Shown here: in pieces, positions 1 to 64,000 of the stretch
Position numbering within the stretch: the first letter of the stretch is position 1
Layout: each line of letters begins with the position of its first letter
Source of the DNA: Minisyncoccota bacterium
GTDB taxonomy: Bacteria; Patescibacteriota; Minisyncoccia; Phycocordibacterales; UBA6899
Length of the DNA: 64,000 nucleotides
Direction: 5' to 3'
NCBI GenBank assembly: GCA_035583355.1
Contig: DATEZQ010000003.1
Span: forward strand, 193,844 to 257,843
Made by a program: the position numbers and the translations under genes
Notes under the pieces: model-generated
Told to the model about the DNA's origin: nothing
Seen by the model: the letters and a program-made list of their open reading frames with translations, nothing else
The model's database searches: none

Positions 1-1
1 G

Positions 2-352
2 TATGAGGTCATTCACGCGCGCGACGGCAATGAGGCTCGTGAAATGGCGAGGCGTTTGCATCCTGACGTACTCTTGACCGACAATCGTATGCCGGTCATT
101 GAAGGACTTACATTAATCTCCACGCTTCACCACGAGAAGGAGACAATGGATTTGCCTTGCATCTTGCTCACTAATGACGACCTTTCGCTCGAAGCGGAAA
201 AGGTAATCAATGAGATTGGGGCTCTTTATGTACCGAAAGCAGAATTTAAGACGCACATCTGGTCAGCACTTGAGACTTGTTTGCATAAGATTGGGAAGGA
301 AATTCCAGGTCCTGCGAAGGAATTCACTGCGAACTTGCTTGGAAAACAGTAG
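2..352 (+). CDS. response regulator receiver domain protein (5' partial, runs off window start)
   Basis: Frame extends to position 2. Translation ...YEVIHARDGNEAREMARRLHPDVLLTDNRMPVIEGLTLISTL has the CheY-like D..MP..G/EG receiver signature. Confidence 0.55.
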   Translation, partial: YEVIHARDGNEAREMARRLHPDVLLTDNRMPVIEGLTLISTLHHEKETMDLPCILLTNDDLSLEAEKVINEIGALYVPKAEFKTHIWSALETCLHKIGKEIPGPAKEFTANLLGKQ

Positions 353-621
353 ACAAAAAAGAACCCGCGTTGGGTTCTTTTTATATTCAAGTTTTCCACA
401 GCGAAATATAATTTTGGATGTTATACTCAAAATTCATGACCAACCCGACGCACATTTTCGTTACAACATTGCTAGGCTGTCTCCTGGGTGCAACCCATGC
501 AATTGCGGCTACAGTTCCTGCACTCGTTTTGCCATTTTAACATTCATATCTATTGAGCGTTGACGTTACCCCTTGCACATAGTAGGGTTGCGTTAGCGCT
601 TTTTTGTTCCTTGGAGGGAAT

Positions 622-1653
622 ATGGCGACGAAGCAACTCACTTTCAAATCCGGTGAAGATGAAATCACCATTTCGCTGGATGGAACCGTGGTGGCGGTCA
701 TTCGTTACTGCCTCAACAAGATCTATCAAGTCGAGCTCTCACAAAAGATCTCGAGAATACTTGAATACCAGATCCTCTGTCACGTCTATCTTCTTTCGAA
801 TGTCGATGCGGGTGAAAAGACAATGCCACTCGACGCAGTGCTCGCGCTGCCCCAGCATGAAGTGCGCAATGAATTGCGGCGTCGCGATATCGCGATGGTG
901 CGCGTTGCCTATGAGCACCTCACTGAGGCGCTTGCGGCAGTCATGAAGCGCGTTTCGCAGCAGTACCTTTCTGTGCAGGTTGTGCCACATGGGTTCAACT
1001 ATCGCGATCATGTACATCTTGTATTCGATCTGCACAGCAAGCAGGAATTCAATTTCTGGATGTGCATGTCAGTTCCGAATTCGGACGAACATGACCTTCA
1101 TGTCGTTCCCGGATATCATCCGTGCATGAATGGCAAGAAGGGTATTCACATGATCAATGGTGATACCGACCACCGTACGCATGGATATGCCGTGGTAAGA
1201 GTCGAGAGTCCTCTCGAGTCGCGGGCGGAAATGGGTAAGCATAGAGCCGCTTCCACTTGGTCGAACCTCACGCACCCCTTCTGTGCGAAAGGGAGGAGTG
1301 TCGTGGTCACCGTCCGCGAAGGCCTGCTCCGCACTAAGGATGGTGTTCGCGAACTATCACGTTTTCTTCTTGCAGCACTTGGGAAGACCGATGAGTATGT
1401 CGAAGTGAGTGGAGGCTTCAGTGCCCCGCTCAAGTGCGCTCATAATCGCCTCATCGAGAAGCGCATTCCGTCGCCATCTCAGAAGAAGCACTTTGGACAG
1501 AGCGTGCGAGGTTCAGAGCAACATTGCGTGTGGGCATATCGCACACTACTCGCCGAGGGAAAACTCGAAGGCGCTTACGTACCCAAGTGGTTTATCGAGG
1601 AGGACTGGCTCGGCATCTACAAAGGCGCCGAAGAAAAGCCTGGTCTCTACTGA
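622..1653 (+). CDS. hypothetical protein
   Basis: Long ORF. ATG at 622 follows GGAGGG. Terminator hairpin 1659-1682 lies downstream. Confidence 0.5.
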   Translation: MATKQLTFKSGEDEITISLDGTVVAVIRYCLNKIYQVELSQKISRILEYQILCHVYLLSNVDAGEKTMPLDAVLALPQHEVRNELRRRDIAMVRVAYEHLTEALAAVMKRVSQQYLSVQVVPHGFNYRDHVHLVFDLHSKQEFNFWMCMSVPNSDEHDLHVVPGYHPCMNGKKGIHMINGDTDHRTHGYAVVRVESPLESRAEMGKHRAASTWSNLTHPFCAKGRSVVVTVREGLLRTKDGVRELSRFLLAALGKTDEYVEVSGGFSAPLKCAHNRLIEKRIPSPSQKKHFGQSVRGSEQHCVWAYRTLLAEGKLEGAYVPKWFIEEDWLGIYKGAEEKPGLY

Positions 1654-1658
1654 AATAT

Positions 1659-1682
1659 AGCCCGTCTCCGGACGGGTTTTTC
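1659..1682 (+). terminator. rho-independent terminator
   Basis: Hairpin cccgtc-tccg-gacggg followed by a T-run. Confidence 0.6.
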
Positions 1683-1740
1683 TGTTGCTTTACGGAAAAG
1701 TCAGCGATGTTATATTAAAGAGAGACAACAAGGAGGCATT

Positions 1741-2112
1741 ATGTCGCTTACCCCAGGAGATGATTGTGTTGCGCTAACCTATTCTGCGCATTGGGTCTTC
1801 GACGCAAAGCACGAGGAAGACCTCAAGGCGGCGGGTGATGACCCTGCGCTCATTTCGCTCGTGAATCACCAGGCGAATATGCGGCAATACCTTGCCGCAA
1901 AGGAGCAGCTCGAAGGAAAGAAGATTACCATTGGTTATGCGCTTGATGTGCAAGGGAAGTACATCGGAGGCACATTCATGGTGTGCGAAGTGTTTCCCGA
2001 GATGAGTATGAAGCGCTCGTTCTTCACGATGTTCGCGTATCCTATGGCACCGGGGGCAGTACGACTCACTCGTCTCCATGTCATTCGTGCAACGACAATT
2101 ATGTTTTCATAA
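1741..2112 (+). CDS. hypothetical protein
   Basis: AAGGAGG at about 1730 precedes the ATG. Terminator-like hairpin acacgcgac..gtcgcgtgtttttt at 2116-2145. Confidence 0.45.
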   Translation: MSLTPGDDCVALTYSAHWVFDAKHEEDLKAAGDDPALISLVNHQANMRQYLAAKEQLEGKKITIGYALDVQGKYIGGTFMVCEVFPEMSMKRSFFTMFAYPMAPGAVRLTRLHVIRATTIMFS

Positions 2113-2236
2113 ACAATACACGCGACTCGTCGCGTGTTTTTTATTTCATGCCCCATCTTGCTTGTCTAAATGAATATTGTGCTCCATGCCCAGTATGGTA
2201 GAGTCTTGGAAGAATGTACGCTGAAAGGAGAGCTTT

Positions 2237-3022
2237 ATGTATAACGCGCGCGAAAGAGGGCGTGCGTATGCTTCACGTCCACTCTCACCAGCATTCAAGC
2301 CACATCAAGTAATCCAGAATGAAAAAGCGGAAACGCTCGCTTACGCATGTTTTTCCCATCGACATGACCTTCTCGTGCGCCGAGAGTCGACATATGCGGG
2401 TGGACCACAGGGGTGTCCGCTCATGTTCAAGGATAGGATTCTTGTAGGAAAGCAGGCATTTGAGCGGCTGCGGACTTATGGCATTGCAATCCCATTCTTT
2501 TCCTACGTCATAGCCGAGAGTACGGCGCAGCATCGCCCGTGTCTTCTTACGGTCATTGAGCGAGTTAATGGAAAGAACGTGACTGATATTGCTCCCGCAA
2601 GTAAAAAACTAGCGCGAGATGTTGAAGGAGTGTTCATACGATTCCTGAATTACCTCAAGGATACAAAGGAGTCGGGCGGTCCATTCTGGAGCGACTTCAA
2701 TATTCACCAGTTCATGTATGGCACGCTCGAAAGGGACCCCCATCCAAGGATCTATCTTGTTGATGTGGAGCCCTATGCAGGGAAGTGGCCGGCACCCGGA
2801 AGTGCTACTCCCGAGGCCGAATTGATGCTCACTCGTGGTTATCTCATGCAGCTGATGAGTGTATATTTGGGCATTGATGGATTCGAAACGCGCAATAACA
2901 ACGGAATTTTGCTGAAGCGTGCACGTGTGCTACTTGAAATTGCCGTTCGCTCTATCCCTCCTGCTCCTTTGTATAACGAATTTCGGGATAATCTCCTGCT
3001 CTTGCTTACGTGGAAGGCATGA
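2237..3022 (+). CDS. hypothetical protein
   Basis: 261 aa ORF with an AAAGGAGAG SD. Terminator 3026-3056 directly after. Confidence 0.5.
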   Translation: MYNARERGRAYASRPLSPAFKPHQVIQNEKAETLAYACFSHRHDLLVRRESTYAGGPQGCPLMFKDRILVGKQAFERLRTYGIAIPFFSYVIAESTAQHRPCLLTVIERVNGKNVTDIAPASKKLARDVEGVFIRFLNYLKDTKESGGPFWSDFNIHQFMYGTLERDPHPRIYLVDVEPYAGKWPAPGSATPEAELMLTRGYLMQLMSVYLGIDGFETRNNNGILLKRARVLLEIAVRSIPPAPLYNEFRDNLLLLLTWKA

Positions 3023-3025
3023 GAG

Positions 3026-3056
3026 AGCACCAAGGTCGATCCTTGGTGCTTTTTTG
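3026..3056 (+). terminator. rho-independent terminator
   Basis: Hairpin agcaccaagg-tcgat-ccttggtgct followed by TTTTTT. Confidence 0.65.
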
Positions 3057-3075
3057 TATACGAAGGGGTAGACTC

Positions 3076-3103
3076 TTGATTTTTTGCGTATTTGCGCTAT
3101 AGT
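3076..3103 (+). promoter_or_regulatory. sigma70-like promoter upstream of fusA
   Basis: TTGATT, 16 nt spacer, TATAGT, about 85 nt before the fusA ATG. Confidence 0.4.
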
Positions 3104-3188
3104 TGGCCCATTACTCACGAGTTTTGGAGTTTTTTGGGCTCCCGAACTTTGCGACATCGTCGCAGCATTAATTGTTAAGATAATTTTT

Positions 3189-5336
3189 ATGGATCAATCG
3201 TATCCGCTCGAGAAAACTCGAAACTTCGGAATCATTGCGCACATCGACGCAGGCAAGACGACAACGTCAGAGCGTGTGCTCTTTTATACTGGTGAGTCTC
3301 ACAAGATTGGTGAGGTGCACGAGGGAGCAACGGTCATGGACTGGATGGAGCAGGAGCGTGAGCGCGGTATTACGATTACCTCTGCTGCGACCACTGCGTT
3401 TTGGACTCCAACCTACGCAGACAAGAAGGATGCTGAGAAGAAGTTCCGCTTCAATCTCATCGACACTCCTGGACACATCGACTTCACCATCGAGGTGAAG
3501 CGTTCTCTTCGCGTCTTGGACGGTGCAGTTGTCGTCTTCGACGGCGTTGCTGGTGTCGAGCCACAGTCAGAGACCAACTGGCGTTATGCTGACGATGGAA
3601 AGGTGCCACGTATCTGTTTCATCAACAAACTCGATCGTATGGGTGCATCATTTGAGCGTTCATACCAGAGTATCTTGAATCGCCTCACGAAGAATGCAGT
3701 GCGCATGCAGATTCCTGTTGGCGAGGAGGAGAATGTTTCTGGTGTCATCGATCTCTTTGAGCGCGTTTACTACACGTTCGAGGGAAACATGGGAAATACA
3801 CTCGTGAAGCACGAAGTTCCTGCAGAGTACAAGGATGATGTCGAGAAGTACCGTGGTGAGCTCATTGAGGCAGTTGTTGCCCAGGATGAGGCACTCATGG
3901 AGAAGTATCTCGAGGGTGTTGAGCCAACGATGGAGGAGTTCAAGAGGGTGATGCGTAAGGCAGTTATCGCGAACAAGATTATCCCAGTGTACACTGGTAC
4001 TGCTCTCAAGAATAAGGGTGTACAGCTCGTGCTCGACGCAGTCGTCGATTTCCTTCCAAGCCCACTTGATATCCCACCTACAAAGGGTATTGATCCAAAC
4101 ACTGATCAGGACATCACTCGTCTTGCATCGAACGATGAGCCATTCGCCGCACTCGCATTCAAGGTTGCTGCAGATCCATTCGTGGGTCAGCTCACCTTCT
4201 TCCGTGTGTACTCAGGAAAGCTTGAGGCAGGTTCATACGTCTACAATGCAACGAAGGGAAAGAAAGAGCGTATCAGTCGTATCGTGCGTATGCATGCAAA
4301 CGACCGTGAGGAAGTGAAGACTGTGTACGCGGGAGAGATCGCAGCTGCGGTCGGTCTCAAGGACACCTTCACCTCAGATACACTTTGTGATGAGGATAAG
4401 CCAATCATCCTTGAGCGTATCGTTATCCCTGAGCCAGTCATCTCGATGCGTATCGAGCCAAAGACAAAGGCAGATCAGGAGAAGATGGGTGTTGCGCTCT
4501 CACGCCTTGTTGCGGAAGATCCTACATTCCGTGTTACTACCGATGAGGAGACAGGTGAGACAATCATCTGGGGAATGGGAGAGCTTCACCTCGACATCAT
4601 CGTCGATCGTATGAAGCGTGAGTTCAACGTGGAGTGTACAACCGGCAAGCCACAGGTGGCATTCCGTGAGACCATTCAGGGTTCTGCTGAGCAGAATGAG
4701 AAGTACTTGAAGCAGTCAGGTGGTAAGGGACAGTACGGTCACGTAGTGATCCGTATCAAGCCTATGGAGCCACTCGCAGAGGGTGCAACCGTTCCAAAGA
4801 ACGTCACACGCGAAGCAGACTTCGAGTTCATCAACAACATTAAGGGCGGTGCAATTCCTCAGGAATTCATCCCCGCAATTCTTAAGGGTGTGCGCGAGGG
4901 TCTCGATCGCGGTGTCGTCGCAGGTTTCCGCCTCGTCAACGTTTCAATCGAGCTCTTCGATGGTTCATACCATGATGTCGACTCATCAGAAATCGCCTTC
5001 AAGATTGCTGCATCGATGGCTGTTCGCGAGGCTGCTCGCAAGTCACGTCCAGTGATCCTTGAGCCAATGATGTCAGTGGAAGCAATCTTCCCTGATGAGT
5101 TCATGGGTGATGTTTCGGGTAACCTTTCATCACGTCGTGGACAGATTAGCTCAATGGGTGAGCGAGGTATGAACAAGGTGCTTACTGCACTCGTTCCACT
5201 TTCAGAAATGTTTGGATACGCAACAACATTGCGCTCAATGACACAGGGTCGTGGTACGTTCACCATGACATTCCAGGAGTATGCTCCGGTGCCTGCCAAC
5301 ATCGAAAAGGATATTGTTGCATCACGCGCAAAGTAA
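3189..5336 (+). CDS. fusA: translation elongation factor G
   Basis: [35 protein letters not shown]... G-domain motifs [14 protein letters not shown] and NKLD. Start moved to the ATG at 3189 (the ORF track begins at 3084). Confidence 0.95.
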
Positions 5337-5406
5337 GAACGCCCCTTCGGGGACCAGGCGTTCTTGCCCGTAGATGTCTCGCCTCCGCGAGCCATATCAA
5401 CTCAAG
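5335..5406 (+). repeat. conserved ~70 nt two-hairpin module (copy 1; copy 2 at 58496-58567)
   Basis: aagaacgccccttcggggaccaggcgttcttgcccgtagatgtctcgcctccgcgagccatatcaactca matches 58496-58567 apart from a few substitutions, one of them compensatory within a hairpin. Confidence 0.7.
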
Positions 5407-5465
5407 CAAAAACCACCATCAATGCATGGTGGTTTTTGCTCTTTCGGGTAAATCTTCATATTTTG

Positions 5466-5550
5466 GCGACCTTGCCCTCACGCTTCGGCATGCGACTCGC
5501 TCACCGTACTCCATGTACGGCTCGCTAGAGTTCGCACGCCTCCAGCGAGG
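5466..5550 (+). repeat. intergenic repeat family copy A (downstream of fusA)
   Basis: Shares cctcacgcttcg, a GTAC-core palindrome, ctcgctagagttcgcacgcctcc and tccagcgagg with the copies at 15575-15637, 19043-19265 and 45462-45545. Confidence 0.65.
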
Positions 5551-5816
5551 GCAATCTCATCCCAAATCTGAAATTTATCGTTCAAATAAAAACGCCCCTC
5601 GGCGTTTTTATTTTTCAAGATTTGCTGAAGCGCTATGACCTTGCTATTTTATTGTACTCGATAAAATGGAAAGGGGCCGGGAAAACAGCAGTTTTCCCGT
5701 GGAGGAAGGCAGTGAGTCTTCGAGCGCCCTGAACCGTGGGTTTCCGAGGAGCAATATTCCTCGCGGTTTCATTGTTTGTTATAAGTAAAAACGCCCCACG
5801 GCGTTTTTGGGGAGGT

Positions 5817-6338
5817 CTAGCGGCCAGAAAAATCTTGGGTATAGATTGCGCACTTGTAAGCGCCAGGGCTACTGATGACGGTGGGGTCTGCGAAGTCTCC
5901 GTTTGGGAGACAGAGCGACATGGTGTCGGACAAATATCCCGTTTGTAGTTTATACCCCGCACCATTTGAAGCATAGTGATAGCCTTCCGTTACGCCTACT
6001 CCCGCACAGCCACTGGGGTCGATTGGCAGTATGGGGATGAATTCGGGTGCAAGGTCGGGGATGAACCCATTGCTTCCCGAGCGGTCGAGTCCCCAAGGGC
6101 CATCACCGGGATTTTTGCAAACACTAAGCCACATATTGGATGTGTTTGGGTAGGTATTGTATTTGTCTTTGTAGAGTTCGAGTGCCGTGTTGAGCTGCTT
6201 GAAGTCGCTGTAGCGTCTTGCGACACGCGCTTTCATGCGTGCACTGCTCAGTGCAGCCAGGATGACACTCGAAAGAAGTCCGATAATCGCAATCACAACC
6301 AAGAGTTCAATGAGAGTGAATCCTTTTTGATGTTTCAT
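5817..6338 (-). CDS. type IV pilin-like protein (prepilin-type N-terminal cleavage/methylation domain)
   Basis: MKHQKG|FTLIELLVVIAIIGLLSSVILAALS class III signal with conserved E5. Start taken at the M preceding the pilin leader. Confidence 0.8.
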   Translation of the reverse strand: MKHQKGFTLIELLVVIAIIGLLSSVILAALSSARMKARVARRYSDFKQLNTALELYKDKYNTYPNTSNMWLSVCKNPGDGPWGLDRSGSNGFIPDLAPEFIPILPIDPSGCAGVGVTEGYHYASNGAGYKLQTGYLSDTMSLCLPNGDFADPTVISSPGAYKCAIYTQDFSGR

Positions 6339-6448
6339 CAACGTATTATAGGTCAAAAACATATTTGAAGATACGGACAATTTCGTAAGTTTAATTGCTT
6401 ATACTCCTCAGTAGTTCGAATGTTGTTGAGTGTGAGTAGGGAGTCAAT

Positions 6449-6949
6449 CTAGAGGAGAAGCTTGCCGAGGCGGCCGTCGAAGACATTTGTACCTTGGCCG
6501 TCACGTGCGGTGACTTGGGAGGCGGGGAGAAGGTTGATGTAGGCTCTCCTTGGGTTGGTGCGGGCGAAGTAGATGTCGACGAACTGATATGAGCCAAAGC
6601 TCAGTCCTTTGGTGGTGCCTCGCACGATGTTAATGACACCTCGTTCTTGTTGGTTCGGTACAGCCATCTGAAAGTCAGAGTTCGCTGCATCGAAGTGATC
6701 TATTTTGAGTGCATCACTGTCGTAGGCGAGGACAAGCTCGGCGGCATTGATTACTGCATCTTCTGTTGAGATTGATATGCGCACATGCGTCAGCATGATG
6801 TCTCCGGTGTCATCAAGTTGCTGCATGTCGATGCTTGCATAATCTCGCGCCGCAAGTGCAAGGGATGGAAGAGCACCGCTGAATATTGCCATGAATACAA
6901 AACTCACGAAAAGACGTTGTACGCGAATACGTGAATGGAGGTGTAGCAT
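6449..6949 (-). CDS. hypothetical secreted protein
   Basis: N-terminal signal-like segment LFVSFVFMAIFSGALPSLALAA. Start chosen at the internal M. Co-directional with the upstream pilin gene. Confidence 0.45.
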   Translation of the reverse strand: MLHLHSRIRVQRLFVSFVFMAIFSGALPSLALAARDYASIDMQQLDDTGDIMLTHVRISISTEDAVINAAELVLAYDSDALKIDHFDAANSDFQMAVPNQQERGVINIVRGTTKGLSFGSYQFVDIYFARTNPRRAYINLLPASQVTARDGQGTNVFDGRLGKLLL

Positions 6950-7282
6950 AATTCGAATGAAGTATGAATTGTATAAAGAAAAACCATCGCTTAGGATGAG
7001 TCGAGAGATGTAGCACGTGTATGCGTGATACAAGGGTGACCGGTTACGCCAGTAGCTCCGCACGGTTCAGGCGTCCAAATAAGAACCGCGTTTCATTGCT
7101 TCCACCTAAGTATGTATAGTGAATTATGGTTTGCATTTTAAGTCAAGCATTTTATACTTGACTAATATAATTGTAAGTGTCATATGGGTTGTCCTAGGGC
7201 AGGTGCACAAATTCGATATTGTTCTCGTTGCATTTCTGTTTGGTTGTTGTAGTGTAACTTCAGAAAAGTATATGGAGATTCT

Positions 7283-8311
7283 ATGTGCGTGTGTGAAAAG
7301 TATCCCGAGGTCTTGCTCTCTGTGCAAAGCGTCCAAAAACTCGCGCGAGCTGATGGTTTGAGGAACGCGTCAATTGTGCGCAGAGTACTGATTGACGATC
7401 GTCCGGTTGTGCTCGTGCAAGCTTGGAATAAATACAATCAAAAAGTTCACCTCTTGCTTTGCCCTGGTGATGTCTGCTATCGCAAAGAACTGCAGGTGCT
7501 TCCGAGCGGCGAAAAAGTCCTGACTCGCATCATAGAGGACACATACAAGTGCCAACGCAAAGAAGAACTTCGAAAACAGATTCGTACTGAAGTTGAAGCT
7601 GCGTATCGGAAGGGGAAACTCTCTTATGATCCAGTGCGACTCATTATGAATATGTTTGAGCGCGTTTCTGCGGGGGAGTATCTTGGAGAGTTCAGCCCCG
7701 GCATTATTTACGTTCAAGAAGTCGCAGAGATGCTGAATCGAATATTTCTTTCAAAGCCAGGAATTCTGGGAGCAAAGTCGTTCTGTAGTTTTAAGGAACG
7801 CAAAAAGCGTTTTGCGAACGATCGGCCACCATTCTTCCTTAGTCTTGGTTTTCCGCTCGAAAAGATCATGGGAAAACTTAGGGTCGATAATTCGCTTGCG
7901 TATGCTCCGCTCACGAACGAGGAGTGTCGTACTGCTGCATTTTTCGAAGATACGCTTGCGCTTATCGAACGTCTTGTGGAGCAGAAGAAATTGGGCCTAC
8001 ATGGAATGATTCTCTGTGCCCCTTACCCCGAGGAGACGCCTGATCAAGAGCGTATATTGCTCGAGGAAAATCACAGTGCGCTGCTCTATGCGCGCGTGGA
8101 AGGGATGCATGTCTTCCAGGTGCAGCGTCATTATAATCCTGAGTTCGCGTCCCTCTGCGTTTTCAGGCAGCAAGGTGAGACGCGTGCAAAGATTGTCGCT
8201 GTGAAGAAGGTGCACCTCTCCTTTGGTGCCATATTCGGGCCAGATGTTTCGGATGTGGAATACTGGAGTGAGTGTTTCTCTTACTTCCTGTTGCATGGTC
8301 GTTTGAAATAG
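7283..8311 (+). CDS. hypothetical protein
   Basis: 342 aa ORF. Terminator hairpin ggggcacctcggtgcccc+T at 8317-8345. Confidence 0.5.
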   Translation: MCVCEKYPEVLLSVQSVQKLARADGLRNASIVRRVLIDDRPVVLVQAWNKYNQKVHLLLCPGDVCYRKELQVLPSGEKVLTRIIEDTYKCQRKEELRKQIRTEVEAAYRKGKLSYDPVRLIMNMFERVSAGEYLGEFSPGIIYVQEVAEMLNRIFLSKPGILGAKSFCSFKERKKRFANDRPPFFLSLGFPLEKIMGKLRVDNSLAYAPLTNEECRTAAFFEDTLALIERLVEQKKLGLHGMILCAPYPEETPDQERILLEENHSALLYARVEGMHVFQVQRHYNPEFASLCVFRQQGETRAKIVAVKKVHLSFGAIFGPDVSDVEYWSECFSYFLLHGRLK

Positions 8312-8428
8312 AAAGATGGGGCACCTCGGTGCCCCTTTTCGTTAGTATCTTCAATAACTGATTTCCTTGACAGGTGTCAATATTTTATGTAGTTTAAAAA
8401 CAGTAAAGCTCAAAGAAAGGGGGTCGGT

Positions 8429-8851
8429 ATGTCCAATACCAGCGCACTTTCCCCCGACGTCCTTTCGTATCTCGAAAGTATTCGTGGGGCTCCGTGCTAT
8501 CTTGAACGTTTCCTCTCTTGTCCTGATTTCAAATTCATGCGAGAAATCGCAAAGGACTTTGGCGGTATTGAAATTGCCCTCCCGAATACGCACTACACGT
8601 TTATGCTTAACGTGTATGGTGTCATCATGTTCCAACCTTCGGGCGACTATGGGTATGGTGTCACCGTCAGAGGTGTGGACGAGGATAGTGCTACTCATGA
8701 GGCGAGGGTGCGAGAGTTTCTCTCTGCGGTGCGGAAGTCCATTTATCCCGAAACGGATAGCGCATGGTGTGCATCTGTCGTTGTGCAAGCATGTTACTCC
8801 GCGATCACTGCTCGCGTGGGAAATGCCATAAAACGTAGCGTTCGTGAATGA
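8429..8851 (+). CDS. hypothetical protein
   Basis: GGGGGTCGGT SD-like sequence before the ATG. Terminator 8857-8884 after. Confidence 0.45.
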   Translation: MSNTSALSPDVLSYLESIRGAPCYLERFLSCPDFKFMREIAKDFGGIEIALPNTHYTFMLNVYGVIMFQPSGDYGYGVTVRGVDEDSATHEARVREFLSAVRKSIYPETDSAWCASVVVQACYSAITARVGNAIKRSVRE

Positions 8852-8912
8852 TGTGAAGCGCCGACCTGGTCGGCGCTTTTTTGTTGCTTTACCCCTCTGG
8901 TATAATACTAAT

Positions 8913-9935
8913 ATGATCGAATCCTTACATAACCATACGACGGCGTCCGACGGCAGACTTTCTCATAAAGAATTATTTAGCCTCGCAGAGCAGCTCGGAG
9001 TTGGAGTACTTGCATATACTGATCATGATGCACTTCCTGATGATAATGCACTAAAGTTTCTTGAGTCGGTGCGTGATCGGAAGACGAAGTGGATCATTGG
9101 GATGGAAATCACCGCGTCACTCCCCGATGAGTGTTACGGTCACACAGGTACGATTCATGTGGTCGGACTATTCCTTGATCCACACAACGAAGCACTTCGT
9201 GAGCATGCACGCAAGGCACAGGAGGCACGCATTGAGCGCATGCAAATAATCGTACGCAAGTTGAGTGACTTAGGTTTCATGATTTCTGAGCAAGACTGCC
9301 TCAAGGAGAGTGGTGGTGAGTCTGTAGGTCGTGTCCATATTGCAGCTGCGCTCGAGTCGCATCCGGAGAATGGCGCAGTGCTCCAGCACTTGATGCTTCA
9401 GATGGAAGTTGCTGGTCGCACTGATAAGCGTATCGGTGACAAATATGCCCGTATGATTGCAATAGGCCCGCGGCAATATATATATGATGTATGCCTTTCT
9501 CCTGATGCATTCAAACCCGCATATGTTGAGGCGCGTTATACCCCAGATATTGATGAAGCAACGACGCTCATTCGTCATGCGGGAGGTATGTCATTCATCG
9601 CACATTACTCGTACGAGCGAAAGAAGCTGCCGATGGAGACGGTACGCGCATTGCTTCGAGAGAATCGCGTTGATGGAGTAGAGGTCGTTTATGGTGCGGG
9701 GATGAAGAATACAAGTGAAGCTGCGACATTCGAAGAAGATAAGATTGCGCTACGTACACTCTGTACGTTGTATGGCAGGCAGATCTCGGGAGGAGCTGAT
9801 GCGCATTCCACTGAAGACCTCGAGCGTTACGCTGCAGATAAATCTTTCTCTGGAGAGAGTAAGGGATTGGCTGCAAAGATCATTGCTACTGGTCAGGTGG
9901 AGGTGCGTAATTCATCAATCACTATTACATCATAA
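8913..9935 (+). CDS. PHP-domain phosphoesterase
   Basis: MIESLHNHTTASDGRLSHKELFSLAEQLGVGVLAYTDHD is a PHP (polymerase and histidinol phosphatase) N-terminal His/Asp motif. TATAAT directly upstream. Confidence 0.7.
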   Translation: MIESLHNHTTASDGRLSHKELFSLAEQLGVGVLAYTDHDALPDDNALKFLESVRDRKTKWIIGMEITASLPDECYGHTGTIHVVGLFLDPHNEALREHARKAQEARIERMQIIVRKLSDLGFMISEQDCLKESGGESVGRVHIAAALESHPENGAVLQHLMLQMEVAGRTDKRIGDKYARMIAIGPRQYIYDVCLSPDAFKPAYVEARYTPDIDEATTLIRHAGGMSFIAHYSYERKKLPMETVRALLRENRVDGVEVVYGAGMKNTSEAATFEEDKIALRTLCTLYGRQISGGADAHSTEDLERYAADKSFSGESKGLAAKIIATGQVEVRNSSITITS

Positions 9936-9965
9936 AGAAAATCGCCACCCTAAGGTGGCGAGTTT

Positions 9966-10979
9966 TTATTTCGGTTTCGGAATGCCGAGGTGGAGAAGGA
10001 ACTCACCTCGATCGCTTCCATAGGAACTTGTGAGGAGGTCGAGCTTCACGGGAATTTCCCTGCTCGCATCTTTGCCATTGAAGTCAAGTGTGATCGTCGT
10101 CGATTGCTTGCTCGAAAACTTTTGACGAATCCCACTGTGCCTGTAGCTGCTAATGAGGCTTTTCTGCGTGATCGCCTGTCGGCCGATGAAAATGTCGTAG
10201 ATGCGAAACTTGTTGCCATCTTTCGAGGTAACCTGCGTCGCTCCGCGACCATACTTGCTGAACAGGTGATCGCCGATCGTGAGCTCACTGTCGGCTCCGA
10301 GATTTGTTACAAGGATGTCGACATAGATGCTATTGGGCCGCTCGCTCAATATATAGAAGCGCTTGACTTCGAAGGTGAAGCCATTCTGCTTCACCATGAC
10401 TTCGGTTGTGCTCCCTGCTGCACTCGTGTGCTGATCGGGCCCGAATTCCTGAAACGACATGCGCAAGAGATCAGAGACGAATTCATCTTTCAGAATCGTC
10501 GCACTTGCAACGCTGAGCACTTCGCCTGAGGTTGAGCTGATGAGTCTTGCATTGATGCGGAGCCCAACATTCGTATCGGTGATGCTACCCGTGAGGATCG
10601 CATCGATAGCGAGGAGCTTGCCGAGGCGCTGAATTGCTGCCCCATCGACGGGTCCGGAGAGCTCAAACTTTTGCTCTTTGAGAATCTTCACCAACAATTC
10701 GCGCTCAACGATTTGGAATTTCCGTGTCTCGAAGAGTTTCACGGTGAGCTCTTCGGCAAGGATCTTTCCGAATGCACTCGTTTGGCTATCGCCACCAGAA
10801 AGACTGAGAATCGCGATTTTGATAACGCCTGTCTGTCGGCTCTTGCTAGAGATGTCTGACGCGAGGTTTGTGATGCTTGCGTCGAAACGGTCGCTCGCGG
10901 GCTGCGCTTGAAGCGTGGGCCCAAACACAGTGAGCATGAAAGAGAAAAACAGAGAGAGAAGAACATTCCAAGGCTTCAT
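9966..10979 (-). CDS. secreted protein with CsgG/TolB-N/LpoB-like periplasmic domain (paralogue 1)
   Basis: Signal peptide MKPWNVLLSLFFSFMLTVFGPTLQA. Motif IAILSLSG...FGKILAEELTVKLFETRKFQIVERELLVKILKEQKFELSGPVD. Confidence 0.55.
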   Translation of the reverse strand: MKPWNVLLSLFFSFMLTVFGPTLQAQPASDRFDASITNLASDISSKSRQTGVIKIAILSLSGGDSQTSAFGKILAEELTVKLFETRKFQIVERELLVKILKEQKFELSGPVDGAAIQRLGKLLAIDAILTGSITDTNVGLRINARLISSTSGEVLSVASATILKDEFVSDLLRMSFQEFGPDQHTSAAGSTTEVMVKQNGFTFEVKRFYILSERPNSIYVDILVTNLGADSELTIGDHLFSKYGRGATQVTSKDGNKFRIYDIFIGRQAITQKSLISSYRHSGIRQKFSSKQSTTITLDFNGKDASREIPVKLDLLTSSYGSDRGEFLLHLGIPKPK

Positions 10980-11097
10980 GGGAGCTCCTTTGGGGGAGTG
11001 TATTCTGTGCTGAGTATGCAATATTGTCTGTGTATAGTCAAGTATTTGTTAGTTATCCCATATATAGAAAAACCGCCACAAGCTGTGGCGGTGTGCA

Positions 11098-12087
11098 TTA
11101 CTTTTTCGGCAGGTCAGTAAAGGTGATGTATCTTTGCCTGCCCGCGTCTTCGAGTCCGGTGACCGGAAGTGCGAGTGAACTACACAAATAGACATTCTTG
11201 CCCGCGTCGCGGAATTGTACGACGATAGTGATGCTTGAATGCGCAGGGAAGACGTGCGAAACGTTGTTTGCAAGCGATCGTGATGATCCAGCGATGCCAA
11301 TTCTTGGATGCCCGTACGTGGTTCCCCAGTTGGTTTGGAGAAGTCCATCATCTCCGAGCCAGCCACTTTTTCCGAAGGTCAGTTCGGTTGTGGTTGGCCC
11401 ATTATTCGTCACCATGATTTCAAATACTGCCGCCCCGAGTTCATCTTTGTACGAACGCGTGATTACGAATGTGAAGTTCTTGTGCTCGACAGTGAATTCG
11501 GGAAAGTGTGTGGTGAGGTGCGCAGCGGTCGAGGCTGGGGGAAGCGCACGGTAAGATCTGAGTGGAGCATGCTCGCCAAGGAGTCCGAGGACGAGCGCAT
11601 CTTTCTCGAGCGTTACTGCGGCAAGACTACGTATCTCTCCCGTCATTGTGTCGACAAGGCGAGCGAATACGCGAACGTCGTTCGGTCGATTCACGAATCG
11701 TCCAGTGATGATTGCCTCAACTTTGAGCAGACGCCCGAGGCTTTTTATGGAGTCTGTATCGATTGGGCCAGTGAGTTCAAGTTTTTGCTCTTTGAGCACC
11801 TTTACAATCAGCGTGCGTTCAACGATATTGAACTTACCTGTCTGGAAAAGCCTCGTTGTCATTTCTTCGGAAAGTGTGTTCCCGAGTTCAGTCTCTTTGC
11901 CAGCCAGGTTGGTGAACCCAACGACCGCAACATGCATTTCCTTTGAGCGGTAAGTTCCATCCGCGAGCTTGCCTGCAAGGGCCGCCATCTGCATATCAAA
12001 ATTACTGGGCGTGTTGGCGAGGGAGGTGTTGGCGAGAGTCAGCAGCAAAAACGTAAGAAGCAATCGCGTACAGGTAGTGATCAACAT
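11098..12087 (-). CDS. secreted protein with CsgG/TolB-N/LpoB-like periplasmic domain (paralogue 2)
   Basis: Signal peptide. VAVVGFTNLAGKETELGNTLSEEMTTRLFQTGKFNIVERTLIVKVLKEQKLELTGPID aligns with the gene at 9966-10979. Confidence 0.55.
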   Translation of the reverse strand: MLITTCTRLLLTFLLLTLANTSLANTPSNFDMQMAALAGKLADGTYRSKEMHVAVVGFTNLAGKETELGNTLSEEMTTRLFQTGKFNIVERTLIVKVLKEQKLELTGPIDTDSIKSLGRLLKVEAIITGRFVNRPNDVRVFARLVDTMTGEIRSLAAVTLEKDALVLGLLGEHAPLRSYRALPPASTAAHLTTHFPEFTVEHKNFTFVITRSYKDELGAAVFEIMVTNNGPTTTELTFGKSGWLGDDGLLQTNWGTTYGHPRIGIAGSSRSLANNVSHVFPAHSSITIVVQFRDAGKNVYLCSSLALPVTGLEDAGRQRYITFTDLPKK

Positions 12088-12260
12088 AGAATCTCCATTG
12101 CAATGTACGAGCTACATGCAGTATGCAACTATTGTTTCTGTCAGTCAAGTAATGAGAAATTTCTTCAATTGAGAGCAAAATCTAGTAATTGACATACATC
12201 ATTGTTACATGTATGGTTAGCCCAGCTGTACATTCATACTTTTTGCAAAGGGAGCCAATC

Positions 12261-12593
12261 ATGAAAGACTCTACGAAGAAAGCGATGAAATATGGCCTCT
12301 GGGCAGCGCTCATTGGTGCGCTTCTCTTTTTCTTCTATCGCGTGCGCAAGCGCATGCAGGGCCAGCAAGCAAGAAATGATGCGCGCGGCGCAAGGGTCAT
12401 TGACGCTGAGGTCATTGATATGAGCGACTGCAATATCGGCGGAATCAATCAGCCCCCTCCCGACAGTAAGGTGAAAGAAGCGGCACATGCTGCGCTTGAT
12501 GAACTGACAAGTTGGGCTGACGCGGCACAGCGTGCTGCGCAGACGGACTGGTTCCGCAAGCTGACCTCACTCAACTTCTTCTCCAAAAAGTGA
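12261..12593 (+). CDS. small membrane protein
   Basis: MKDSTKKAMKYGLWAALIGALLFFFYRVRKR has a single TM helix. AAGGGAG SD. TTGACA-17-TATGGT promoter at 12191-12225. Confidence 0.5.
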   Translation: MKDSTKKAMKYGLWAALIGALLFFFYRVRKRMQGQQARNDARGARVIDAEVIDMSDCNIGGINQPPPDSKVKEAAHAALDELTSWADAAQRAAQTDWFRKLTSLNFFSKK

Positions 12594-12604
12594 AAGGAGT
12601 TTCC

Positions 12605-13450
12605 ATGAATGCGATTCTGACTTTTCTCCGTGGCCTCGCCACAAGCGCAGGGAATGCGGTGAGCAACATACTCAAGACCATGTTCCTCGCGAGTATCTTC
12701 ATGCTCGGACTGACGTTCGTCATGTGGCTACTCAACATCTTTGGCCTGAAGGAGCTGAACTACGTGTTCTTCTTCCTTGGTGGCATCATGATTTTCTTCA
12801 TCGGATTCAATCCGGCGACGATTGTGACGAGTATTCTCGTCGGTGCCGTCGCAGGAGGGATCAATCGAGAAGGCATCATGAAGGGTGCGCTTACGGGTCC
12901 TGCTCGTTTGCTCTACTTCATCATCGGCCTCCTCTATGCCTTTTTCGCCCTTGCGGGACTCCTCGCCACGACGTCGTTCGCGGAAAGCCCGAGCTCCTTC
13001 TTTGCCATCATGGCAATGACCATGCTGCTCGGCGTCGCGACCGCTTTCGTCGGTGCAAAGGCGAGTAAGTTCGCGTTTGCGGTAGTTGCGGTGTACGCAG
13101 CCTACATCTGTGTTCGCGCAATTTGGGCGATCATTCCCGTGGAAACGAAGTACAACCTGGGAATTCCCATTTCGGCGATCCAGGACATCGACAATGTCAT
13201 CGGGACGGGATCGAAAGAAGTAAAAAGAACTATCGATGCCATCGTCACGATCGAGGAGCGCAAGGCGAACATCATTCGTGAGGAAAAGCGAAGGCAGTAT
13301 GAAGCTGCTGAAGCAGCCGCAGCAGTCCAGCGCGAGGAGGATGAACGCAGGGACAAAATCCGTCGCGCGAAAGAAGAGGAGCAGCGAGCTCATGATGAGC
13401 TCAAGAGAAAACTCGATAAGACCATCAACGACCTTGAAGGGGACAAGTAG
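12605..13450 (+). CDS. polytopic membrane protein with C-terminal charged coiled-coil
   Basis: Several hydrophobic helices followed by an EERKANIIREEKRRQYEAAEAAAAVQREEDERRDKIRRAKEEEQRAHDELKRK tail. AAAGGAG SD. Confidence 0.55.
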   Translation: MNAILTFLRGLATSAGNAVSNILKTMFLASIFMLGLTFVMWLLNIFGLKELNYVFFFLGGIMIFFIGFNPATIVTSILVGAVAGGINREGIMKGALTGPARLLYFIIGLLYAFFALAGLLATTSFAESPSSFFAIMAMTMLLGVATAFVGAKASKFAFAVVAVYAAYICVRAIWAIIPVETKYNLGIPISAIQDIDNVIGTGSKEVKRTIDAIVTIEERKANIIREEKRRQYEAAEAAAAVQREEDERRDKIRRAKEEEQRAHDELKRKLDKTINDLEGDK

Positions 13451-13465
13451 CACCAAAGGCGCACC

Positions 13466-14032
13466 ATGAGTGCGCCTTTTTTATATGTTCTTGCTTGTGC
13501 TATACTTTACTATATGGATATTCTTTCACACGCACTTTGGGGAGGGGTAGGTTTTGGTCGCAAGAATAGGAGCGATTTTTGGGCAGCATTTATGCTTGGT
13601 ATGTCTCCTGATCTCCTTGCTTTCGGCATTCCCTCAATCACAAGAATCATCACTGCATTGTCAGGAAATGGCTTACCTGAAGAGTTTCACAGGAATATGG
13701 CGTATTTTCCATCGTATGTATTTACGCTGTACTCGATAGGGCATAGTTTGGTTATATTTACACTCGCTTTCATTGCGGTGTGGATTTTTCGAAAAAAGCC
13801 ATATATTCCCTTGTTTGCTTGGTTTTTTCACATTTTTCTCGACATTTTCACCCATAGTATCGACTTTTTCCCAACGCCATTTCTATGGCCGCTCTCGGAT
13901 TACCATTTTGATGGCCAATCTTGGGGACAACCACTCATATTTATCCCTAATGTCCTCCTCCTGTTTGCTGCCTATGGTTATTGGGCGTGGATGAGAAGGA
14001 AAGATAAAATGTTGCAGTTCAAGGATTCTTGA
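13466..14032 (+). CDS. membrane-bound metal-dependent hydrolase-like protein (YdjM/DUF457-like)
   Basis: Pattern H..WG...SPDLL...GHS...HIFLDIFTHS...PFLWPLS on a multi-TM background. Alternative start at 13514. Confidence 0.45.
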   Translation: MSAPFLYVLACAILYYMDILSHALWGGVGFGRKNRSDFWAAFMLGMSPDLLAFGIPSITRIITALSGNGLPEEFHRNMAYFPSYVFTLYSIGHSLVIFTLAFIAVWIFRKKPYIPLFAWFFHIFLDIFTHSIDFFPTPFLWPLSDYHFDGQSWGQPLIFIPNVLLLFAAYGYWAWMRRKDKMLQFKDS

Positions 14033-14105
14033 CAGATATCTGAGATATTGTGAAATGAGCCAATGTTGCTTTCAGTATATTGTCCCCACGATATCCACGC
14101 AGTGC

Positions 14106-14133
14106 CTTGACTATTGCTCATGCTCTGGTATAC
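14106..14133 (+). promoter_or_regulatory. sigma70-like promoter upstream of tuf
   Basis: TTGACT, 16 nt spacer, TATACT. Confidence 0.4.
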
Positions 14134-14357
14134 TCCCATTCAACGTTGCAGTGTCTGTTTTTACGCGATTTGGCTGTCCTCCGCAAGAGGAAAACCAAAC
14201 ATACAACAGTTAAATCGCTAGGAGGAAAACGTACAGTAGCACGTGGGATTAAATAAAGTAGTAGGCCCTTCGCCTACTACCTCTTAAACTTTGCAAAATT
14301 TTTATCGAGAGATAAATTTATGTGCAATTAATAATATAAGTCATACGAATTAATTTT

Positions 14358-15551
14358 ATGGCAGCAGAAGCATTTGATCGTTCAAAGCCACACGTTAACG
14401 TGGGCACCATCGGTCACGTCGACCACGGCAAGACCACTCTTACCGCAGCGATCCTCCACGTGCTCCACATGGCAGGTTGTGAGGTGAAGATGAAGGGAGT
14501 TAACGAAATCGACTCAGCACCAGAGGAGAAGGAGCGCGGTATTACTATCGCCCTCTCACACAATGAGTATTCTACAAAGACCCGCCACTACGCACACATC
14601 GACGCACCGGGCCACGCAGACTACATCAAGAACATGATCACCGGAGCAGCACAAATGGACGGTGCAATCATCGTCGTTGCAGCAACCGATGGTCCTATGC
14701 CACAGACACGTGAGCACATCCTTCTTGCAAAGCAGGTCGGCGTACCTCGCATCATCGTCTTCTTGAACAAGGTAGACATGGTTGATGACGCTGATCTCGT
14801 TGACCTCGTTGAGGAGGAGATCCGTGATCTTCTCGAGAAGCAGGGCTTCGATCGCAATTGTCCAGTTATCCGTGGTTCAGGTCTCAAGGGACTCGAGGCT
14901 ACATCAGTTGATGACGAGTGGGCAAAGAAGATTCTTGAGCTCACTGATGCTCTCGATACCTACATCCCAGTTCCACAGCGTGATACAGCAAAGCCATTCC
15001 TTATGCCAGTTGAGGACATCTTCTCAATTGAAGGTCGTGGTACGGTTGTGACCGGAAAGATCGAGCGCGGTATCATCAAGGTTGGACAGGACATTGAGAT
15101 CGTTGGTCTCAAGGATACTGTAAAGACAACAGTGACTGGTATTGAAATGTTCAACAAGTCACTCCAGGAGGGTATGGCCGGCGACAATGCAGGTATTCTC
15201 ATCCGCGGTATCAAGAAGGAGGACGTTACTCGTGGTCAGGTGCTTGCAGCACTCGGCTCAGTAACTCCACACTCAGAGTTCGAGGCAGAGGTGTATATCC
15301 TCAGCAAGGACGAGGGTGGACGCCACACACCATTCTTCTCAGGCTACAAGCCACAGTTCTACATCCGTACAACGGACGTGACTGGTGAGGTTACACTCAA
15401 GGAGGGTGTTGAGATGGTTATGCCAGGCGATACTGTTACCTTCAAGGTAAAGTTGATCGCTCCAGTTGCACTCGAGGACCAGACACGTTTCGCTATCCGC
15501 GAGGGTGGTCGTACAGTCGGTGCTGGTGTCGTAACAAAGATCGTTAAGTAA
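14358..15551 (+). CDS. tuf: translation elongation factor Tu
   Basis: [32 protein letters not shown]...DAPGHADY...NKVD... full length, 397 aa. Confidence 0.97.
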
Positions 15552-15574
15552 TAAACAAGTCTTTTTGCTCAATC

Positions 15575-15637
15575 TTGCAGTGGTTCGCCGCGCGACTCGC
15601 TCGATGTACTCAATGTACATCTCGCTAGAGTTCGCAC
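15575..15637 (+). repeat. intergenic repeat family copy D (downstream of tuf)
   Basis: gcgactcgctcgatgtactcaatgtacatctcgctagagttcgcacggctcc. Shares gcgactcgctc, the GTAC-core palindrome and ctcgctagagttcgcacg.ctcc with copy A. Confidence 0.6.
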
Positions 15638-15829
15638 GGCTCCACCACCGCAACCTTGAACAAAAATCTCTTGTTTATGAAAAACGATAAATGTTCGTAA
15701 TCGTTCCCGTAATGGTGTGACGATTCGTCCCATCATTATTAGAACAAAATCCTACGTTTACTGAAATATATGACAACTGCGGAACACACAACGAAGAAGG
15801 CAGCTGCGAAAAAGGTAGAAGGAGGAGGC

Positions 15830-16129
15830 ATGCTCCGCATCCGCGTACGTGCATACGAGTCAAAGATCCTCGACGCTTCAGTGCGCCAGATCATGGACAC
15901 GGCTGCTCGTCTCGAGGCGTCGGTGCACGGACCAATCCCACTTCCAACCCACATCACCAAGTATACGGTGAATCGCGCGACCTTCGTCTATAAGGATGCC
16001 CGAGAGCAGTTCGAAATGCGCATTCATAAGCGCCTTATCGACATCTTGAATCCAAACCAGAAGATCATTGAGGCGCTCACAAACTTGACCCTTCCGTCAG
16101 GAGTGAACATCGATGTGAAGATGATGTAA
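15830..16129 (+). CDS. rpsJ: 30S ribosomal protein S10
   Basis: [15 protein letters not shown]... GGAGGAGG SD immediately before the ATG at 15830. The ORF track starts at 15770, giving an unlikely N-terminal extension. Confidence 0.88.
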
Positions 16130-16314
16130 TCTGAGCTTGCTCAAATTACACCAGTGCTTGTAATAGCATATGGTTATGTCAGTGATGACATGCACCGCAT
16201 TGAAAATTATAGGTAGTCCTCGATGATGTTGTCCGCAAGGCAACCGCTCACGGAACTACTGGAGTCCAAGACTCTTTACGCCTATGGGTTTACCCATACG
16301 CACTATTAAGTCAT

Positions 16315-16344
16315 GGCCACGTCTACTTTATTGTAGACGTGGCC
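16315..16344 (+). promoter_or_regulatory. perfect 12 bp stem hairpin in the rpsJ-rplC spacer
   Basis: ggccacgtctac-tttatt-gtagacgtggcc lies within an unusual 260 nt gap between rpsJ and rplC. Confidence 0.4.
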
Positions 16345-16391
16345 CTCTGACATGATGGTTCCCACAAATCATCATTAACTAAAATAAATTT

Positions 16392-17006
16392 ATGAAGTAT
16401 ATTCTCGGAACAAAGCAGCAGATGACACAGTTCTACACCGCCGATGGCAAGTGTGTAGCAGCAACCGTCCTCGTAGCTGGCCCAATCACCGTGACTGCAG
16501 TCAAGAACGTTGAACGCGATGGCTATGTCGCAGCACAGATTGGTTTTGGTAAGCAGCTTCCTCAGCGCCTCAACAAGGCACAGGTCGGAGCACTCAAGGA
16601 TCTTGGTTCATTCAAGACACTCCGTGAGTTCCGTCCAAAGAATGGTGAGCTCGATGTCACTGTCGGTCAGACGATCGGCGCAGATGTCTTCTCAGCAGGA
16701 GATGCCGTCACGGTATCCGCTACCTCAAAGGGTAAGGGATTCCAGGGAGGTGTGAAGCGCCACGGTTTCCATGGTGGTCCTCGTTCTCACGGACAGGCAC
16801 ACTCAGAGCGTGAAGTTGGTTCTATCGGTGCCGGTGGTATGCAGCGCGTCATGAAGGGACTCCGCATGCCAGGTCGCATGGGTAGTGACAAGGTCACGGT
16901 CAAGGGTCTCTCGATTCTCGCAGTCGATCCCGTTAATAATCTCCTCGTTGTTTCTGGTGCAGTACCAGGACGCCGCGGAACTGTTGTCGAAGTAACTGGT
17001 AACTAA
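16392..17006 (+). CDS. rplC: 50S ribosomal protein L3
   Basis: MKYILGTKQQMTQFYTADGKCVAATVL... L3 family. Confidence 0.93.
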   Translation: MKYILGTKQQMTQFYTADGKCVAATVLVAGPITVTAVKNVERDGYVAAQIGFGKQLPQRLNKAQVGALKDLGSFKTLREFRPKNGELDVTVGQTIGADVFSAGDAVTVSATSKGKGFQGGVKRHGFHGGPRSHGQAHSEREVGSIGAGGMQRVMKGLRMPGRMGSDKVTVKGLSILAVDPVNNLLVVSGAVPGRRGTVVEVTGN

Positions 17007-17007
17007 T

Positions 17008-17694
17008 ATGGCAAAAACACAAATTTCGCTTGAAGCACCTGTTTACTCAGCAGCAGGCAAGAAGGCAGGTACCATCACACTCGCAGAGTCAGTGTTCGGT
17101 GCAAAATGGAATGCAGACCTTGTTCACCAGGTAGTACTTGGTATGCAGGCAAATGCACGCCAGCCTTGGGCACACACAAAGGATCGCTCAGAGATCTCCG
17201 GAGGTGGCCGCAAGCCATGGAAGCAGAAGGGAACTGGTCGTGCTCGTCACGGATCATCACGTTCTCCAATCTGGCGCCACGGTGGTGTCACGTTCGGTCC
17301 TCGCAATGACAAGGACTACTCAGTCAAGATCAACCGCAAGATGCGTGTGAACGCACTCTTCTCTGTACTTTCAAAGAAGTATGCAGCAGGTCAGGTCCTC
17401 TTCGTTAACGAGCTTGCACTCGCAGCTCCAAAGACAGCAGAGGCACGTGAGATCATGACCAAGCTTGGAACCATTGCTGGTTTCGAGGAGGTAGGAACAC
17501 GTCGCAAGAATGCTCTCTACGTTGTACTTCCAAAGATGGACGTTGCAGCAAAGAAGAGCTTCCAGAACATGGGTAATGTACTCATGGGAACAGTAAGCAC
17601 ACTCAATCCGGTCGATGTGCTTTCATATAAGTATCTCGTGCTTGTCGCACCAGAGGAGTCTGTAAAGGCACTCGAGGCAAAGCTTGCAAAATAA
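17008..17694 (+). CDS. rplD: 50S ribosomal protein L4
   Basis: Begins 2 nt after rplC. L4 family (…GGGRKPWKQKGTGRAR…). Confidence 0.93.
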   Translation: MAKTQISLEAPVYSAAGKKAGTITLAESVFGAKWNADLVHQVVLGMQANARQPWAHTKDRSEISGGGRKPWKQKGTGRARHGSSRSPIWRHGGVTFGPRNDKDYSVKINRKMRVNALFSVLSKKYAAGQVLFVNELALAAPKTAEAREIMTKLGTIAGFEEVGTRRKNALYVVLPKMDVAAKKSFQNMGNVLMGTVSTLNPVDVLSYKYLVLVAPEESVKALEAKLAK

Positions 17695-17698
17695 TCAT

Positions 17699-18067
17699 AT
17701 GGGAATTTTTTCAAAGAAAGACGCTGCAGTCGCAGCAACAGACGAGAAGGTAGTTATCGTTCCTGCTCACCAGCAGGGTGGTATCGATCTCTCTGAGGTC
17801 CTCATCGCTCCACGCATTACTGAGAAGTCAGCAAAGCAGTCGGAGGAAAACGTTTACGCATTTGAAATCAATGCACGCGCAAACAAGCACCAGGTCGCAC
17901 AGGCAGTTGCTACATTCTACAAGATCACTCCAGTGAAGGTTGCTATCGTCAACGTACCGACGAAGTATGCAAAGAATTGGAAGACTGGTCGTACCCAGGT
18001 CAAGAAGCCAGGGATGAAGAAGGCAATGGTCTACGTTAAGAAGGGTGAGACGATCGCCTTTGTGTAA
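17699..18067 (+). CDS. rplW: 50S ribosomal protein L23
   Basis: …LIAPRITEKSAKQSEENVYAFEINARANKHQVAQAV… L23 family. ATG at 17699 follows the L4 stop. Confidence 0.85.
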   Translation: MGIFSKKDAAVAATDEKVVIVPAHQQGGIDLSEVLIAPRITEKSAKQSEENVYAFEINARANKHQVAQAVATFYKITPVKVAIVNVPTKYAKNWKTGRTQVKKPGMKKAMVYVKKGETIAFV

Positions 18068-18094
18068 TTAGGTATAAATAGAACATAAAATCAT

Positions 18095-18943
18095 ATGAAA
18101 ACATTTAAACCAACTACACCAAGTCGTCGTAACACCGTTTTGACTCCCTACAAGGAGCTCCTCTCAGGTGATCAGACCGCAAAGCCAAAGGGACTCGTCA
18201 AGGGTGAGAAGCGCGCTATGGGCCGCAACAACGCAGGTCGCATCACAATGCGTCACCGCGGTGGTGGTAACAAGAAGCTTCTCCGTGTTGTTGACTTCAA
18301 GTTTGACAAGAAGGACGTTCCTGCTCGTGTAGAGGCCGTACAGTACGACCCACTCCGCACAGGTTTCGTCGCACTCGTTGTATATCGTGACGGTGAGCGC
18401 CGCTACATTCTTGCTCCAAAGGGCATGAAGGCAGGTGATACCATCATGGTCAGCGAGACTGCACCAATTGCTCCAGGTAACCGCCTTCCACTCCGCAAGA
18501 TCCCAGTGGGTACATTCGTGTACAACATCGAGATCAAGCCAGAGGGAGGTGCTAAGGTAGCCCGCGCTGCTGGTAACTTCGTTGAGCTTATCGCTAACGA
18601 CGATGGACAGGCATTCCTTAAGATGCCATCATCTGAGGTCCGTAAGGTCTCAGAGAACTGCTGGGCAACTATCGGTCAGGTATCAAACGATCAGTACAAG
18701 CTTCGTAACGAAGGTAAGGCTGGCCGTAATCGCTGGATGGGTATTCGCCCAACTGTGCGTGGTACTGCTATGAATCCCGTTGACCATCCACACGGTGGTG
18801 GTGAGGGACGTCAGGGCCGTGGACTTCGCCGTGCGAAGACCATGTGGGGTAAGCCATCAGGAAAGGGACAGAAGACACGTTCACCAAAGAAGTACTCGAA
18901 TGTCTTTGTGGTCACGCGTCGCGTTGTCGGAAAGAAAAAGTAA
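18095..18943 (+). CDS. rplB: 50S ribosomal protein L2
   Basis: MKTFKPTTPSRRNTV...GRNNAGRITMRHRGGG... L2 family. Confidence 0.95.
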   Translation: MKTFKPTTPSRRNTVLTPYKELLSGDQTAKPKGLVKGEKRAMGRNNAGRITMRHRGGGNKKLLRVVDFKFDKKDVPARVEAVQYDPLRTGFVALVVYRDGERRYILAPKGMKAGDTIMVSETAPIAPGNRLPLRKIPVGTFVYNIEIKPEGGAKVARAAGNFVELIANDDGQAFLKMPSSEVRKVSENCWATIGQVSNDQYKLRNEGKAGRNRWMGIRPTVRGTAMNPVDHPHGGGEGRQGRGLRRAKTMWGKPSGKGQKTRSPKKYSNVFVVTRRVVGKKK

Positions 18944-19042
18944 TTTTATTTCCACAAAACAAAAAGCGCCTTCGGGCGTTTTTTGTTTTGCGGAAATAAA
19001 ATTACTTTTTCTTTACGTTCACCTGCTGGGTGACGGCCGCAT

Positions 19043-19265
19043 CTTTTTGCTTGGATCGGCCTCACGCTTCGCCCACGACTCATGTCAATATTTTGTTCGC
19101 AAGGCTCCAAAATATTGTATGGTCTCGGGCCCGCCTCGCCGTCTCGAGGACTCGACATGGCTCCGGCTTACTCGCGGGAAAATGTTTCACATTTTCGATT
19201 CCCGCTCGTACTCCCTGCACCACTTTACACTATCGGACTCCAGCGAGGCCGCTGCAAGCAAAAAT
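19043..19265 (+). repeat. intergenic repeat family copy C (long form, downstream of rplB)
   Basis: Starts ctttttgcttgg..cggcctcacgcttcgccc and ends ggactccagcgaggccgctgcaagcaaaaat. Same termini as the short copy at 45462-45545, with about 130 nt of extra internal sequence. Confidence 0.65.
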
Positions 19266-19444
19266 CTGAGCGGGTACATTTTCTTGTATTTTACAGATTA
19301 AATATTAGTGCTACTCTATTATTACAAGCGGGGTAAATGCCAGCCTAACGAGGTGCTCGCGGAAATTTCAATTTGCTGCTTATTCGAATCACTAAAAATA
19401 ATCGCAATGAACATTTTTACAAAGATCGGCACGGAGGTCATCAT

Positions 19445-19550
19445 GCGGGGGAGGGTTCTTGACTCCTCTGATGCAAGTTTTTGTAGGCATTTAGTGGGCT
19501 GTCATCATCCCTGTATGATGACAAGGCGGGTTCAACTCCCGCCCTCCGCA
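19445..19550 (+). ncRNA. tRNA-like/tmRNA-like structured RNA candidate #1
   Basis: 5' GCGGGGG pairs 7/7 (one G-U) with 3' CCTCCGC. T-arm GCGGG-TTCAACT-CCCGC. Discriminator A, CCA not encoded. Terminator hairpin follows at 19566-19592. At 106 nt it does not fold as a canonical tRNA. Confidence 0.35.
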
Positions 19551-19565
19551 TAATTTTTATAAATA

Positions 19566-19592
19566 CTAAAAAACGCTAAATAGCGTTTTTTA
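19566..19592. terminator. bidirectional rho-independent terminator
   Basis: aaaaaacgcta-aa-tagcgtttttt. Serves the RNA candidate on + and the HEPN gene on -. Confidence 0.6.
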
Positions 19593-20165
19593 GTTTCTTG
19601 GTGTGTTCTCGATTAATATTTCTACTAGCGACCTAAGTGCGAAATATCCATTTCGAACTAAAATTTGATCTCTTATCGAATTTGGATCTTTCGTTCCATG
19701 AAAAAGATTATTACGAATTTGATACAACACCTCAACCATATTGCTCCAATCTTCTTGGTTATTTATGTTTCCCCGATCATCGCGAACCCCTATAAACTTA
19801 TTGCGGGAGGAGTTGTTCCACCAGCCAGCATCACCCTGAAGACCAGTATCATTAAGTTCATTCATGAGTTCAAGCCAGCTTCCTCTTAGTACTGAGTCCT
19901 TAGCAATTTGATTGATGTAATGCTGCTGCACGGTGGTTTCAGCCTTTAATATTTGAATCGAGCTACGCTCTTTCCCGTCCCCTCGATATAGCTGTCTTAT
20001 GAGTGATACAAACGCTAGATACTCCACCATGAATAGAATGAAAAAATCAATATTTGCTTTATTGTGCCAATCAATTGCTCTTTTTAAGAAATCAACAGGA
20101 GTTGCTCCTTCAAGCATTTTCATTAAAGCATTGATTTGCATCTGCAATTCTTCTAGGGTTGCCAT
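19590..20165 (-). CDS. HEPN-motif protein (putative Abi-like RNase)
   Basis: C-terminal QIRNNLFHGTKD matches the HEPN Rx4HG motif. Start chosen at MATLEEL. Confidence 0.45.
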   Translation of the reverse strand: MATLEELQMQINALMKMLEGATPVDFLKRAIDWHNKANIDFFILFMVEYLAFVSLIRQLYRGDGKERSSIQILKAETTVQQHYINQIAKDSVLRGSWLELMNELNDTGLQGDAGWWNNSSRNKFIGVRDDRGNINNQEDWSNMVEVLYQIRNNLFHGTKDPNSIRDQILVRNGYFALRSLVEILIENTPRN

Positions 20166-20248
20166 ATAGGTATTATATTCCAAACTAACAATACTTCAAT
20201 TTTATCTACTTGAGTGTGGACTGAGCTGGCATGTGCTAATATGAATAC

Positions 20249-20524
20249 GTGACCAAGAACCCAAAAAATATATTTGTACCTGATGCGGTGCTGGATCTGC
20301 AGAGGCTGTCGATGAAACAGGCGACGGCGAAGTTGAAGAATTTGCGCAGCAGCTACAAGAAGGGGACGAAGGTGCGCATACTCATCGGGAAGGGTGGGTA
20401 TGGATCAGCGCCTCCGGAGATCCCGACGCTGACGAAGAAATTTCTCACCAATGAGGGCTATGCTTGGTCCTATGCCAAGCCGGTGGATGGTGGTGATGGA
20501 GCGCTTGATTGTATTATCGAGTAG
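20249..20524 (+). CDS. Smr-domain protein
   Basis: VLDLQRLSMKQATAKLKNLRSSYKKGTKVRILIGKGGYGS resembles the Smr core (LDLHG...A...L...V.IIHGKG). Confidence 0.5.
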   Translation: MTKNPKNIFVPDAVLDLQRLSMKQATAKLKNLRSSYKKGTKVRILIGKGGYGSAPPEIPTLTKKFLTNEGYAWSYAKPVDGGDGALDCIIE

Positions 20525-20539
20525 TCATAACAAACAGAA

Positions 20540-20572
20540 TACTGTTCAATAAAAAATGGGGCCTGGCCCCAT
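20540..20572. terminator. bidirectional terminator
   Basis: aaaaaatggggcc-tg-gccccattttt between convergent genes. Confidence 0.6.
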
Positions 20573-20604
20573 TTTTGTTTTTCTACTGAGCGATACTTAT
20601 TTGT

Positions 20605-21126
20605 TTATGTTCTAAGGGCGGCATTACGCACGTCGTCGTCGCTCACCTCTCCAGCAAGATACTTGCAGAGCAAATTGGTGTCGGCTGGTGTGCCCGGGAG
20701 TCCTGCGTAGGGGGTAACAAAATCCGTGCCGTCTTGCAGGGTGACCGAGATGCCATGGCCGGTTACGAATCCTCTGCGCTCGGGGAGGATCCACGTTTCC
20801 AGAATAGCGAGGGTGTGTTGTTTGCTGCCTTCATCCCAGCTAAGCTTGAGGAATGTTGGGATGCGTTCGGCATCCTGTCTTTTCCGCAACGTGGGTGGAT
20901 AGAGCGGGACACAGAGCGCGATGATTCCTTCTTTGCCCTCTTCGGGGTAGAAGGTGATGCGCTTATGGTCTTCGACCAAGCTTCTTCCGGGCTTCGAGCG
21001 GACGGAAGTTCCAAGCAGAAAGATCGCGTTGTGGGAATCTTTGACGCCAAGATGGATCGTGTTGCCCTCACGTTCCGTATAGAGCAATTCGTCGATACGC
21101 ATACCGTCTCCAATGTGCATGAACAA
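20605..21126 (-). CDS. hypothetical protein
   Basis: 173 aa ORF with no recognised motif. Confidence 0.4.
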   Translation of the reverse strand: MFMHIGDGMRIDELLYTEREGNTIHLGVKDSHNAIFLLGTSVRSKPGRSLVEDHKRITFYPEEGKEGIIALCVPLYPPTLRKRQDAERIPTFLKLSWDEGSKQHTLAILETWILPERRGFVTGHGISVTLQDGTDFVTPYAGLPGTPADTNLLCKYLAGEVSDDDVRNAALRT

Positions 21127-21233
21127 ACTGTGCTGATACTAGCGCATATAACACAATGGTCAAGAAAATGTAAGCAGTTACTATTTTGCTCATACTATTC
21201 TCTACTGCCCATTTATGCTATTATGCGGGCAAT

Positions 21234-21497
21234 ATGAAAAAGCCATACGAAGAGGAGGTTGATGAGGATGAGCAGGATGAGGACGAGGTCGTCGTCGATG
21301 CGAATGGTACGCCGCTCGCAAATGGCGATACTGTGCTCGTTATTAAGGATCTCAAGGTAAAGGGAAGTCCGGTTGGTTTTAAGAAGGGGACTAAGATCAA
21401 GAACATTCGCCTTACGGGTGGTACTGAAGGTATCAGTGGTAGCACTGATCAGATCAAGGGTTTCACGATTCGCGCAGAATACGTGAAGAAGGCATAA
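21234..21497 (+). CDS. PhnA/YjdC-like protein (C-terminal domain only, acidic N-terminus)
   Basis: VVDANGTPLANGDTVLVIKDLKVKGSPVGFKKGTKIKNIRLTGG...IKGFTIRAEYVKKA closely parallels the E. coli PhnA C-domain. The N-terminal Zn-ribbon is replaced by EEEVDEDEQDEDE. Confidence 0.65.
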   Translation: MKKPYEEEVDEDEQDEDEVVVDANGTPLANGDTVLVIKDLKVKGSPVGFKKGTKIKNIRLTGGTEGISGSTDQIKGFTIRAEYVKKA

Positions 21498-21523
21498 ATA
21501 AAAATGGGGTCTGACCCCATTTT

Positions 21524-22054
21524 TTAATACGTTGGACTTTCCTCACTAATTCCTGCACGGTGATTCGACTGGCGCGCAAGGGCATAGAGGAGGCTCGAAA
21601 GACGATTGAGGTAGGCAAGTGTTGAGGGATTGAGTGCGAGGATGCCTTCGTCGTGCACGGCAACCATGCGACGCTCCGCTCGTCGCGCGATTGTGCGCGC
21701 AACATCGAAGAGTGCTCCGAGTTCGGTTCCTCCAGAAACGAAGAAAGTTTTTACTGGCGGTAGGGTAGTTTCGATGTCGTTAATGATCTGTTCTATTTCC
21801 GTCACTGACTCCTGTGCAATATTTTTGTCTGCACCAGCAGTTTCTGCTTGCGCGATGAAGAGGTTATTCTGTACATTCCCGATGAGGGTACCAAGCTCGA
21901 GGCCAACTTGTTTGTGTACTTTGATGAGTCCTAGAAACGAGTTTATCTCATCAAGTGTGCCAAGAGCCTCTGTAATCGAGGAATTTTTCGAGAAGCGTAC
22001 TTTTGAGCCAAATGCGCTTGTTGTTCCGTCGTCACCTTTTCCTGTATAAAGCAT
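21524..22054 (-). CDS. ATP:cob(I)alamin adenosyltransferase (PduO-type)
   Basis: MLYTGKGDDGTTSAFGSKVRFSKNSSITEALGTLDEINSFLG is the N-terminal signature of the PduO/MMAB family. Start at the internal M, 22054. Confidence 0.7.
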   Translation of the reverse strand: MLYTGKGDDGTTSAFGSKVRFSKNSSITEALGTLDEINSFLGLIKVHKQVGLELGTLIGNVQNNLFIAQAETAGADKNIAQESVTEIEQIINDIETTLPPVKTFFVSGGTELGALFDVARTIARRAERRMVAVHDEGILALNPSTLAYLNRLSSLLYALARQSNHRAGISEESPTY

Positions 22055-22115
22055 AGGACAAGTGTAGCATGTTCCTTTGCATGAGAAAAAGCGCCACTTT
22101 GTGGCGCTCGCTGAT

Positions 22116-22403
22116 TCATTCGAAAGCGATGTGGGGGACAAGCGGCTTGGTGACTGGACTCGCGAGGCACTCGGTGCACAGCGCGCCCGCAGCTTCGGCC
22201 TTGCTTGTGGAGGCAGAGCGCCAGCTGACGGAGGGCCGCACTTTCAAGAGCTTTCCGCCCTCCGTGGGCAGGGTGGTGTACTTGTTCAGGTCGCAGTTGC
22301 ACTGATCGGGAATCGCGTCGGTGGTCTCGACGTTGCGTGCCTCGACGACTACGCCTACTCCGCACAGTATGCAGAGATACTTCCGCTCCTCTTTGTAGGT
22401 CAT
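22116..22403 (-). CDS. small Cys-rich (zinc-ribbon-like) protein
   Basis: CILCG...CNC...CTEC motifs. The overlapping +strand ORF (22077-22574) looks non-coding. Confidence 0.3.
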   Translation of the reverse strand: MTYKEERKYLCILCGVGVVVEARNVETTDAIPDQCNCDLNKYTTLPTEGGKLLKVRPSVSWRSASTSKAEAAGALCTECLASPVTKPLVPHIAFE

Positions 22404-22574
22404 ACGCACTCCTTCTGTATTGTTCGCCAGCGCGAACGAGGGTCTGTGCCTATGCTACGCTTTGCGGCACCATACGTCAAATGGCTCATTATTCTCAGAT
22501 TATTGCAAAGCCTCCTTACGTACGGTAGTCTACGTGTAGAGCCATTGTATTGCAGTATTTCTGAAAGGGAGCAC

Positions 22575-23387
22575 ATGCAGAAGTCACTGTTATCGCGTCA
22601 CTTTGAATTTGGAATTTGGATGTTTGATCTTGACGATACGCTCATGTGGAATTGCACGACGTACAATCAGCCCATCATCGATTTCATTCAGTACCTCACT
22701 GAGGTCTTTGGAAATCGCATTCCCTCATTGGGGACGATGGCACGCATTCAGGAAGACATCGATTGCGGACTGGGGAAGAAGCCTAACCCACGTACGGGTG
22801 AGCTCTATGGATTTGGGGCGGACCGTTTCCCTGATTCATTGATGATCACGTATCGTCAGCTCTGCACGCGTGGGTTCGGCACCTATGATGCAAATGTTGC
22901 AGAGCGGTGTCGTGAGATTGGGAAGCGTGCATTCGATGTGGAGAATTATTCCCGGCTCGGACTCGTGCCGGGAGCACAAGAGCTCTTGGACGCAATTCCC
23001 GTACAGCACCATCAGGTACTTGTCACCAAAGGTGAAAAGTGGGTGCAGGAGAACAAGATCAATGCCCTTGGTTTTCGCGATTGGTTTGATGACATCTTCA
23101 TCGTCGATCACAAGGATGGCGATACGTATCGAGACATTCTCTCGAGCCTCCGCGCAAAAGCAGGGATGCAGTCTGAGCTCTATGTGCCCGAAAACTGCAT
23201 CGCGGTAGGGAATTCGTTCTCATCTGATATCGCACCAGCACTCGCACTCGGCATGAACGCAATCTTCATTCCATGCCCCACATGGATAGCGGAGAGTGTA
23301 ATTGTCGACGAACTCTCCGAAGATGCGAGTAGCCGCTTCGTGGAACTTGAAAACATTTCCGAAATCCATTCGCTCATTTCGTACTAG
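22575..23387 (+). CDS. HAD-superfamily hydrolase
   Basis: WMFDLDDTLMWN (DxDxT motif I). GAAAGGGAG SD before the ATG at 22575. The ORF track's upstream extension is rejected. Confidence 0.65.
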   Translation: MQKSLLSRHFEFGIWMFDLDDTLMWNCTTYNQPIIDFIQYLTEVFGNRIPSLGTMARIQEDIDCGLGKKPNPRTGELYGFGADRFPDSLMITYRQLCTRGFGTYDANVAERCREIGKRAFDVENYSRLGLVPGAQELLDAIPVQHHQVLVTKGEKWVQENKINALGFRDWFDDIFIVDHKDGDTYRDILSSLRAKAGMQSELYVPENCIAVGNSFSSDIAPALALGMNAIFIPCPTWIAESVIVDELSEDASSRFVELENISEIHSLISY

Positions 23388-23430
23388 AAAAAGCGCCGCA
23401 TGTTGCGGCGCTTTGTTGTATTTCCTTGAA

Positions 23431-24087
23431 TCACTTCGGCATCTGGAGCGGATCCATGACGCCGGTTTCGTAGGCCTTCTTGGTCTGGCTGTCGAGGATG
23501 ATGCGTTCCATCTTCTCGAGTGCTTCTTTCCCGTAATAGACCTTGTCGCCGATGCGGGCCTGGAGGTTGTTCGTGGGGAAGAAGTACTTGAGGATGTATG
23601 CGCGTGCGAAGCCCTTGCGACGCCAATTGTTGTAGGTGCGAATCTGGTCGAGCAGGTAGTCCTGCTTTCCCTTGAAGGCCTCGCGACCCGCTTTTACGAA
23701 CGGGAGAATCTTGTCATAGATTCCGAATTCGTTCGTGCCGGGGTAGGCCTCCTTGATCATCGAGACCATGGCCGAACCATCGAATCCGCCACCTTCTTTA
23801 TCGTAGCGGCCAGTGACGGCGTCGGTCATGAACTTGGTCATCTTGTCGCTCTTCATGTTCGCGATGCCGGCCTGCTCGTAGAACCCGGAGACGTAGGAGC
23901 TGAGCTCGTTCTGGTTGCTGAGGAAGAGCGCGGACAGCGCGGTCTCCTGGGGGACGCTTTCGTTGTACGTGTCGTTCACACAGGAGTAGGACAGGAGGAG
24001 CGCGATGATCGCGATCGCACCATAGACCCACTTCTTGAGCTTCTTCCAGGAGAAGCTGAATCCGTTGTCGTTCGCATTCTCGTTCAT
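23431..24087 (-). CDS. membrane-anchored hypothetical protein
   Basis: N-terminal TM WVYGAIAIIALLLSY. AAGGAG SD. Start overlaps the stop of the upstream gene (operon with 24090-25565). Confidence 0.5.
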   Translation of the reverse strand: MNENANDNGFSFSWKKLKKWVYGAIAIIALLLSYSCVNDTYNESVPQETALSALFLSNQNELSSYVSGFYEQAGIANMKSDKMTKFMTDAVTGRYDKEGGGFDGSAMVSMIKEAYPGTNEFGIYDKILPFVKAGREAFKGKQDYLLDQIRTYNNWRRKGFARAYILKYFFPTNNLQARIGDKVYYGKEALEKMERIILDSQTKKAYETGVMDPLQMPK

Positions 24088-24089
24088 GA

Positions 24090-25565
24090 TCACTCCTTGA
24101 TGTGTATGCGCAGCTTGCGCAAGACTTCGTTGAAGAAAGAGTCTCCGTCGCACATAGCGAAGAGGACCCAGATGAGGCACGAGGTGATGAATGCGGCGAT
24201 GCCGATATACCATTCCTGATCTCGCCCGAGGCGAATATCATTCTTGAGATAAAGGTAACCGCCTTGTCCGTCCTTCCCAGTCATCGAGACGCGTTTGAAA
24301 CGGACGCCTTGCACTTCTTTGCCCATAAGGATACGGGGGATTATTCCCGGCTCCTTTTGCGCTTGATTCATTACGCTGATGTTCCATCGCGTTGCGACGG
24401 ACGAAAAGAATGAATCATCAGCGACATTGTTCTGACTCGACTTTGCTACGCTCATCGGTTTTCCGAGGAGTAGCTCGTGCGAAAAAGGCTTTCCCGCCAA
24501 TTGCTCATTGAGCGCGATGGTCAGGCGTTCGTTTCCGCGGGGCATGCCGGTAAAGGCACGTGCATAGTCGACATGCTCTCCACTATCTCGAGTGCCGATG
24601 AGCACAACAAGTGCATTCTTCGCGAGTGCATCTTTGCCGTGCTTTCCAGAATCGAGCATGTATGCTTGGAGTGCGAGCATGTAACGGTCGGGATTGCCAC
24701 TAATGAGTTTTTCATTAGTGATGATCACGTAGAGGTCGCACTGCACATCGCCGAGACTTGCATTGGTATACGCAAGGGATTGCGCCCACCCATTACTGAA
24801 GGGGACGTTGCCAAAGATGAAACAGCGCTGTGGATTAATGAACCCCGAAAGATTGCGTGCAAGTTTCGGCATGAGGCCTTTCGCTTCGTACTCTGCGATA
24901 TCACCAGAGTGCTTGCGCATGAGCGATTCATTGCTCGCGAGGATGTAGTTGTCGTAGGAATTACGCGTGGTGACTGGGGCAGGTTGTCCCTGCTGTAGTC
25001 GCTCGCGCAAAGCACGCCATGAGCTCGGTTCGCCGACGCCCGCACGCTGCTGGATGTAGTCCGGCACAGGCACCGACCTCCGCCAGCGATGCTGGTTGGG
25101 ATTCTCGGGAAGGCGATATGAGTCGACAGTGTAATCACCGAGTGTTGTTCCCGCGTTGTAGTTCAGTTCGAACGTTGTATACGGGCACTGATGATAGCGT
25201 GTCTCTGCACGATAGCAGGTTCGCGACTGTTTGCCGTCGCCGCACTCATAAGGGACCATAACGACATACGGATCGCAGTCGTAGGTCCAGCGGCCCGGTC
25301 CATCGCGTGAAGTCTTGATGAGCTCACGCGTCGCGCTGCTTTCCCAGCCGTTCCAGTTTTCGTTGAAGGTGAGATTGCTTGCCTGTGCAATTTTCCATCC
25401 AATCCACGCAGTGGAGGGGACGAGAATGGTACAGATTGCGATCGCACCGGTCACGAACTCTATTTGCGTGATGCGCAGATAGGGGTGGAAACGCTTGAGT
25501 AGTGCTCCGGTGATGAATCCTGCGAGGAGTGCGGCGATGATGACGTAGAGTGCAATGGTAAGCAC
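24090..25565 (-). CDS. membrane protein (2 N-terminal TM, large extracytoplasmic domain, C-terminal TM)
   Basis: 491 aa. Hydrophobic segments at both ends. Cys-rich segment YDCDPYVVMVPYECGDGKQSRTCY. Confidence 0.5.
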   Translation of the reverse strand: MLTIALYVIIAALLAGFITGALLKRFHPYLRITQIEFVTGAIAICTILVPSTAWIGWKIAQASNLTFNENWNGWESSATRELIKTSRDGPGRWTYDCDPYVVMVPYECGDGKQSRTCYRAETRYHQCPYTTFELNYNAGTTLGDYTVDSYRLPENPNQHRWRRSVPVPDYIQQRAGVGEPSSWRALRERLQQGQPAPVTTRNSYDNYILASNESLMRKHSGDIAEYEAKGLMPKLARNLSGFINPQRCFIFGNVPFSNGWAQSLAYTNASLGDVQCDLYVIITNEKLISGNPDRYMLALQAYMLDSGKHGKDALAKNALVVLIGTRDSGEHVDYARAFTGMPRGNERLTIALNEQLAGKPFSHELLLGKPMSVAKSSQNNVADDSFFSSVATRWNISVMNQAQKEPGIIPRILMGKEVQGVRFKRVSMTGKDGQGGYLYLKNDIRLGRDQEWYIGIAAFITSCLIWVLFAMCDGDSFFNEVLRKLRIHIKE

Positions 25566-25757
25566 AGAGGCTCCTTTTTTGAAAGAATTTCTATGGTAAC
25601 ATAACCATGCAAAAGTGCTTTTGTCAATAACATCAAGTCTACATACTTAATGGAAATACTAGGAAAGAAAGAATGCACGCGATGGAATGTTACAGTCTTC
25701 GTTTAGATTGCTCAATAGTGGAATTGCTTTATACTTATGTACATAACTATTAATATC

Positions 25758-26324
25758 ATGGCAAACCAAGAAAGTGGTGCAGGGATGGCACGCGAGCGCG
25801 TCGCCTCAGATATCGAATTAACGAAGGGTGGTGCAGATTACACGGTAGACGCAGGGGCAGACCGCCCTCGTCTCGAGGCAACACAGGAGCAGATCGAGGC
25901 TATGCGTGGGATGGAAAATAACGCAGAGCTCGGTGCAGCTGCTTTGCAGCAAATCGGCGAGCGTGTTGCTGCAGAAAAGGCTGAAGCTGCAGAGATCGAG
26001 AAGCAGGAAAAGGCAAAGGCCGATGCACTCATTGTTGTGCAGCGTGATAAGTTGAATCAACTTTATGATGCAGCGAACTACTCTCCAGAAGAGCGTAATG
26101 ATACTGAGATTGGACACATCAAACTTGCCGTTGATTTGAGTAAAGATAAGTGGACTCCTCGTGATCAGCGTCCACAGAATAAGCCACCTGTTGTACAAGG
26201 TTTTGGTGATAATCGCCCACAGCGAGCGCAGGCCGCAGGCTACTATGCAGGCACATTGCCTACAACTGCTCCCCCAGTCCAAAAGCCAAAGGGTTTCCTG
26301 AAAGGACTATTCGGTGGCAACTAG
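25758..26324 (+). CDS. hypothetical protein
   Basis: ORF with an Ala/Glu-rich region. Terminator hairpin aagagcaccttcggggtgctcttt at 26352-26376. Confidence 0.4.
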   Translation: MANQESGAGMARERVASDIELTKGGADYTVDAGADRPRLEATQEQIEAMRGMENNAELGAAALQQIGERVAAEKAEAAEIEKQEKAKADALIVVQRDKLNQLYDAANYSPEERNDTEIGHIKLAVDLSKDKWTPRDQRPQNKPPVVQGFGDNRPQRAQAAGYYAGTLPTTAPPVQKPKGFLKGLFGGN

Positions 26325-26428
26325 TAGATATTCCTCTATTTTGCATAACAAAGAGCACCTTCGGGGTGCTCTTTACAATATATAAAATATATCGTAGGGT
26401 TTAGCGAGAAGTGCTCCAGAGGTGCACC

Positions 26429-26968
26429 ATGCACACTGCTACGCTGAAGTTTGAGCTTGAACAGCTGCACATTATTAGTGGCATCAAAGTCTGCCGAAAG
26501 GATGACCTCGAGAACATCCATGTTTATGCAGACAGCAAGCGTATGCTTGTCCTGCCGATTACCATCGAAGATCCTCCGCTCATTATTCACCGCGGTGAGA
26601 CAGAGGACGAAATGTTGTACTATCTTTCGCGCCTATCACTCGTATCCGACGGTCGAGGTGGACTCTTCGCCTCTCGCGAGGTGGGTGACAAGGAGAAGAT
26701 GCTTCTCCTCATCGACACGCGAGATGAGGGAGCCCCGCTGCGAAACTCTGGTGAGTACACGATTCCGCGAATGCACGATGTGCGACTCCCGAGTAAGCGT
26801 ACTTCTCGCAGGCTAGGAGAGGCTAAGTTTGGCATGATCGTGTGTGTACCTAGCGAGTCATATTTCGTGCGGTCTACTAGTGGTCACGTCGCGAAACTCA
26901 CACTGGGGGCAGATGGTGTGTTCTCTTGTTCTCCTTGTGATGGGCGCAAAGTTTCATTTTCAGGCTAA
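26429..26968 (+). CDS. hypothetical protein
   Basis: ORF followed by the terminator ggcccgcaaccgcgggcctttt at 26981-27003. Confidence 0.4.
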   Translation: MHTATLKFELEQLHIISGIKVCRKDDLENIHVYADSKRMLVLPITIEDPPLIIHRGETEDEMLYYLSRLSLVSDGRGGLFASREVGDKEKMLLLIDTRDEGAPLRNSGEYTIPRMHDVRLPSKRTSRRLGEAKFGMIVCVPSESYFVRSTSGHVAKLTLGADGVFSCSPCDGRKVSFSG

Positions 26969-27009
26969 GTAATAGGTTAAAGGCCCGCAACCGCGGGCCT
27001 TTTGTTATT

Positions 27010-27561
27010 TTACCAATCTATTGCATTTGCCGTACTCATCTTCCATGCCCAGATTCCCGCTGGGTCAGTGTAGTCGACCGTTGTCGAACTTACTCCTCCG
27101 TCGCGATAAGGGTCAATAAGCTCGGGGTGACTCGTGTAGTTAAAGTTCGAGTCAACGTCTCTCATACGGTGCGCGAGGATGGCATACCCCGTTCCAAATT
27201 GATCGACACGATAGATGTAGCATGCAGTCGTGCCATTGGTGATTGGTTGCACGGGGAAGCGAGGGAGATAGTTGGGAACGAGTCCAGGAATGACCGCATT
27301 GTTCGCTAACCCGCCATACGAAGTACACTCAGTGCGCGTTTCCACTCCCGCGTATCCTCCAGTCGGGTAGAATCCATTCGCATCATTGTAGAGTTCGAGG
27401 GCAATTTTTATCTGTTCCATATCTGAAATGATGCGCGCCTCTTTTGCTTTCCTGCGTGCAGAAGATAGTGAAGCAAGCACGACGCTCGAAAGAATGCCAA
27501 TGATCGCAATGACAACAAGGAGCTCGATGAGTGTGAAGCCTTTTCGCGTGCTAATTTTCAT
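27010..27561 (-). CDS. type IV pilin-like protein
   Basis: MKISTRKG|FTLIELLVVIAIIGILSSVVLASL. Confidence 0.8.
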   Translation of the reverse strand: MKISTRKGFTLIELLVVIAIIGILSSVVLASLSSARRKAKEARIISDMEQIKIALELYNDANGFYPTGGYAGVETRTECTSYGGLANNAVIPGLVPNYLPRFPVQPITNGTTACYIYRVDQFGTGYAILAHRMRDVDSNFNYTSHPELIDPYRDGGVSSTTVDYTDPAGIWAWKMSTANAIDW

Positions 27562-27597
27562 TGGTGTATTTTATCATGAGTGAAAACTGATAAGAGC

Positions 27598-28224
27598 TTA
27601 ATTCGGCGAAGGGTCATATATAGTGTCGACATTCTCTCCGCCGTTACACCATTTCACGAGAAGCAGTGCTATCCCTGAGCCATACGAAGTATTATTGTTT
27701 TTACAGGATTGGGGATTGTTCGCATCCTCAAGTTGCGCAATAAGGTCGTAGGTATTTGGACGCGTTGCCTGGAGGTTCACCGCATTTACTCCTGTTCTTC
27801 CGACGTTGCCATATGCATAGACATAGCAATTGGCTTGCCATGGAGTGCACTTGCCACCATTGATGACATCACTCGCAGAGCCACTATTGAGTGGGTCGAC
27901 GGGGAGCCTTGGTATATAGGGAGCAAGATCAGCTTGGAGACTTGTCCATCCGGTATTATTGCTCACATCGTAACCGTGCGTGTCCCAACATGGTGGGGTA
28001 GAACATTCAGGTGCATAGGCCTGATGAATAGGTGGATAATATCCATTCGCATCATTATAGAGTTCAAGCGCAAGTGTAATTTGTGTAAAATCAGCAATGC
28101 GTCGCGCGTCACGAGATTTTTTACGTGCAGTAGTAAGACTTGCAAGCACGACGCTCGAAAGAATGCCAATGATTGCGATGACAACAAGGAGCTCAATTAA
28201 TGTAAAGCCGCGTGAAGATTTCAT
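27598..28224 (-). CDS. type IV pilin-like protein
   Basis: MKSSRG|FTLIELLVVIAIIGILSSVVLASL. The 5' ~70 nt are nearly identical at DNA level to 27010-27561. Confidence 0.8.
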   Translation of the reverse strand: MKSSRGFTLIELLVVIAIIGILSSVVLASLTTARKKSRDARRIADFTQITLALELYNDANGYYPPIHQAYAPECSTPPCWDTHGYDVSNNTGWTSLQADLAPYIPRLPVDPLNSGSASDVINGGKCTPWQANCYVYAYGNVGRTGVNAVNLQATRPNTYDLIAQLEDANNPQSCKNNNTSYGSGIALLLVKWCNGGENVDTIYDPSPN

Positions 28225-28319
28225 GAGTATATCTTACCACGATAGTATAAATAATGAAGTATAAAAGATGGTGCGCGCTTGTGCACTCATTTTCTTTGTT
28301 CTCATGTTATTATGGAGTA

Positions 28320-28925
28320 ATGGAAAGTGATTCATTTGCGCAACATCATCCACATACGCTTGGTGATTATCTCTCGCGTGGCCTCGTGCTTTTCGTATAT
28401 CGTACTGCAAAAGTAGTATTCCACTCGAGCTATGCTGAACATGCACTTGTACTTGAAGCCACATTATCTTCAATGCTGACCTCAGCAGCTACACATTTGC
28501 AGTATACTGCACTGCGTAATCTTCGTGCAGATCGTGCGCGTATCGAGGATCTCCTTGGAGAGGCAAGTAGTGAACATTTGCATCTTTTGGTACTCAAGCG
28601 TGTACAGACACTCTCTTGGCTAGGGCGTACAGCCATCTGGAAGATGCAGTTCATCTATGTACCACTTTTTCGTTTGCTGTATATCATTTCGCCTTCAGCT
28701 GCGCATCGGCTTATCGCGTATAGCGAAGAGCGACTTGCGGGTATTTACGCCGACTGGTTACTCGAATTGCTTTGTGGCGCTTCGGAGAATGCTCCTGCAC
28801 CCCTTGTTGCTATCCAATACTGGGAGCTTGGTGAAGAAGCGACACTTGTCGAACTCGTGAATGTACTCATTGCGGATACTGCGAAAAATCGCGATCGTAA
28901 CCACGCGATTGCAGATCAAAAATAA
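28320..28925 (+). CDS. hypothetical protein
   Basis: ORF followed by two terminator-like hairpins at 28922-28987. Confidence 0.4.
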   Translation: MESDSFAQHHPHTLGDYLSRGLVLFVYRTAKVVFHSSYAEHALVLEATLSSMLTSAATHLQYTALRNLRADRARIEDLLGEASSEHLHLLVLKRVQTLSWLGRTAIWKMQFIYVPLFRLLYIISPSAAHRLIAYSEERLAGIYADWLLELLCGASENAPAPLVAIQYWELGEEATLVELVNVLIADTAKNRDRNHAIADQK

Positions 28926-28988
28926 ACACCACCCGTGTTTATTTTTTTAGTGAAAAACGAGCGCCGAAGCGCTCGTGTGTTTTGTGAT

Positions 28989-30539
28989 TCACTTGATAAC
29001 TTTCTTAATTTTCAAGAACTTTCGCAGGTCTCGATATGCATCGAGGAAGCGCGTGTCATTTAGTGATTCAAGGATGTCCCTGAGTAGAATCTTATCATTT
29101 CTTTTAATGATGGTCGCATTCTTCCAGGCCACCTTGAGGAAGCGCACGATGATGTTTGCGGTGGGCCAGTCGCCGTGTTTTCCGGTAATTCGGAGATTGC
29201 GCACAATAGAGCGTGTTGTTGCGGTAATCTGCTCCCTGTACTGGGGGAGCACATTGGATAGTTCTGACCACTTGGGGCGGCCGGGCACATGGGTGTAGTC
29301 GTACAAGAGCATGATGCTCGAGAGTGCAGACTCATCCCAGATGACCTCCCCGAATGTACTTTCTGCTGCTATCGCAAGTGGAGTCTCACACACCCTTTCT
29401 TTCAGGTGCATGAGCGTCATCATTGATGCGAACTTGATCGCAAGTGGTTGGTGCTGCTCGCTACTCATGATTGCGATGCGCAAGTGCTCTGGAAGGTTCA
29501 GATAGTAATTCGCGATGGCAGTATGCATTCGGATGTTGCGCTCAACCCAGCGTCTGGAGCCTGCATCCTGCCGCTCGAATCGGTCGGTGTCGATTGCAAG
29601 CAATTTATTGCCCACGAATAAGAGGACGGATTCGGGAAGCAGTCGCGGTGCTCTCCAGCATGCTGAGTGCAGCGCTGCCGCATTGCCCGGACTCTCGATC
29701 GTTGCGAGGAGGGCGAACGGAATGAGGTCGTGTGCCGCTTCTTTCCTCTCGGAGAGCAGTTTGAATGCCGCGGCACGCAGTTCAGGGAGTAGTCGCGTAT
29801 TCGCGACGAGCCGAAGGAGTTCCGTTGATTCGATCGTCGCATCAAGCTCGCTCATCAGGTCGAAGGCTGCAATGAGGATCGCATTGGAATCAGCCTCATC
29901 ACCCCTCCATGTTCCCTTGAGCAACATGGTCACTTTGTACCAGTCGCAAGTTGAGTTGAGCGCAGCAGCGATCCGTAGCGCCCGAGACTCATCCATGTGC
30001 TCCCTGATGTACGAAATGTAGTGATCATGGATCGGTGAGCGATGTGCCGAAAGGATACAACCGATGCGTGACATGAGCTGTACCGGGTAGACCTTGTCAT
30101 CAAGGATCCGCCGCATCTCTTTTGCGAACAAGGACCAGAGCGATTCGCCGTATTCGGCAAAAGCATCACTGAGGTCCCAGTTCTCGCAGAGGAGCTTGTG
30201 GCGCAGAAAGAGTCCGGCGCGAGTACTGCCTGTCTCGACTTCCGCGAACGGAGTCTGTTCGATCAGGAGGCGGAGTATGAGTCCACCCCAGTTGTAGGTC
30301 TCACCGGACATTGCGTCGAGTAATTCATCGACGCCTGCCGCGAGGATACGGTCACCGACTTCTTGGTAGGTGCCGGTGAAGAAGGGGGGAGGGGTAGATA
30401 TGGCGACCATTGTCGCTCCCGTTGCTCGGCGGAGTATTCTCCGCAGTAAAGAAAGAACGCAGCTTTGTACATCACCCACGATGGGTGATGCGCGCTGTTT
30501 CATTATTGTTATAGCACGCAGGAGGGTTGCGTCAAACAA
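28989..30539 (-). CDS. hypothetical protein (516 aa), co-directional with the upstream CapA-family gene
   Basis: Long helical-looking ORF with no recognised motif. Confidence 0.5.
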   Translation of the reverse strand: MFDATLLRAITIMKQRASPIVGDVQSCVLSLLRRILRRATGATMVAISTPPPFFTGTYQEVGDRILAAGVDELLDAMSGETYNWGGLILRLLIEQTPFAEVETGSTRAGLFLRHKLLCENWDLSDAFAEYGESLWSLFAKEMRRILDDKVYPVQLMSRIGCILSAHRSPIHDHYISYIREHMDESRALRIAAALNSTCDWYKVTMLLKGTWRGDEADSNAILIAAFDLMSELDATIESTELLRLVANTRLLPELRAAAFKLLSERKEAAHDLIPFALLATIESPGNAAALHSACWRAPRLLPESVLLFVGNKLLAIDTDRFERQDAGSRRWVERNIRMHTAIANYYLNLPEHLRIAIMSSEQHQPLAIKFASMMTLMHLKERVCETPLAIAAESTFGEVIWDESALSSIMLLYDYTHVPGRPKWSELSNVLPQYREQITATTRSIVRNLRITGKHGDWPTANIIVRFLKVAWKNATIIKRNDKILLRDILESLNDTRFLDAYRDLRKFLKIKKVIK

Positions 30540-30564
30540 AAACCACCAGAGGTGGTTTTGGAAA

Positions 30565-31695
30565 TTATTGAACAGTAGAGAGTGAAAACGCGCATCCGCT
30601 TGGGCTGATGTTGGGCATCACTCCAAGGTATTTTGTGCACCACTGATTTGCCTCAACGGGAGAGAGGAACGTTGGTACTGCGCGTACTATCTTGTAGGGA
30701 TAGAGCATGAACTCACTACTTCCTGAGTAGAGGCTCATGCCAACGCCGACTCCTTCGTTTTGTTTTTCTCCAATTTGATCGAAGATAAAATTACCGACTG
30801 CGTAGAATATTGCATGTCCCTTATAGACCTCAATATTTTCTATGACGTGCGGATGGTTGCCGATGATGACATCTGCTCCTGCATCGATCCAGCGATGCGC
30901 AAGAATTTTTTGAGTGTCATTCGCACGAGGTGCATATTCGTCACCCCAGTGTACGGTGACAAGTACGAGGTCATGTGAACCTTTAAGTTTTGCGATGAGC
31001 GTAGGGATTTTCTCGAGTGACATGGCGCCTATTGTTGCATCGAGTCCGACAATCGCGATACGGGTTCCGCTCGCATTGCGAGACTCGACCCACGTACTGT
31101 CGATTTGTGGGTAACCCGCTGCAAGTATTTCCGCATTGAGTAAATACTTCATGCTCGAATCAATCCCGGCTTGATTGCAGTCGAGCATGTGATTGTTTGC
31201 AATGGTCACCGCATTGAATCCCTCAGACTTGAGTAGCTTTGCGGTTGAAGTAGGGAATTGAAAATTCAGCTCCTTTTGCTGGCATTCACTGCGCGGCATT
31301 GCAATGATAGGTCCCTCAAGGTTGAGCATGCGGATATCATAGTCACTCATGATGTCCATAGCGCGAAGACTGGAGAAGAGGTCGGTGCCATTGTCAACGG
31401 TTTTGCGCACTGCACGATCGAACATCGCATCACCAAAGTGAAGGAGTTTCATTGGAGCAAAATTGGTACTCTTTTTGAAAGGTGCAACGACCTCAGTGGT
31501 TGTGGCCTCGTCTGTTGTTGTGGCGACATTAATGATTGGATTTGTGGGAGTAGCAGCAAGCATGCCCCCACTGAATGTTATAGGACCCGTGCGCCCAATG
31601 ACTTTGCCAAGTGCATTTGAGAAGATAAAAACGTTTACCGTTGATATAACTACGATAAGAAGTCCTATATAGAGGTGATGTTTGCGCGCCTGCAT
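30565..31695 (-). CDS. CapA/PgsA-family metallophosphoesterase
   Basis: HFGDAMFDR...MLNLEGP...TIANNHMLDC...TVHWGDEY...IIGNHPHV. N-terminal TM anchor. Confidence 0.7.
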   Translation of the reverse strand: MQARKHHLYIGLLIVVISTVNVFIFSNALGKVIGRTGPITFSGGMLAATPTNPIINVATTTDEATTTEVVAPFKKSTNFAPMKLLHFGDAMFDRAVRKTVDNGTDLFSSLRAMDIMSDYDIRMLNLEGPIIAMPRSECQQKELNFQFPTSTAKLLKSEGFNAVTIANNHMLDCNQAGIDSSMKYLLNAEILAAGYPQIDSTWVESRNASGTRIAIVGLDATIGAMSLEKIPTLIAKLKGSHDLVLVTVHWGDEYAPRANDTQKILAHRWIDAGADVIIGNHPHVIENIEVYKGHAIFYAVGNFIFDQIGEKQNEGVGVGMSLYSGSSEFMLYPYKIVRAVPTFLSPVEANQWCTKYLGVMPNISPSGCAFSLSTVQ

Positions 31696-31774
31696 AGAGT
31701 TATAGTACCGCTAATTAACAAAGAGTAAAGCGTGTGATTGTTGCAAAAGAGATGACTTCTTGTACTATGGGTTT

Positions 31775-32854
31775 ATGATTTCGCTTGATGATTACGACTA
31801 CGATTTGCCGGAAGAACATATCGCAAAAGATCCTGCGCAGCCGAGGGAGAGTGCGCGACTTTTCGTCTACAACACTGCTACGGATGAGATTACTTTTGAT
31901 ACCTTTGCAAACATTCGTGCGCATCTACCGAAGGATACATTGCTCGTATTCAATAATACGCGCGTGATTCCTGCGCGTCTCTGGCTCAAGAAGGAGACGG
32001 GGGGAAAGATCGAGGTATTGCTTATGATGAATGAGTATCGCGAGGGAGATAGTTATATCAAGGGTGTAGTGGATCGTAAGATCGTGCCAGGTGCGAAGCT
32101 CTATTTCCAGAATGGTGCTTGGCTCGAAGTACATCACCAGGAAGAACAGTTTTTCTTCTTTAAACCAAGTTTCCCGATTCTAGAGATTTGGTCACTTTTG
32201 GATGCTGAAGGGGTAACACCAATTCCTCCGTATATCAAGGGGTCTTCACTGAATGAGAAAGCGCTCCGAGAAGAGTATCAGAGCGTGCTCGCAAAAGTCC
32301 CTGCATCTGTTGCTGCTCCGACCGCATCACTCCATTTTTCTGATGGACTCCTTGAGACTCTGAAAGAAGAAGGTGTGCAGCGCGCAGAAGTGACGCTCCA
32401 TGTGGGCGCGGGAACGTTTGCGCCAATCGGTCCGGAGAACTTCGCATCGAAGAAGCTTTTCACCGAATATTTTTCCGTCGACGGAGATAATGCTGCACTT
32501 ATCAATGCGGCAAAGTCCGATGGGGTTACGGTAATTCCTGTGGGCACTACTGCACTGCGTACTATTGAGTCTGCGGCGGTCATCGATCATATTGATGCGC
32601 AAGGGAAGACTCATTACCGTATCGCCGTAGAACATGGCAAGCCAACGGATATATTCGTATATCCTCCGTACCAGTTCAAGATAGCTGATGCACTCATCAC
32701 AAACTTCCATGTGCCGCGCTCATCACTCATGCTCCTTGTGGATGCAATGCTTGAAGCGAAGGGTGCACGTCGTCGTATTAAGGAGCTGTACGCAATTGCA
32801 ATGAAAGAGGATTTCAAATTCTTTTCTTTTGGGGATGGAATGTTGATTTTGTAG
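31775..32854 (+). CDS. queA: S-adenosylmethionine:tRNA ribosyltransferase-isomerase
   Basis: MISLDDYDYDLPEEHIAKDPAQPRESARLFVY...NNTRVIPARL is the QueA N-terminal signature. Confidence 0.88.
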   Translation: MISLDDYDYDLPEEHIAKDPAQPRESARLFVYNTATDEITFDTFANIRAHLPKDTLLVFNNTRVIPARLWLKKETGGKIEVLLMMNEYREGDSYIKGVVDRKIVPGAKLYFQNGAWLEVHHQEEQFFFFKPSFPILEIWSLLDAEGVTPIPPYIKGSSLNEKALREEYQSVLAKVPASVAAPTASLHFSDGLLETLKEEGVQRAEVTLHVGAGTFAPIGPENFASKKLFTEYFSVDGDNAALINAAKSDGVTVIPVGTTALRTIESAAVIDHIDAQGKTHYRIAVEHGKPTDIFVYPPYQFKIADALITNFHVPRSSLMLLVDAMLEAKGARRRIKELYAIAMKEDFKFFSFGDGMLIL

Positions 32855-32900
32855 AAAATAAAAAACACTCACCATCTGGTGAGTGTTTTTGCGTTTTTTG

Positions 32901-34589
32901 CTACCTGTTTATATATACAGAAATATTTGCAGAGTTATGGTTTGTGAGCACAATATCTGGACGGCCATCGTTATTAAGGTCACCAAGCACAACATCAACG
33001 GGATTTGCATTTGTCGGGAAGTCGACTTTTGTGGCAAAGGTGCCATCCCCATTATTTATGAATAACGAAATAGTATTTGAAACATAGTTTGCTGCGACGA
33101 GGTCTGGCTTGTTGTCTCCATTAATATCTTTCGCTGAAACCATATATGTATTCACCCCTGTAGGATAATCAACTTTTGAGGGGAAGGTACCATCACCTGC
33201 ATTGGCGAAGATAGAGATAGAGTTAGAACCATAATTTCCTATCGCGAGGTCAATCTTTCCGTCACTATTGAAGTCATCGGTTGCAACCGATATCGGAGTA
33301 TTACCTGCTGAGAATGTTACTTTTGGTGCAAAGGTGCCATTGCCATTATTCATCAAGACTGATACATTGTTCGTCGCGATAAAACCTACAAGTACAAGAT
33401 CTGGCTTATTGTCACCATTGAAATCCTGGATAGCGACGCCCGCAGGGTTCCCTCCTGCGGGATAGGTGACTCTTGCTGCAAAAGTGCCGTTGCCGTTATT
33501 CATAAGAATGGCTACGTTTCCACTGCAGTAATTCGCTACCGCGATGTCGAGAAAACCATCACTATTAAGGTCGCCACTTGCGAGATAGCGTGAATTGCAG
33601 GTTGCGGTCTCTGTTTGGTAGATTACTCGTGTATTAAATGTACCATCTCCTTTATTTGTAAGAATGGAAATTGTATGATCTCCATAATCTGCGGTGATAA
33701 GATCGAGCTTGCTATCATTGTTTACATCGAGAAGGATTATCGAGTCGGGCTGAGTGCCTGATACATAATTTACCTTTGCGTTAAAAGTGCCGTCTCCTTT
33801 ATTGAGCAGCACCGAAGCATTATTTGATGCGTAGTTCGCTACTGCGAGGTCTTGTGCTCCATCACCATTCAAGTCACCGATGACCACTGCGCGTGGTTGC
33901 GTATTTACTCCATAATCTACTTTTGCATAGGGGTTAAATGCGTATGCTATTGGTCCACCACCGCTACCTCCTCCGCCTGTAGTTGAAGTTGCTCCGGTTG
34001 CTGCGGCAAATGATGCGAAAGCTCCGACCGTAAGACCTCCAGTGCTGTTGATGTCCATTGTTGCGGTTGGTGCCTCAATGCTCGAAGCTCCTAGGACATG
34101 TAGTTGATTATTTTGCGGCGCAATGTAGGTGTAGTAATTATTTTTATTATTTATGGGGTCAATGGGGAGGGTTTTGATGAATGCATCATTTGCTGTACCC
34201 GAGAGGTTGATGGGGAGCCAACCTGTCCCGTCTGTGTTTTTGAGTGTCGTGGCGAGCACGCAGTTGTATGACCACCCCGGCTGTAATGATGGGAGTCCTA
34301 GATTGTCACAGGTTGATGATGTGTCAGGGAGTGATGTATAGACAGTATTTGCTGCTCCATAGCTTGGATTTGAGGCAAAAGTTTCATATATACTGATCGC
34401 TTTGTGCATCATGAAAAGATCCGCAAGTCTGCGTGCGTCACGACTTTTTGCTTTTGCCGTTGTAAGTGCAGCAAAAACAATTGATGAAAGCAACGCAATA
34501 ATCGCGATGACTACGAGAAGTTCGATGAGCGTAAAACCTCGCACCCGAGAATCTCGTGATTGAGGATGAGGGGAAGTCATTGTTGTCAT
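32901..34589 (-). CDS. pilin-like protein fused to FG-GAP/VCBS beta-propeller repeats (putative pilus adhesin)
   Basis: N-terminal RVRG|FTLIELLVVIAIIALLSSIVFAAL. About 7 C-terminal repeats of D(L/F)NGDG.(D/P)(L/I)..(A/G)NY.SN..S...N.GDGTF. Start uncertain (34580-34646). Confidence 0.7.
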   Translation of the reverse strand: MTTMTSPHPQSRDSRVRGFTLIELLVVIAIIALLSSIVFAALTTAKAKSRDARRLADLFMMHKAISIYETFASNPSYGAANTVYTSLPDTSSTCDNLGLPSLQPGWSYNCVLATTLKNTDGTGWLPINLSGTANDAFIKTLPIDPINNKNNYYTYIAPQNNQLHVLGASSIEAPTATMDINSTGGLTVGAFASFAAATGATSTTGGGGSGGGPIAYAFNPYAKVDYGVNTQPRAVVIGDLNGDGAQDLAVANYASNNASVLLNKGDGTFNAKVNYVSGTQPDSIILLDVNNDSKLDLITADYGDHTISILTNKGDGTFNTRVIYQTETATCNSRYLASGDLNSDGFLDIAVANYCSGNVAILMNNGNGTFAARVTYPAGGNPAGVAIQDFNGDNKPDLVLVGFIATNNVSVLMNNGNGTFAPKVTFSAGNTPISVATDDFNSDGKIDLAIGNYGSNSISIFANAGDGTFPSKVDYPTGVNTYMVSAKDINGDNKPDLVAANYVSNTISLFINNGDGTFATKVDFPTNANPVDVVLGDLNNDGRPDIVLTNHNSANISVYINR

Positions 34590-34790
34590 TATATTAGTAC
34601 TTGAGAATTGTGTGGAGCGCATACTATATATACTATAGTATAACATATGAGATTCTTTCAGCTGATCGTGGCTTCTGCTTCTTTACTTTGAATGCGTTCA
34701 GTGTTACTATCCGCGCAGAATCTGTTCAAAAATCTTGATGGCATCTGTCCATCGCTTGATCCGCGAGAGCGCGCGGGGGAGGTTAGTGCA

Positions 34791-35378
34791 ATGCGTATTG
34801 CCGCGACCCTTGAGGTTGACGAAGGTGCACGAATCGTAAGCACGATCGAGCGCGCCATTTCTTCTGCGAAGTTGTCTCCTGATTACTCTGCGAGTTTCAC
34901 GATGAGTGGAGTGACCATCACCGTTCGCGACGACTCAAGTCCGCGTCTCATCTTCGATGAATTCCTTCGTGCGCTCAACGGGCGCCTCGAGGGCGAAGTT
35001 GGTCCGTATCCCAAGGATATTCCTATCGAGGATCTCTCTGTCCCGCTTTTGCGTGCCGACATTGAAGCACTCCTCGCGGAGGCGCCTCCCATAGAGGTGG
35101 TCGATGAGGAACGCTGGCTTTTGATGAAGGAGACGAATGTCGACAATTGCGGCTATGGCCAAAGCATGGTTGCGTACGCTGAGCGTTGGGCTCGGTTGAT
35201 GCAGCTGCGCCTTGCCAGCGGTCGCAAGATTGATGATGTCGCAGGTCGCGCTTCATTCGAAGTGGACTTCGATGGTATTCGTCCACTTGTGGTGCGTCGT
35301 GCAGTCATCGAACTTTCATTGCACTGGAAATATGGTCGTGAACTGCTTGCTGAGAGCTGGCACGCACGCGGGAAATAG
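34791..35378 (+). CDS. hypothetical protein
   Basis: GGAGG before the ATG at 34791. Divergent from the FG-GAP pilin gene. Confidence 0.4.
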   Translation: MRIAATLEVDEGARIVSTIERAISSAKLSPDYSASFTMSGVTITVRDDSSPRLIFDEFLRALNGRLEGEVGPYPKDIPIEDLSVPLLRADIEALLAEAPPIEVVDEERWLLMKETNVDNCGYGQSMVAYAERWARLMQLRLASGRKIDDVAGRASFEVDFDGIRPLVVRRAVIELSLHWKYGRELLAESWHARGK

Positions 35379-35567
35379 TACACTGCTGAGCCTCGAACGA
35401 ATATGTTCGGGGCTTTTGTTTTTCCTATATGGCTTAAAATATGAGTAAAATATTGTGTCCTTTAGCCAAGAAGGCAATTTTGCTAATAGAATCTATAGGA
35501 CATTTGGTCCAATACTATACTTTGCGGAAAAAATTCAATAAATAGTGCTAAATAAGGCTAAAATCGA

Positions 35568-35596
35568 TTGACAAAAGCAAAAAATGGGAGTAGTAT
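35568..35596 (+). promoter_or_regulatory. sigma70-like promoter with ~290 nt leader upstream of rpsS
   Basis: TTGACA, 17 nt spacer, TAGTAT. A long untranslated leader runs to 35884. Confidence 0.4.
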
Positions 35597-35884
35597 CGTA
35601 TCCAAGCAAATTGAATAAGGAAATTTCTTACGCCGTGGGAGGATCAGGGGCGTTAGATTTCTATGTCAATACGCGGTCTTAGGTCTCGGTAAAGGTTCAG
35701 GTTTTGGGTGCACGCATCCTTCCTACTCGTCCCTGTCCGTCCTCAGGCATTTATAAGTATCGTTAAACTCCGGGTCTTCTTAGAGAAGCTATACGACATC
35801 CTCCCTCGTGTCGGTGATCCTTCGTAAGATTCGGCAGGAACATACAGGTGTTCGATTTCGATCGAACATCTTCATTCAACAAAT

Positions 35885-36229
35885 ATGTCGCGTTCACTCA
35901 AAAAGGGACCATACGTCTACGACCGCCTCCTCAAGAAGATTGAGGGTAAGCGTCCAGAGGATGTAGGTACCATCAAGACATGGGCACGTGCGTCGGTCAT
36001 CTCTCCAGAGATGCTCAACTTCACGTTCGGTGTCCATAACGGAAAGGACTTCATTGAAGTCAAGGTTACTGAGGATATGGTGGGCCACCGTTTCGGTGAG
36101 TTCTCACAGACTCGTAAGTTTACTCGCCACGGAGGTAAGATGCAGAAGGAACTTGAGCAGAAGCAGAAGCTTGCTGAGGTTACTGCTGCAAAGGCAGCAA
36201 AGGCTTCCGGTGATGCTAAGAAGAAGTAA
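35885..36229 (+). CDS. rpsS: 30S ribosomal protein S19
   Basis: [20 protein letters not shown]... plus a Lys/Ala-rich C-terminal extension. Confidence 0.93.
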
Positions 36230-36702
36230 TGACTATGCAATACGCTACAGCAAAACTTTCTGCTTATCGCACCTCACCACGTAAGATGGGTCTCGTCGCA
36301 GGTCTCATCCGCGGAATGAAGGTTAAGCAGGCTACCGCAGAGCTTGAGCACCGCGCAAAGCGCGCAGCTCCAGTGATCGGCAAGCTCCTCGCATCTGCAG
36401 TCGCAAATGCAAAGGCACTCGGCATGAATGTTGAGGCGCTTCGCGTCGCGGAGATCCGCGTCGACAAGGGCTCAGTACTCAAGCGCTCAATGCCACGCGC
36501 TTACGGTCGCGCATTTCCTATCCACAAGCACACGAGCCATGTCATCATCAAGCTCGCTGAGGATGTTGCAGCTATCAAGCCAGCAACAAAGGAGACAAAG
36601 GCAGTAAAGGAGGTTAAGGCAACCAAGGTTGCAAAGACCACAGTAAAGAAGGAGGCAAAGGTCGATGCCCCAGCAAAGAAGACTGTTAAGAAGACCAAGT
36701 AA
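36229..36702 (+). CDS. rplV: 50S ribosomal protein L22
   Basis: …PRKMGLVAGLIRGMKVKQATAELE… L22 family with a Lys-rich C-terminal tail. Overlaps the rpsS stop by 1 nt. Confidence 0.9.
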   Translation: MTMQYATAKLSAYRTSPRKMGLVAGLIRGMKVKQATAELEHRAKRAAPVIGKLLASAVANAKALGMNVEALRVAEIRVDKGSVLKRSMPRAYGRAFPIHKHTSHVIIKLAEDVAAIKPATKETKAVKEVKATKVAKTTVKKEAKVDAPAKKTVKKTK

Positions 36703-36703
36703 T

Positions 36704-37534
36704 ATGTCACATCACGTACATCCCTATGCACATCGTCTTGGCACCATCCGCGGATGGCAGTCACGCTGGTTCGCCGACACCAATCGTGGTGACTATCAGG
36801 CAAACCTTCGCGCAGACGTTCTTCTCCGTCAGTACATGGAGAAGCGCCTTCGCGGTATGCACATTGCAGCTATCGAAATGGAGCGCAATGACAAGCAGTG
36901 GAAGATCATCATCAAGACCGGCCGTCCAGGTTTCGTAATCGGACGCCAGGGTGAGGGTGCAACCAAGCTTAAGGCAGATATCCTCAGTAAGTGTGCTCGT
37001 TGGAAGCTTCAGGCTCCAAAGGACATTCGTATTGAGATCGAGGAGGTTCGTTCTCCAGAGGCAAATGCCGCAATCGTCTCACAGATGGTTGCAGAGGGTC
37101 TCGAGAAGCGCCTTCCTTTCAAGCGCGTCATCAAGCAGACGCTTGAGCGTGTCATGCAGACCTACGGAGTTAAGGGAGCTCGCATCGAGATCTCAGGACG
37201 CCTTGGTGGTGCAGAAATGTCACGCCGCGAATTCGTGAAGGGTGGAAATCTTCCACTCCAGACTATCCGTGCAGACGTCGAGTTCGCACGCGAGAAGGCA
37301 TTCATGACTTACGGTGTCATCGGTATTCAGGTTTGGATTTACAAGGGTGAAGTTTTCGATGGAATGGAGCAGCGCGAAGAGCGCGCACCACGCCGCGATG
37401 ACAACCGTCGCGATGGTCGTCGCGATAGCCGCCCTGCACGTGATTCACGCGGTCCCCGCGCACCACGAGCAGCAGGAGCGGCAGCACCACATGCGCCACG
37501 TGCTCCACGAGCAGCAGCCGCAACAACTAATTAA
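36704..37534 (+). CDS. rpsC: 30S ribosomal protein S3
   Basis: MSHHVHPYAHRLGTIRGWQSRWFAD... KH/S3 core plus an Arg/Asp/Ala-rich C-terminal extension. Start at the ATG after the rplV stop. Confidence 0.93.
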   Translation: MSHHVHPYAHRLGTIRGWQSRWFADTNRGDYQANLRADVLLRQYMEKRLRGMHIAAIEMERNDKQWKIIIKTGRPGFVIGRQGEGATKLKADILSKCARWKLQAPKDIRIEIEEVRSPEANAAIVSQMVAEGLEKRLPFKRVIKQTLERVMQTYGVKGARIEISGRLGGAEMSRREFVKGGNLPLQTIRADVEFAREKAFMTYGVIGIQVWIYKGEVFDGMEQREERAPRRDDNRRDGRRDSRPARDSRGPRAPRAAGAAAPHAPRAPRAAAATTN

Positions 37535-37542
37535 TTCGGCCT

Positions 37543-37965
37543 ATGTTATTTCCGAAGAAGGTTAAGCATCGTAAGTGGCAGAGTAATCGCTGGAATCCTC
37601 GCTTTACGCACACGGAGTCTCGCGGTATCACTCTCGCTTACGGTCAGTACGGTTTGAAGGCTGAGAGCGCAGCGCGCATCACTTCAAATCAGATCGAGGC
37701 AGCACGTCGCGTGCTCTCACGCACGATTGGTAAGACCGGTCGTATCTTTATCCGCATCTTCCCAGATCGTCCTTACACCGCAAAGGGTGCAGAGACTCCC
37801 ATGGGTAAGGGAAAGGGAGATCCACAGGGCTTCGTTTGCGAAGTTCTTCCTGGACGCGTCCTCTTCGAGCTCGATGGAGTTGATCCAGTGCTCGCTAAGG
37901 AGGCAGTTCGTAAGGCAGGCACAAAGCTTTCCGTGCGCTCTCGTTTCGTCACTCGCGTAATCTAA
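37543..37965 (+). CDS. rplP: 50S ribosomal protein L16
   Basis: MLFPKKVKHRKWQ... L16 family. Confidence 0.93.
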   Translation: MLFPKKVKHRKWQSNRWNPRFTHTESRGITLAYGQYGLKAESAARITSNQIEAARRVLSRTIGKTGRIFIRIFPDRPYTAKGAETPMGKGKGDPQGFVCEVLPGRVLFELDGVDPVLAKEAVRKAGTKLSVRSRFVTRVI

Positions 37966-37972
37966 ATCACAT

Positions 37973-38161
37973 ATGAAGAAATACGCAGAAATTTCAAAGT
38001 TCACTCCAACCGAGATCACGAAGGAGCTTGCTGAGGTTCGCCTTAAGCTTCGCGAATTCCGTGTCGGTATGGCAGGGAGCCGCGTGAAGAACGTTCGCGA
38101 GGGCCGCACGCTCCGCAAGACGATCGCACGTTTGTTAACCGCACGTAAGGGTGCCAACTAA
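37973..38161 (+). CDS. rpmC: 50S ribosomal protein L29
   Basis: 62 aa …ELAEVRLKLREFRVGMAGSRVKNVREGRTLRKTIARLLT. L29 family. Confidence 0.85.
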   Translation: MKKYAEISKFTPTEITKELAEVRLKLREFRVGMAGSRVKNVREGRTLRKTIARLLTARKGAN

Positions 38162-38162
38162 T

Positions 38163-38456
38163 ATGGAAAACACAAAAAAGCAATCACTCAATGGTGTTGT
38201 TGTTTCCGACAAGATGGACAAGACACGCGTTGTCTTGGTCACCCGTTACGAGCAGCACCCAAAGTACAAGAAGTACATTAAGCTCCAGAAGCGCTACAAG
38301 GCGCATGATGCAACCAACACCTACAAGATTGGTGATAAGGTGCGCATGGAGGCTATCGCTCCAGTTTCTCGCCACAAGCAGTTTGCTATCGTGGAGAAGA
38401 TTGGAACACAGGACGTTGAGCAGTACCTTAAGGTGCGCGCACAAGTTCGCAACTAA
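38163..38456 (+). CDS. rpsQ: 30S ribosomal protein S17
   Basis: …LNGVVVSDKMDKTRVVLVTRYEQHPKYKKYIK… S17 family. ATG at 38163. Confidence 0.88.
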   Translation: MENTKKQSLNGVVVSDKMDKTRVVLVTRYEQHPKYKKYIKLQKRYKAHDATNTYKIGDKVRMEAIAPVSRHKQFAIVEKIGTQDVEQYLKVRAQVRN

Positions 38457-38483
38457 TTATCCGCAACATAACATTTCGAACAT

Positions 38484-38852
38484 ATGATTCAGCCACGTTC
38501 AATTGTAAAGATTGCGGATAATACTGGTGGAAAGATCGGTCGTGTCTTCAAGGTCCTCGGTGGCTCAAAGCGCCGCTACGCAGGTCTTGGTGATATCGTC
38601 GTACTTTCTATTCAGACCGCAGAGCCTCGTAAGCCAGTGAAGAAGGGTGACGTCTGTAAGGCCGTTGTCGTTCGTCAGGCAAACGCACAGCGTCGCGCCG
38701 ATGGTTCATATATCCGTTTCGACGAGAATGCAGTTGTGCTTCTCGACGCAAAGGGAGAGCCTCGCGGTTCTCGCGTCTTCGGTCCAATCCCACGTGAACT
38801 CGTGGAGAAGGGATACCAGAAGATCGGTACACTTGCCCCTGAGGTAATTTAA
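38484..38852 (+). CDS. rplN: 50S ribosomal protein L14
   Basis: MIQPRSIVKIADNTGGK... L14 family. Confidence 0.93.
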   Translation: MIQPRSIVKIADNTGGKIGRVFKVLGGSKRRYAGLGDIVVLSIQTAEPRKPVKKGDVCKAVVVRQANAQRRADGSYIRFDENAVVLLDAKGEPRGSRVFGPIPRELVEKGYQKIGTLAPEVI

Positions 38853-38872
38853 TCAATCGTAAGTACATCACT

Positions 38873-39094
38873 ATGGCAAACTTCAAGAAGGGAGACACTG
38901 TTGTTGTTCTCGCGGGAGATGACAAGGGTAAGAAGGGAAAGATTGTCCGCATGTTCAAGGCAGATGGCAAGGCACTTGTTGAGGGAATCAACCTCAAGAA
39001 GGACCACATCAAGCCTCGTCAGGAGGGCAAGAAGGGACAGACGGTAGATAAGGCACACCCAGTGAGTCTTTCTAACTTGTCTGTTGTTGCATAA
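38873..39094 (+). CDS. rplX: 50S ribosomal protein L24
   Basis: MANFKKGDTVVVLAGDDKGKKGKIV... KOW motif. Confidence 0.85.
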   Translation: MANFKKGDTVVVLAGDDKGKKGKIVRMFKADGKALVEGINLKKDHIKPRQEGKKGQTVDKAHPVSLSNLSVVA

Positions 39095-39172
39095 GCAACA
39101 TCATTTTAAGGACTAAATCCATTGCGGAATGGTACATGTGATTCATCGCATAATCTCCGCAAAAACACATAT

Positions 39173-39805
39173 ATGGCAAAAGTATTATCTATGAAGGAGA
39201 AGGCAGTAGCTGCTTATCCTCTCATGAAGAAGGAGTTCGGTTACACGAACCCAATGCAGGCACCAAAGCTCGAGAAGGTACTCGTATCTATCGGTACAGG
39301 TAAGAATGGTCGTGGTGACAAAAAGCGCGCTGAATTTATCGTCAGCCGCCTCGCGAGCATCACTGGTCAGAAGGCATCTCCACGCAAGGCAAAGAAGTCG
39401 ATCGCTACATTCAAGCTCCGTGAGGGCGAGATCATCGGTCAGCTCGTCACCATGCGCGGTGCTCGTATGTACGCGTTCCTCGACAAGTATCTCAACATCG
39501 CTATCCCACGTACGAAGGACTTCCGCGGATTTTCCGTCAAGTCAATCGACGCTATGGGTAACGTAACATTCGGCGTCAAGGAGCACACAGTGTTCCCTGA
39601 GTGTGCCGATGAGAACCTTGCAGACGTCTTTGGTATGGCAATCACGATTGTCACCAACTGTAAGACAAAGGCAGAGGCTGAGGCATTCCTCACGAATCTT
39701 GGTTTCCCATTCCGTCCTGAGGCTGAGCTTGCGACACGTCGCGGACTCAAGCGCACAAAGAAGGGTGCAACCAATATCACTCGTAGTGCAAAGAAGAAGA
39801 AATAA
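39173..39805 (+). CDS. rplE: 50S ribosomal protein L5
   Basis: MAKVLSMKEKAVAAYPLMKKEFGYTNPMQAPKLEKVLVSIG... with a basic C-terminal extension. Start at the internal ATG 39173. Confidence 0.92.
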   Translation: MAKVLSMKEKAVAAYPLMKKEFGYTNPMQAPKLEKVLVSIGTGKNGRGDKKRAEFIVSRLASITGQKASPRKAKKSIATFKLREGEIIGQLVTMRGARMYAFLDKYLNIAIPRTKDFRGFSVKSIDAMGNVTFGVKEHTVFPECADENLADVFGMAITIVTNCKTKAEAEAFLTNLGFPFRPEAELATRRGLKRTKKGATNITRSAKKKK

Positions 39806-39815
39806 TCTTTTTCTC

Positions 39816-39842
39816 AAAAAGAACCCGAATGGGTTCTTTTTG
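39816..39842 (+). terminator. rho-independent terminator after rplE
   Basis: aaaaagaaccc-gaat-gggttcttttt. Confidence 0.65.
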
Positions 39843-39871
39843 TTTTACTCTAAATTTGCTCATGTTATACT

Positions 39872-40414
39872 ATGCAAATGAAAGTATCATCTCGCAAAGG
39901 TTTCACGTTGATCGAATTGCTCGTGGTTATCGCAATCATTGCACTCCTCTCAAGTGTGGTGCTTGCTGCACTTTCTTCCGCACGTGCAAAGGCGCGTGAC
40001 GCACGACGCATATCGGATATAAGGCAGATCCAGCGCGCGGTTGATTTGTATGCTGATGATCACGGGGGACTTTTTCCGAATTCAGTGAACTTCGTTACGT
40101 TCAGTGATCCTGCATCTACGACCTCATGGGGCGCTAAGCGTCTTACGAGTTCTGGGCTTGCAACGTGGGATAGCGATTTTCTTCCTTTGCTTGCACCATA
40201 TATGACGAGGCTACCGAGGGACCCAATCAACGTTGCTCCATATTCTTATGACTACATTCCGGAGGGATACGGACAGTGTCCATCCTCTGCTCCGGTCGGC
40301 AGTACAACGCGATACTCCATTATTTTCTCATCTGAGGTCAGTGTGTTCAATCTTCCGTTACTGCAGGCGCCGAATTACTCTGGAGCAGCAGGGCGATATT
40401 GTATTACACCATAA
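39872..40414 (+). CDS. type IV pilin-like protein inserted between rplE and rpsN
   Basis: M(QM)KVSSRKG|FTLIELLVVIAIIALLSSVVLAAL. TATACT -10 element immediately upstream. Confidence 0.75.
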   Translation: MQMKVSSRKGFTLIELLVVIAIIALLSSVVLAALSSARAKARDARRISDIRQIQRAVDLYADDHGGLFPNSVNFVTFSDPASTTSWGAKRLTSSGLATWDSDFLPLLAPYMTRLPRDPINVAPYSYDYIPEGYGQCPSSAPVGSTTRYSIIFSSEVSVFNLPLLQAPNYSGAAGRYCITP

Positions 40415-40415
40415 G

Positions 40416-40439
40416 AAAAACCCGCCGAAGCGGGTTTTG
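40416..40439. terminator. bidirectional terminator
   Basis: aaaaacccgc-cgaa-gcgggttttg between convergent genes. Confidence 0.6.
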
Positions 40440-40440
40440 T

Positions 40441-40989
40441 TTATAAATAGGCAGCGAAGTTGTCCATCTCCGCCTTCGCGATTGCGCAACGACGGTAGGT
40501 GAAGAGGAGTTCGTTTTCGTCCGCATCTCCAGCGTCGAGCGCAGTCTGCTCCGCATTTTCGATTGCATGCGCGAACGCCTTGTTCTGGTCGGGCATGTGC
40601 GCTTTCGCTATGTTAATCGCACGGGGTAATCCACTTGCAATGAGTTCATTGCACGCGAGTACGAATCGCTCATTCCCGAGATGCGAAAGCAAGAGTGGCG
40701 AAGCAATGTGTTCGACTTCGGCACAGAACTGTTGCATCGCAGGAAGTTTCGAAAGCAGTGCAGAGAGGGGAAGTGTGCCTTCCTCGAAAGACTTACGTGC
40801 TTGGGTAATCATTGCATACATGACCGTCACGCTCCCGACCGGAAGGAGGGGATTTTGTGTGAATTCACGGCACGCTTCTTCGCATTTCACGAGGTCGTTC
40901 AAAAATGACTTGATGATGTGCCGCTTTATCGACACGATGAGTAGCCACGCCAGGACGAAGCAGACAAGAAGGGCGAGCTTGAGGAACAT
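40441..40989 (-). CDS. membrane-anchored hypothetical protein
   Basis: N-terminal TM MFLKLALLVCFVLAWLLIVSI, then a helical domain. Confidence 0.45.
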   Translation of the reverse strand: MFLKLALLVCFVLAWLLIVSIKRHIIKSFLNDLVKCEEACREFTQNPLLPVGSVTVMYAMITQARKSFEEGTLPLSALLSKLPAMQQFCAEVEHIASPLLLSHLGNERFVLACNELIASGLPRAINIAKAHMPDQNKAFAHAIENAEQTALDAGDADENELLFTYRRCAIAKAEMDNFAAYL

Positions 40990-41444
40990 GGGGCCTCCAG
41001 GGAACTCTATCTATCCTCATACTACTCCTTGTCACTGTTGTGTCAAAATGGCTAGTGGGAAGGATATTTGCACATTTATCGAGAAACGGAGAAATCTATC
41101 TATTTGGCAAGAATTTTAGCCATAAATATCTTGACTTTTCGTCATATTTCCTGTAGATTAATCGAACGGAGAAGTCATCCGCCACTCTCCTTTTGTGCCC
41201 TCTTTGGACGCAAAAGAAGTGTTGCGCGATATGCTCCCCGTATTATTCAAAGCCACTTAGTAAGTGTGCTTATTGCTGTATGCAATCTGCATTTTTATTT
41301 AAGTAGTAATTTTACAAAGCGAGGATTTTTCGCTGCGGTTGTCGCGCTGGACCACGTGAGACGAGAGAGGTGTATACGATATACATTGACCGAGTCTCGC
41401 GCGGGAAGCGCGGTAACCCCAGCAAAAAAGTCCGCTTTCAAAGT

Positions 41445-41630
41445 ATGGCAAAAAAATCAGTCATCGCGCGTAGCAAGAAGACTCCAAAGTTTTCTACACG
41501 TGCAGTGAACCGCTGTTTCAAATGCGGTCGCAAGCATGGTTTCATTCGCGACTTCGGTCTCTGTCGCATCTGTTTCCGTGAATTAGCAAACGAGGGAAAG
41601 ATCCCAGGAGTAACTAAGTCATCATGGTAG
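41445..41630 (+). CDS. rpsN: 30S ribosomal protein S14 (Z-type, zinc-binding)
   Basis: [61 protein letters not shown], 61 aa, CxxC...CxxC. Confidence 0.88.
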
Positions 41631-42031
41631 TCACCGATCCTATCGCAGATATGTTGGTGCGTATCAAGAATGCAGGTACAGCAGGCAAGCACATTGTTGA
41701 TGTCCCACATTCTGATATCAAGCTCCGCATTGCAAATGTCCTCATCAAGGAGGGATTCGTTGAATACGCAACGAAGAAGATCAAGAAGATTGGTAACCGC
41801 CAGGTACGTGTGATCGAAATCGGTCTCAAGAGTCAGGCAGGTGCACCATTCATCCGCGGTATCGAGCGTGTTTCACGTTCATCCGTCCGTGTGTATATGG
41901 GAGCCGCAGATTTGCGCCCCGTAAAGAACGGTTATGGCATCATGGTCGTCTCGACGCCAAAGGGAATTATGAGCGACTCACAGGCACGCAAGGAGCATGT
42001 CGGTGGCGAAGTCATCTGTAAGGTCTGGTAA
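41624..42031 (+). CDS. rpsH: 30S ribosomal protein S8
   Basis: [17 protein letters not shown]... overlaps the rpsN stop by 7 nt. Confidence 0.93.
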
Positions 42032-42032
42032 T

Positions 42033-42566
42033 ATGTCACGTCTCGCAAAAAAGCCGTTGATCCTCCCAAAGGGAGTTGAGGCAAAGCTCGATGGTACAAA
42101 GCTTACCATCAAGGGTCCTAAGGGTGAGCTCTCACGTTCATTCCCTGCATTCGTTAAGTTCACCATCGCAGACAATGCGATCACTGTAGCTATCGAAACA
42201 GAGGAGCGTAAGGAGAAGCCAATGCTTGGAACCGCAGCAGCACTTGCTCGCAACATGGTCGTCGGTGTAACCGAGGGCTTCAAGAAGCAATTGCTTATCG
42301 AAGGTGTCGGCTTCAAGGCTGATGCAAAGGGTGACGAGCTTCACATGGCGCTTGGATTCTCACATCCCGTCATCGTTCCTGTATCAAAGGGTCTCAAGGT
42401 AACCACAGGTAAGGGTACTATCGACATCGAGGGTATCGACAAGGAACTTGTCGGTGCATTCGCCGCAGATGTACGCGCACTCAAGAAGCCAGAGCCTTTC
42501 AAGGGTAAGGGTATTCGTTACGCTGGTGAAGTTATCCGCCGTAAGCAGGGTAAGAAGAGTGCATAA
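42033..42566 (+). CDS. rplF: 50S ribosomal protein L6
   Basis: MSRLAKKPLILPKGVEAKLDGTKLTIKGPKGEL... start at the ATG after the rpsH stop. Confidence 0.93.
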   Translation: MSRLAKKPLILPKGVEAKLDGTKLTIKGPKGELSRSFPAFVKFTIADNAITVAIETEERKEKPMLGTAAALARNMVVGVTEGFKKQLLIEGVGFKADAKGDELHMALGFSHPVIVPVSKGLKVTTGKGTIDIEGIDKELVGAFAADVRALKKPEPFKGKGIRYAGEVIRRKQGKKSA

Positions 42567-42591
42567 TGCATTCGTCTCCTAACATAAACTT

Positions 42592-42945
42592 ATGATGAAT
42601 AAAACACAGCAGAAGCAGTATAACCGTATGCGCCGTGGTAATCGTATCCGCGCAAAGGTATCAGGTACTGCAGACAAGCCACGCCTCGCCGTATTCCGTT
42701 CAGCGGTACACGTACAGGCACAGCTCATTGACGATGTGAAGGGCATCACTCTTGTAGCCGCTCATGACCTCAAGGACATGAAGGGTACCAAGATGGAGCG
42801 CGCTCAAGCAGTTGGTAAGCAGCTTGCAATTGCCGCAAAGGCAAAGGGAATCACAACAGTAGTCTTTGACCGTGGAGGTTTCCTCTACGCAGGTCGCGTC
42901 AAGGCACTCGCAGATGCAGCCCGCGATGGTGGTCTCGCATTCTAA
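42592..42945 (+). CDS. rplR: 50S ribosomal protein L18
   Basis: …[20 protein letters not shown]…[25 protein letters not shown]. Confidence 0.9.
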
Positions 42946-42959
42946 ACAGCAATACTTAT

Positions 42960-43652
42960 ATGGAAGCAAACAACAAGCCAGCAGCAGCGCCAGCATCAGC
43001 AGGTGCTCGCCCCGCAGCACGCCCATTTAGCCCACGAGGAGCAGCCGGTGCACGTCCAAGTTTTGGAGGAGCACGTGGAGGAGCTCGCGGAGGAGCAGGC
43101 GCACGTGGTGGCCGTGATGGACAGCGTGGTGGCCGTGATGGTCAGCGCGGTGGACGCATGGAGCGCCCAAAGCCAGAGTTCGACCAGAAGTCAATCGATG
43201 TTCGTCGTGTGGCCCGTGTGGTCACCGGAGGACGCCGCTTCTCATTCGCTGTAGCTATGATCATCGGTGACCGCAAGGGTCGCGTTGGTGTAGGTACAGG
43301 TAAGGCAGGTGATATCTCACTTGCTATGGAGAAGGCAGTGAAGGATGCAAAGAAGCACATGATCACTGTACGTACAACAAAGACGCATTCAATTGCGCAT
43401 GATGTTCGTGCAAAGAGTTCATCTGCAATCATCGAAATGCGTCCCGCACCAGAGCGCGGTCTCGTCGCAGGTTCAGCAGTACGTAACGTACTCGAGCTCG
43501 CTGGCGTTACTGACGTGACGGCAAAGATTTTGTCAGGTAGCAAGAACAAGCTCAATATTGCTCGCGCAACTATTGTCGCTCTCTCTGATCTCCGTGCCCC
43601 AAAGAAGGCAGCGGTAAAGTCTGAGGAAGTTCTCGCAGAAGCTAAAGCGTAA
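42960..43652 (+). CDS. rpsE: 30S ribosomal protein S5 with Ala/Arg/Gly-rich N-terminal extension
   Basis: S5 core …VRRVARVVTGGRRFSFAVAMIIGDRKGRVGVGTGKA… preceded by a ~65 aa RGG/GGRDGQRGG-repeat extension. Confidence 0.92.
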   Translation: MEANNKPAAAPASAGARPAARPFSPRGAAGARPSFGGARGGARGGAGARGGRDGQRGGRDGQRGGRMERPKPEFDQKSIDVRRVARVVTGGRRFSFAVAMIIGDRKGRVGVGTGKAGDISLAMEKAVKDAKKHMITVRTTKTHSIAHDVRAKSSSAIIEMRPAPERGLVAGSAVRNVLELAGVTDVTAKILSGSKNKLNIARATIVALSDLRAPKKAAVKSEEVLAEAKA

Positions 43653-43657
43653 ATCAT

Positions 43658-44101
43658 ATGCAGTTAAACGAACTCAAGCGCACCAACGCCAACATGGGCT
43701 CTAGCCGTGTTGGTCGTGGTGGTAAGCGCGGTAAGACCGCAGGTCGCGGTACGAAGGGTCAGAAGGCGCGTGCTGGTCACCGCATTCGCCCAAACATGCG
43801 CGATATCATCAAGAAGTATCCAAAGCTTCGTGGTTACAAGTTCTCTTCAACAGAGACAAAGCCAGAAGTGATCAATCTTGCTACTATCGAATTGCATTTC
43901 GAGAACGGTGCTACGGTTTCTCCAGCAACGCTCGTCGAAAAGAAGCTCATCCGTACGTTCGCAGGTCGCACACCAGCAATCAAGATTCTTGCTACTGGTG
44001 CGCTCACAAAGAAGCTTAACGTAACAGGCTGTATCCTTTCAAAGACTGCTATTGCAGCATTTGAGAAGGCAGGCGGCACGGTTACTGTTCTCGCTGCTTA
44101 A
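43658..44101 (+). CDS. rplO: 50S ribosomal protein L15
   Basis: MQLNELKRTNANMGSSRVGRGGKRGKTAGRGTKGQKAR... follows rpsE directly, with no rpmD (L30) gene in between. Confidence 0.9.
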   Translation: MQLNELKRTNANMGSSRVGRGGKRGKTAGRGTKGQKARAGHRIRPNMRDIIKKYPKLRGYKFSSTETKPEVINLATIELHFENGATVSPATLVEKKLIRTFAGRTPAIKILATGALTKKLNVTGCILSKTAIAAFEKAGGTVTVLAA

Positions 44102-44123
44102 TTAACCTTGTTAACTTACGCGT

Positions 44124-45395
44124 ATGACCAACTTCTTCAATAAGGTCCACGCGATCTTCGCGGACCCAGTGCTTCGTCGTCGAATGCTCTTCACGATCGG
44201 TGCATTGGTACTCTTCCGCCTCGCAGCATCAGTGCCTATTCCAGGTGTTGACGCTGCCCGCCTCGCGCGCGTCCTCGAGCAGAACCAATTCCTTGGTTTG
44301 CTCAATGTGTTCTCTGGTTCCGGTTTGGGCAATCTCTCTATCGTGATGCTCGGCGTCGGTCCAAGTATCACTGCATCGATCATCATGCAGCTCCTCACTA
44401 TGCTCTTCCCTAAGTTGAAGGCAATGTATCACGAGGAGGGCGAGATTGGTCGTAAGAAGTTCTATCAGGTGAGTCGTTTGATCACCGTACCACTTGCACT
44501 CATTCAAGGTTTTGGACTCCTCGTCCTTCTCCAGAATCAGGGCGTCTTGGGCGCATCAACACCATTCACCTTGTTCATGAACGTGCTCATTGTGACGGCA
44601 GGATCACTCCTCCTCATGTGGCTCGGCGAACTCATTACGGAATTCGGTATTGGTAATGGCTCATCGCTCATTATCTTTGCCGGTATCGTGGAGCGTATCC
44701 CAAGTATCATTGCACAGGTTGCGGCGAACTATACCGCAGCAGACATTCCGATGTACCTCGGCTTCGCTGTGGTTGCATTCGGTGTGCTCGCATCAATTAT
44801 CTTGATGTCTGAGGCAGAACGTCCTGTTCCGATTACGTATGCAAAGTCTGTTGCCGGCGGCCGCCAGGTTGGTGGTGTCGCAACGTACTTGCCACTGCGT
44901 GTGAATCAGGCAGGTGTCATCCCGATTATCTTTGCTTTGTCGATGTTCCTCTTCCCACAGCTCATTGGGGGTTTCCTCAAGGGCATGGCAAGTCCAATGG
45001 CGCAGAGCGTTGGTAATTTCTTGGTGACGTACATCTCAGGCGGTTGGGTTCATGCAATTCTCTACTTCTTGCTTGTGCTCTTCTTCACGTATTTCTACAC
45101 CGCGGTCACTTTTGATCCCGATGCAATCGCGAAGAATCTCCAGCAGAGTGGTGCATTCATTCCCGGCATTCGTCCTGGAGTTTCGACTTCAGAATATCTC
45201 GCAAAGGTAGTTGCGCGTACGACGCTCCCTGGAGCAGTCTTCCTTGCAGTCATCGCCGTGTTGCCATTCGTGATGCAAAGCCTCACGGGTAACCAGGCAC
45301 TTGCTATTGGAGGTACAGCAATCTTGATCGTTGTGTCTGTGGTCACCGATTTGGTGAAGCAGCTTAATGCTCAGCTCTCAATGAGAGAATACTAA
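44124..45395 (+). CDS. secY: preprotein translocase subunit SecY
   Basis: 423 aa polytopic membrane protein in the conserved position after rplO. …PIPGVD…LGVGPSITASIIMQLL…. Confidence 0.95.
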   Translation: MTNFFNKVHAIFADPVLRRRMLFTIGALVLFRLAASVPIPGVDAARLARVLEQNQFLGLLNVFSGSGLGNLSIVMLGVGPSITASIIMQLLTMLFPKLKAMYHEEGEIGRKKFYQVSRLITVPLALIQGFGLLVLLQNQGVLGASTPFTLFMNVLIVTAGSLLLMWLGELITEFGIGNGSSLIIFAGIVERIPSIIAQVAANYTAADIPMYLGFAVVAFGVLASIILMSEAERPVPITYAKSVAGGRQVGGVATYLPLRVNQAGVIPIIFALSMFLFPQLIGGFLKGMASPMAQSVGNFLVTYISGGWVHAILYFLLVLFFTYFYTAVTFDPDAIAKNLQQSGAFIPGIRPGVSTSEYLAKVVARTTLPGAVFLAVIAVLPFVMQSLTGNQALAIGGTAILIVVSVVTDLVKQLNAQLSMREY

Positions 45396-45423
45396 AAACA
45401 AACCCCGCAAGGGGTTTGTTTTT
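45395..45423 (+). terminator. rho-independent terminator after secY
   Basis: aaaaacaaacccc-gcaa-ggggtttgttttt. Confidence 0.65.
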
Positions 45424-45461
45424 AGTATTCCTTCCGTGTACCAAATATCCGCACTGGTCTT

Positions 45462-45545
45462 TTTGTCTGGGGCGACCTCACGCTTCGCCCTCCATGTACC
45501 ACTGTACATTATCGGGCTCCAGCGAGGCCGCCGCAGACAAAAATA
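45462..45545 (+). repeat. intergenic repeat family copy B (short form, downstream of secY)
   Basis: ctttttgtctggggcgacctcacgcttcgccc...gtaccactgtac...gggctccagcgaggccgccgcagacaaaaat. Its termini match the long copy at 19043-19265. Confidence 0.65.
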
Positions 45546-45663
45546 CTCAGTGTTTCATGGTTGTTTATGTGTGAATAGTATTTCTACATAGTTCATTTGT
45601 TTCAGCAACAATCCCTCATTAGAATCTTAAGCATAGAAAAACCACCCCAAGGGGTGGTTTGTG

Positions 45664-46290
45664 CTATGCGTAGCGTGCAGAGAGCGATTCGCACATTTTG
45701 CGTGCTCTGCATTCGAGATCTTTCAGCGTCTTGACGTTGTCCTCGAGCTCGTCAAATGTTTCGCCGCTGGAGAGGTCATTGAAAAGTTTTCGAGATGCAG
45801 GAATAAGTGCAAGCGCGCTGAGAATATTTGGATCTTCCGCGCGAATTTCAGTGAAACGAGTCTGGACTATTTCATTAATGCAATGGTTGTAATGTTTAAT
45901 GCGCACGATGTGTGCATGCATCATCTCGCGAAGGTTTTGTTCCCTTTGCGAGCTCGTATGCTCTGCGAGCACGTGCTTCCATGCAAAGATTGCATTGATG
46001 AGTCTATTCCACTCCTCCAGGATCTCATGGAGTTTTTTGTTCGACATATAAAATCGAACAGCAGAAATCTCTTCCCGTATCGCGTGGAATTTTTCAACGA
46101 AAGCCATGTACTGCGACTCCACAGCATCTGCGGTGGCATTGAGTGGAATCTGCCTAAGGAATTTCACTTTCGGATAGCACTCTTTGTCGTAGAATATGAC
46201 GACGCTGCTGAACTCCTTTTGTGCCTCATCGCCTTTTTCTGCAATTGCTTTCTTGAGTTCTTCGCGCGACATATTCGCTTTCATGTACAC
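45664..46290 (-). CDS. hypothetical helical protein (tandem paralogue P1)
   Basis: About 208 aa. A bidirectional terminator aaaaccacccc-aa-ggggtggttt lies at its 3' end. Confidence 0.45.
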   Translation of the reverse strand: MYMKANMSREELKKAIAEKGDEAQKEFSSVVIFYDKECYPKVKFLRQIPLNATADAVESQYMAFVEKFHAIREEISAVRFYMSNKKLHEILEEWNRLINAIFAWKHVLAEHTSSQREQNLREMMHAHIVRIKHYNHCINEIVQTRFTEIRAEDPNILSALALIPASRKLFNDLSSGETFDELEDNVKTLKDLECRARKMCESLSARYA

Positions 46291-46428
46291 CCCTTTTTCG
46301 TCTCTCTCGCCATACTGCCATAATCGTCATATATTGCAATGGGGCCAGATTATAGAGTCAGTGCTATAGTAACAAACATAGCGTAAGTAAAAGAAAAACC
46401 GCCACTATTGTGGCGGCGATTTTGTAAG

Positions 46429-47073
46429 TCAATGCAGATCCTCAAGTGTTCTTTTGAGTTCGTGCATGCGACCCCCGAGCTTTGTGAGTGTATGGAGGTG
46501 CTCATTGAGTCCCGCAAAAGTATGGATCCGAGGTGAGCTCACGAGATCCGACCAGTCCTTGATGATCATTGCGAAGTCGAGGATGGGCGCGGTGTCGTGG
46601 ACGGTGAGCATGCCAAGTTTCTGGAGCATGAGGACGGTGATGTCAGCCTTGAGGTGGTCGACATTGCGCACCTTGTCTCCGATTTCACGACGCAGTGCTG
46701 TCTCTTGTGCGCACATTGCTTCCCAGTCGATTTCGAACACCTTGGTACTAAGCTCTTCGCAGTACTTGTGCACATCTGTGATTACCGCGCGTAGCATGCG
46801 TTTGTTTGCAGTCATAGCGTTAGCAGACCAAGGACCCGAAAGGATTTGGTGTTGCCGTTCAAGCGAGGACTTGAAATCGCGTAGCAAGTTCGCAGTCGCG
46901 GTATGTCCCTCAGCTTTGGCTTCGGCAGCTGCCGGCCTGTGCGCAGCAGCTTTTGTGATTGCTTCTTTGAGTATGTCATTTGCCCGAGTAAGAAGATCCT
47001 CGAGTTGTGTTTCGAGATACCACTTTGGTCGGTAAGTGAACCATGTAAAGAGTGTAGAAAGCTTGTGCAGCAT
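46429..47073 (-). CDS. hypothetical helical protein (tandem paralogue P2)
   Basis: Start at the internal ATG 47073. C-terminal RIHTFAGLNEHLHTL and the N-terminus resemble the gene at 47224-47850. Confidence 0.45.
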   Translation of the reverse strand: MLHKLSTLFTWFTYRPKWYLETQLEDLLTRANDILKEAITKAAAHRPAAAEAKAEGHTATANLLRDFKSSLERQHQILSGPWSANAMTANKRMLRAVITDVHKYCEELSTKVFEIDWEAMCAQETALRREIGDKVRNVDHLKADITVLMLQKLGMLTVHDTAPILDFAMIIKDWSDLVSSPRIHTFAGLNEHLHTLTKLGGRMHELKRTLEDLH

Positions 47074-47223
47074 AAGCACCTCACAGGGGGTTGTTGAAAA
47101 GAGCGTTAGTTCAAGCCGGATTTTAACACATATCATGGTAAATAGCAAGTTACTACACACATAGCTTCCGAATATTACGAGTGAAAAAGCCCGCTGAAGC
47201 GGGCCTTTGAAGTACGGGTTGTG

Positions 47224-47850
47224 CTATTTGGCTAATCCGTCAGTGTAATTCGTGACGAGATGGATACATTCGGTGATGAGCACCTTTGCATTTTCGATTG
47301 ACTCGGAGAGCTTCTCGAGCTCTGCAAAGGTGTGCAGTCGACCACAGTGTTCGATGCCATTGTAGATCTCGAATGCTATGGCGATCTTCTTGAGAATGAA
47401 GGGCTCCTTGCGCAGGATCATTTGCAGTCCGAAGTCGAGATGCTTGGCAAGTTCATTGCGCAGGCAAAGAGTCTCGCTGTAGCGTTCGCCGATGAGGCGG
47501 CGCAGAGCGATCTCGGGTTCAGGGTCGGCCTCATAGGGTTCCTTGAGTTCCTGGAGTCCATTGAGCGTCTTGATGAGGCCCTTGATATGCTTGATGGACT
47601 TATGGAGAATCGTGCGGCTTTTCGCATCGAGTAGTTCGATGAGGTCGCTACGGTAGACTTCCCAGTCCTTAAACATCGTGTCGATGGGCTTGGTCATCTG
47701 GCTGGCCGTTGCGGAGTGACCCGCATCAAAAAGCTTGTCTGCCGCGGCGTAGTAGGGAATAAGGCTTACTTTGGTCTTCGCCATGGCAAGATTCGCCTCG
47801 CCAACAAGATCCTCGATCTCGTTACGGAGTGTGCAGCTCAGTTTGTACAT
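47224..47850 (-). CDS. hypothetical helical protein (tandem paralogue P3)
   Basis: MYKLSCTL...AAADKLFDAGH...RLHTFAELEKL aligns with P2 (MLHKLSTL...AAAEAKAEGH...RIHTFAGLNEHL). Confidence 0.45.
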   Translation of the reverse strand: MYKLSCTLRNEIEDLVGEANLAMAKTKVSLIPYYAAADKLFDAGHSATASQMTKPIDTMFKDWEVYRSDLIELLDAKSRTILHKSIKHIKGLIKTLNGLQELKEPYEADPEPEIALRRLIGERYSETLCLRNELAKHLDFGLQMILRKEPFILKKIAIAFEIYNGIEHCGRLHTFAELEKLSESIENAKVLITECIHLVTNYTDGLAK

Positions 47851-47946
47851 GTAACCTCCTTAGGTAACCGTACATATATTAACATAGTATATTATGTTTG
47901 TCAATGTTAAAGGATTATAAAAATAGCCATAAATATGGCTATTTCT

Positions 47947-48567
47947 TTAATCATTTGTTGTCTTGAAGACCATTGCGATTATAGCATTATGGACCTCCTC
48001 GATACTCTGCTCTCCATTAATCTCTATGAAATCGTAGTCACGGTCGCGGCGGTAATGTTCAACAACAGGGAGGACATCACTTTCGTACCACGCAAGGCGT
48101 TTCTCAATAGCCTCTTTCGTATCATCGGCACGGCCCTCTTCCTTTGCGCGGCCGAGCATGCGGGCGAGTGCCCAATCATGAGAAACGTTCATATAGATGA
48201 CAACAGGCTGCTCACGCTTGAAGAACTTCAGTGCAATGTCGAGATTCTGTTGTTCATTCATTGAGCGTGGTGAGCCGTCGATAATGAGATGCTCATGTCC
48301 ATGGAGATTTGCAATAAAGGTATTGGACCAGATCCACATTGCGAGGAAGTCGGGCTGTCGTTCGCCATTATTCAGCGCATCACGAGAGATATTTGCAGCG
48401 TACGTATTTCCTTTTACGAATTCTCGGAAGTAGTTTCCTGATTGATGATAGAAAATTTCACAACCTGGGTCTTGTTCTCTTAGGTAGTTCTGTAGCAGTT
48501 TGACTTGAGTACCTTTACCACAGCCTGATGGCCCGATAAAGATGAATGTTCGTTGCGGTGTATTCAT
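47947..48567 (-). CDS. adk: adenylate kinase (short form)
   Basis: MNTPQRTFIFIGPSGCGKGTQVKLL P-loop. About 206 aa. Start at the internal M. Inverted relative to secY. Confidence 0.75.
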   Translation of the reverse strand: MNTPQRTFIFIGPSGCGKGTQVKLLQNYLREQDPGCEIFYHQSGNYFREFVKGNTYAANISRDALNNGERQPDFLAMWIWSNTFIANLHGHEHLIIDGSPRSMNEQQNLDIALKFFKREQPVVIYMNVSHDWALARMLGRAKEEGRADDTKEAIEKRLAWYESDVLPVVEHYRRDRDYDFIEINGEQSIEEVHNAIIAMVFKTTND

Positions 48568-48656
48568 AGGAATATCATAGCATAAATACAAAAAGAAAAT
48601 GCAGGATGGACATATGTTTATGAAAAATAACAGCCAACTTGTGTAATTGGCTGCTA

Positions 48657-49253
48657 TTAGTCTCCGAGGCGATACGCACAATACCATCCGCCTTCGCTAT
48701 CACATGGACCATATCCGCAACACGCGCTTACTCCTACACCCATGCAATCTGCATCGGTCCACGGAGTTTCTTCTGGTCTCCATGCAATGTATTTTCCTGT
48801 ACTTATGGCGACGGTGCAGCCCGCATTGATCTGCCCATCGATATACATATAGTGGTCGCCCCACCCACGTTTCGTGTCGGGGTCCTTGGGAATCGTAATG
48901 TAGGTGCTGAGAATATTTTTGAGAAATGTATTTCCGGGTACAGCGCGGTCTCCCCAGCATGTAGTTGCATCAGTTTCTCCAATACAGAACCCATCACCCA
49001 CAACGGGAAGAGTTCCTGAAGCGTCCTCAACCATTCGGAATGCCATTTCGAGTTGGTGAATATCCGCAAGTCTTCGCGCATTGCGCGCCTTCACCTTCGC
49101 GCCCTTGAGGCTTGCAAGTACAACTGATGAGAGGAGTCCGATAATTGCTATCACTACAAGGAGCTCGATGAGAGTGAAACCCTTGATCGTTGAAGCACGA
49201 TTTTTTCCTACGCGTGCTACGTCATCTTTGCTACTTTCATTTCTGCGAACCAT
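48657..49253 (-). CDS. type IV pilin-like protein
   Basis: ...ASTIKG|FTLIELLVVIAIIGLLSSVVLASL with a long leader. Cys-rich C-terminal domain. Confidence 0.75.
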   Translation of the reverse strand: MVRRNESSKDDVARVGKNRASTIKGFTLIELLVVIAIIGLLSSVVLASLKGAKVKARNARRLADIHQLEMAFRMVEDASGTLPVVGDGFCIGETDATTCWGDRAVPGNTFLKNILSTYITIPKDPDTKRGWGDHYMYIDGQINAGCTVAISTGKYIAWRPEETPWTDADCMGVGVSACCGYGPCDSEGGWYCAYRLGD

Positions 49254-49362
49254 TGAAATATTATAGCAGATACATTTGGTGCCGCTGGGGATGTTATTTA
49301 TTATCCATATTTCGCTTGTGAAAGCAGATTTCGGTCATAGCAAATGATGCTATACTATTTAT

Positions 49363-49851
49363 ATGAACAATGGACGACGTGGCTTTACATTAATAGAATT
49401 ACTGGTCGTGATTGCGATTATTGCGTTACTTTCAAGCGTGGTGCTTGCCTCACTCGCAACTTCGCGTGCAAAGAGTCGTGATGCGAAACGTCGCAGTGAC
49501 CTCGATCAGATTCGTATCGCACTTGAGATGTATTACGATGCAAAGGGGAAGTATCCTGAGGCAGCCGACGGAAATTGCTCCGCAGTCGATGGACGTAGTT
49601 TCCAGGCAGGTGGTTGCTTGCTCGTGCTTGTTAGTGGCGGATATATTTCAAAGCTTCCTGCAGACCCACTCGCAACATCGACCGACCCACTCTATCGTTA
49701 TGATTCGTGGTGTGCGCTTCCTCCTCCTGCGCAGAATAGCAATCAGCGTTATCGCTTCATCGCGAACACCGAATTGCCTGCGGGTGGCCTGGCGAATAAT
49801 CTCTGGGCGGACAATCAAATCATGGTTGCCTCATGTGCGGATCCAAAATAA
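49363..49851 (+). CDS. type IV pilin-like protein
   Basis: MNNGRRG|FTLIELLVVIAIIALLSSVVLASL. Confidence 0.75.
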   Translation: MNNGRRGFTLIELLVVIAIIALLSSVVLASLATSRAKSRDAKRRSDLDQIRIALEMYYDAKGKYPEAADGNCSAVDGRSFQAGGCLLVLVSGGYISKLPADPLATSTDPLYRYDSWCALPPPAQNSNQRYRFIANTELPAGGLANNLWADNQIMVASCADPK

Positions 49852-49934
49852 TCGGATAGAATTCGTGTTTTGTGCACATAAAAGAAAAAGCGAGAGCACT
49901 CGCTTTTTTTGCATCTTTTTGATAGTATGGGCAA

Positions 49935-50702
49935 ATGTCTTTAATAAAGTCTCCAGGTGAAATAGAACTACTTCGTGAGGGCGGTAAGCGTCTTGCGAAG
50001 GTTTTGCGCATGACGCGCGACTATATCAAGCCAGGTATGACGACTCGTGAGGTCGATGCCTATGCCGAAAAACTTATCCGAGATATGGGGGACACTCCTC
50101 CATTCAAGAACTATCAGCCACGCGGAGCTCGCAGGCCTTTTCCCGCAGCACTGTGCATTTCGGTCAATGATGAGATTGTGCACGGCATTCCCGGTGACTA
50201 TGTCATCAAGGATGGCGATGTGGTCAGTATCGATCTTGGGCTGACCCATAAAGGGCTGGTGACCGATCATGCACTCTCAGTAATCGTAGGTGATGCTCCA
50301 CAGCGTGTAAAAGATCTTTTGCGCTATACCGAGGAGGCACTTTGGAAAGGTATTGATGCTGCGAAGATTGGAGGACATATTGGTGACATTTCTGCAGCTA
50401 TTGAAGAAGTACAGATTAAGCATAAATACGGAAATGTGCGCGAATTAGGTGGCCATGGTGTTGGCCACGGAGTGCACGAAGATCCTTATGTGCCTAATTA
50501 CGGACGCAAGGGTACGGGCCCTCGACTCCAGCAAGGGATGGTGCTCGCGATTGAACCAATGTTCATCCTCGATGGCACTGAGGATATTCGTCAGATGCCT
50601 GATGGTTGGACCATAGTGTCGCATTCTGGCGCTACTGCCGCACACTTCGAGCACACAATCGCTTTTACCGATAAGGGTGTCGAAGTCCTTACAATGGAAT
50701 GA
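49935..50702 (+). CDS. map: methionine aminopeptidase type I
   Basis: …SVNDEIVHGIP…DGDVVSIDLG…GHGVGHGVHEDP…AIEPM…H.EHT. metal-binding residues in canonical order. Confidence 0.92.
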   Translation: MSLIKSPGEIELLREGGKRLAKVLRMTRDYIKPGMTTREVDAYAEKLIRDMGDTPPFKNYQPRGARRPFPAALCISVNDEIVHGIPGDYVIKDGDVVSIDLGLTHKGLVTDHALSVIVGDAPQRVKDLLRYTEEALWKGIDAAKIGGHIGDISAAIEEVQIKHKYGNVRELGGHGVGHGVHEDPYVPNYGRKGTGPRLQQGMVLAIEPMFILDGTEDIRQMPDGWTIVSHSGATAAHFEHTIAFTDKGVEVLTME

Positions 50703-50818
50703 TTGAAAAAGACCCCTTGGGGTCTTTTTGTTTGCACACAGGAATTTTATTGCACCTATGTTGCACATGCTATAATTATAATGCGCGCTTGCGCCCATTT
50801 AAAATTTAATTCTTCTCC

Positions 50819-52882
50819 ATGATTAAACGTGCACTCCTTGGTTGCGGCACTCTGCTTCTCACATTTTTCACCTTGCTCTCCATGAGTCAGGTAGCATCTG
50901 CCGCGGTAGCTCCAGTGATTACTCAAGTCACACCGCTCAGTATTCCCGGTGGTGAACCTGCGGTCATCACGGGATCGGGTTTTGATTCTCATTCTGTTGT
51001 GTTATTTGGAAATTATGAAGTAGTCCCTAGTGCTTCAAGCCCAACGGTACTTTCATTTAATACTGTGCTCGGCATGACGTGCGGCGGGGATTACTATGTC
51101 CAGGTCAAGCAAAAAGATACGGGTGTAGTGAGTAATCAGTTCCTTGTACATTTTGTGAAGCCTCTCCCTGTCGATCCTCCAGAGATTAATGTGACCAATA
51201 GGCCATGGCATAAGCTTCCTCCGGGATTTCGCATGGTGATTGACGGGCCCGGAAACACCTTCGGGTGCGGACAGGGTGTACGTCCAAATTTTGGCCCCGG
51301 CCTGAAGATCGTCTTCGATGGTAATACAGCTGCGGCCATCACTCCGACAATTGATGATCTTACGCTAGAAGTTGTTCTTCCGACATCGCTTGCGCTCGGC
51401 AACCATTACATGCAGGCTTTATATAATGGACATTTGAGTAATAAGATTAATTTTGATATTGCCGAGCCATATGCGCTCAAGACACCTATACTTCGCACGC
51501 TGAAGATCTATTCAAACGGTGTGATAAGCGATGTCACTTATAACAGCGATAATATCCAAACTGATTATATTGAGGTCGTTGCAGACAATCTGCAGCGTGG
51601 CACAACAGTGCTCACGGATGTGCAAGTATGGCTTGATGGAAAGAAGCTCGATACTGCGCAGTTTGCAGGTGGTGACCCACAGCCATTCATTTTCAATATT
51701 CCCAAAACGATAACTGCAGGGACGCATCAAGTTTCAGTTTATAATCCGAATGACACCAATCCGTCTTTACCAGGAGCTGAGAGTAATAAGCTGCAACTCA
51801 TCGTGCGCAACGATGCGGATCGACCCGCAATGATTTCTGGAGTTGGTGCAAATTTTGCAAATTGGACTTTCGTTCCTATTGATAAAGAAGGAGCTACGAT
51901 TCGCGTCACTGGACGAATATATCCTGACTCAGTAGCTATTATTGATGGTGTGAAGCAGCCAAGTGAGTTTTGGTCACAATATTATGTGCTCAATGTACCT
52001 ATTCCTGCGAGCTTAAATGTTGGTACTCATAAAATTCGCCTTGGCAGCAAGAATGACAATAGAGCATTAAGCAATGAGATGACTTTTGAGGCAAAGAAAC
52101 TTGCCGACATGACTCCTGACGATAGTAATTTGCCAAAGATAACAACGGTCGACCCAATCCGTGCTTTGCAGGGTCAGGCCATAGTTATTCATGGTGAAAA
52201 TCTTAGCTGCAGCTCTTTCGTAATGTTCAGCAACATGCGCGTGACCAGCTCGGGGTGCGCGACTACTGCAGCGGGAGTAAAGTTTGCTGTTCCAGCAACT
52301 ACTCCAAATGGTAGCCACAGTATCGAAATGTCTGATCCTTCGACAGGTAAGAAAACGGATGCAGTATGGATTACAGTGGGGCAAACAAGCGGTCCAGGAA
52401 GTACCAATCAAACTGGTGATAGTAAACGTACCGATACAGTTCGTCTCGGACAAGTGCCATTCCCTGTGCTTACTACGGGTACGAGTGGCGCAGGTGCGCA
52501 GCAGTCTATCAGTGATTACATTGCAAAATTGCGCGCAGACATGCAGCAGCGTGCAGCTGCTTCAAGGCAGAATGCAGCAAGTAGTGCAGTATCTGCGCCA
52601 CGCACAATTAATCCCCCAATGGCAGATAAGAAGTTGGAGGCATGCGTAGGCATTGAGCGAAGTCTTGGATTGCGCTCAAAAGACGCAAAAAACAGTAGTG
52701 ATGTGACAATGCTCCAGAGTTTCCTTGTCGCTGGTGATTATCTCAAGGCAGAGCCTACGGGATACTATGGCGCACTTACTGCAAAGGCGGTGAAGAGTTT
52801 CCAGAAAGCCAATGGTATCAGCCAGACGGGAACGGTTGGTCCGCAAACACGAGCGAAGATCAAGAGTTTCCTTTGCAATTAG
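50819..52882 (+). CDS. secreted cell-surface protein with IPT/TIG-like repeats and C-terminal peptidoglycan-binding domain
   Basis: Signal peptide. Repeated ..P.ITQVTP.S.PGGE..VITGSGF modules. C-terminal YYGALTAKAVKSFQKANGISQTGTVGPQTRAKIKSFL (PG_binding_1-like). Confidence 0.6.
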   Translation: MIKRALLGCGTLLLTFFTLLSMSQVASAAVAPVITQVTPLSIPGGEPAVITGSGFDSHSVVLFGNYEVVPSASSPTVLSFNTVLGMTCGGDYYVQVKQKDTGVVSNQFLVHFVKPLPVDPPEINVTNRPWHKLPPGFRMVIDGPGNTFGCGQGVRPNFGPGLKIVFDGNTAAAITPTIDDLTLEVVLPTSLALGNHYMQALYNGHLSNKINFDIAEPYALKTPILRTLKIYSNGVISDVTYNSDNIQTDYIEVVADNLQRGTTVLTDVQVWLDGKKLDTAQFAGGDPQPFIFNIPKTITAGTHQVSVYNPNDTNPSLPGAESNKLQLIVRNDADRPAMISGVGANFANWTFVPIDKEGATIRVTGRIYPDSVAIIDGVKQPSEFWSQYYVLNVPIPASLNVGTHKIRLGSKNDNRALSNEMTFEAKKLADMTPDDSNLPKITTVDPIRALQGQAIVIHGENLSCSSFVMFSNMRVTSSGCATTAAGVKFAVPATTPNGSHSIEMSDPSTGKKTDAVWITVGQTSGPGSTNQTGDSKRTDTVRLGQVPFPVLTTGTSGAGAQQSISDYIAKLRADMQQRAAASRQNAASSAVSAPRTINPPMADKKLEACVGIERSLGLRSKDAKNSSDVTMLQSFLVAGDYLKAEPTGYYGALTAKAVKSFQKANGISQTGTVGPQTRAKIKSFLCN

Positions 52883-52940
52883 CATTATCGAAAAACCATC
52901 TTGCGCTTGCGAGATGGTTTTTCTTGTATAGACTATAGGT

Positions 52941-53240
52941 ATGAAGAACTTACCGATAGAGGAGTTCATTGTGCTCCAGAAGAAAGGTGCACTCCCTATG
53001 GATGCAGTCGTCATTGATGTGCGCATGGATGGGGAGTATGATCTCGAGCATCTTCCCCATGCAATAAATATTGACGTGTCGCATCCGAACTTTATGCATG
53101 CTGTGCAGAAGCTCGATAAAACAAAACCGTATTATCTGTATTGTGCAAGCGGCGGTCGCAGTCAGGTGGCGGCACAGATGATGTCTGCAATTGGGTTTAC
53201 TGATGTCACCAATCTCGAAGGCGGCATGATGGTATTATAA
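52941..53240 (+). CDS. rhodanese-domain protein
   Basis: …VIDVRMDGEYDLEHLPHAINI…YYLYCASGGRSQVAAQMMSAIGF… single rhodanese domain with active-site Cys. Confidence 0.75.
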   Translation: MKNLPIEEFIVLQKKGALPMDAVVIDVRMDGEYDLEHLPHAINIDVSHPNFMHAVQKLDKTKPYYLYCASGGRSQVAAQMMSAIGFTDVTNLEGGMMVL

Positions 53241-53306
53241 AAACAATCCCCGAGGGATTGTTTTTTTACATTTTAGCAAACGATGAATCGGTATGAAATC
53301 AGTCGC

Positions 53307-53666
53307 TTAAATACCAAATTGGTTTACAGGAAGAGTCTGTTGCTGTACAGGTACCTGCTGATAGTAGTATCCACCCATCATGCCACGGCCCTGTCCGTAG
53401 TAGGTGTTGCCTCCACGCATCATTCCGCTGCGGTAACCATAGTCACCATAACCATTCATCATGCGTCCATAACCGAACTCTCCGCGGAATTCACCAACCT
53501 TAACGCCGAGCCAGAAGACGAAGAGGAGCATACCGAGTAAGAGAACGATGCGGAGCACGCGATGCTTATTCCACGCACAATGGCCATGCATGTGGTCGTG
53601 ACCATGCATCTGTTCGCTCATCGTTCCATCATTGTGATGATGATCGTGATTACAAAATTCACACAT
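53307..53666 (-). CDS. His-rich, Gly/Tyr/Met-rich small membrane protein
   Basis: MCEFCNHDHHHNDGTMSEQMHGHDHMHGHCAW, then a TM helix and a GYGRMMNGYGDYGYRSGMMRGGNTYYGQGRGMMGGYYY tail. Confidence 0.45.
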   Translation of the reverse strand: MCEFCNHDHHHNDGTMSEQMHGHDHMHGHCAWNKHRVLRIVLLLGMLLFVFWLGVKVGEFRGEFGYGRMMNGYGDYGYRSGMMRGGNTYYGQGRGMMGGYYYQQVPVQQQTLPVNQFGI

Positions 53667-53845
53667 AATATGAAAATATTATTATTGTTAATGTGTACAC
53701 CGCAGTGGCGGCTATGACTCTATTATATGCCAATACTGTATATATGAAAGTATTAGGTGTGAAGAACTCATGAAGAGAGGCGATAATTGACAATTACATG
53801 CTCTAGGTGCAGGCTAGATGCAGCATATTGTTCCTGGAGGCGGTG

Positions 53846-54430
53846 ATGCAGCAAGTCTATGTCCTTCTTGGAAAGAGGCTTAGTCACGAGAGGTATTTGC
53901 GCGCAAAAGGAGATAATCCCAACGCTTGGGCGCTTCACCCGGATGCGCAACTACGTGTCGATGCACTCGCGGCAATCTGTCGAGAGGCACCTGTGGATCT
54001 ACTGGTGTGCAGTGGGGGAGAGACTGCAGGCTTCGGTCTTCCGAGCGAGGCCTACTCGCTTTCGCGAGGATTCCTTTCTTCGGATTTTGGACCACGGTGT
54101 CCGAAGATCCTCCTTGATGAGGAGTCGCTGAATACTGCGGAGAACGCGCAGTGCGTGAAGCGTCTTCTCCTGGACGTGCAGTACTTTACCTTGCACATCG
54201 TTACGAGCGGCTACCATGTGGCTCGCGTCAAGAAAATCTTTGCTGCACAGCATCTCAACATCGAAGTGCTTTCTGCGGAGGATGTCGTCGCCAACCTCGT
54301 CCCCGAGCGTAGGGCAGAGATGCTCACGTACAAGAAGAGCCTCCATGTGCGGCTTGAACGCATTCGTGAGTGGGTGAGTCGCAGACTTTCCCCGAGACTT
54401 CTCACAAAGCTCGCTCACTATTTCAGATAA
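53846..54430 (+). CDS. DUF218 (SanA/YdcF/ElyC-family) protein
   Basis: VDLLVCSGGETAGFGLPSEAYS...LLDEESLNTAENAQCVKRLL. GGAGG before the ATG at 53846. Confidence 0.6.
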   Translation: MQQVYVLLGKRLSHERYLRAKGDNPNAWALHPDAQLRVDALAAICREAPVDLLVCSGGETAGFGLPSEAYSLSRGFLSSDFGPRCPKILLDEESLNTAENAQCVKRLLLDVQYFTLHIVTSGYHVARVKKIFAAQHLNIEVLSAEDVVANLVPERRAEMLTYKKSLHVRLERIREWVSRRLSPRLLTKLAHYFR

Positions 54431-54682
54431 CACAAAGGCCCAGTGATGGGCCTTTTCTTAATTTGTAAAAACAGAGAGCGAATATATCCTATTTAACTGT
54501 GGATTGCATGGGGATAGGAAAGCTATTGTGTGCAGCATCATTTGGCGTCGCATGAGCGCAATAAGGTAGGTTCGACCTACGGCAAGAGATGATATTTTTG
54601 GGATTTTAAGCGCTTAAAATGGAAAATTTTCTAAAGGACAGAAATATCCATATTTTTGGGCGTATTTCTTCAAAAAGTCTTC

Positions 54683-54710
54683 TTGACAGTATTCTGTATT
54701 CTGCTATACT
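54683..54710 (+). promoter_or_regulatory. rRNA promoter P1 (TTGACA-16-TATACT)
   Basis: Both hexamers are perfect consensus, about 470 nt upstream of 23S. Confidence 0.55.
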
Positions 54711-54784
54711 CGTCATCAGCTCAGAAGGAATTTGGAGCGCAGAAATCGACCCGAAAGGGAAAACGAAGACTGTGAGAAAATTGC

Positions 54785-54812
54785 TTGACAATTTTCCGAA
54801 TCCGAATATACT
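54785..54812 (+). promoter_or_regulatory. rRNA promoter P2 (TTGACA-16-TATACT)
   Basis: Second consensus promoter about 100 nt downstream of P1, giving a tandem P1/P2 arrangement. Confidence 0.55.
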
Positions 54813-54928
54813 TGAGAGCACCTGAAATATGTTTACTACGAAATAAGAAACGCCACTGCTCGGACGCCTTAAACAGGCAACCGCGCGAACCGCGCTTTTT
54901 TTATCGCAAAACATGTCGGGTACGAACT

Positions 54929-55020
54929 TTGAAAACTGAATCCACTGATGATTGTGAGGAGATGAGTAATCGACTTACGTGAATCATACAGTGTAACAAA
55001 AGGTGTAATCATTGAGCAAC
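54929..55020 (+). promoter_or_regulatory. 5' half of the 23S processing stem
   Basis: ctttgaaaactgaatc...gtgtaacaaaaggtgtaatcattgagcaac is the reverse complement of 58193-58240 downstream of 23S. Confidence 0.6.
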
Positions 55021-55149
55021 ACTCAGAGAAGCGCCCTTCTAAAAAAATTAGTCGAAAGACTGGTCTTTTCGTCGGAAGGCTCGCGAAGAACTGAGAAAAA
55101 GTAGGTTATGCAGTAATGCATAGCCCACTCGATAAAATGTTGCGGTTAT

Positions 55150-58132
<2,983 letters not shown>

Positions 58133-58265
58133 AGTCATGCGGACGAACTATGTTCTGAAACACGCAACATTTTCGACACGATTTAATCGTGATAGTTGCT
58201 CAATGATTACACCTTTTGTTAAAGATTCAGTTTTCAAAGCTTCACAGTACATTGTTTGTATTGAT

Positions 58266-58377
58266 AGAGGTGGCTCGACGTTGTGGACCCACCCGGTCTC
58301 ATTCCGAACCCGGAAGTGAAACATGATAGTGCCAATGATACTCTTCAGAAGAGGGGAAAGTAGGTAGCTGCCTCGAT
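58266..58377 (+). rRNA. rrf: 5S ribosomal RNA
   Basis: gtggacccacccggtctcattccgaacccggaagtgaaac matches the 5S loop B/helix III consensus. Terminal helix gaggtggc/gctgcctc. Confidence 0.85.
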
Positions 58378-58495
58378 CAATGTAAACAATGAATGAAGAA
58401 ACACTCGAAAGAGTGTTTTTTCTTATATGTTAAATTCTTAATGCAAGGTCTCCGCCTTTTGCAGAGGCTTGAATTTGTCAGAAGAGGGGAAATAA

Positions 58496-58567
58496 AAGAA
58501 CGCCCCTTCGGGGACCAGGGCGTTCTTGCCCGATAGTGTCGCGCCTCCGCGCGTCAGATCAACTCAC
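58496..58567 (+). repeat. conserved ~70 nt two-hairpin module (copy 2, downstream of 5S)
   Basis: Near-identical to 5335-5406. Second hairpin cgcgc-ctcc-gcgcg here versus ctcgc-ctcc-gcgag in copy 1. Confidence 0.7.
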
Positions 58568-58577
58568 GCCTCAGCTA

Positions 58578-58700
58578 CGCTGAGTCGCTCACGGGTAGGT
58601 ACGCTGCAAATGCGCAATCCACTGATTGCGTCGCACTCGCTCTAGCAGGTAAGCCAATGATACCGAGATGCGCTGAGTCGCTCACGGGTAGGTACGCTGC
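58578..58700 (+). repeat. 30 nt direct repeat x2 (cgctgagtcgctcacgggtaggtacgctgc) with 63 nt spacer
   Basis: Exact copies at 58578-58607 and 58671-58700. Related to the gactcgctcac motif of the repeat family. Confidence 0.6.
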
Positions 58701-58819
58701 CTCAATACACAGAGTTGCTCATTGTTAAATGTGCACATATTTAAATATTTAAATGCGCATTTAAGGATGTTTAGGGCGAACGTGCTAAACGTCTTTTTGG
58801 TGAAAGAGCGAGGCAGGGA

Positions 58820-58850
58820 TTGACTTTTTGGCACTTTCAATTAATATTAT
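58820..58850 (+). promoter_or_regulatory. putative promoter of tRNA-like RNA #2
   Basis: TTGACT, 17 nt spacer, AATATT (or 19 nt spacer, TATTAT), 20-25 nt upstream of GGGGCTG. Confidence 0.35.
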
Positions 58851-58869
58851 AGGGCTTTGTTCTTTCCAT

Positions 58870-59048
58870 GGGGCTGCCTTTCGGGGCGTGTATGAGTGAC
58901 TACTCCTCTGGTACGCGAAGTTTGCGTATCTCGTCGTGGGCTTACCGCCTGCCAGCTCCTCCAATTTCTTTGCTCTTTGGGGCCGTCGTGCGAGCGTCTG
59001 TTCCCTGGGGAATGGAAGGCGAAGGTTCAACTCCTTCCGGCTCCGCCA
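58870..59048 (+). ncRNA. tRNA-like/tmRNA-like structured RNA candidate #2 (GGGGCUG...CCA)
   Basis: 5' GGGGCTG pairs 7/7 with 3' CGGCTCC, including a G3:U70 wobble. T-arm GAAGG-TTCAACT-CCTTC. Discriminator G, encoded CCA. Terminator at 59061-59086. An alternative 5' strand GGGGCCG lies at 58979. Two reading frames across the element are stop-free and the third has only an early TGA, so no tag ORF is evident. Confidence 0.4.
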
Positions 59049-59060
59049 AAGAGATCTCTA

Positions 59061-59086
59061 AGCCCCACGTGATGGGGTTTTTCTTT
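59061..59086 (+). terminator. rho-independent terminator after RNA candidate #2
   Basis: cccca-cgtga-tgggg followed by TTTTTCTTT. Confidence 0.55.
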
Positions 59087-59177
59087 ATTTCGATTTTAGT
59101 TGACATATTCCCACCATGTCGTAGTGTAAATCAGTCCTGCTCTTGAATTTTCATTCACCTATTGATATGGAGGCCTT

Positions 59178-59588
59178 ATGTCGAACCAGTCGATGTCCCG
59201 CTCTGATACTGGGGTAATGCTCAGCGCGTTACTGCTCCAGATGCTCTGCAATCTTCATTTGGCACAGCGAGCGTTGCTGCAGGGCTATCTCACACTCTGT
59301 GATAGTAGTCTGCGTAACGCCTTGCTTTCGAGCATGGGCTCCGTGCGTTTCGTTGCGAGTGAAGATGATGCAGTTGTGATGAGGCAGATGAATCATGTCA
59401 CCGAGAAGCTGCGTTCCGCAGTCGATTCATTGTCGGATCACAAGCAAACGGAATCCTCGATCTTGGAAGCGGGCATCGCTATCCTTGATGCGGAGGCGGT
59501 TACCTCAGGTACTGCTCCCTCCGCTGAGTTCAGCAGTATTCTCGAGGAGATATCGAATCTGTACCTCGCACTTGATGTCCCTGCTTAG
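59178..59588 (+). CDS. hypothetical protein
   Basis: 136 aa ORF followed by a strong terminator at 59602-59636 (13 bp stem, then TTTTT). Confidence 0.5.
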   Translation: MSNQSMSRSDTGVMLSALLLQMLCNLHLAQRALLQGYLTLCDSSLRNALLSSMGSVRFVASEDDAVVMRQMNHVTEKLRSAVDSLSDHKQTESSILEAGIAILDAEAVTSGTAPSAEFSSILEEISNLYLALDVPA

Positions 59589-59747
59589 GGTAAATCTATT
59601 TGGACGTTTACGACGAGCGTCGTAAACGTCCTTTTTCTAACTCTCGACAAAACGCGAATTTGGAATAGATTGTGTGTAGACAGTCACTTTGGAGCTTTTA
59701 TGTATCTACTCGTACATGAGCATTGTCTATGTGAAGATTTCATAAAT

Positions 59748-60014
59748 ATGCTTGGGAGGTTTTGTGCGCTCACGTTGATTTCTGCGCCTATTGCGGTTGT
59801 GCTCGTGCTCCTCTCCGCCAGCAATTTCTGGTGGTCGAATGCACGTGTGCTATCTCGATTGCAGCGTGAAGAACCCTCTGTTCAGCGCATCATTTCTGTA
59901 GAACGACACCTCGCCAGTCCACCAATCTATACCGTAGAGCTTGAGGGTGGAGTTCGGGAAGCGTATCTTCTCGAGACGGATATCATACAGCGCTCATACT
60001 TTTTCCGTCGCTAA
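59748..60014 (+). CDS. small membrane-anchored hypothetical protein
   Basis: TM LISAPIAVVLVLLSA. Terminator aaagtgccctcgggcacttttt at 60015-60038. Start uncertain (59670 or 59748). Confidence 0.35.
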   Translation: MLGRFCALTLISAPIAVVLVLLSASNFWWSNARVLSRLQREEPSVQRIISVERHLASPPIYTVELEGGVREAYLLETDIIQRSYFFRR

Positions 60015-60099
60015 AGCGCAAAGTGCCCTCGGGCACTTTTTGTTTGAAATTGTTAGAAAATGTGTCAAAGTAGCCATATTTATAGGCATATAATAGTGA

Positions 60100-60127
60100 T
60101 TGACTTTTGGCGAATATCGGGTAGTAT
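60100..60127 (+). promoter_or_regulatory. sigma70-like promoter and ~180 nt leader of rplJL
   Basis: TTGACT, 16 nt spacer, TAGTAT. The leader (60128-60309) is at the position of the L10(L12)4 autoregulatory leader. Confidence 0.4.
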
Positions 60128-60309
60128 TTGACTCAACGCTGAAGACAGCAGGTGTTCCGACAAAGGAACTTAATCTCCTGCCGAAGTACCAACTCTACCC
60201 ACTTTTTTGGGCGGTTGATCTTCTCGTTAAGGTCGATCTTTTTATTTAGCAGAACTTTCCGTTAGCACCAGCGACGCAGCAAAGTTCTTGCTAAATTAAC
60301 ATAATTTAC

Positions 60310-60798
60310 ATGGCAATCACAAAGCAGAAGAAGACAGAGATCACAGAGAAGATTTCTCTTGGTCTCTCAACCGCTACCGGTGCAGCATTTGTTTCAGCTC
60401 GCGGAATCACCGCAAATGAAATGAATACACTCCGCCGTGAGCTCCGCGAGAAAGGAGTCAAGTATACCGTTGCAAAGAAGTCGCTTATGAAGCGTGCTTT
60501 CGTTGCGCAGGGTATCACAGGTACTCTTCCAGAGCTCCCAGGTGAAGTTGCAATCGCATGGTCTACCGACCCTGTCGCAGCATCAAAGGGTGTCTATGCA
60601 TTCGTAAAGGCAAACAAGGACAAGATGCAGCTCGTTGGAGGAATCTACGAGGGCGCATTCATGTCAAAGGCCGAGATCACGGAACTCGCATCTATTCCTT
60701 CATACAAGGAACTCCAGGGCAAGTTCGCAGGTGTACTCAGCGCCGTTGTTACACAATTCGTACGAGTTGTGGACGCAAAGGCAAAGAAGGGCGAATAA
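60310..60798 (+). CDS. rplJ: 50S ribosomal protein L10
   Basis: MAITKQKKTEITEKISLGLSTATGAAFVSARGITANEMNTLRRELREKGVKYTVAKKSL…. Confidence 0.93.
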   Translation: MAITKQKKTEITEKISLGLSTATGAAFVSARGITANEMNTLRRELREKGVKYTVAKKSLMKRAFVAQGITGTLPELPGEVAIAWSTDPVAASKGVYAFVKANKDKMQLVGGIYEGAFMSKAEITELASIPSYKELQGKFAGVLSAVVTQFVRVVDAKAKKGE

Positions 60799-60871
60799 TT
60801 CAATTTGGATTGGCACAATGCCTATCCGTTTGAACACAGTTTCTATTTAAAACAAATTAAATTTCAATAAC

Positions 60872-61264
60872 ATGGAAGAGAAGTCAACAGTTGAGGTTCC
60901 TGCAAAGTTTGCAGCAATCGTCACCGCAGTTGAGAAGCTTACGCTTCTCGAACTCAACGAGCTCGTAAAGCTCCTCGAGACAAAGTGGGAGGTATCAGCA
61001 GCCGCAACAGCAGTTGCTGGCCCAGCAGTAGCAGCAGCAGCGGGCGAGGAGAAGACATCATTTGATGTTGAGCTCGCAGCAGCAGGTGCAACACCAGTTC
61101 AGGTCATCAAGGCAATCAAGGAGGTTCTCGGTCTCGGACTCAAGGAGGCAAAGGATATCGTTGACGCAGCACCAGCACTCGTTAAGGCCGGCCTCAAGAA
61201 GGAGGAGGCAGATGCGCTCAAGGCTAAGATTGAGGCAGCAGGTGGATCGGTTACACTTAAGTAA
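60872..61264 (+). CDS. rplL: 50S ribosomal protein L7/L12
   Basis: …[22 protein letters not shown]…[62 protein letters not shown]. Confidence 0.93.
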
Positions 61265-61315
61265 TTTACCTAAACAAAAAAGACCCTTTGGTCTTTTTTG
61301 TTTAGGTAAATTACT
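61261..61315. terminator. bidirectional terminator, ~25 bp perfect palindrome
   Basis: gtaatttacctaaacaaaaaagacc-cttt-ggtcttttttgtttaggtaaattac between rplL and the convergent HAD gene. Confidence 0.7.
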
Positions 61316-61348
61316 TGAGTTCACCTGCATGGTAATGGCACTGGCCTT

Positions 61349-61909
61349 TTAGTTGCCGCTGGTTTCGAGAGGAATGTTGCGGAGGAGTTGGTCGAGTGAG
61401 GTGATGATGGTGCTCTTTGTGTCGCGGAGCGCGTCTGCTTCGTGTTGAGGGCGCAAGGGTGCGCGCTCGATGCGAAAGGTGATGAGACGTGGGTTGCGCT
61501 CCTGTGCATCAATGAGTACTATTGGGACGTCGTCGATGAAATAGTGCATATCTTCGCCGCTGTCATACTTTGTGAGCCACTCTGCTATCGCTTCTCCCTT
61601 GAGTCCAGGTACGATTATTGTGTCATTGAGATAGTGCGCAATTCCTGAGCCATGGATTTTGATTTCCTGTGCCGTGGGGTTCTCTGCGGTCGTCATGAGT
61701 ACGATGCGATAGCCATTACTGCGCAGCGTGTCGAGTGTAGGTTTAACGTCCGGGAATACCAGTGTATGGAGATTGTGTACTTCATGCTCGAGGATTGAGA
61801 TAAATGAGGCCGTGCCCATTTGTTCACTGGGCTCATATTTTTGCATGAGTGTAATGAGACCATTGGTGTCAAAAAGCGTGCGGTCAAAGTCGAGAAATAC
61901 CGTATTCAT
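61349..61909 (-). CDS. HAD-superfamily hydrolase
   Basis: MNTVFLDFDRTLFDT (DxDxT motif I). Confidence 0.6.
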   Translation of the reverse strand: MNTVFLDFDRTLFDTNGLITLMQKYEPSEQMGTASFISILEHEVHNLHTLVFPDVKPTLDTLRSNGYRIVLMTTAENPTAQEIKIHGSGIAHYLNDTIIVPGLKGEAIAEWLTKYDSGEDMHYFIDDVPIVLIDAQERNPRLITFRIERAPLRPQHEADALRDTKSTIITSLDQLLRNIPLETSGN

Positions 61910-62034
61910 GGGTAAATTATCTCATGCTCGAAGCATTTGTAAATGATGATTGTTCTCTGGGCGGTCTAGCTGAGAGACATATTCTTACATGCTCTACTCT
62001 ATTCTCTGTACTCTAATTATGGTATAACTTCCTT

Positions 62035-63489
62035 ATGTCAGACGAAAAAGCAGTCTATATTACAACGACCCTCCCTTATGTGAATGCGGCGCCGCATGTT
62101 GGTTTCGCTATGGAGATCATCCGTGCCGATAGCCTCGCACGCTACTATCGTTCACTCGGTAAGCAGGTCTTTTTGAATACCGGTACTGATGAGCATGGTG
62201 CAAAGATTCATGAGGCCGCAATGGCAGAGGGCGTCTCCCCTCAGGAATATACCGATAAACTTGCGGTACGTTTCAAGGACCTTGCCCCTGCACTCAATCT
62301 CCAAATCGATAGTTTCATCCGTACAACCGATGTACATCATGTAGCTGCTGCACAGGAATTTTGGAAGATCTGCGAAAAGAAAGGAGACATCTACAAGAAG
62401 CAGTACTCCGTGAAGTATTGTGTCGGCTGTGAGCTCGAGAAGACCGACTCCGAACTCGTTGATGGTCGCTGTGCAATTCACCCGAACCGTGAGATAGAAT
62501 TACGCGACGAGGAAAACTACTTCTTCAAATTCTCGAACTATGAGAAGCCACTCCTTGCATTCTACGAAGCGCATCCAGACTTTGTGATCCCCGATTTCCG
62601 TTTCAATGAGATGCGTGCTTTCGTCTCTGGCGGTCTGCAGGACTTTTCGATCTCCCGTCTCGCTACGAAGATGCCATGGGGTGTCCCAGTTCCCGGCGAT
62701 GAGGAACATGTGATGTACGTGTGGTTCGATGCGCTGGTGAACTATGTGTCCGCAATCGGTTGGCCAACGGACATGAAGAAGTTTGAGAGCCTATGGCCAG
62801 TCATTCAATACTGTGGAAAGGATAATAACCGCCAACAGTCGGCAATGTGGCAGGCAATGCTGATGAGTGCAGGACTCCCGAACTCCAAGCACATTATCAT
62901 CAATGGCTTCATTGTTTCGGGTGGTCAAAAGATGAGCAAGTCTCTTGGTAATGTCATCAGTCCGTTCGACGTTATCGAGCACTTCAAGCCGCTCACGCCG
63001 TTCCCTGAGGATGTCCTTCGTTTCGTATTGCTCCACGACATTCCATCATTTGAGGATGGTGATATGACGATGGAGTCGATTGCAATCTCATATGCTTCAA
63101 ATCTTCAGAATGGTATCGGTAATCTCACGAACCGAATTATGAAGATGGCCACGACCTATGGTGTTGCCGCAACATTTGAAGAGCTTGATGGTGCATCGGC
63201 GACACCAGAACTCTCGATACAGATGGACGGTTTTGATCTCCAGAAGGGGATAGGGTCAGTCGTCGAACGCATGCGCGAGCTCGATCGCACGATTCAGTCG
63301 ACGGAGCCATTCAAGAAGATCAAGGTGGATCCAGAGGCGGCAAAGCGCGATGTGCATGCAATGCTCATTGAGCTCTATGCAATCGGCCGCGATCTTGCAA
63401 TCTTCCTCCCTCGTACGGGTAGCGCAGTCATGGATTTCGCGAAGGAAAATAAAATGCCTGAAACGCCACTCTTTGCTCGTGCTGGTTAG
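62035..63489 (+). CDS. metG: methionyl-tRNA synthetase (short form)
   Basis: …YITTTLPYVNAAPHVGFAMEII… (HIGH-region equivalent), zinc knuckle CVGCE...C, KMSKSLGN. 484 aa, no C-terminal appended domain. Confidence 0.88.
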   Translation: MSDEKAVYITTTLPYVNAAPHVGFAMEIIRADSLARYYRSLGKQVFLNTGTDEHGAKIHEAAMAEGVSPQEYTDKLAVRFKDLAPALNLQIDSFIRTTDVHHVAAAQEFWKICEKKGDIYKKQYSVKYCVGCELEKTDSELVDGRCAIHPNREIELRDEENYFFKFSNYEKPLLAFYEAHPDFVIPDFRFNEMRAFVSGGLQDFSISRLATKMPWGVPVPGDEEHVMYVWFDALVNYVSAIGWPTDMKKFESLWPVIQYCGKDNNRQQSAMWQAMLMSAGLPNSKHIIINGFIVSGGQKMSKSLGNVISPFDVIEHFKPLTPFPEDVLRFVLLHDIPSFEDGDMTMESIAISYASNLQNGIGNLTNRIMKMATTYGVAATFEELDGASATPELSIQMDGFDLQKGIGSVVERMRELDRTIQSTEPFKKIKVDPEAAKRDVHAMLIELYAIGRDLAIFLPRTGSAVMDFAKENKMPETPLFARAG

Positions 63490-63551
63490 TAAAAACACAC
63501 ACAGGTGTGTTTTTTCGTATGAAAAACCTGTGCGTGAGCACAGGTGAGCAG

Positions 63552-63923
63552 TTAGCGAGTAGGTTTGTAGTAAATTTTCTTACAAGTCGTACAGAAGAGG
63601 CCGTTGAAGGACTTTCCTCGCAGAAGAACTATATCGCATTGTGGGCAATATGGTCTTGGAAGTGTTGCAGACTCAATGTCGGGACGTTCACCACACACTT
63701 CACAGGTTCCATTTTCCAGAAGCCTTCCTTCACAGGTTGGGATCGCATGATGGAGCACGAACACTGCGGGCTCCATGTGATGACAAATATGCAGGTGGTC
63801 ATTCATGGATCCGTGGCGAATATGTTCATTGCAGAATAAGCACTGACCGGCGCAGCAGGGTGCGCAGTGTCTCACGTGCGGATTGCGATGGCAGTCACAG
63901 TTGCATCGATGCATGCATCCCAT
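63552..63923 (-). CDS. Cys/His-rich putative metal-binding protein
   Basis: MGCMHRCNCDCHRNPHVRHCAPCCAGQCLFCNEH...CEVCGERP...CPQCD...CTTCKK. Start uncertain (63923-63962). Confidence 0.4.
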   Translation of the reverse strand: MGCMHRCNCDCHRNPHVRHCAPCCAGQCLFCNEHIRHGSMNDHLHICHHMEPAVFVLHHAIPTCEGRLLENGTCEVCGERPDIESATLPRPYCPQCDIVLLRGKSFNGLFCTTCKKIYYKPTR

Positions 63924-64000
63924 GGCATCTCCTTTGTTCGTCAGGTATCTGTATATATACAAACATATTTGAGCGATAATGCAAAGTAGTCGCTCTATCG

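What the first reader, a model, noticed from the sequence alone, without database searches (positions are those of the whole stretch)
18944..35884. ~17 kb accessory island inserted between rplB and rpsS, opening with a tRNA/tmRNA-like 3' element
A single insertion interrupts the S10 operon at the point where rplB-rpsS are normally adjacent. Its left edge carries a repeat-family copy and a tRNA-like acceptor/T-arm element (19445-19550), the classic position for genomic-island integration at tRNA or tmRNA genes. No integrase is present. The cargo comprises a HEPN-motif protein, an Smr-domain protein, a PhnA-like fragment, a cobalamin adenosyltransferase, a HAD hydrolase, a two-gene membrane operon, two pilins, a CapA-family protein with a 516 aa unknown partner, queA, and the FG-GAP pilin.
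Basis: partly seen in the sequence, partly recalled or inferred. Interest (0 to 1): 0.65.

Follow-up and report, generated by a model that had tools for sequence, protein, structure and literature searches.

The report
Variable gene patch splitting ribosomal operon
In this tiny uncultured bacterium and all its relatives the normally unbroken ribosomal-protein operon is cut after rplB, and the cut has become a slot where different lineages collect different genes; it is not a single mobile island that landed at a tRNA gene.

Summary
rplB (18095-18943) and rpsS (35885-36229) are 16.9 kb apart, there is no integrase, and a tRNA-like element lies at 19445-19550.

The proposed mechanism does not hold:
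- No tRNA or tmRNA gene is detected, and the tRNA-like 3' segment is not repeated anywhere in the window.
- GC, tetranucleotide and codon usage match the rest of the window. The only outlier is one ORF with a HEPN-type motif (GC 0.38).
- Every Paceibacteria-type relative examined is also broken at rplB|rpsS. Gaps run from 0.18 to over 10 kb, against 8-198 nt in other bacteria. A terminator usually follows rplB.
- The genes in the gap differ between lineages. The nearest relatives share blocks of this window's set: Smr-YjdM-CobAT-membrane pair, and AOX-516aa-CapA-queA-Tad4-rpsS.
- rpsS has its own promoter-like site and a leader with a 22-nt motif that is invariant across five lineages.

Best reading: an ancient operon split that became a gene-turnover hotspot of separately terminated cassettes. 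Exchange through the conserved ribosomal flanks is the likely mechanism, but that step is inferred.

Only about 1.3 kb at the left edge looks recently acquired. It holds a tRNA-Leu-like RNA and the HEPN-motif ORF.

The parts
18095..18943 (+). rplB (L2), last gene of the upstream half of the split S10 operon
   Evidence: Pfam Ribosomal_L2_N and L2_C. Synonymous divergence (dS) to L085 is only 0.18, against at least 0.9 in flanking non-ribosomal genes.
18911..19034 (+). Long terminator hairpin. The near-perfect core is 18928-19017 and includes the last five codons of rplB.
   Evidence: Inverted repeat I3: 60-nt arms, 82% complementary, 4-nt loop. MFE -72.7 kcal/mol. By inspection, comparable terminator hairpins follow rplB in 16 of 18 clade loci.
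19042..19265 (.). Copy of a roughly 100-nt palindromic intergenic repeat family, here split by about 130 nt of internal sequence
   Evidence: The ends match 45458-45544 at 83-87%. Family copies follow fusA, tuf, secY and 5S and fold as long hairpins with z of -3.8 to -7.3. L085 and L101 also carry a copy right after rplB.
19445..19550 (+). tRNA-Leu-like RNA element. Acceptor stem, T arm and A73 are intact. The D and anticodon regions are aberrant and there is a 9-bp extra hairpin. No CCA is encoded.
   Evidence: Fold. The 3' 24 nt equal the 3' end of real tRNA-Leu genes. ARAGORN is negative. Rfam tRNA-Sec gives 16.7 bits, E = 2.3. A promoter-like site lies at 19416-19444 and a terminator at 19565-19594. 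The element is absent from all relatives' loci.
19590..20183 (-). HEPN-motif ORF (191-197 aa), the compositional outlier of the region
   Evidence: GC 0.379 and GC3 0.36. RSCU r = 0.03. RNNLFH motif. R151 and H156 are invariant in 40 remote homologs. No Pfam family matches. The AF2 model is all-helical with pLDDT 84.5, with no Foldseek PDB match. The word-index search found only the protein itself.
20249..22141 (.). Smr-like (20249-20524 +), unknown 160-167 aa (20734-21237 +), YjdM/PhnA-domain protein (21186/21234-21497 +), PduO-type cobalamin adenosyltransferase (21524-22141 -)
   Evidence: Pfam. Smr, YjdM and CobAT are shared with L085 in the same order, at 96%, 81% and 91% aa identity.
22077..23387 (+). 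HAD-type hydrolase. The real start is probably near 22575. Absent from L085.
   Evidence: Weak Pfam HAD match; NCBIfam TIGR02253 at 3.7e-10. Translation shows the DLDDTL motif. No hit in L085.
23431..25565 (-). Two-gene membrane pair (260 aa and 491 aa)
   Evidence: Shared with L085 at 73% and 91% aa; the 491-aa protein is shared with L096 at 76% aa. PHROG matches 1383 and 2087.
25737..28224 (.). Two unknown genes (25737-26324 +, 26411-26968 +) and two type IV pilin-like genes (27010-27561 -, 27598-28224 -)
   Evidence: N_methyl motif. Homologs lie in the same order in L096, at 41%, 36% and 81% aa.
28254..32854 (.). Conserved core: alternative oxidase (28254-28925 +), unknown 516 aa (28989-30539 -), CapA/PGA_cap (30565-31695 -), queA (31760-32854 +)
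   Evidence: Pfam. Same order in L096 and L097 (AOX 73%, 516aa 31%, CapA 68%, queA 88% aa). Same order in L087 (33%, absent, 47%, 79%).
32901..34646 (-). FG-GAP repeat pilin-like protein (581 aa), a lineage-specific gain or loss
   Evidence: Pfam FG-GAP_3 and N_methyl. Absent between queA and Tad4 in L096 and L097. Bounded by bidirectional terminator 32861-32890.
34692..35378 (+). Tad4-family protein, directly upstream of the rpsS transcription unit
   Evidence: Pfam PF25186 at 4.4e-15. The same position is kept in L084 (89% aa) and L096 (65% aa). Terminator at 35388-35415.
35568..35884 (+). Promoter-like site (TTGACA-17-TAGTAT, 35568-35596) and rpsS 5' leader, with an invariant 22-nt motif CGCCGTGGGAGGATCAGGGGCG at 35631-35652
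   Evidence: Promoter scan. Leader alignment. The motif is 100% identical upstream of rpsS in L083/84, L096/97, L090 and L099, at 32-312 nt from the ATG. No Rfam family matches.
35885..36229 (+). rpsS (S19), first gene of the downstream half of the split operon
   Evidence: Pfam Ribosomal_S19.

Best explanation
The 16.9 kb is not one mobile element. The window comes from a Paceibacterota (candidate phyla radiation) genome. In its clade the S10 operon was split long ago between rplB and rpsS. rplB now ends at a strong terminator. rpsS and the genes after it have their own promoter and a conserved leader.

The resulting intergenic break is insulated from transcription on both sides. It has become a slot where unrelated genes accumulate as small, separately terminated cassettes in both orientations, and where they turn over. 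This window holds an unusually large, mosaic version:
- An old core shared with related genomes (Smr-YjdM-CobAT-membrane pair; pilins-AOX-516aa-CapA-queA-Tad4).
- Lineage-specific pieces (the HAD hydrolase and the FG-GAP pilin).
- One compositionally foreign 1.3-kb module at the left edge, holding the tRNA-Leu-like RNA and the HEPN-motif ORF.

The most likely turnover mechanism is homologous recombination of incoming related DNA, using the very conserved ribosomal-protein genes on either side as anchors. The shown steps are the clade-wide split, the terminators, the promoter-like site with its conserved leader, the variable and mosaic content, and native composition. The recombination route and DNA uptake are inferred.
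For: **The break is specific and clade-wide.**
- rplB|rpsS gaps in the 12 nearest GTDB relatives that carry both genes are 176-4861 nt. In closer relatives they are 6968 nt (L090), about 9.8 kb (L099) and over 10 kb (L085, L088, L100).
- 58 other bacteria have 8-198 nt, and other junctions of the same operon stay mostly under 140 nt.
- A terminator hairpin follows rplB in 16 of 18 clade loci.

**rpsS has its own control region.** There is a promoter-like site at 35568-35596, and the 22-nt leader motif is invariant in five lineages whose other leader sequence and synonymous sites have diverged.

**The gap content differs between lineages.**
- MazF toxin (L004).
- Diacylglycerol kinase (L015).
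- DUF5674 (L014).
- Large surface proteins, with an IS200-like gene in L011 (L003, L011).
- NADAR, response regulators and LemA (L090).
- MerR, RelA_SpoT, ThiF and LigB (L088, L099).
- Cellulase and PLD (L091).

Sources.

**The window's set is mosaic.** L085 shares the left and middle genes, and L096 and L087 share the right part, each with local gains and losses.

**Cassette structure.** 31 terminator-like sites were found, against 15.8 +/- 3.3 expected.

**Native composition and codon usage**.

**No mobile-element signatures.** No integrase, no att-like repeat and no tRNA gene.

**Recombination signature.** Against L085, the tuf-rplB block has synonymous divergence (dS) of 0.04-0.18. Genes just upstream have dS 0.9 to over 3, and region genes run from 0.35 to saturated. 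The non-homologous replacement begins right at the rplB stop.

**Precedent.** Related Patescibacteria are naturally competent and insert cassettes into intergenic sites by homologous recombination with about 1-kb flanks (PMC10633639).
Against: - The recombination mechanism rests on one comparison (L085). A chimeric metagenome contig could produce the same pattern.
- Stronger selection on synonymous sites of highly expressed genes lowers dS somewhat in any case. In the L096 comparison, ribosomal genes have dS 0.36-0.7 while neighbours are saturated.
- All relatives are metagenome assemblies, and loci were limited to 10-kb flanks. Several gaps were therefore seen from one side only.
- Promoter and terminator calls are consensus matches, not transcript data. 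Promoter-like sites were not enriched overall (14 found, 20.3 expected).
- Competence was shown for Saccharibacteria, not for this class.
- The origin of the tRNA-like element remains unexplained.
Confidence: 0.72

Rival explanations
1. First reader's model. One integrative genomic island inserted at a tRNA/tmRNA-type attachment site between rplB and rpsS. The integrase was later lost, and the tRNA-like element is the attachment-site remnant.
For: - A tRNA-like acceptor and T-arm element sits near the left edge.
- Its 3' 24 nt equal real tRNA-Leu 3' ends.
- The adjacent ORF has foreign composition.
Against: - No tRNA or tmRNA gene.
- No second copy of the 3' segment anywhere in the window.
- No recombinase.
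- The region as a whole has native composition.
- The break exists in every clade member, with different contents.
- Relatives share sub-blocks, not the whole.
- The element carries both acceptor strands, so it is not a duplicated 3' half.
Confidence: 0.04
2. Only the left-edge 1.3 kb (about 18946-20230) is a recent horizontally acquired mini-module. The tRNA-Leu-like RNA and the convergent HEPN-motif ORF work together. One possibility is an RNase toxin or defence protein whose decoy, antitoxin or substrate mimic is the tRNA-like RNA.
For: - This segment is replaced by unrelated genes in L085, although rplB and Smr on either side are shared at 95-98% and 96% aa.
- ORF GC is 0.379 and RSCU r is 0.03.
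- The Rx4H motif is invariant in 40 homologs.
- All five helices of the RNA are well formed, which is unlike a decaying pseudogene.
- The RNA has its own promoter-like site and shares a bidirectional terminator with the ORF.
Against: - There is no second example of the RNA, so covariation cannot be tested.
- The genomic context of the ORF's homologs could not be retrieved.
- No fold match to known HEPN structures.
- No hit to defence-system models above noise: DzbB at E = 0.004.
- The functional link is pure inference from adjacency.
Confidence: 0.15
3. Cassettes are captured at this site by a hairpin-recognising recombinase encoded elsewhere in the genome, such as an IS200/IS605-type or REP-associated tyrosine transposase. 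The terminator hairpin and the palindromic repeat after rplB would be its targets.
For: - A long hairpin plus a palindromic repeat copy follows rplB in the window, L085 and L101.
- Copies of the same repeat family sit at other operon breaks: after fusA, tuf, secY and 5S.
- An IS200-like Y1 transposase lies in the gap of L011.
- Cassettes are bounded by hairpins.
Against: - No such enzyme is in the window.
- Cassette boundaries share no common sequence.
- Hairpins after genes are simply terminators.
- The repeat family is not found at internal cassette junctions.
Confidence: 0.07
4. Assembly or binning artefact: unrelated contigs were joined inside the conserved ribosomal cluster.
For: The source is a metagenome-assembled genome.
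Against: - Two independent Logan contigs reproduce both junctions at 100% identity.
- L085 links rplB to the membrane pair, and L096 links the membrane pair to rpsS.
- L090 and L099 span whole gaps in single contigs.
Confidence: 0.02

Closest known systems
Horizontal-transfer hotspots / plasticity zones between conserved core genes (concept from comparative genomics of cultured bacteria; recalled from my own knowledge, not retrieved here)
   Same: - The same two core genes flank the interval in all genomes.
- The interval holds different accessory genes in different lineages.
- Most of it lacks recognisable mobile-element genes.
- Exchange through flanking homology is the favoured mechanism.
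   Different: - The interval lies inside the S10 ribosomal-protein operon, one of the most conserved gene orders in bacteria.
- It exists because of an operon split fixed across a whole clade.
- It also holds housekeeping genes such as queA.
tRNA/tmRNA-targeting integrative genomic islands
   Same: - A block of non-core genes next to a tRNA-like sequence.
- One adjacent gene has foreign composition.
   Different: - No integrase.
- No intact target tRNA or tmRNA.
- No flanking direct repeats.
- Native composition overall.
- Content is shared piecemeal with relatives rather than as a unit.
Ribosomal-protein operon leaders (autoregulatory 5' UTR structures such as the S10/L4 or L10 leaders)
   Same: A long 5' UTR before the first gene of a ribosomal-protein transcription unit, with a short segment that is invariant across lineages.
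   Different: - No match to any Rfam family.
- It sits before rpsS, which is normally an internal gene.
- Its distance to the start codon varies from 32 to 312 nt.
- The binding partner is unknown.
Class II tRNA (tRNA-Leu)
   Same: - 7-bp acceptor stem and discriminator A73.
- 5-bp T stem with a 7-nt UUCAACU loop.
- A long extra arm.
- A 3' 24-mer identical to real tRNA-Leu genes.
   Different: - No 7-nt anticodon loop with a Leu anticodon.
- No D loop with GG.
- An extra hairpin after the acceptor strand.
- 106 nt long.
- Rejected by ARAGORN at default settings, and the best Rfam tRNA-clan score (16.7 bits) is below gathering thresholds.

Membership tests
tRNA/tmRNA-targeting integrative genomic island | Tyrosine or serine recombinase (integrase) gene at one end | tested here: not met
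   No recombinase or transposase domain in any gene-sized ORF of 18944-35884, using Pfam, NCBIfam, PADLOC and PHROGs.
tRNA/tmRNA-targeting integrative genomic island | Insertion into the 3' end of an intact tRNA or tmRNA gene | tested here: not met
   ARAGORN finds no genes in the window. No Rfam tRNA or tmRNA match at gathering threshold. The best tRNA-clan hit is 16.7 bits, E = 2.3.
tRNA/tmRNA-targeting integrative genomic island | Direct repeat of the tRNA 3' segment at the far end (attL/attR) | tested here: not met
   The 22-nt 3' segment has one match in the window with up to 3 mismatches allowed. Short-word blastn of the left edge finds nothing near 35.4-35.9 kb beyond chance 10-11-mers.
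tRNA/tmRNA-targeting integrative genomic island | Compositional difference from the host genome | tested here: not met
   GC is 0.487 against 0.492. Tetranucleotide and codon usage are indistinguishable from controls. Only ORF 19590-20183 deviates.
tRNA/tmRNA-targeting integrative genomic island | Present or absent as one unit among relatives | tested here: not met
   Relatives share sub-blocks with local gains and losses. No relative has adjacent rplB-rpsS.
Gene-turnover hotspot between core genes | Same flanking core genes, different gene families in the interval across genomes | tested here: met
   At least 15 loci with rplB and rpsS flanks carry largely unrelated contents.
Gene-turnover hotspot between core genes | Evidence of recombination in the flanks | tested here: inconclusive
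   Against L085, synonymous divergence (dS) is 0.04-0.18 in tuf-rplB and at least 0.9 in neighbours. This is one comparison, and a chimeric contig is not excluded.
Canonical tRNA (tRNA-Leu) | Acceptor stem, T arm and discriminator | tested here: met
   7-bp acceptor, 5-bp T stem, UUCAACU loop and A73. The 3' 24 nt are identical to tRNA-Leu genes in L093-L095.
Canonical tRNA (tRNA-Leu) | Standard D arm and 7-nt anticodon loop with a readable anticodon; detection by tRNA finders | tested here: not met
   The fold shows a 3-nt-loop hairpin, a 5-bp stem with a 12-nt loop, and a 9-bp stem with a 6-nt loop. ARAGORN finds something only at lowered thresholds, with inconsistent calls.
tmRNA | tRNA-like domain plus a tag reading frame and pseudoknots (typically well over 200 nt, from my own knowledge) | tested here: not met
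   The element is 106 nt. ARAGORN tmRNA mode finds none even when relaxed. No Rfam tmRNA hit at E up to 10.
HEPN superfamily (ORF 19590-20183) | Conserved Rx4-6H motif | tested here: met
   RNNLFH in the ORF. R151 and H156 are invariant, and N152, N153, L154, F155 and G157 nearly invariant, in 40 homologs.
HEPN superfamily (ORF 19590-20183) | Match to a HEPN family profile or HEPN fold | tested here: inconclusive
Ribosomal-protein operon leader | Conserved structured 5' UTR that binds a protein encoded in the operon | not testable with these tools
   Conservation of a 22-nt motif is shown. The predicted long-range pairing has no informative covariation with three close sequences. Binding needs an experiment.

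The most novel reading that the evidence does not exclude
The left-edge pair is a new kind of two-part module: a HEPN-type RNase together with a dedicated tRNA-Leu mimic. The mimic has an intact acceptor and T-arm minihelix on a remodelled body. It would act as decoy, antitoxin or guide for the nuclease, and the pair would have been acquired as a unit into the operon-split hotspot.
Probability: 0.08. Interest if true: 0.7.

Novelty: new variant of a known kind. Interest (0 to 1): 0.5.

Why it matters
The S10-spc ribosomal cluster is used as the textbook case of gene order that almost never changes. It is also the backbone of marker-gene phylogenies and of binning for uncultured bacteria.

Here a whole clade of Patescibacteria has this cluster cut at a fixed junction, and the cut has been filled with up to 17 kb of changing genes. 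This has three consequences:
1. **Transcriptional uncoupling.** The two halves of the operon can be separated without loss of viability. A new promoter and a conserved leader then evolve in front of rpsS.
2. **A comparison point.** The site offers a well-anchored place to study gene gain and loss in organisms that cannot be grown.
3. **A practical caution.** Contigs broken or joined at ribosomal genes, and 'islands' called from interrupted synteny, need care in these lineages.

The same site would also be a candidate neutral landing pad if these bacteria become genetically tractable.

Tried and rejected
- **Rfam.** Searched at gathering threshold on the whole window and at E up to 10 on both edges. 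Nothing relevant was found, and the many microRNA and sRNA 'hits' at 18928-19017 only reflect the long hairpin.
- **ARAGORN at lowered thresholds** gave mutually inconsistent calls (Thr, Gly, Arg, intron-containing Stop). I rejected these as noise.
- **tmRNA reading rejected.** The element is too short, has no tag frame and is not detected.
- **Search of viral contigs** for the tRNA-like 3' 24-mer gave no hits.
- **ORFs in relatives' gaps.** An all-against-all comparison of ORFs in the short gaps of distant relatives, and against all window ORFs, found no shared gene. Nucleotide comparison of those gaps found only the coding flanks.
- **A correction to my own reading.** I first read a blastn result as an identity jump from 79% to 97% at rpsJ|rplC. 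A sliding-window alignment showed this was an averaging artefact: tuf and rpsJ are also 95-98% identical. The claim was replaced by the dS analysis.
- **Literature searches** for a described rplB|rpsS split in candidate-phyla bacteria found nothing.
- **Homolog context.** The genomic context of remote homologs of the HEPN-motif ORF could not be looked up, because the look-up tool only accepts other protein sources.

Full report
**What is there**

Pfam identifies tuf, rpsJ, rplC, rplD, rplW and rplB (18095-18943) on the plus strand. After 16,941 nt come rpsS (35885-36229), rplV, rpsC and rplP. The window's own proteins are recorded in NCBI as from a 'Candidatus Paceibacterota bacterium' MAG, on a 259.5-kb contig. 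The nearest species-level reference genomes share only 60-64% L2 identity and are Paceibacterota, Kaiserbacteria, Taylorbacteria and Zambryskiibacteriota.

The intervening genes are as follows:

| Coordinates | Strand | Gene |
|---|---|---|
| 19590-20183 | - | ORF with a HEPN-type motif |
| 20249-20524 | + | Weak Smr match |
| 20734-21237 | + | Unknown ORF |
| to 21497 | + | YjdM/PhnA-domain protein |
| 21524-22141 | - | Cobalamin adenosyltransferase |
| to 23387 | + | HAD hydrolase |
| 23431-25565 | - | Two-gene membrane pair |
| 25737-26968 | + | Two unknown genes |
| 27010-28224 | - | Two pilin-like genes |
| 28254-28925 | + | Alternative oxidase |
| 28989-30539 | - | 516-aa protein of unknown function |
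| 30565-31695 | - | CapA/PGA_cap |
| 31760-32854 | + | queA |
| 32901-34646 | - | FG-GAP pilin-like protein |
| 34692-35378 | + | Tad4-family protein |

No recombinase domain was found. Both junctions are reproduced at 100% identity by independent Logan contigs, L001 and L082. The arrangement is therefore not an assembly artefact.

**The left edge**

Right after the rplB stop lies a very long hairpin. Its arms are 18911-18970 and 18975-19034, and its near-perfect core is 18928-19017. The hairpin includes the last codons of rplB and ends in a T-run.

Next is a copy of a palindromic repeat family (19042-19265). Its two ends match 45458-45544 at 83-87%, and about 130 nt of extra sequence lie between them. 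Other copies lie just after fusA, tuf, secY and the 5S rRNA gene. They fold as roughly 100-nt hairpins with z-scores of -3.8 to -7.3.

- It has a 7-bp acceptor stem (GCGGGGG/CCUCCGC), discriminator A, and a 5-bp T stem with loop UUCAACU.
- Three further hairpins do not fit a D arm or an anticodon arm (z = -2.9).
- ARAGORN finds no tRNA or tmRNA in the whole window.
- Rfam gives only a 16.7-bit tRNA-Sec match.
- Relaxed ARAGORN runs give inconsistent calls.

The last 24 nt were found exactly three times in the JGI metagenome collection. Each time they form the 3' end of a normal tRNA-Leu gene. None were found in viral contigs.

The element is therefore a tRNA-Leu-like RNA or relic, and it is not tmRNA. 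It carries both acceptor strands, so it is not a duplicated 3' half of the kind left at island borders. No copy of its 3' segment exists elsewhere in the window, even with three mismatches. It is absent from every relative's locus.

**Composition**

- The region has GC 0.487, against 0.492 for the rest of the window.
- Leave-one-out tetranucleotide correlation is 0.909. Two control 17-kb chunks give 0.931 and 0.917.
- Codon usage of the region's genes correlates at 0.94 with other non-ribosomal genes of the window. That is better than the two halves of that control set correlate with each other (0.88).
- The single clear outlier is the HEPN-motif ORF, with GC 0.379, GC3 0.36 and RSCU r = 0.03.

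**Relatives**

In 58 loci from other phyla, rplB and rpsS are 8-198 nt apart. Of the 15 nearest genomes, three contigs end before rpsS; in the other 12 the gap is 176-4861 nt, while other junctions of the operon remain short.

These gaps hold real genes that are unrelated to each other:

| Locus | Gap content |
|---|---|
| L004 | MazF-type toxin |
| L015 | Diacylglycerol kinase |
| L014 | DUF5674 |
| L003 | 1439-aa Big_7/PG-binding protein |
| L011 | 1007-aa PKD/CARDB protein plus an IS200-like transposase |

Closer relatives (L2 80-98% identical) all have multi-kb gaps:

| Locus | Gap size | Content |
|---|---|---|
| L090 | 7.0 kb | NADAR, response regulators, LemA, TPM, LigB |
| L099 | 9.8 kb | MFS, ThiF, LigB, and queA divergent from rpsS |
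| L088 | over 10 kb | MerR, RelA_SpoT, ThiF, LigB |
| L091 | over 5 kb | Primase-like zinc ribbon, cellulase, PLD |
| L100 | over 10 kb | Pilins, HD, methyltransferase, YjdM |

In L100 the queA gene lies 53 kb away on the same contig, next to rpmE and prfA.

The nearest genomes share parts of this window's set:
- **L085** has Smr (96% aa), YjdM (81%), CobAT (91%) and the membrane pair (73% and 91%). It has different genes in place of the tRNA-like/HEPN module and the HAD gene.
- **L096 and L097** have the order membrane protein, two unknowns, pilins, AOX, 512-aa protein, CapA, queA, Tad4, rpsS. They lack the FG-GAP pilin and carry an extra deacetylase and pilin.
- **L087** has AOX, CapA and queA.
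- **L084** has Tad4 next to rpsS.

So the break is old and clade-wide. Much of this window's content has been inherited within its genus, and pieces have been gained or lost locally.

**Transcription architecture**

- A terminator-like hairpin with a T-run follows rplB in 16 of 18 clade loci, by inspection of the folds.
- Inside the region, 31 terminator-like sites were found where 15.8 +/- 3.3 are expected. Several are bidirectional and sit exactly between convergent genes. The region is therefore a string of small independent units.
- Upstream of rpsS there is a terminator for Tad4 (35388-35415), then a TTGACA-17-TAGTAT site (35568-35596), then a leader of about 285 nt.
- The leader is conserved in blocks between the window and L083/L084. 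Two hairpin-like stretches have been replaced.
- A 22-nt motif, CGCCGTGGGAGGATCAGGGGCG (35631-35652), is identical upstream of rpsS in the window, L083/84, L096/97, L090 and L099. It lies 32-312 nt from the start codon, although the rest of the leader has diverged.
- RNAalifold pairs GGGAGGAU in the motif with AUCCUCCC at about 35789. With three close sequences there is no informative covariation.
- No Rfam family matches.

**How the region changes**

Against L085, synonymous divergence (dS) is as follows:

| Gene set | dS |
|---|---|
| tuf, rpsJ, rplC, rplD, rplW, rplB | 0.04-0.18 |
| Six genes just upstream | 0.9 to over 3 |
| Smr | 0.35 |
| YjdM | 0.59 |
| Membrane pair | 0.44-0.91 |
| CobAT | saturated |

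The non-homologous replacement starts at the rplB stop. In the L096 comparison, ribosomal genes have dS 0.36-0.7 with saturated neighbours. Selection on ribosomal genes alone therefore does not explain the L085 values.

This fits a recent homologous exchange of the tuf-rplB block, ending at the variable slot. A chimeric metagenome contig would look the same, and this is a single comparison.

Natural competence, and insertion of cassettes into intergenic sites through roughly 1-kb homologous flanks, have been shown for Saccharibacteria (PMC10633639). Whether this class behaves the same way is not known. The window contains several type IV pilin-like genes that share a conserved 5' segment.

**The wider pattern in the window**

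The same ribosomal super-cluster is also interrupted at two other junctions:
- Between fusA and tuf there are about 9 kb, holding a pilin, a c-di-GMP-II riboswitch and other genes. This junction is also variable in L088, L090 and L091.
- Between rplE and rpsH there are about 1.8 kb, holding a pilin and an unknown gene. L096 and L099 have other genes there.

The rplB|rpsS slot is the largest of several.

**The HEPN-motif ORF**

- A word-index search found only the protein itself.
- An exhaustive HMMER search found 131 remote homologs of 150-300 aa.
- In an alignment of 40 of them, R151 and H156 of RNNLFHG are invariant.
- None match a Pfam family apart from occasional added HTH or zinc-finger domains.
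- The AlphaFold model is all-helical with pLDDT 84.5. Foldseek finds no PDB match.

The HEPN assignment therefore rests on the motif alone. Its adjacency to a tRNA mimic is suggestive, because some HEPN nucleases cut tRNAs (from my own knowledge). The link is untested.

**Verdict**

The interpretation as one island integrated at a tRNA/tmRNA site is not supported.

The best-supported account is an ancient, clade-wide split of the S10 operon. The gap acts as a gene-turnover hotspot, and this window carries a large mosaic version of it. A small, probably recent module sits at the left edge.

I found no description of this split in the searchable literature. I rate it a new variant of a known kind, of moderate interest.

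Noticed in passing
window 35631-35652 (leader 35600-35884): The 22-nt motif CGCCGTGGGAGGATCAGGGGCG is 100% conserved upstream of rpsS in five diverged lineages, at 32-312 nt from the start codon. It contains a Shine-Dalgarno-like GGGAGGA, and a complementary AUCCUCCC lies about 150 nt downstream. No Rfam family matches. It is a candidate new ribosomal-protein leader element.
   Followed up: partly
window 28254-28925: An alternative oxidase (Pfam AOX, 2.7e-35) in a Patescibacteria genome. It is kept at the same place in L096 (73% aa) and L087 (33% aa). This is unexpected for organisms generally described as lacking respiratory chains (that description is from my own knowledge).
   Followed up: partly
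window 34692-35378: A chromosomal gene matching the phage Thoeris-inhibitor family Tad4 (PF25186, 4.4e-15; PHROG 9822). It is conserved immediately upstream of rpsS in L084 and L096.
   Followed up: partly
window 5342-5572, 15562-15668, 19042-19265, 45452-45550, 58504-58700; L085 7750-7862; L101 about 3400-3560: A family of roughly 100-nt palindromic intergenic repeats. Copies sit just downstream of highly expressed units (fusA, tuf, rplB, secY, 5S rRNA). The stems are maintained although the sequences differ between copies.
   Followed up: partly
window 5337-14357 and 39806-41623: Two further breaks of the ribosomal super-cluster: about 9 kb between fusA and tuf, and about 1.8 kb between rplE and rpsH. 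Each holds a pilin-like gene. No rpsN was called by the source annotation or hit by Pfam between rplE and rpsH. The contents of these gaps also differ in relatives.
   Followed up: partly
window 14358-18943 against L085 5977-10804: tuf-rplB synonymous divergence (dS) is 0.04-0.18, while adjacent genes are at 0.9 to saturated. This is either a recent recombination tract between lineages or a chimeric metagenome contig.
   Followed up: partly
window 28989-30539: The 516-aa unknown protein is only 31% identical to its positional counterpart in L096, while its neighbours CapA and queA are 68% and 88% identical. It is either a very fast-evolving protein or a replaced allele.
   Followed up: no
window 7029-7112 (-): A c-di-GMP-II riboswitch (64.6 bits), lying at and overlapping the 5' end of minus-strand ORF 6449-7063, inside the fusA-tuf gap.
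   Followed up: no
window 54994-58376: 23S and 5S rRNA genes with no 16S gene found in the 55 kb upstream. The 23S gene is bracketed by a 32-nt inverted repeat (54994-55025 and 58190-58221, 94% complementary), probably a processing stem.
   Followed up: no
window 6256, 27473, 28142, 34471, 49114 (+ frame copies) and 49377-49490 (inverted): At least six pilin-like genes in 64 kb share a conserved 5' coding segment of about 70 nt (the N-terminal methylation and transmembrane region).
   Followed up: no
L011 14043-14735; L004 11107-11493: An IS200-like Y1 transposase and a MazF/PemK toxin occupy the rplB|rpsS gap in two distant relatives.
   Followed up: no
window 15552-15769 and 16130-16391: The tuf|rpsJ and rpsJ|rplC spacers are also long (218 and 262 nt). 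The rpsJ|rplC spacer reaches about 1 kb in some relatives. Their content was not examined.
   Followed up: no

Follow-up and report, generated by a model that had tools for sequence, protein, structure and literature searches.

A possible tRNA-Leu-derived, non-decoding tRNA-like element in a HEPN-motif gene cassette downstream of rplB in a Minisyncoccota bacterium

Downstream of rplB in a Minisyncoccota genome lies a short segment that begins and ends like a tRNA, which raises the question of whether it is the genome's transfer-messenger RNA (tmRNA, encoded by ssrA), a tRNA or something else. We addressed this question in a 64,000-nt (64-kb) stretch of that genome, which we call the window. 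An earlier interpretation made from the letters alone (the sequence-only reading) had described a 106-nt tRNA-like acceptor/T-arm domain, too long and too non-canonical inside for a tRNA, and had put forward either this element or a second one at position 58870 as a possible ssrA. The description holds; neither ssrA proposal is supported. The placement of the element immediately after rplB also turned out to be loose, since rplB ends at 18943 and its own long terminator hairpin (18928-19018) comes next, then a palindromic repeat rich in G+C (about 19044-19264) and an AT-rich spacer (19271-19327, 26% G+C) that leads to the element. The features of the element and its immediate surroundings are as follows.

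19317 to 19322, plus strand: candidate -10 box TATTAT, a sequence reading, within the AT-rich spacer
19328 to 19444, plus strand: 5' segment that may be a leader or the 5' domain of a 223-nt transcript
19445 to 19451, plus strand: 5' acceptor strand GCGGGGG, pairing 7/7 with CCTCCGC at 19543-19549
19451 to 19468, plus strand: hairpin 1, in the position of a D-arm, not D-arm-like (minimum free energy (MFE) fold and sequence reading)
19470 to 19491, plus strand: hairpin 2, in the position of an anticodon arm (MFE fold)
19500 to 19523, plus strand: perfect 9-bp hairpin UGUCAUCAU-CCCUGU-AUGAUGACA, in the position of the long variable arm of class II tRNAs (MFE fold)
19526 to 19542, plus strand: canonical T-arm GCGGG-UUCAACU-CCCGC
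19543 to 19550, plus strand: 3' acceptor strand CCUCCGC and discriminator A (A19550)
19565 to 19594, no strand assigned: terminator-like hairpin with a T-run, bidirectional and of the intrinsic type, common to the element and a convergent gene

Most of what had been read from the letters was borne out in this layout. The acceptor stem is complete, with G5.U68 as the single wobble among its seven pairs, the coordinates of the T-arm and of discriminator A were confirmed, and no CCA is encoded 3' of A19550, where the trailer reads UAAUUUUU. The intrinsic-like hairpin recognised as a terminator directly after the element is present and overlaps the stop codon of the convergent gene, which encodes a 197-aa protein. 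The 8-bp hairpin gtcatcat/atgatgac reported inside the element (19501-19522) extends to 9 bp with a flanking T-A pair; it carries a 6-nt loop, ends 2 nt 5' of the T-arm and exceeds the length of the extra arms in the tRNA-Leu genes that we retrieved. Also confirmed was an alternative 5' partner for the 3' acceptor strand, GCGGGGT at 19328, which forms 6/7 pairs and places the wobble at 5:68 and not at 3:70. The segment that would separate this alternative start from the acceptor stem (19328-19444) has no Rfam match and no other copy within the 64-kb window. Between the 5' acceptor strand and the T-arm the interior measures 74 nt, compared with about 57 nt expected, and its first two hairpins do not look like tRNA arms: the loop of hairpin 1 contains no GG and position 8 of the element is A, not U, while hairpin 2 consists of the stem GAUGC/GCAUU and the 12-nt loop AAGUUUUUGUAG, has no 7-nt anticodon loop and was left unaligned by the Rfam tRNA and tmRNA models.

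The fold of the 106 nt is unlikely to be accidental. Its MFE structure (-42.5 kcal/mol, z = -2.7, with 0 of 200 shuffled sequences as stable) is a five-way junction whose arms follow each other in class II tRNA order, that is acceptor stem, hairpin 1, hairpin 2, 9-bp hairpin and T-arm. The longer form, 19328-19550, pairs both ends in its MFE structure as well, more weakly (z = -2.4; equalled by 5 of 200 shuffles). When the 74-nt interior was shuffled, a perfect hairpin of at least 8 bp arose in 0.33% of cases and one of at least 9 bp in 0.065%, and a 7/7 partner for the 3' acceptor strand appeared within 198 nt upstream in 6.8% of dinucleotide shuffles. Other repeats inside the 223 nt (GUCAUCAU twice, GCGGGG twice and the 8-bp pair UAAAUGCC/GGCAUUUA) were discarded as being, by estimate, at chance level for that length. 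The 19-mer TCAACTCCCGCCCTCCGCA occurs once in the 64-kb window, with 0.02 occurrences expected. As to the T-loop said to be shared with the element at 58870, an 11-nt core is indeed common to both, but this 11-mer, GGTTCAACTCC, carries no significance by itself: with at most one mismatch it has 3 matches where 0.98 would be expected, a number equalled in 10 of 100 shuffles.

Could this structured RNA be ssrA, in the 223-nt form from 19328 or in the 106-nt form? Its T-arm, which we take to be identical to that of E. coli tmRNA, the alignment of this arm by the Rfam tmRNA model, the ability of the 5' and 3' ends to pair and the terminator downstream are what such a reading would draw on. ARAGORN, however, returned 0 tRNAs and 0 tmRNAs over the 64 kb, and at gathering thresholds Rfam recognised only 23S rRNA, 5S rRNA, a c-di-GMP-II riboswitch and an L10 leader in the same sequence. 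When Rfam was run permissively on the region, RF00023 covered nothing but the 17-nt T-arm (model positions 347-363) at 13.5-16.3 bits, compared with a gathering threshold of 47, and the permuted family RF04321, likewise confined to the T-arm, scored 7.2 bits; no full-length tRNA or tmRNA alignment was obtained, and all Rfam tmRNA families failed. When the ARAGORN threshold was lowered to 70%, the only tmRNA call was a permuted one on the opposite strand. The sequence details also speak against ssrA. With both candidate 5' strands the 3:70 pair is G-C, the sole wobble being the one at 5:68, and the alanine determinant is therefore absent; there is no encoded CCA; and among the short frames with a stop codon we found, as the sequence-only reading had, a single candidate tag, which ends ...FAAYSNH and is not credible. 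Furthermore, the acceptor stem and discriminator are of the tRNA-Leu type (see below), and the element is missing at this site in close relatives, where a core gene would be expected to be present. We therefore rejected the tmRNA reading and regard it as having next to no chance of being correct. The genome's ssrA probably lies outside the 64-kb window. The literature was searched for tmRNA in Parcubacteria and in the candidate phyla radiation, and nothing relevant was retrieved. A canonical or intron-bearing tRNA was rejected too, as ARAGORN under relaxed settings forces either a tRNA-Stop(tta) with a 30-nt 'intron' or a tRNA-Thr(tgt) onto the sequence. For annotation this means a correction, in that the element is neither ssrA nor a tRNA.

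The second candidate for ssrA, the 58870 locus, was resolved by inspection into two tandem irregular tRNA-like units with CCA encoded at the end of each.

58870 to 58965: unit 1, GGGGCUG/CAGCUCC, followed by U and CCA
58979 to 59047: unit 2, GGGGCCG/CGGCUCC, followed by G and CCA

This locus is 81% identical in the relative L137, and the comparison revealed compensatory changes, which in unit 1 affect an anticodon-like stem and in unit 2 the T-stem and an internal hairpin. L137 does not keep the stop codons that the locus has in the window, so that no conserved tag frame exists, and the Rfam tmRNA model gave the locus 27 bits, below threshold. An ordinary tRNA was rejected here as well, because relaxed ARAGORN calls disagree between the orthologues, with Asp(gtc) plus intron on one side and Ile(tat) plus intron or Pyl(cta) on the other. 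We conclude that 58870 is a real RNA locus and not a canonical ssrA, and its conserved pair of units is more promising for follow-up than the element on the rplB side.

The identity of the ends of the rplB-side element became apparent when one genome per GTDB species was scanned for the exact pattern GCGGGTTCRANTCCCGCCCTCCGC, which matched in at least 120 species. In these species (at least 120), tRNA genes, mostly of bacterial tRNA-Leu, end with the very 24 nt that the T-arm and the 3' acceptor strand form here; at 12 sampled loci the gene at the match was tRNA-Leu in 7 and archaeal tRNA-His in 2, with no gene called in the remaining 3. Among the 124 matches listed, the discriminator is A in 85, while the 5' start reads GCGGGGG in 43 (followed by TG or AG) and GCGGAGG in 24. 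Among the tRNA-Leu genes with exactly the same T-arm as the element are L012, L032 and L116. The two acceptor strands, discriminator and T-arm of the element are thus those of an ordinary bacterial tRNA-Leu. Comparison with a canonical tRNA-Leu accordingly recovered the 7-bp acceptor stem, A73, the 5-bp T-stem and the 7-nt T-loop, but not the core (U8, A14, G18G19 and a 5-bp/7-nt anticodon arm with U33). With no U8, G18G19 or U33, the D- and anticodon arms are unrecognisable, and the RNA therefore cannot decode. Judged by sequence, the likeness to the E. coli tmRNA T-arm is a weaker and less informative one than the match to tRNA-Leu: a T-arm match alone can mislead, whereas T-arm, acceptor strand and discriminator jointly indicate tRNA-Leu.

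Isolated 3' fragments of the same tRNA-Leu end are common among the matches listed, one example being found in a Patescibacteria metagenome-assembled genome (MAG; L033). The idea that covariance models might expose the element as a fragment of something whose remainder lies elsewhere is thus partly right, as the 3' part is a tRNA-Leu-type 3' end, but neither a tRNA-Leu 5' half nor any other remainder is located elsewhere in the 64-kb window. The genome's own tRNA-Leu genes fall outside the window.

The genomic context was analysed next to that of relatives. Homologues of RplB assign the organism to the candidate phyla radiation (Paceibacterota/Parcubacteria). The element is part of a cassette of about 1.3 kb (18946-20230) that consists of the palindromic repeat, the element and the convergent gene.

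19590 to 20183, minus strand: 197-aa gene with a HEPN-type R-x4-H motif, convergent with the element, in the cassette 18946-20230

In the relative L002, whose RplB is 98% identical and whose DNA is 97% identical over the 3' end of rplB, other genes occupy the place of 18946-20230, and the flanking Smr and YjdM genes are kept. No T-arm follows rplB in L002, in L133 (RplB 95% identical), in L004 or in L005 and L006 (syntenic site only), so that the check for homologous elements downstream of rplB in relatives, proposed with the sequence-only reading, found none at these sites. The cassette is a strain-specific, horizontally acquired segment. The G+C content of the 197-aa gene is 38%, compared with 49% for the 64-kb window, and the only other copy of its protein, in NCBI and Logan assemblies, comes from the same genome.

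The 197-aa protein belongs to a family of 128 representatives. In an alignment of 46 homologues, the motif RNNLFH shows no variation at R157 and H162 and very little at the four residues between them, N158-N159-L160-F161, and the AlphaFold model is all-alpha (pLDDT 85). An all-alpha domain and a conserved R-x4-6-H motif are what defines the HEPN superfamily, and the protein has both; none of the solved structures matched it. One homologue is encoded between hsdM and hsdS (L007) and another beside DruA (L009), and both surroundings are defence contexts; the position within the type I restriction-modification (R-M) operon of L007 is presumably the one that PrrC occupies. A further homologue (L139) is flanked by two large ORFs. 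Neither a tRNA nor a T-arm was found near the homologues (L007-L010, L136, L139, L140), and without a tRNA-like neighbour at these loci the pairing of RNA and protein is not a conserved module; this candidate was dropped.

Relatives of the element itself were sought in several collections. A 30-mer retrieved nothing useful from viral contigs, and a gapped pattern of 5' strand and 3' domain found in them only phage tRNA-Val genes with a chance heptamer upstream. In JGI metagenomes the 24-mer had 0 matches, and a 25-mer with the G preceding the T-arm returned only two unrelated GC-rich fragments; blastn against phage genomes found no relative of the element. A 'mini tRNA-like' sequence in L101, GCGGGGGAGGG..., was rejected because what it spans, in a gene resembling tRNA-Leu, is the anticodon plus variable region and not an acceptor stem; Rfam recognised nothing in L101. 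As no relative was found in the viral, JGI metagenome or phage searches, the element is an orphan that permits no covariation test. The collection scans relied on exact patterns, and the genome matches listed (at least 120), being ordinary tRNAs, could not expose rare homologues.

Which history, then, would account for an element with the ends of a tRNA-Leu and a foreign interior? Direct evidence covers the match in sequence, the fold, the setting in the cassette and the lack of the element at this site in relatives. Building on this, we favour, at a probability of roughly one half, a tRNA-Leu-derived, non-decoding tRNA-like element that was imported with the HEPN cassette and has its minihelix intact. 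A tRNA-Leu gene would be its ancestor and would have entered together with the cassette; selection, or else a very recent origin, would have left the acceptor/T-arm minihelix intact, and the decoding half would have given way to other sequence. The interior is unlike tRNA-Leu and the 24-nt 3' module and 5' heptamer match exactly, a contrast that would exclude uniform neutral decay; either the middle was swapped through recombination or the minihelix is held by selection. What weakens the tRNA-Leu-derived element as an explanation is that the searches for relatives gave it neither covariation nor conservation as support, that no promoter was called at 19271-19327 by the consensus scan, that the 5' strand taken by itself may be a chance partner (6.8%), and that homologues of the neighbouring gene lack a tRNA-like neighbour. 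A plainer history is possible, if doubtful, namely that the element is a recombination or integration scar, left by or imported with a mobile cassette that was once at a tRNA-Leu locus, in which case only the last 25-50 nt would stem from a tRNA-Leu gene, GCGGGGG and the fold would have arisen by chance and nothing would be functional. The same 3' end with unrelated sequence upstream does occur elsewhere (L033, L034, L055, L104, L110, L134, L135), ARAGORN finds no gene at the fragment in the Patescibacteria MAG, and the orphan status of the element, the chance frequency of its 5' strand and its place on the margin of a variable, AT-rich cassette of horizontal origin would all suit a scar; a 3' tRNA fragment bordering a variable or foreign segment, the first mark of an attachment (att) scar, is thus present. 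The other marks are missing, however: the 64-kb window contains no second copy of the 19-mer, even at 3 mismatches, the five cassette-side ORFs scanned against Pfam include no recombinase and no integrase was found, and ARAGORN detects no intact tRNA upstream. A 39-kb island with the T-arm elements at 19530 and 59025 as att repeats was rejected, as only the 11-nt T-loop core is common to them. Moreover, chance would very rarely put a perfect 9-bp hairpin right beside the T-arm (0.065%), and 5' strand, hairpin and class II arm order are jointly hard to obtain accidentally.

Two further alternatives assign a role to the locus. The RNA might be a functional tRNA mimic working with the HEPN-motif protein, for example as a pseudo-substrate or RNA antitoxin that restrains a tRNA-targeting nuclease until infection halts production of this RNA. 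Such a partnership would fit the invariant R-x4-H motif of HEPN RNases in the neighbouring protein, the homologue inside a type I R-M operon, and the fact that the gene here stands alone, without hsd genes, convergent with the RNA and sharing its terminator; RNA and gene were also gained or lost jointly relative to L002, and the RNA structure is not random. Nonetheless we think it improbable, because no such RNA accompanies other family members, because type III RNA antitoxins are arranged differently, as tandem repeats that precede the toxin in the same orientation, and because RNase activity, tRNA target and binding are all putative. Its more specific version, in which a maintained, non-decoding tRNA-Leu mimic would have replaced the R-M partner as the RNA partner (pseudo-substrate, antitoxin or sensor) of the HEPN-motif protein, is a little less probable again. 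If it were true, a tRNA-shaped RNA antitoxin would exist in a bacterium of the candidate phyla radiation. Finally, the likeness to a tRNA could be incidental to a small Cys/His-rich protein of 36 aa starting at ATG 19443 (48 or 81 aa if translation began further upstream). The frame is open from 19308 to 19553, GGAGG (19433-19437) lies 5 nt before the ATG, and a terminator follows the stop codon. We give this very little credence: the product has no Pfam match, the Logan assembly, which contains the same sequence, has no gene called there, an open frame of 81 codons is no more than mildly unusual when G+C is about 50% (an estimated 2% or so per frame), and coding would explain neither the 24-nt tRNA-Leu identity nor the stable cloverleaf-like fold.

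Returning to the tRNA-Leu-derived element, we infer its transcription, its processing and any function from the sequence. The TATTAT box would place a transcription start at about 19328-19330, in keeping with a start at an AT-rich, -10-like region and an end at the shared terminator; in the consensus promoter scan the only result was a weak TTTACA-17-CATCAT (19416-19444). A transcript with an intact minihelix would be a substrate for RNase P at U-1/G+1 (19444/19445), for 3' trimming and for CCA addition, and both the U in position -1 and the trailer UAA would fit such processing. Should the minihelix be under selection, the element would be a case of a non-decoding RNA of tRNA origin that accompanies a defence gene on its travels, here in a reduced genome of the candidate phyla radiation.

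The element shares with tmRNA (SsrA) the module of acceptor stem and T-arm around a large non-tRNA insert, followed by a terminator, but differs in having no G3:U70, CCA, typical tag end or model-detectable pseudoknots, in its Leu-type acceptor and in not being conserved at the rplB site among relatives. Like att scars at the edges of genomic islands, it presents a 24-nt tRNA 3' end at the edge of a strain-variable acquired segment, yet an integrase, a direct-repeat partner and an intact tRNA at the other end are lacking, and scars need neither a matching 5' acceptor strand nor a perfect extra-arm hairpin. The RNAs of type III toxin-antitoxin systems are tandem repeats located upstream of, and co-transcribed with, the toxin. 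These systems (such as ToxIN) likewise have a small structured RNA gene beside a predicted RNase, in mobile defence surroundings, whereas the element is a single, convergent tRNA-like unit whose pairing with the gene is not seen for other family members, and no tandem repeats were found for it. Irregular or pseudo allo-tRNA-like genes have been described that are class-II-like, with long extra arms and disrupted arms or proposed five-stem junctions (Mukai et al. 2017; PMC7609411), and the element resembles them in its class-II-like form, long extra arm and five-way junction; allo-tRNAs are defined by a 12-bp acceptor branch in an 8/4 or 9/3 configuration (PMC7609411) and have Ser or Ala identity, whereas the element is 7/5, has Leu-type ends and no anticodon loop. 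From bacterial tRNA-Leu it departs in its length (106 nt versus about 85-90 nt), in an extra arm of 9 bp that is longer than usual, in the absence of U8, of a D-arm with G18G19 and of a 5-bp/7-nt anticodon arm (the loop having 12 nt), and in being missed by tRNA detectors at normal thresholds. With the same bacterial tRNA-Leu it has in common the stem GCGGGGG/CCUCCGC with G5.U68, A73 and the UUCAACU T-loop, with a hairpin just 5' of the T-arm, where the long extra arm would be, and many bacterial tRNA genes are, like the element, without an encoded CCA.

The other ssrA candidate of the sequence-only reading, at 58870-59047, consists of two irregular tRNA-like units in tandem, and this locus is conserved in a relative (L137, about 5040-5225), where the promoter region is nearly identical and compensatory changes are found in the T-stem, the internal hairpin and the anticodon-like stem. 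The locus is flanked by:

58820-58847, promoter-like segment
59060-59080, terminator

CCA is encoded in both units. In unit 1 the acceptor is of the tmRNA/tRNA-Ala type (GGGGCUG/CAGCUCC, G3.U70), the discriminator is U, the extra arm is long and a conserved loop carries ..CUACU; unit 2 has the acceptor GGGGCCG/CGGCUCC and G as discriminator. None of the tools recognised the locus at normal thresholds. The window and L137 share no stop codon here and we therefore ruled out a canonical tmRNA.

The S10 ribosomal-protein operon is in two pieces (18943-35885): rplB ends at 18943 and rpsS-rplV-rpsC-rplP restart at 35885, with approximately 17 kb of unrelated, in part strain-variable genes between rplB and rpsS. 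The operon is likewise broken after rplB in four relatives (L002, L004, L005 and L133). We also found a GC-rich, palindromic intergenic repeat family with the motif CTCACGCTTCG ... CTCCAGCGAGG and an interior of variable length:

5477-5550, + strand, window copy
19061-19248, + strand, window copy
45477-45527, + strand, window copy
about 4880-5050, copy in L002
about 3420-3560, copy in L133

Every window copy is shortly 3' of a gene end (5336, 18943 for rplB, and 45395); from size and position, the genes ending at 5336 and 45395 look like fusA-like and secY-like candidates, respectively. A second repeat, 58496-58566, is 90% identical to 5335-5404. Elsewhere in this Paceibacterota genome, a c-di-GMP-II riboswitch aptamer (7029-7112, - strand) scored 64.6 bits, above the gathering score.

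Overlapping the tRNA-like element downstream of rplB, a small open frame (19443-19553, + strand; 36 aa, MRGRVLDSSDASFCRHLVGCHHPCMMTRRVQLPPSA) follows GGAGG at a distance of 5 nt; its product has no Pfam match and it is probably not a gene.

In three loci of Micromonosporaceae genomes, GCTGAA repeats lie 5' of a tRNA-Leu 3' fragment, and tRNA-Leu 5'-half-like sequence (GCGGAGGT.GCCCAA..GGCAGAGGC) follows directly 3', so that the fragment order is permuted, which may be a sign of an integrated element:

L069, about 3230-3400, permuted arrangement
L076, about 5750-5920, permuted arrangement
L087, about 7290-7460 in reverse-complement coordinates, minus strand, permuted arrangement

The protein family of the 197-aa gene convergent with the tRNA-like element (19590-20183, - strand) is unannotated and, at 50% identity, comprises 128 representatives; Pfam holds no dedicated family for it, and an R-x4-H (RNNLFH), HEPN-type motif is invariant among its members. 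One member adjoins DruA, and another has hsdM on one side and hsdS on the other, the same position as that of PrrC, the gene for which is located between hsdM and hsdS.

Follow-up and report, generated by a model that had tools for sequence, protein, structure and literature searches.

The protein encoded by this gene joins a canonical type IV prepilin N-terminus and a putative GspG-like globular head, through a flexible tether, to a C-terminal FG-GAP beta-propeller that is confidently predicted to have seven blades. The likeliest explanation, which we consider probable, is that it is a low-abundance modular type IV pilin displaying a Ca2+-dependent binding propeller. The preliminary description of this DNA had proposed a pilin N-terminus fused to an FG-GAP propeller, and overall that observation was confirmed.

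The gene was examined within a window, i.e. the whole 64-kb stretch of DNA that was analysed, and its features are listed in the table below. It lies in a single minus-strand ORF (32901..34646), which encodes 581 aa when counted from the first ATG. The end coordinate given earlier, 34589, is an in-frame ATG from which 562 aa are translated, and the start called by NCBI at 34622 gives 573 aa. The length of the leader is as uncertain as the start codon, and every candidate start would yield the same mature protein of 544 aa, as all of them precede the cleavage site. The sequence originates from a metagenome-assembled genome of an uncultivated ultrasmall bacterium of the Candidatus Paceibacterota. 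In NCBI the protein, HXK37907.1, is annotated merely as an FG-GAP-like repeat-containing protein; such proteins are easily overlooked in surveys because the public annotation omits the pilin half.

Table. Features of the modular prepilin gene and its flanks, with coordinates in the window and residue numbers counted from the ATG at 34589.
Feature	Coordinates	Strand	Basis
Modular prepilin gene (P0001 / HXK37907.1), 562 aa + TAG stop	32901..34589	-	ORF list
Other in-frame starts	34646, 34622 (NCBI call), 34580	-	ORF list
Leader peptide, residues 1-18, MTTMTSPHPQSRDSRVRG, Gly(-1) last	34536..34589	-	sequence
Mature N-terminus F(+1)TLIE(+5) and hydrophobic alpha1N stem, residues 19-45	34455..34535	-	N_methyl, TIGR02532
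Whole alpha1 helix, residues 19-71 (DSSP helix 21-71)	34377..34535	-	AlphaFold2, pLDDT ~90-98
Pilin globular head, residues 72-178	34056..34376	-	AlphaFold2 models, relatives' profile, orthologue alignment
Conserved segment DINSTGGLTVGAFASFAAATGA, residues 179-200	33990..34055	-	orthologue conservation; pLDDT <50
Gly/Ser/Thr-rich flexible tether, residues 201-221, TSTTGGGGSGGGPIAYAFNPY	33927..33989	-	pLDDT 33-47; composition
Seven-bladed FG-GAP (integrin-alpha-like) beta-propeller, residues 222-562	32904..33926	-	FG-GAP_3, AlphaFold2, Foldseek, profiles
Blades 1-4	33780-33926, 33624-33779, 33477-33623, 33327-33476	-	predicted propeller
Blades 5-7	33180-33326, 33033-33179, 32904-33032	-	predicted propeller
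Calcium-loop motif 1, DLNGDGAQD	33849..33875	-	regex on translation
Calcium-loop motifs 2-7	33702-33728, 33546-33572, 33399-33425, 33249-33275, 33102-33128, 32955-32981	-	regex on translation
Hairpin resembling a bidirectional intrinsic terminator (13-bp stem), where the queA and pilin genes converge	32861..32890	.	terminator scan
Upstream region, rich in AT, with two matches to sigma-70-like promoters (34616-34588, 34661-34632)	34588..34661	-	promoter scan

A class III pilin signal had been reported from the string RVRG/FTLIELLVVIAIIALLSSIVFAALTTAKAKSRDARRLADL (the slash marks the predicted cleavage site), which is found in the translation exactly as quoted. The prepilin signal is canonical (RVRG/FTLIE, with G-1, F+1 and E+5), the hydrophobic stem comprises 27 residues, and both Pfam N_methyl (PF07963; 34.5 bits, cutoff 21.2) and TIGR02532 (30.4 bits, cutoff 16.3) score above threshold. 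Across an alignment of 81 relatives no variation is seen at F1, T2, L3 or E5, while conservation of G(-1) is 90% or more, and the G(-1)/E(+5) pair that had been singled out for checking is thus present in this protein and invariant or nearly so in the alignment. The leader is poorly kept between the orthologues (22-36% identity).

The full-length AlphaFold2 model (mean pLDDT 89.1) consists of an alpha1 helix of 51 residues, a four-stranded head, a disordered linker and a propeller of 7 x 4 strands, and the structure prediction proposed earlier as a check therefore returns both the pilin portion and the propeller. The pilin portion modelled alone gave a pLDDT of 92.7, and over the two models the helix and the four strands are predicted at pLDDT 88-98. 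The head also contains a conserved Cys94/Cys110 pair and an LPxDPxNN..YY.Y motif. Profiles were needed for head and propeller alike, as a single-sequence phmmer search against the PDB picked up the pilin N-terminus alone. The profile of the relatives matches solved pilins (Geopilin, E 9e-18; PilA 6xxd, 1.5e-14; S. sanguinis PilE1, 1.7e-11), GspG 5wda (1e-11) and the truncated GspG/EpsG heads 3gn9, 3fu1, 4lw9 and 2kep (2.5e-4 to 1e-3). Nothing in the PDB was significantly similar to the pilin-only model by Foldseek, probably because the method deals poorly with a small sheet on a long helix, so that the head is assigned tentatively, from sequence profiles and topology.

Residues 179-221, between head and propeller, are 75-81% identical between the orthologues despite being predicted with low confidence. 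The relatives show a comparable D..GG...(Y)E.G.NL segment at the position of residues 179-200, and we infer that these residues are probably the end of the pilin head. The tether which follows is long and flexible, and would suit a position at the tip or in the shaft of a pilus alike.

The C-terminal region had been described as approximately 370 aa with about seven FG-GAP repeats; it measures 341 aa, and there are indeed seven repeat units, each with a D-x-N-x-D-x-x-x-D motif (regex; starting residues 239, 288, 340, 389, 439, 488 and 537). The units are 49-52 aa long, the last 43 aa, with a mean pairwise identity of 41%, and this repetition is far beyond chance. Pfam FG-GAP_3 matches seven stretches (222.6 bits, E 6e-67) and FG-GAP scores 96 bits, while AlphaFold2 predicts 28 strands, four to a blade, at a pLDDT of ~97. 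The calcium loops are kept in the orthologues save for one D-to-E change, and from their sequence they are predicted to bind Ca2+. The propeller profile matches the lectins PVL (E 1.3e-17), PAL and AAL2 (1.4e-13), in a range of 1e-17 to 1e-13, and also CRTAC1 and integrin alpha-V (~5e-11). PVL, AAL2, CRTAC1 and integrin alpha-V were likewise matched by Foldseek, the PVL/AAL2-type lectins at 19-21% identity, and UmbA4, a lectin for bacterial teichuronic acid, was also among its matches. An NCBIfam match to an XAC2610-related family (40.4 bits) was rejected; it involves a 24-residue stretch of blade 1 that includes the Ca-loop, no stretch passes alone, and the match is read as a generic FG-GAP/Ca-loop motif.

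The fusion is retained in three orthologues (P0002, P0003 and P0121; 67-77% identity, one a fragment) that come from independent assemblies of other samples, P0003 being on a 333-kb contig, and the neighbouring genes are kept around them. Compared with the orthologue in L002, pN is 0.18-0.20 and pS 0.82, only these two values being given and no proper dN/dS because synonymous sites are saturated. The pN/pS ratio is ~0.22-0.24 in all modules, and every module is under purifying selection. A scan of the GTDB representative genomes gave no full-length orthologue but propeller-only relatives alone, the closest at 47-53% identity over residues 222-561. The scan of metagenomes with an alignment of head and linker gave no further FG-GAP orthologues but the same head with other cargo, i.e. 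Laminin_G_3, FGE-sulfatase or DUF4215 modules. At one locus (L087) a gene of this head subfamily is located ~1.3 kb from pilM-pilN-pilO-pilB-pilT-pilC. There is also a second, independent N_methyl and FG-GAP fusion of 1184 aa (L010).

The gene is monocistronic, lies between queA and a Tad4-like gene and is outside any minor-pilin operon. Its upstream region is the short divergent intergenic space which it has in common with the Tad4-like gene; the promoter matches there are consensus matches, no commoner than in shuffled sequence, and no Rfam family was found in the region. The Tad4-like neighbour (228 aa) was considered as a conserved partner and rejected, as it has no similarity to the 228-aa neighbour of the L010 fusion. 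Six other small pilins are encoded in the window, making seven pilin-like proteins in all, and there is no prepilin peptidase, PilB/T ATPase or PilC platform among the window ORFs of at least 150 aa. No tRNA was found in the window.

For a modular pilin of this kind, the prepilin peptidase would cut after Gly18, and the hydrophobic alpha1 helix and GspG-like head would allow the protein to enter type IV pili, through their assembly machinery, as a minor subunit of low abundance, most probably at or near the pilus tip. The tether of ~20 residues would then hold out the 37-kDa seven-bladed integrin-like propeller, in which up to seven Ca2+ ions probably stiffen the blades. The propeller may bind a molecule on the surface of a partner cell or of a substrate, probably a glycan or glycopolymer, and retraction of the pilus would draw the cell onto its target. 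Cleavage, incorporation into a filament and the tip position are putative steps, the protein is a candidate adhesin, and the lifestyle of its bearer may be episymbiotic. The earlier proposal of a candidate adhesin in the form of a minor or tip pilin is supported, with precedents in PilB/PilC (PMC8179133) and PilX2 (PMC11623550), and the design is less novel than it implied, N_methyl and FG-GAP modular pilins having been catalogued in 2021. A more far-reaching version, which is possible but doubtful, would make the propeller a Ca2+-dependent host-recognition lectin of the Paceibacterota pilus and the head a plug-in carrier for binding modules swapped between lineages. If this were true, swapping of modules (FG-GAP propeller, Laminin_G_3, FGE-sulfatase-like, DUF4215) would set the host range, as in phage receptor-binding proteins, and the host of an uncultivated lineage could be sought with the recombinant propeller as probe.

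The metagenome-assembled source and the ambiguous start codon would fit a gene in decay, or a fusion created by errors of assembly or annotation. However, the ORF is uninterrupted, the AlphaFold2 model is confident, and the recurrence of the fusion in independent assemblies with conserved neighbours, the orthologue alignment and the purifying selection on all modules have effectively refuted this already. It is unlikely, too, that the protein is a surface-anchored binding protein and no filament subunit, its class III signal serving PilD-dependent processing and membrane anchoring or a short pseudopilus-like stub, with the propeller at the cell surface. Sugar-binding proteins with class III signals occur in the archaeal bindosome, and the isolation of the gene from any pilus operon, the likeness of the head to GspG (a pseudopilin), the bulk of the cargo (341 aa) and the many pilin-like proteins of CPR genomes, including those in the window, are all consistent with such an anchor. 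The alpha1 helix and head are nevertheless conserved to the degree of ordinary CPR pilins, the head-subfamily relative at L087 adjoins a retractile T4aP-type cluster that includes PilT, and the experimental precedents PilB and PilX2 are filament-associated (PMC8179133, PMC11623550), which argues for a pilus subunit.

Rather than an adhesin, the propeller could be a module for Ca2+ sensing or regulation through which the extension and retraction of the pilus are tuned, or else a module that the pilus delivers and that is degradative or associated with an enzyme; this we regard as very improbable. The calcium site of PilY1 is a proposed regulator of pilus extension and retraction. The seven intact Ca2+-loop motifs fit a role of this sort, a secreted esterase (8w20) and subunits of Tc toxins also have FG-GAP propellers (profile matches), and modular pilins with peptidase modules were listed by Raynaud et al. 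(PMC8179133). Pfam and NCBIfam profile searches of the protein, however, gave no catalytic domain or catalytic-family match, and its nearest solved sequence relatives are lectins and adhesion receptors. The Ca2+ loops of integrin propellers have a structural role. Those of PVL-type lectins are structural as well (PMC4483166), which argues against a sensor.

Cultures are lacking for most Patescibacteria, of which the hosts and attachment molecules are likewise obscure. In the few cultivated Saccharibacteria host binding is aided by pili and a propeller-bearing minor pilin, and for Paceibacterota attachment has been observed only a few times, in enrichment cultures and to methanogenic archaea (PMC9763046). 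The protein described here is a clean, well-folded Paceibacterota candidate of the propeller-pilin design that can be expressed for a ligand or host search. With a design that is on record it comes as no surprise, sound as it is as a candidate, and no concept is changed by it, modular pilins including FG-GAP fusions having been described previously.

Modular pilins were defined by Raynaud et al. 2021, with S. sanguinis PilB (vWA) and PilC (lectin) as examples (PMC8179133, PMC9934059). As in these, an N-terminal IPR012902/N_methyl module is followed here by a linker and a large binding domain of a generic type with no particular tie to pili, and a role as a low-abundance adhesive subunit is predicted for both. 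In their InterPro survey 15 of the 1219 catalogued modular pilins are IPR012902-IPR013517 (FG-GAP) proteins (Dataset S1), and many representative modular pilins come from CPR phyla (PMC8179133); the searched literature contained no experimental study of any FG-GAP pilin. The cargo differs, being a seven-bladed FG-GAP propeller rather than the vWA or ConA-like lectin domain of S. sanguinis PilB/PilC, and the tether is longer than in modular pilins of the Raynaud type and predicted to be disordered.

The tip adhesins PilY1/PilC of T4aP (IPR008707 / PF05567) likewise combine a beta-propeller, a functional Ca2+ site and adhesion at the tip, and some PilY1 proteins are themselves fused to FG-GAP modules (Dataset S2). 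PilY1 is not a pilin, however, and docks on minor pilins, whereas the protein studied has its own pilin N-terminus. The PilY1-likeness suggested in the preliminary description does not extend to family, and membership was rejected, as PF05567 is unmatched and there is no PilY1 among the best 50 Foldseek matches.

PVL and AAL2, the nearest solved relatives, share FG-GAP/integrin-like blades with Ca2+ loops. In the segments that connect their blades a GlcNAc pocket of Asn/Asp-Trp-His is repeated (PMC4483166); this Trp/His pocket is missing from the propeller studied, which has 0 Trp and 2 His, and a PVL-type GlcNAc site was therefore rejected, the overall profile similarity still being significant. 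Judged by the Trp/His composition and the comparison of pockets, nothing in the propeller sequence indicates a particular ligand. Streptomyces UmbA4, which recognises a bacterial cell-wall glycopolymer (PMC13274773), has six blades against seven here, and none of PVL, AAL2 and UmbA4 is attached to a pilin. The giant FG-GAP surface proteins of Peribacteria and Saccharibacteria, which supplied the closest propeller sequences from the GTDB representative genomes, have the propeller module alone in common with this protein; such ORFs in Patescibacteria range from ~800 to 4,900 aa, several ended by contig edges, and none has a pilin N-terminus. In S. epibionticum a lectin-like VCBS protein is essential.

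The same design is seen in PilX2 of Nanosynbacter lyticus TM7x (Saccharibacteria), a minor pilin with a C-terminal seven-bladed beta-propeller (PMC11623550). It belongs to another family, as its propeller is of the RCC1 type, which is unmatched here; PilX2 is also without a predicted PilD signal, whereas that of the protein studied is canonical, and it is encoded within a pilus locus, whereas the gene studied stands alone. When PilX2 was deleted pili still assembled and the share of host cells bound fell from ~10.6% to 4.6%; PilX2 was proposed as the adhesin of the thin pilus (PMC11623550).

The prepilin (HXK37907.1) is encoded by a single long ORF on the minus strand (window 32901..34646 in the ORF list), with in-frame ATGs at 34646, 34622, 34589 and 34580. 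The NCBI annotation, under the name of an FG-GAP-like repeat protein, starts at 34622, giving 573 aa; residues are numbered throughout on the 562-aa protein from ATG 34589, the start taken in the preliminary description. The choice alters only the leader, which shows no conservation between orthologues; the mature protein begins at Phe19 whichever ATG is used. The pilin N-terminus quoted in that description was recovered exactly in the translated ORF, which passed both Pfam N_methyl (34.5 bits, cutoff 21.2) and TIGR02532 (30.4 bits, cutoff 16.3). Its seven FG-GAP repeats were borne out by seven Pfam FG-GAP_3 matches (E 6e-67), but the repeat region covers 341 aa rather than the ~370 aa proposed. 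Anchored on D-x-N-x-D-x-x-x-D, the units are 49-52 aa long (the last 43 aa), start at residues 222, 271, 323, 372, 422, 471 and 520, and share a mean pairwise identity of 41%.

In an alignment of 81 relatives F1, T2, L3, E5, L6, L7 and V9 were invariant and Gly(-1) was at least 90% conserved, so that the proposed prepilin processing site withstood inspection. The profile of this alignment matched solved pilins, namely Geopilin (8.7e-18), PilA 6xxd (1.5e-14), S. sanguinis PilE1 8pfb (1.7e-11) and Neisseria/Pseudomonas pilins (~1e-7), as well as GspG pseudopilins. As the latter included crystal constructs without alpha1N, the hydrophobic N-terminal part of the helix (3gn9, 3fu1, 4lw9 and 2kep; profile positions 40-150; E 2.5e-4 to 1e-3), resemblance to GspG appears, at the sequence level, to extend beyond the helix to the head itself. 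Identity of the head to ordinary pilins (108-320 aa) of Liptonbacteria, Kaiserbacteria, Ryanbacteria and other Patescibacteria is 30-52%, and likeness to the six other window pilins lies mainly in alpha1 (BLAST, 38-67% identity over 52-134 residues). Cys94 and Cys110 are kept in all orthologues, which suggests a disulfide.

The full-length protein was modelled with AlphaFold2 from 78 aligned sequences (orthologues, CPR pilins, window pilins and propeller homologues) at a mean pLDDT of 89.1, and the model contains both the pilin helix and the propeller that had been anticipated. Modelled by itself from the 81-sequence alignment, the pilin module (residues 19-178) reached a pLDDT of 92.7 with the same topology. 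Within the junction (residues 179-221, 75-81% identical among orthologues) residues 179-200 (DINSTGGLTVGAFASFAAATGA) were poorly modelled, and a similar D..GG...E.G.NL segment occupies this position in relatives with other cargo. We infer that these residues are part of the pilin head, in which case the flexible tether proper would be TSTTGGGGSGGGPIAYAFNPY (residues 201-221).

Features of the prepilin (protein residues) and of the surrounding window (nucleotides)
Feature	Position	Strand	Evidence or remark
Alpha1 helix	residues 21-71		AlphaFold2 model
Four-stranded pilin head	residues 82-168		AlphaFold2, pLDDT ~80-94
Low-confidence stretch	residues 179-213		AlphaFold2
Propeller, 28 strands as 7 x 4	residues 224-559		AlphaFold2, pLDDT ~97
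Pilin gene downstream of riboswitch	5817-6380	-	
ORF downstream of riboswitch	~6449-6949	-	
c-di-GMP-II riboswitch (RF01786)	7029-7112	-	64.6 bits (gathering score 53.5), E 3.8e-12, full-length
Two CsgG/FlgO-like proteins	9966-12087	-	351 + 329 aa
rplB (L2)	18095-18940		
Insert between rplB and rpsS	18940-35885		
Large ORFs in insert	22077-23387, 24090-25565, 28989-30539		no Pfam match
Alternative oxidase	28254-28925	+	PF01786, 122 bits
PGA_cap (CapA-like) gene	30565-31695	-	
Bidirectional terminator, 13-bp stem	32861-32890		between target and convergent queA
Divergent Tad4-domain gene	34692-35378	+	PF25186, 56 bits (cutoff 25)
rpsS (S19)	35885-36229		
180-aa pilin gene	39872-40414	+	
687-aa protein	50819-52882	+	IPT/TIG domains, PG_binding_1
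23S + 5S rRNA genes	55161-58376	+	

The integrin-type Ca2+ hairpin retains D1, N3, D5 and D9 in each of the seven blades, and likewise in the orthologues apart from one D-to-E change. The propeller is an acidic domain with a net charge of -16, and its Asn content is high (47 of 341 residues). The nearest solved sequences by propeller profile are the fungal seven-bladed lectins PVL (1.3e-17), PAL and AAL2, the secreted esterase 8w20, CRTAC1, integrin alpha-V, alpha-IIb, alpha-5 and alpha-6, and Tc-toxin B subunits. Foldseek agreed with the profile and added V. cholerae Bap1 and, at 21% identity, the teichuronic acid complex of Streptomyces UmbA4, a lectin directing umbrella toxins to cell-wall glycopolymers of particular bacteria (PMC13274773). 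The GlcNAc pocket of AAL2 and PVL is formed by Asn/Asp, Trp and His, repeated in each blade (PMC4483166). With no Trp and two His the target propeller lacks these pocket residues and on that ground does not class as a PVL-type GlcNAc lectin; it thus has the fold and calcium loops in common with PVL and AAL2, but not their sugar pocket.

A search of 5.8 billion proteins gave 2,359 matches, and among the best 120 PF07963 was found only in P0001 (identical to the target) and the orthologues P0002 (72%) and P0003 (68%), the remainder aligning in the propeller region alone. A fourth orthologue is represented by a fragment, P0121 (77% identity). The contig of P0003, 333 kb long and from a groundwater metagenome, shares neighbours and gene order with the window (S19-L22-S3... 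/ Tad4-like / pilin / queA / PGA_cap). No full-length orthologue was found in GTDB representative genomes, where the closest propellers (47-53% identity; Peribacteria and Saccharibacteria) belong to ORFs of ~800 to 4,900 aa, several of which are cut by contig ends; none of these shows a pilin N-terminus. An independent N_methyl + FG-GAP protein of 1,184 aa, with a propeller 50% identical to that of the target, is encoded at one further locus, L010. PGA_cap genes lie within ~2 kb of the N_methyl + FG-GAP gene both in the target's lineage (the window, and the orthologous groundwater contig L002 at 12958-14031) and in L010 (5652-6656); the window-lineage and L010 proteins are 34% identical, and their proximity to both fusions may be coincidence.

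When metagenomes were scanned with the alignment of head and junction, the head subfamily of the target, with the motifs SLPDTSSTC, GWSY.C, KNTDGTGW and LP.DP.N, was recovered on other proteins. Its fusions in other metagenomes (loci L085, L086, L087, L089 and L090, and protein P0124) carry Laminin_G_3 (n=4), an FGE-sulfatase-like domain (n=1) or DUF4215 (n=1, P0124), and with several cargo types on one subfamily the head is thus a reusable carrier. The Laminin_G_3 version in L087 is ~1.3 kb from pilM, pilN, pilO, pilB (T2SSE + MshEN), pilT and pilC, which links this subfamily to a T4aP-type machine capable of retraction. A VirD4/TraG-like coupling protein is also encoded near it.

The target gene stands alone, with no operon partners, ~45-110 bp from the divergent Tad4-domain gene depending on the start codon. 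This neighbour, whose C-terminal part matches the Thoeris inhibitor Tad4 family, also accompanies the orthologous pilin on the groundwater contig and shows no similarity to the gene beside the fusion in L010. No Pfam match for prepilin peptidase, ATPase or platform genes was found among the window's plausible ORFs of at least 150 aa, nor a GspE-type Walker A motif in its six-frame translation, and the pilus machinery would have to lie elsewhere in the genome, outside the window. The window has seven pilin genes at dispersed positions, a clear sign that its organism invests in type IV filaments. The 180-aa one lies within the ribosomal-protein operon, flanked by L5 and S8, and in L002 a 178-aa N_methyl gene likewise adjoins S8. 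Another follows an ORF for a small, secreted-looking protein without Pfam match, itself directly downstream of the riboswitch on the same strand; the arrangement suggests that in this member of the Paceibacterota a pilin operon is under c-di-GMP control. Such control is known for pilA1 of Clostridioides difficile; no GGDEF/EAL proteins were found among the window ORFs scanned.

The normally adjacent rplB and rpsS are split by ~17 kb of unrelated genes that include three pilins, PGA_cap, queA, several large ORFs without Pfam match and an alternative oxidase. The oxidase, found here in a patescibacterial genome, is conserved in the related contig. The two CsgG/FlgO-like proteins are adjacent, and the 687-aa protein, with its C-terminal peptidoglycan-binding domain, is possibly another surface/host-contact protein. 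Neither 16S rRNA nor tRNA was found anywhere in the 64-kb window, which alongside the 23S and 5S genes suggests an unlinked rRNA operon.

Between the target and P0003, head, junction and propeller all have a pN of 0.18-0.20 against a pS of 0.82 (saturated); for alpha1N the two values are 0.04 and 0.71. Low pN relative to pS across the modules points to purifying selection on all of them, and that the fusion is an assembly artefact is therefore extremely improbable. We favour, with some confidence, a modular type IV pilin, present as a minor subunit, with a flexible tether from which a Ca2+-stabilised propeller is displayed for binding; once the propeller had bound, retraction of the pilus would draw the cell towards its target. 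So bulky a cargo makes placement at the pilus tip plausible, an argument already made for PilB (PMC8179133); with so long a tether, tip position is not deducible. Display of the propeller from a surface anchor, without incorporation into a filament, seems unlikely, and a non-adhesive role, for example in Ca2+ sensing or enzyme delivery, more doubtful still.

The modular prepilin is a genuine feature with good support and a promising candidate for experiments, although its design has already been described. It classes as a type IV pilin on sequence features, as a modular pilin and as an FG-GAP propeller protein, and neither as PilY1 nor as the PilX2/RCC1 type. In Saccharibacteria TM7x, normal host binding requires PilX2, a minor pilin whose seven-bladed propeller is of the RCC1 type (PMC11623550), and the Paceibacteria observed attached to Methanospirillum in enrichment cultures carry pilin and pilBCDMT clusters (PMC9763046). 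S. epibionticum has an essential envelope protein with a lectin-like VCBS domain. Our literature search turned up no publication on FG-GAP pilins from Patescibacteria. IPR013517, the FG-GAP repeat entry of InterPro, is present in 15 of the 1,219 modular pilins (264 architectures) of Raynaud et al. (2021; PMC8179133), who also found FG-GAP fused to some PilY1 proteins, and it is this published modular-pilin class that the design of the target matches.
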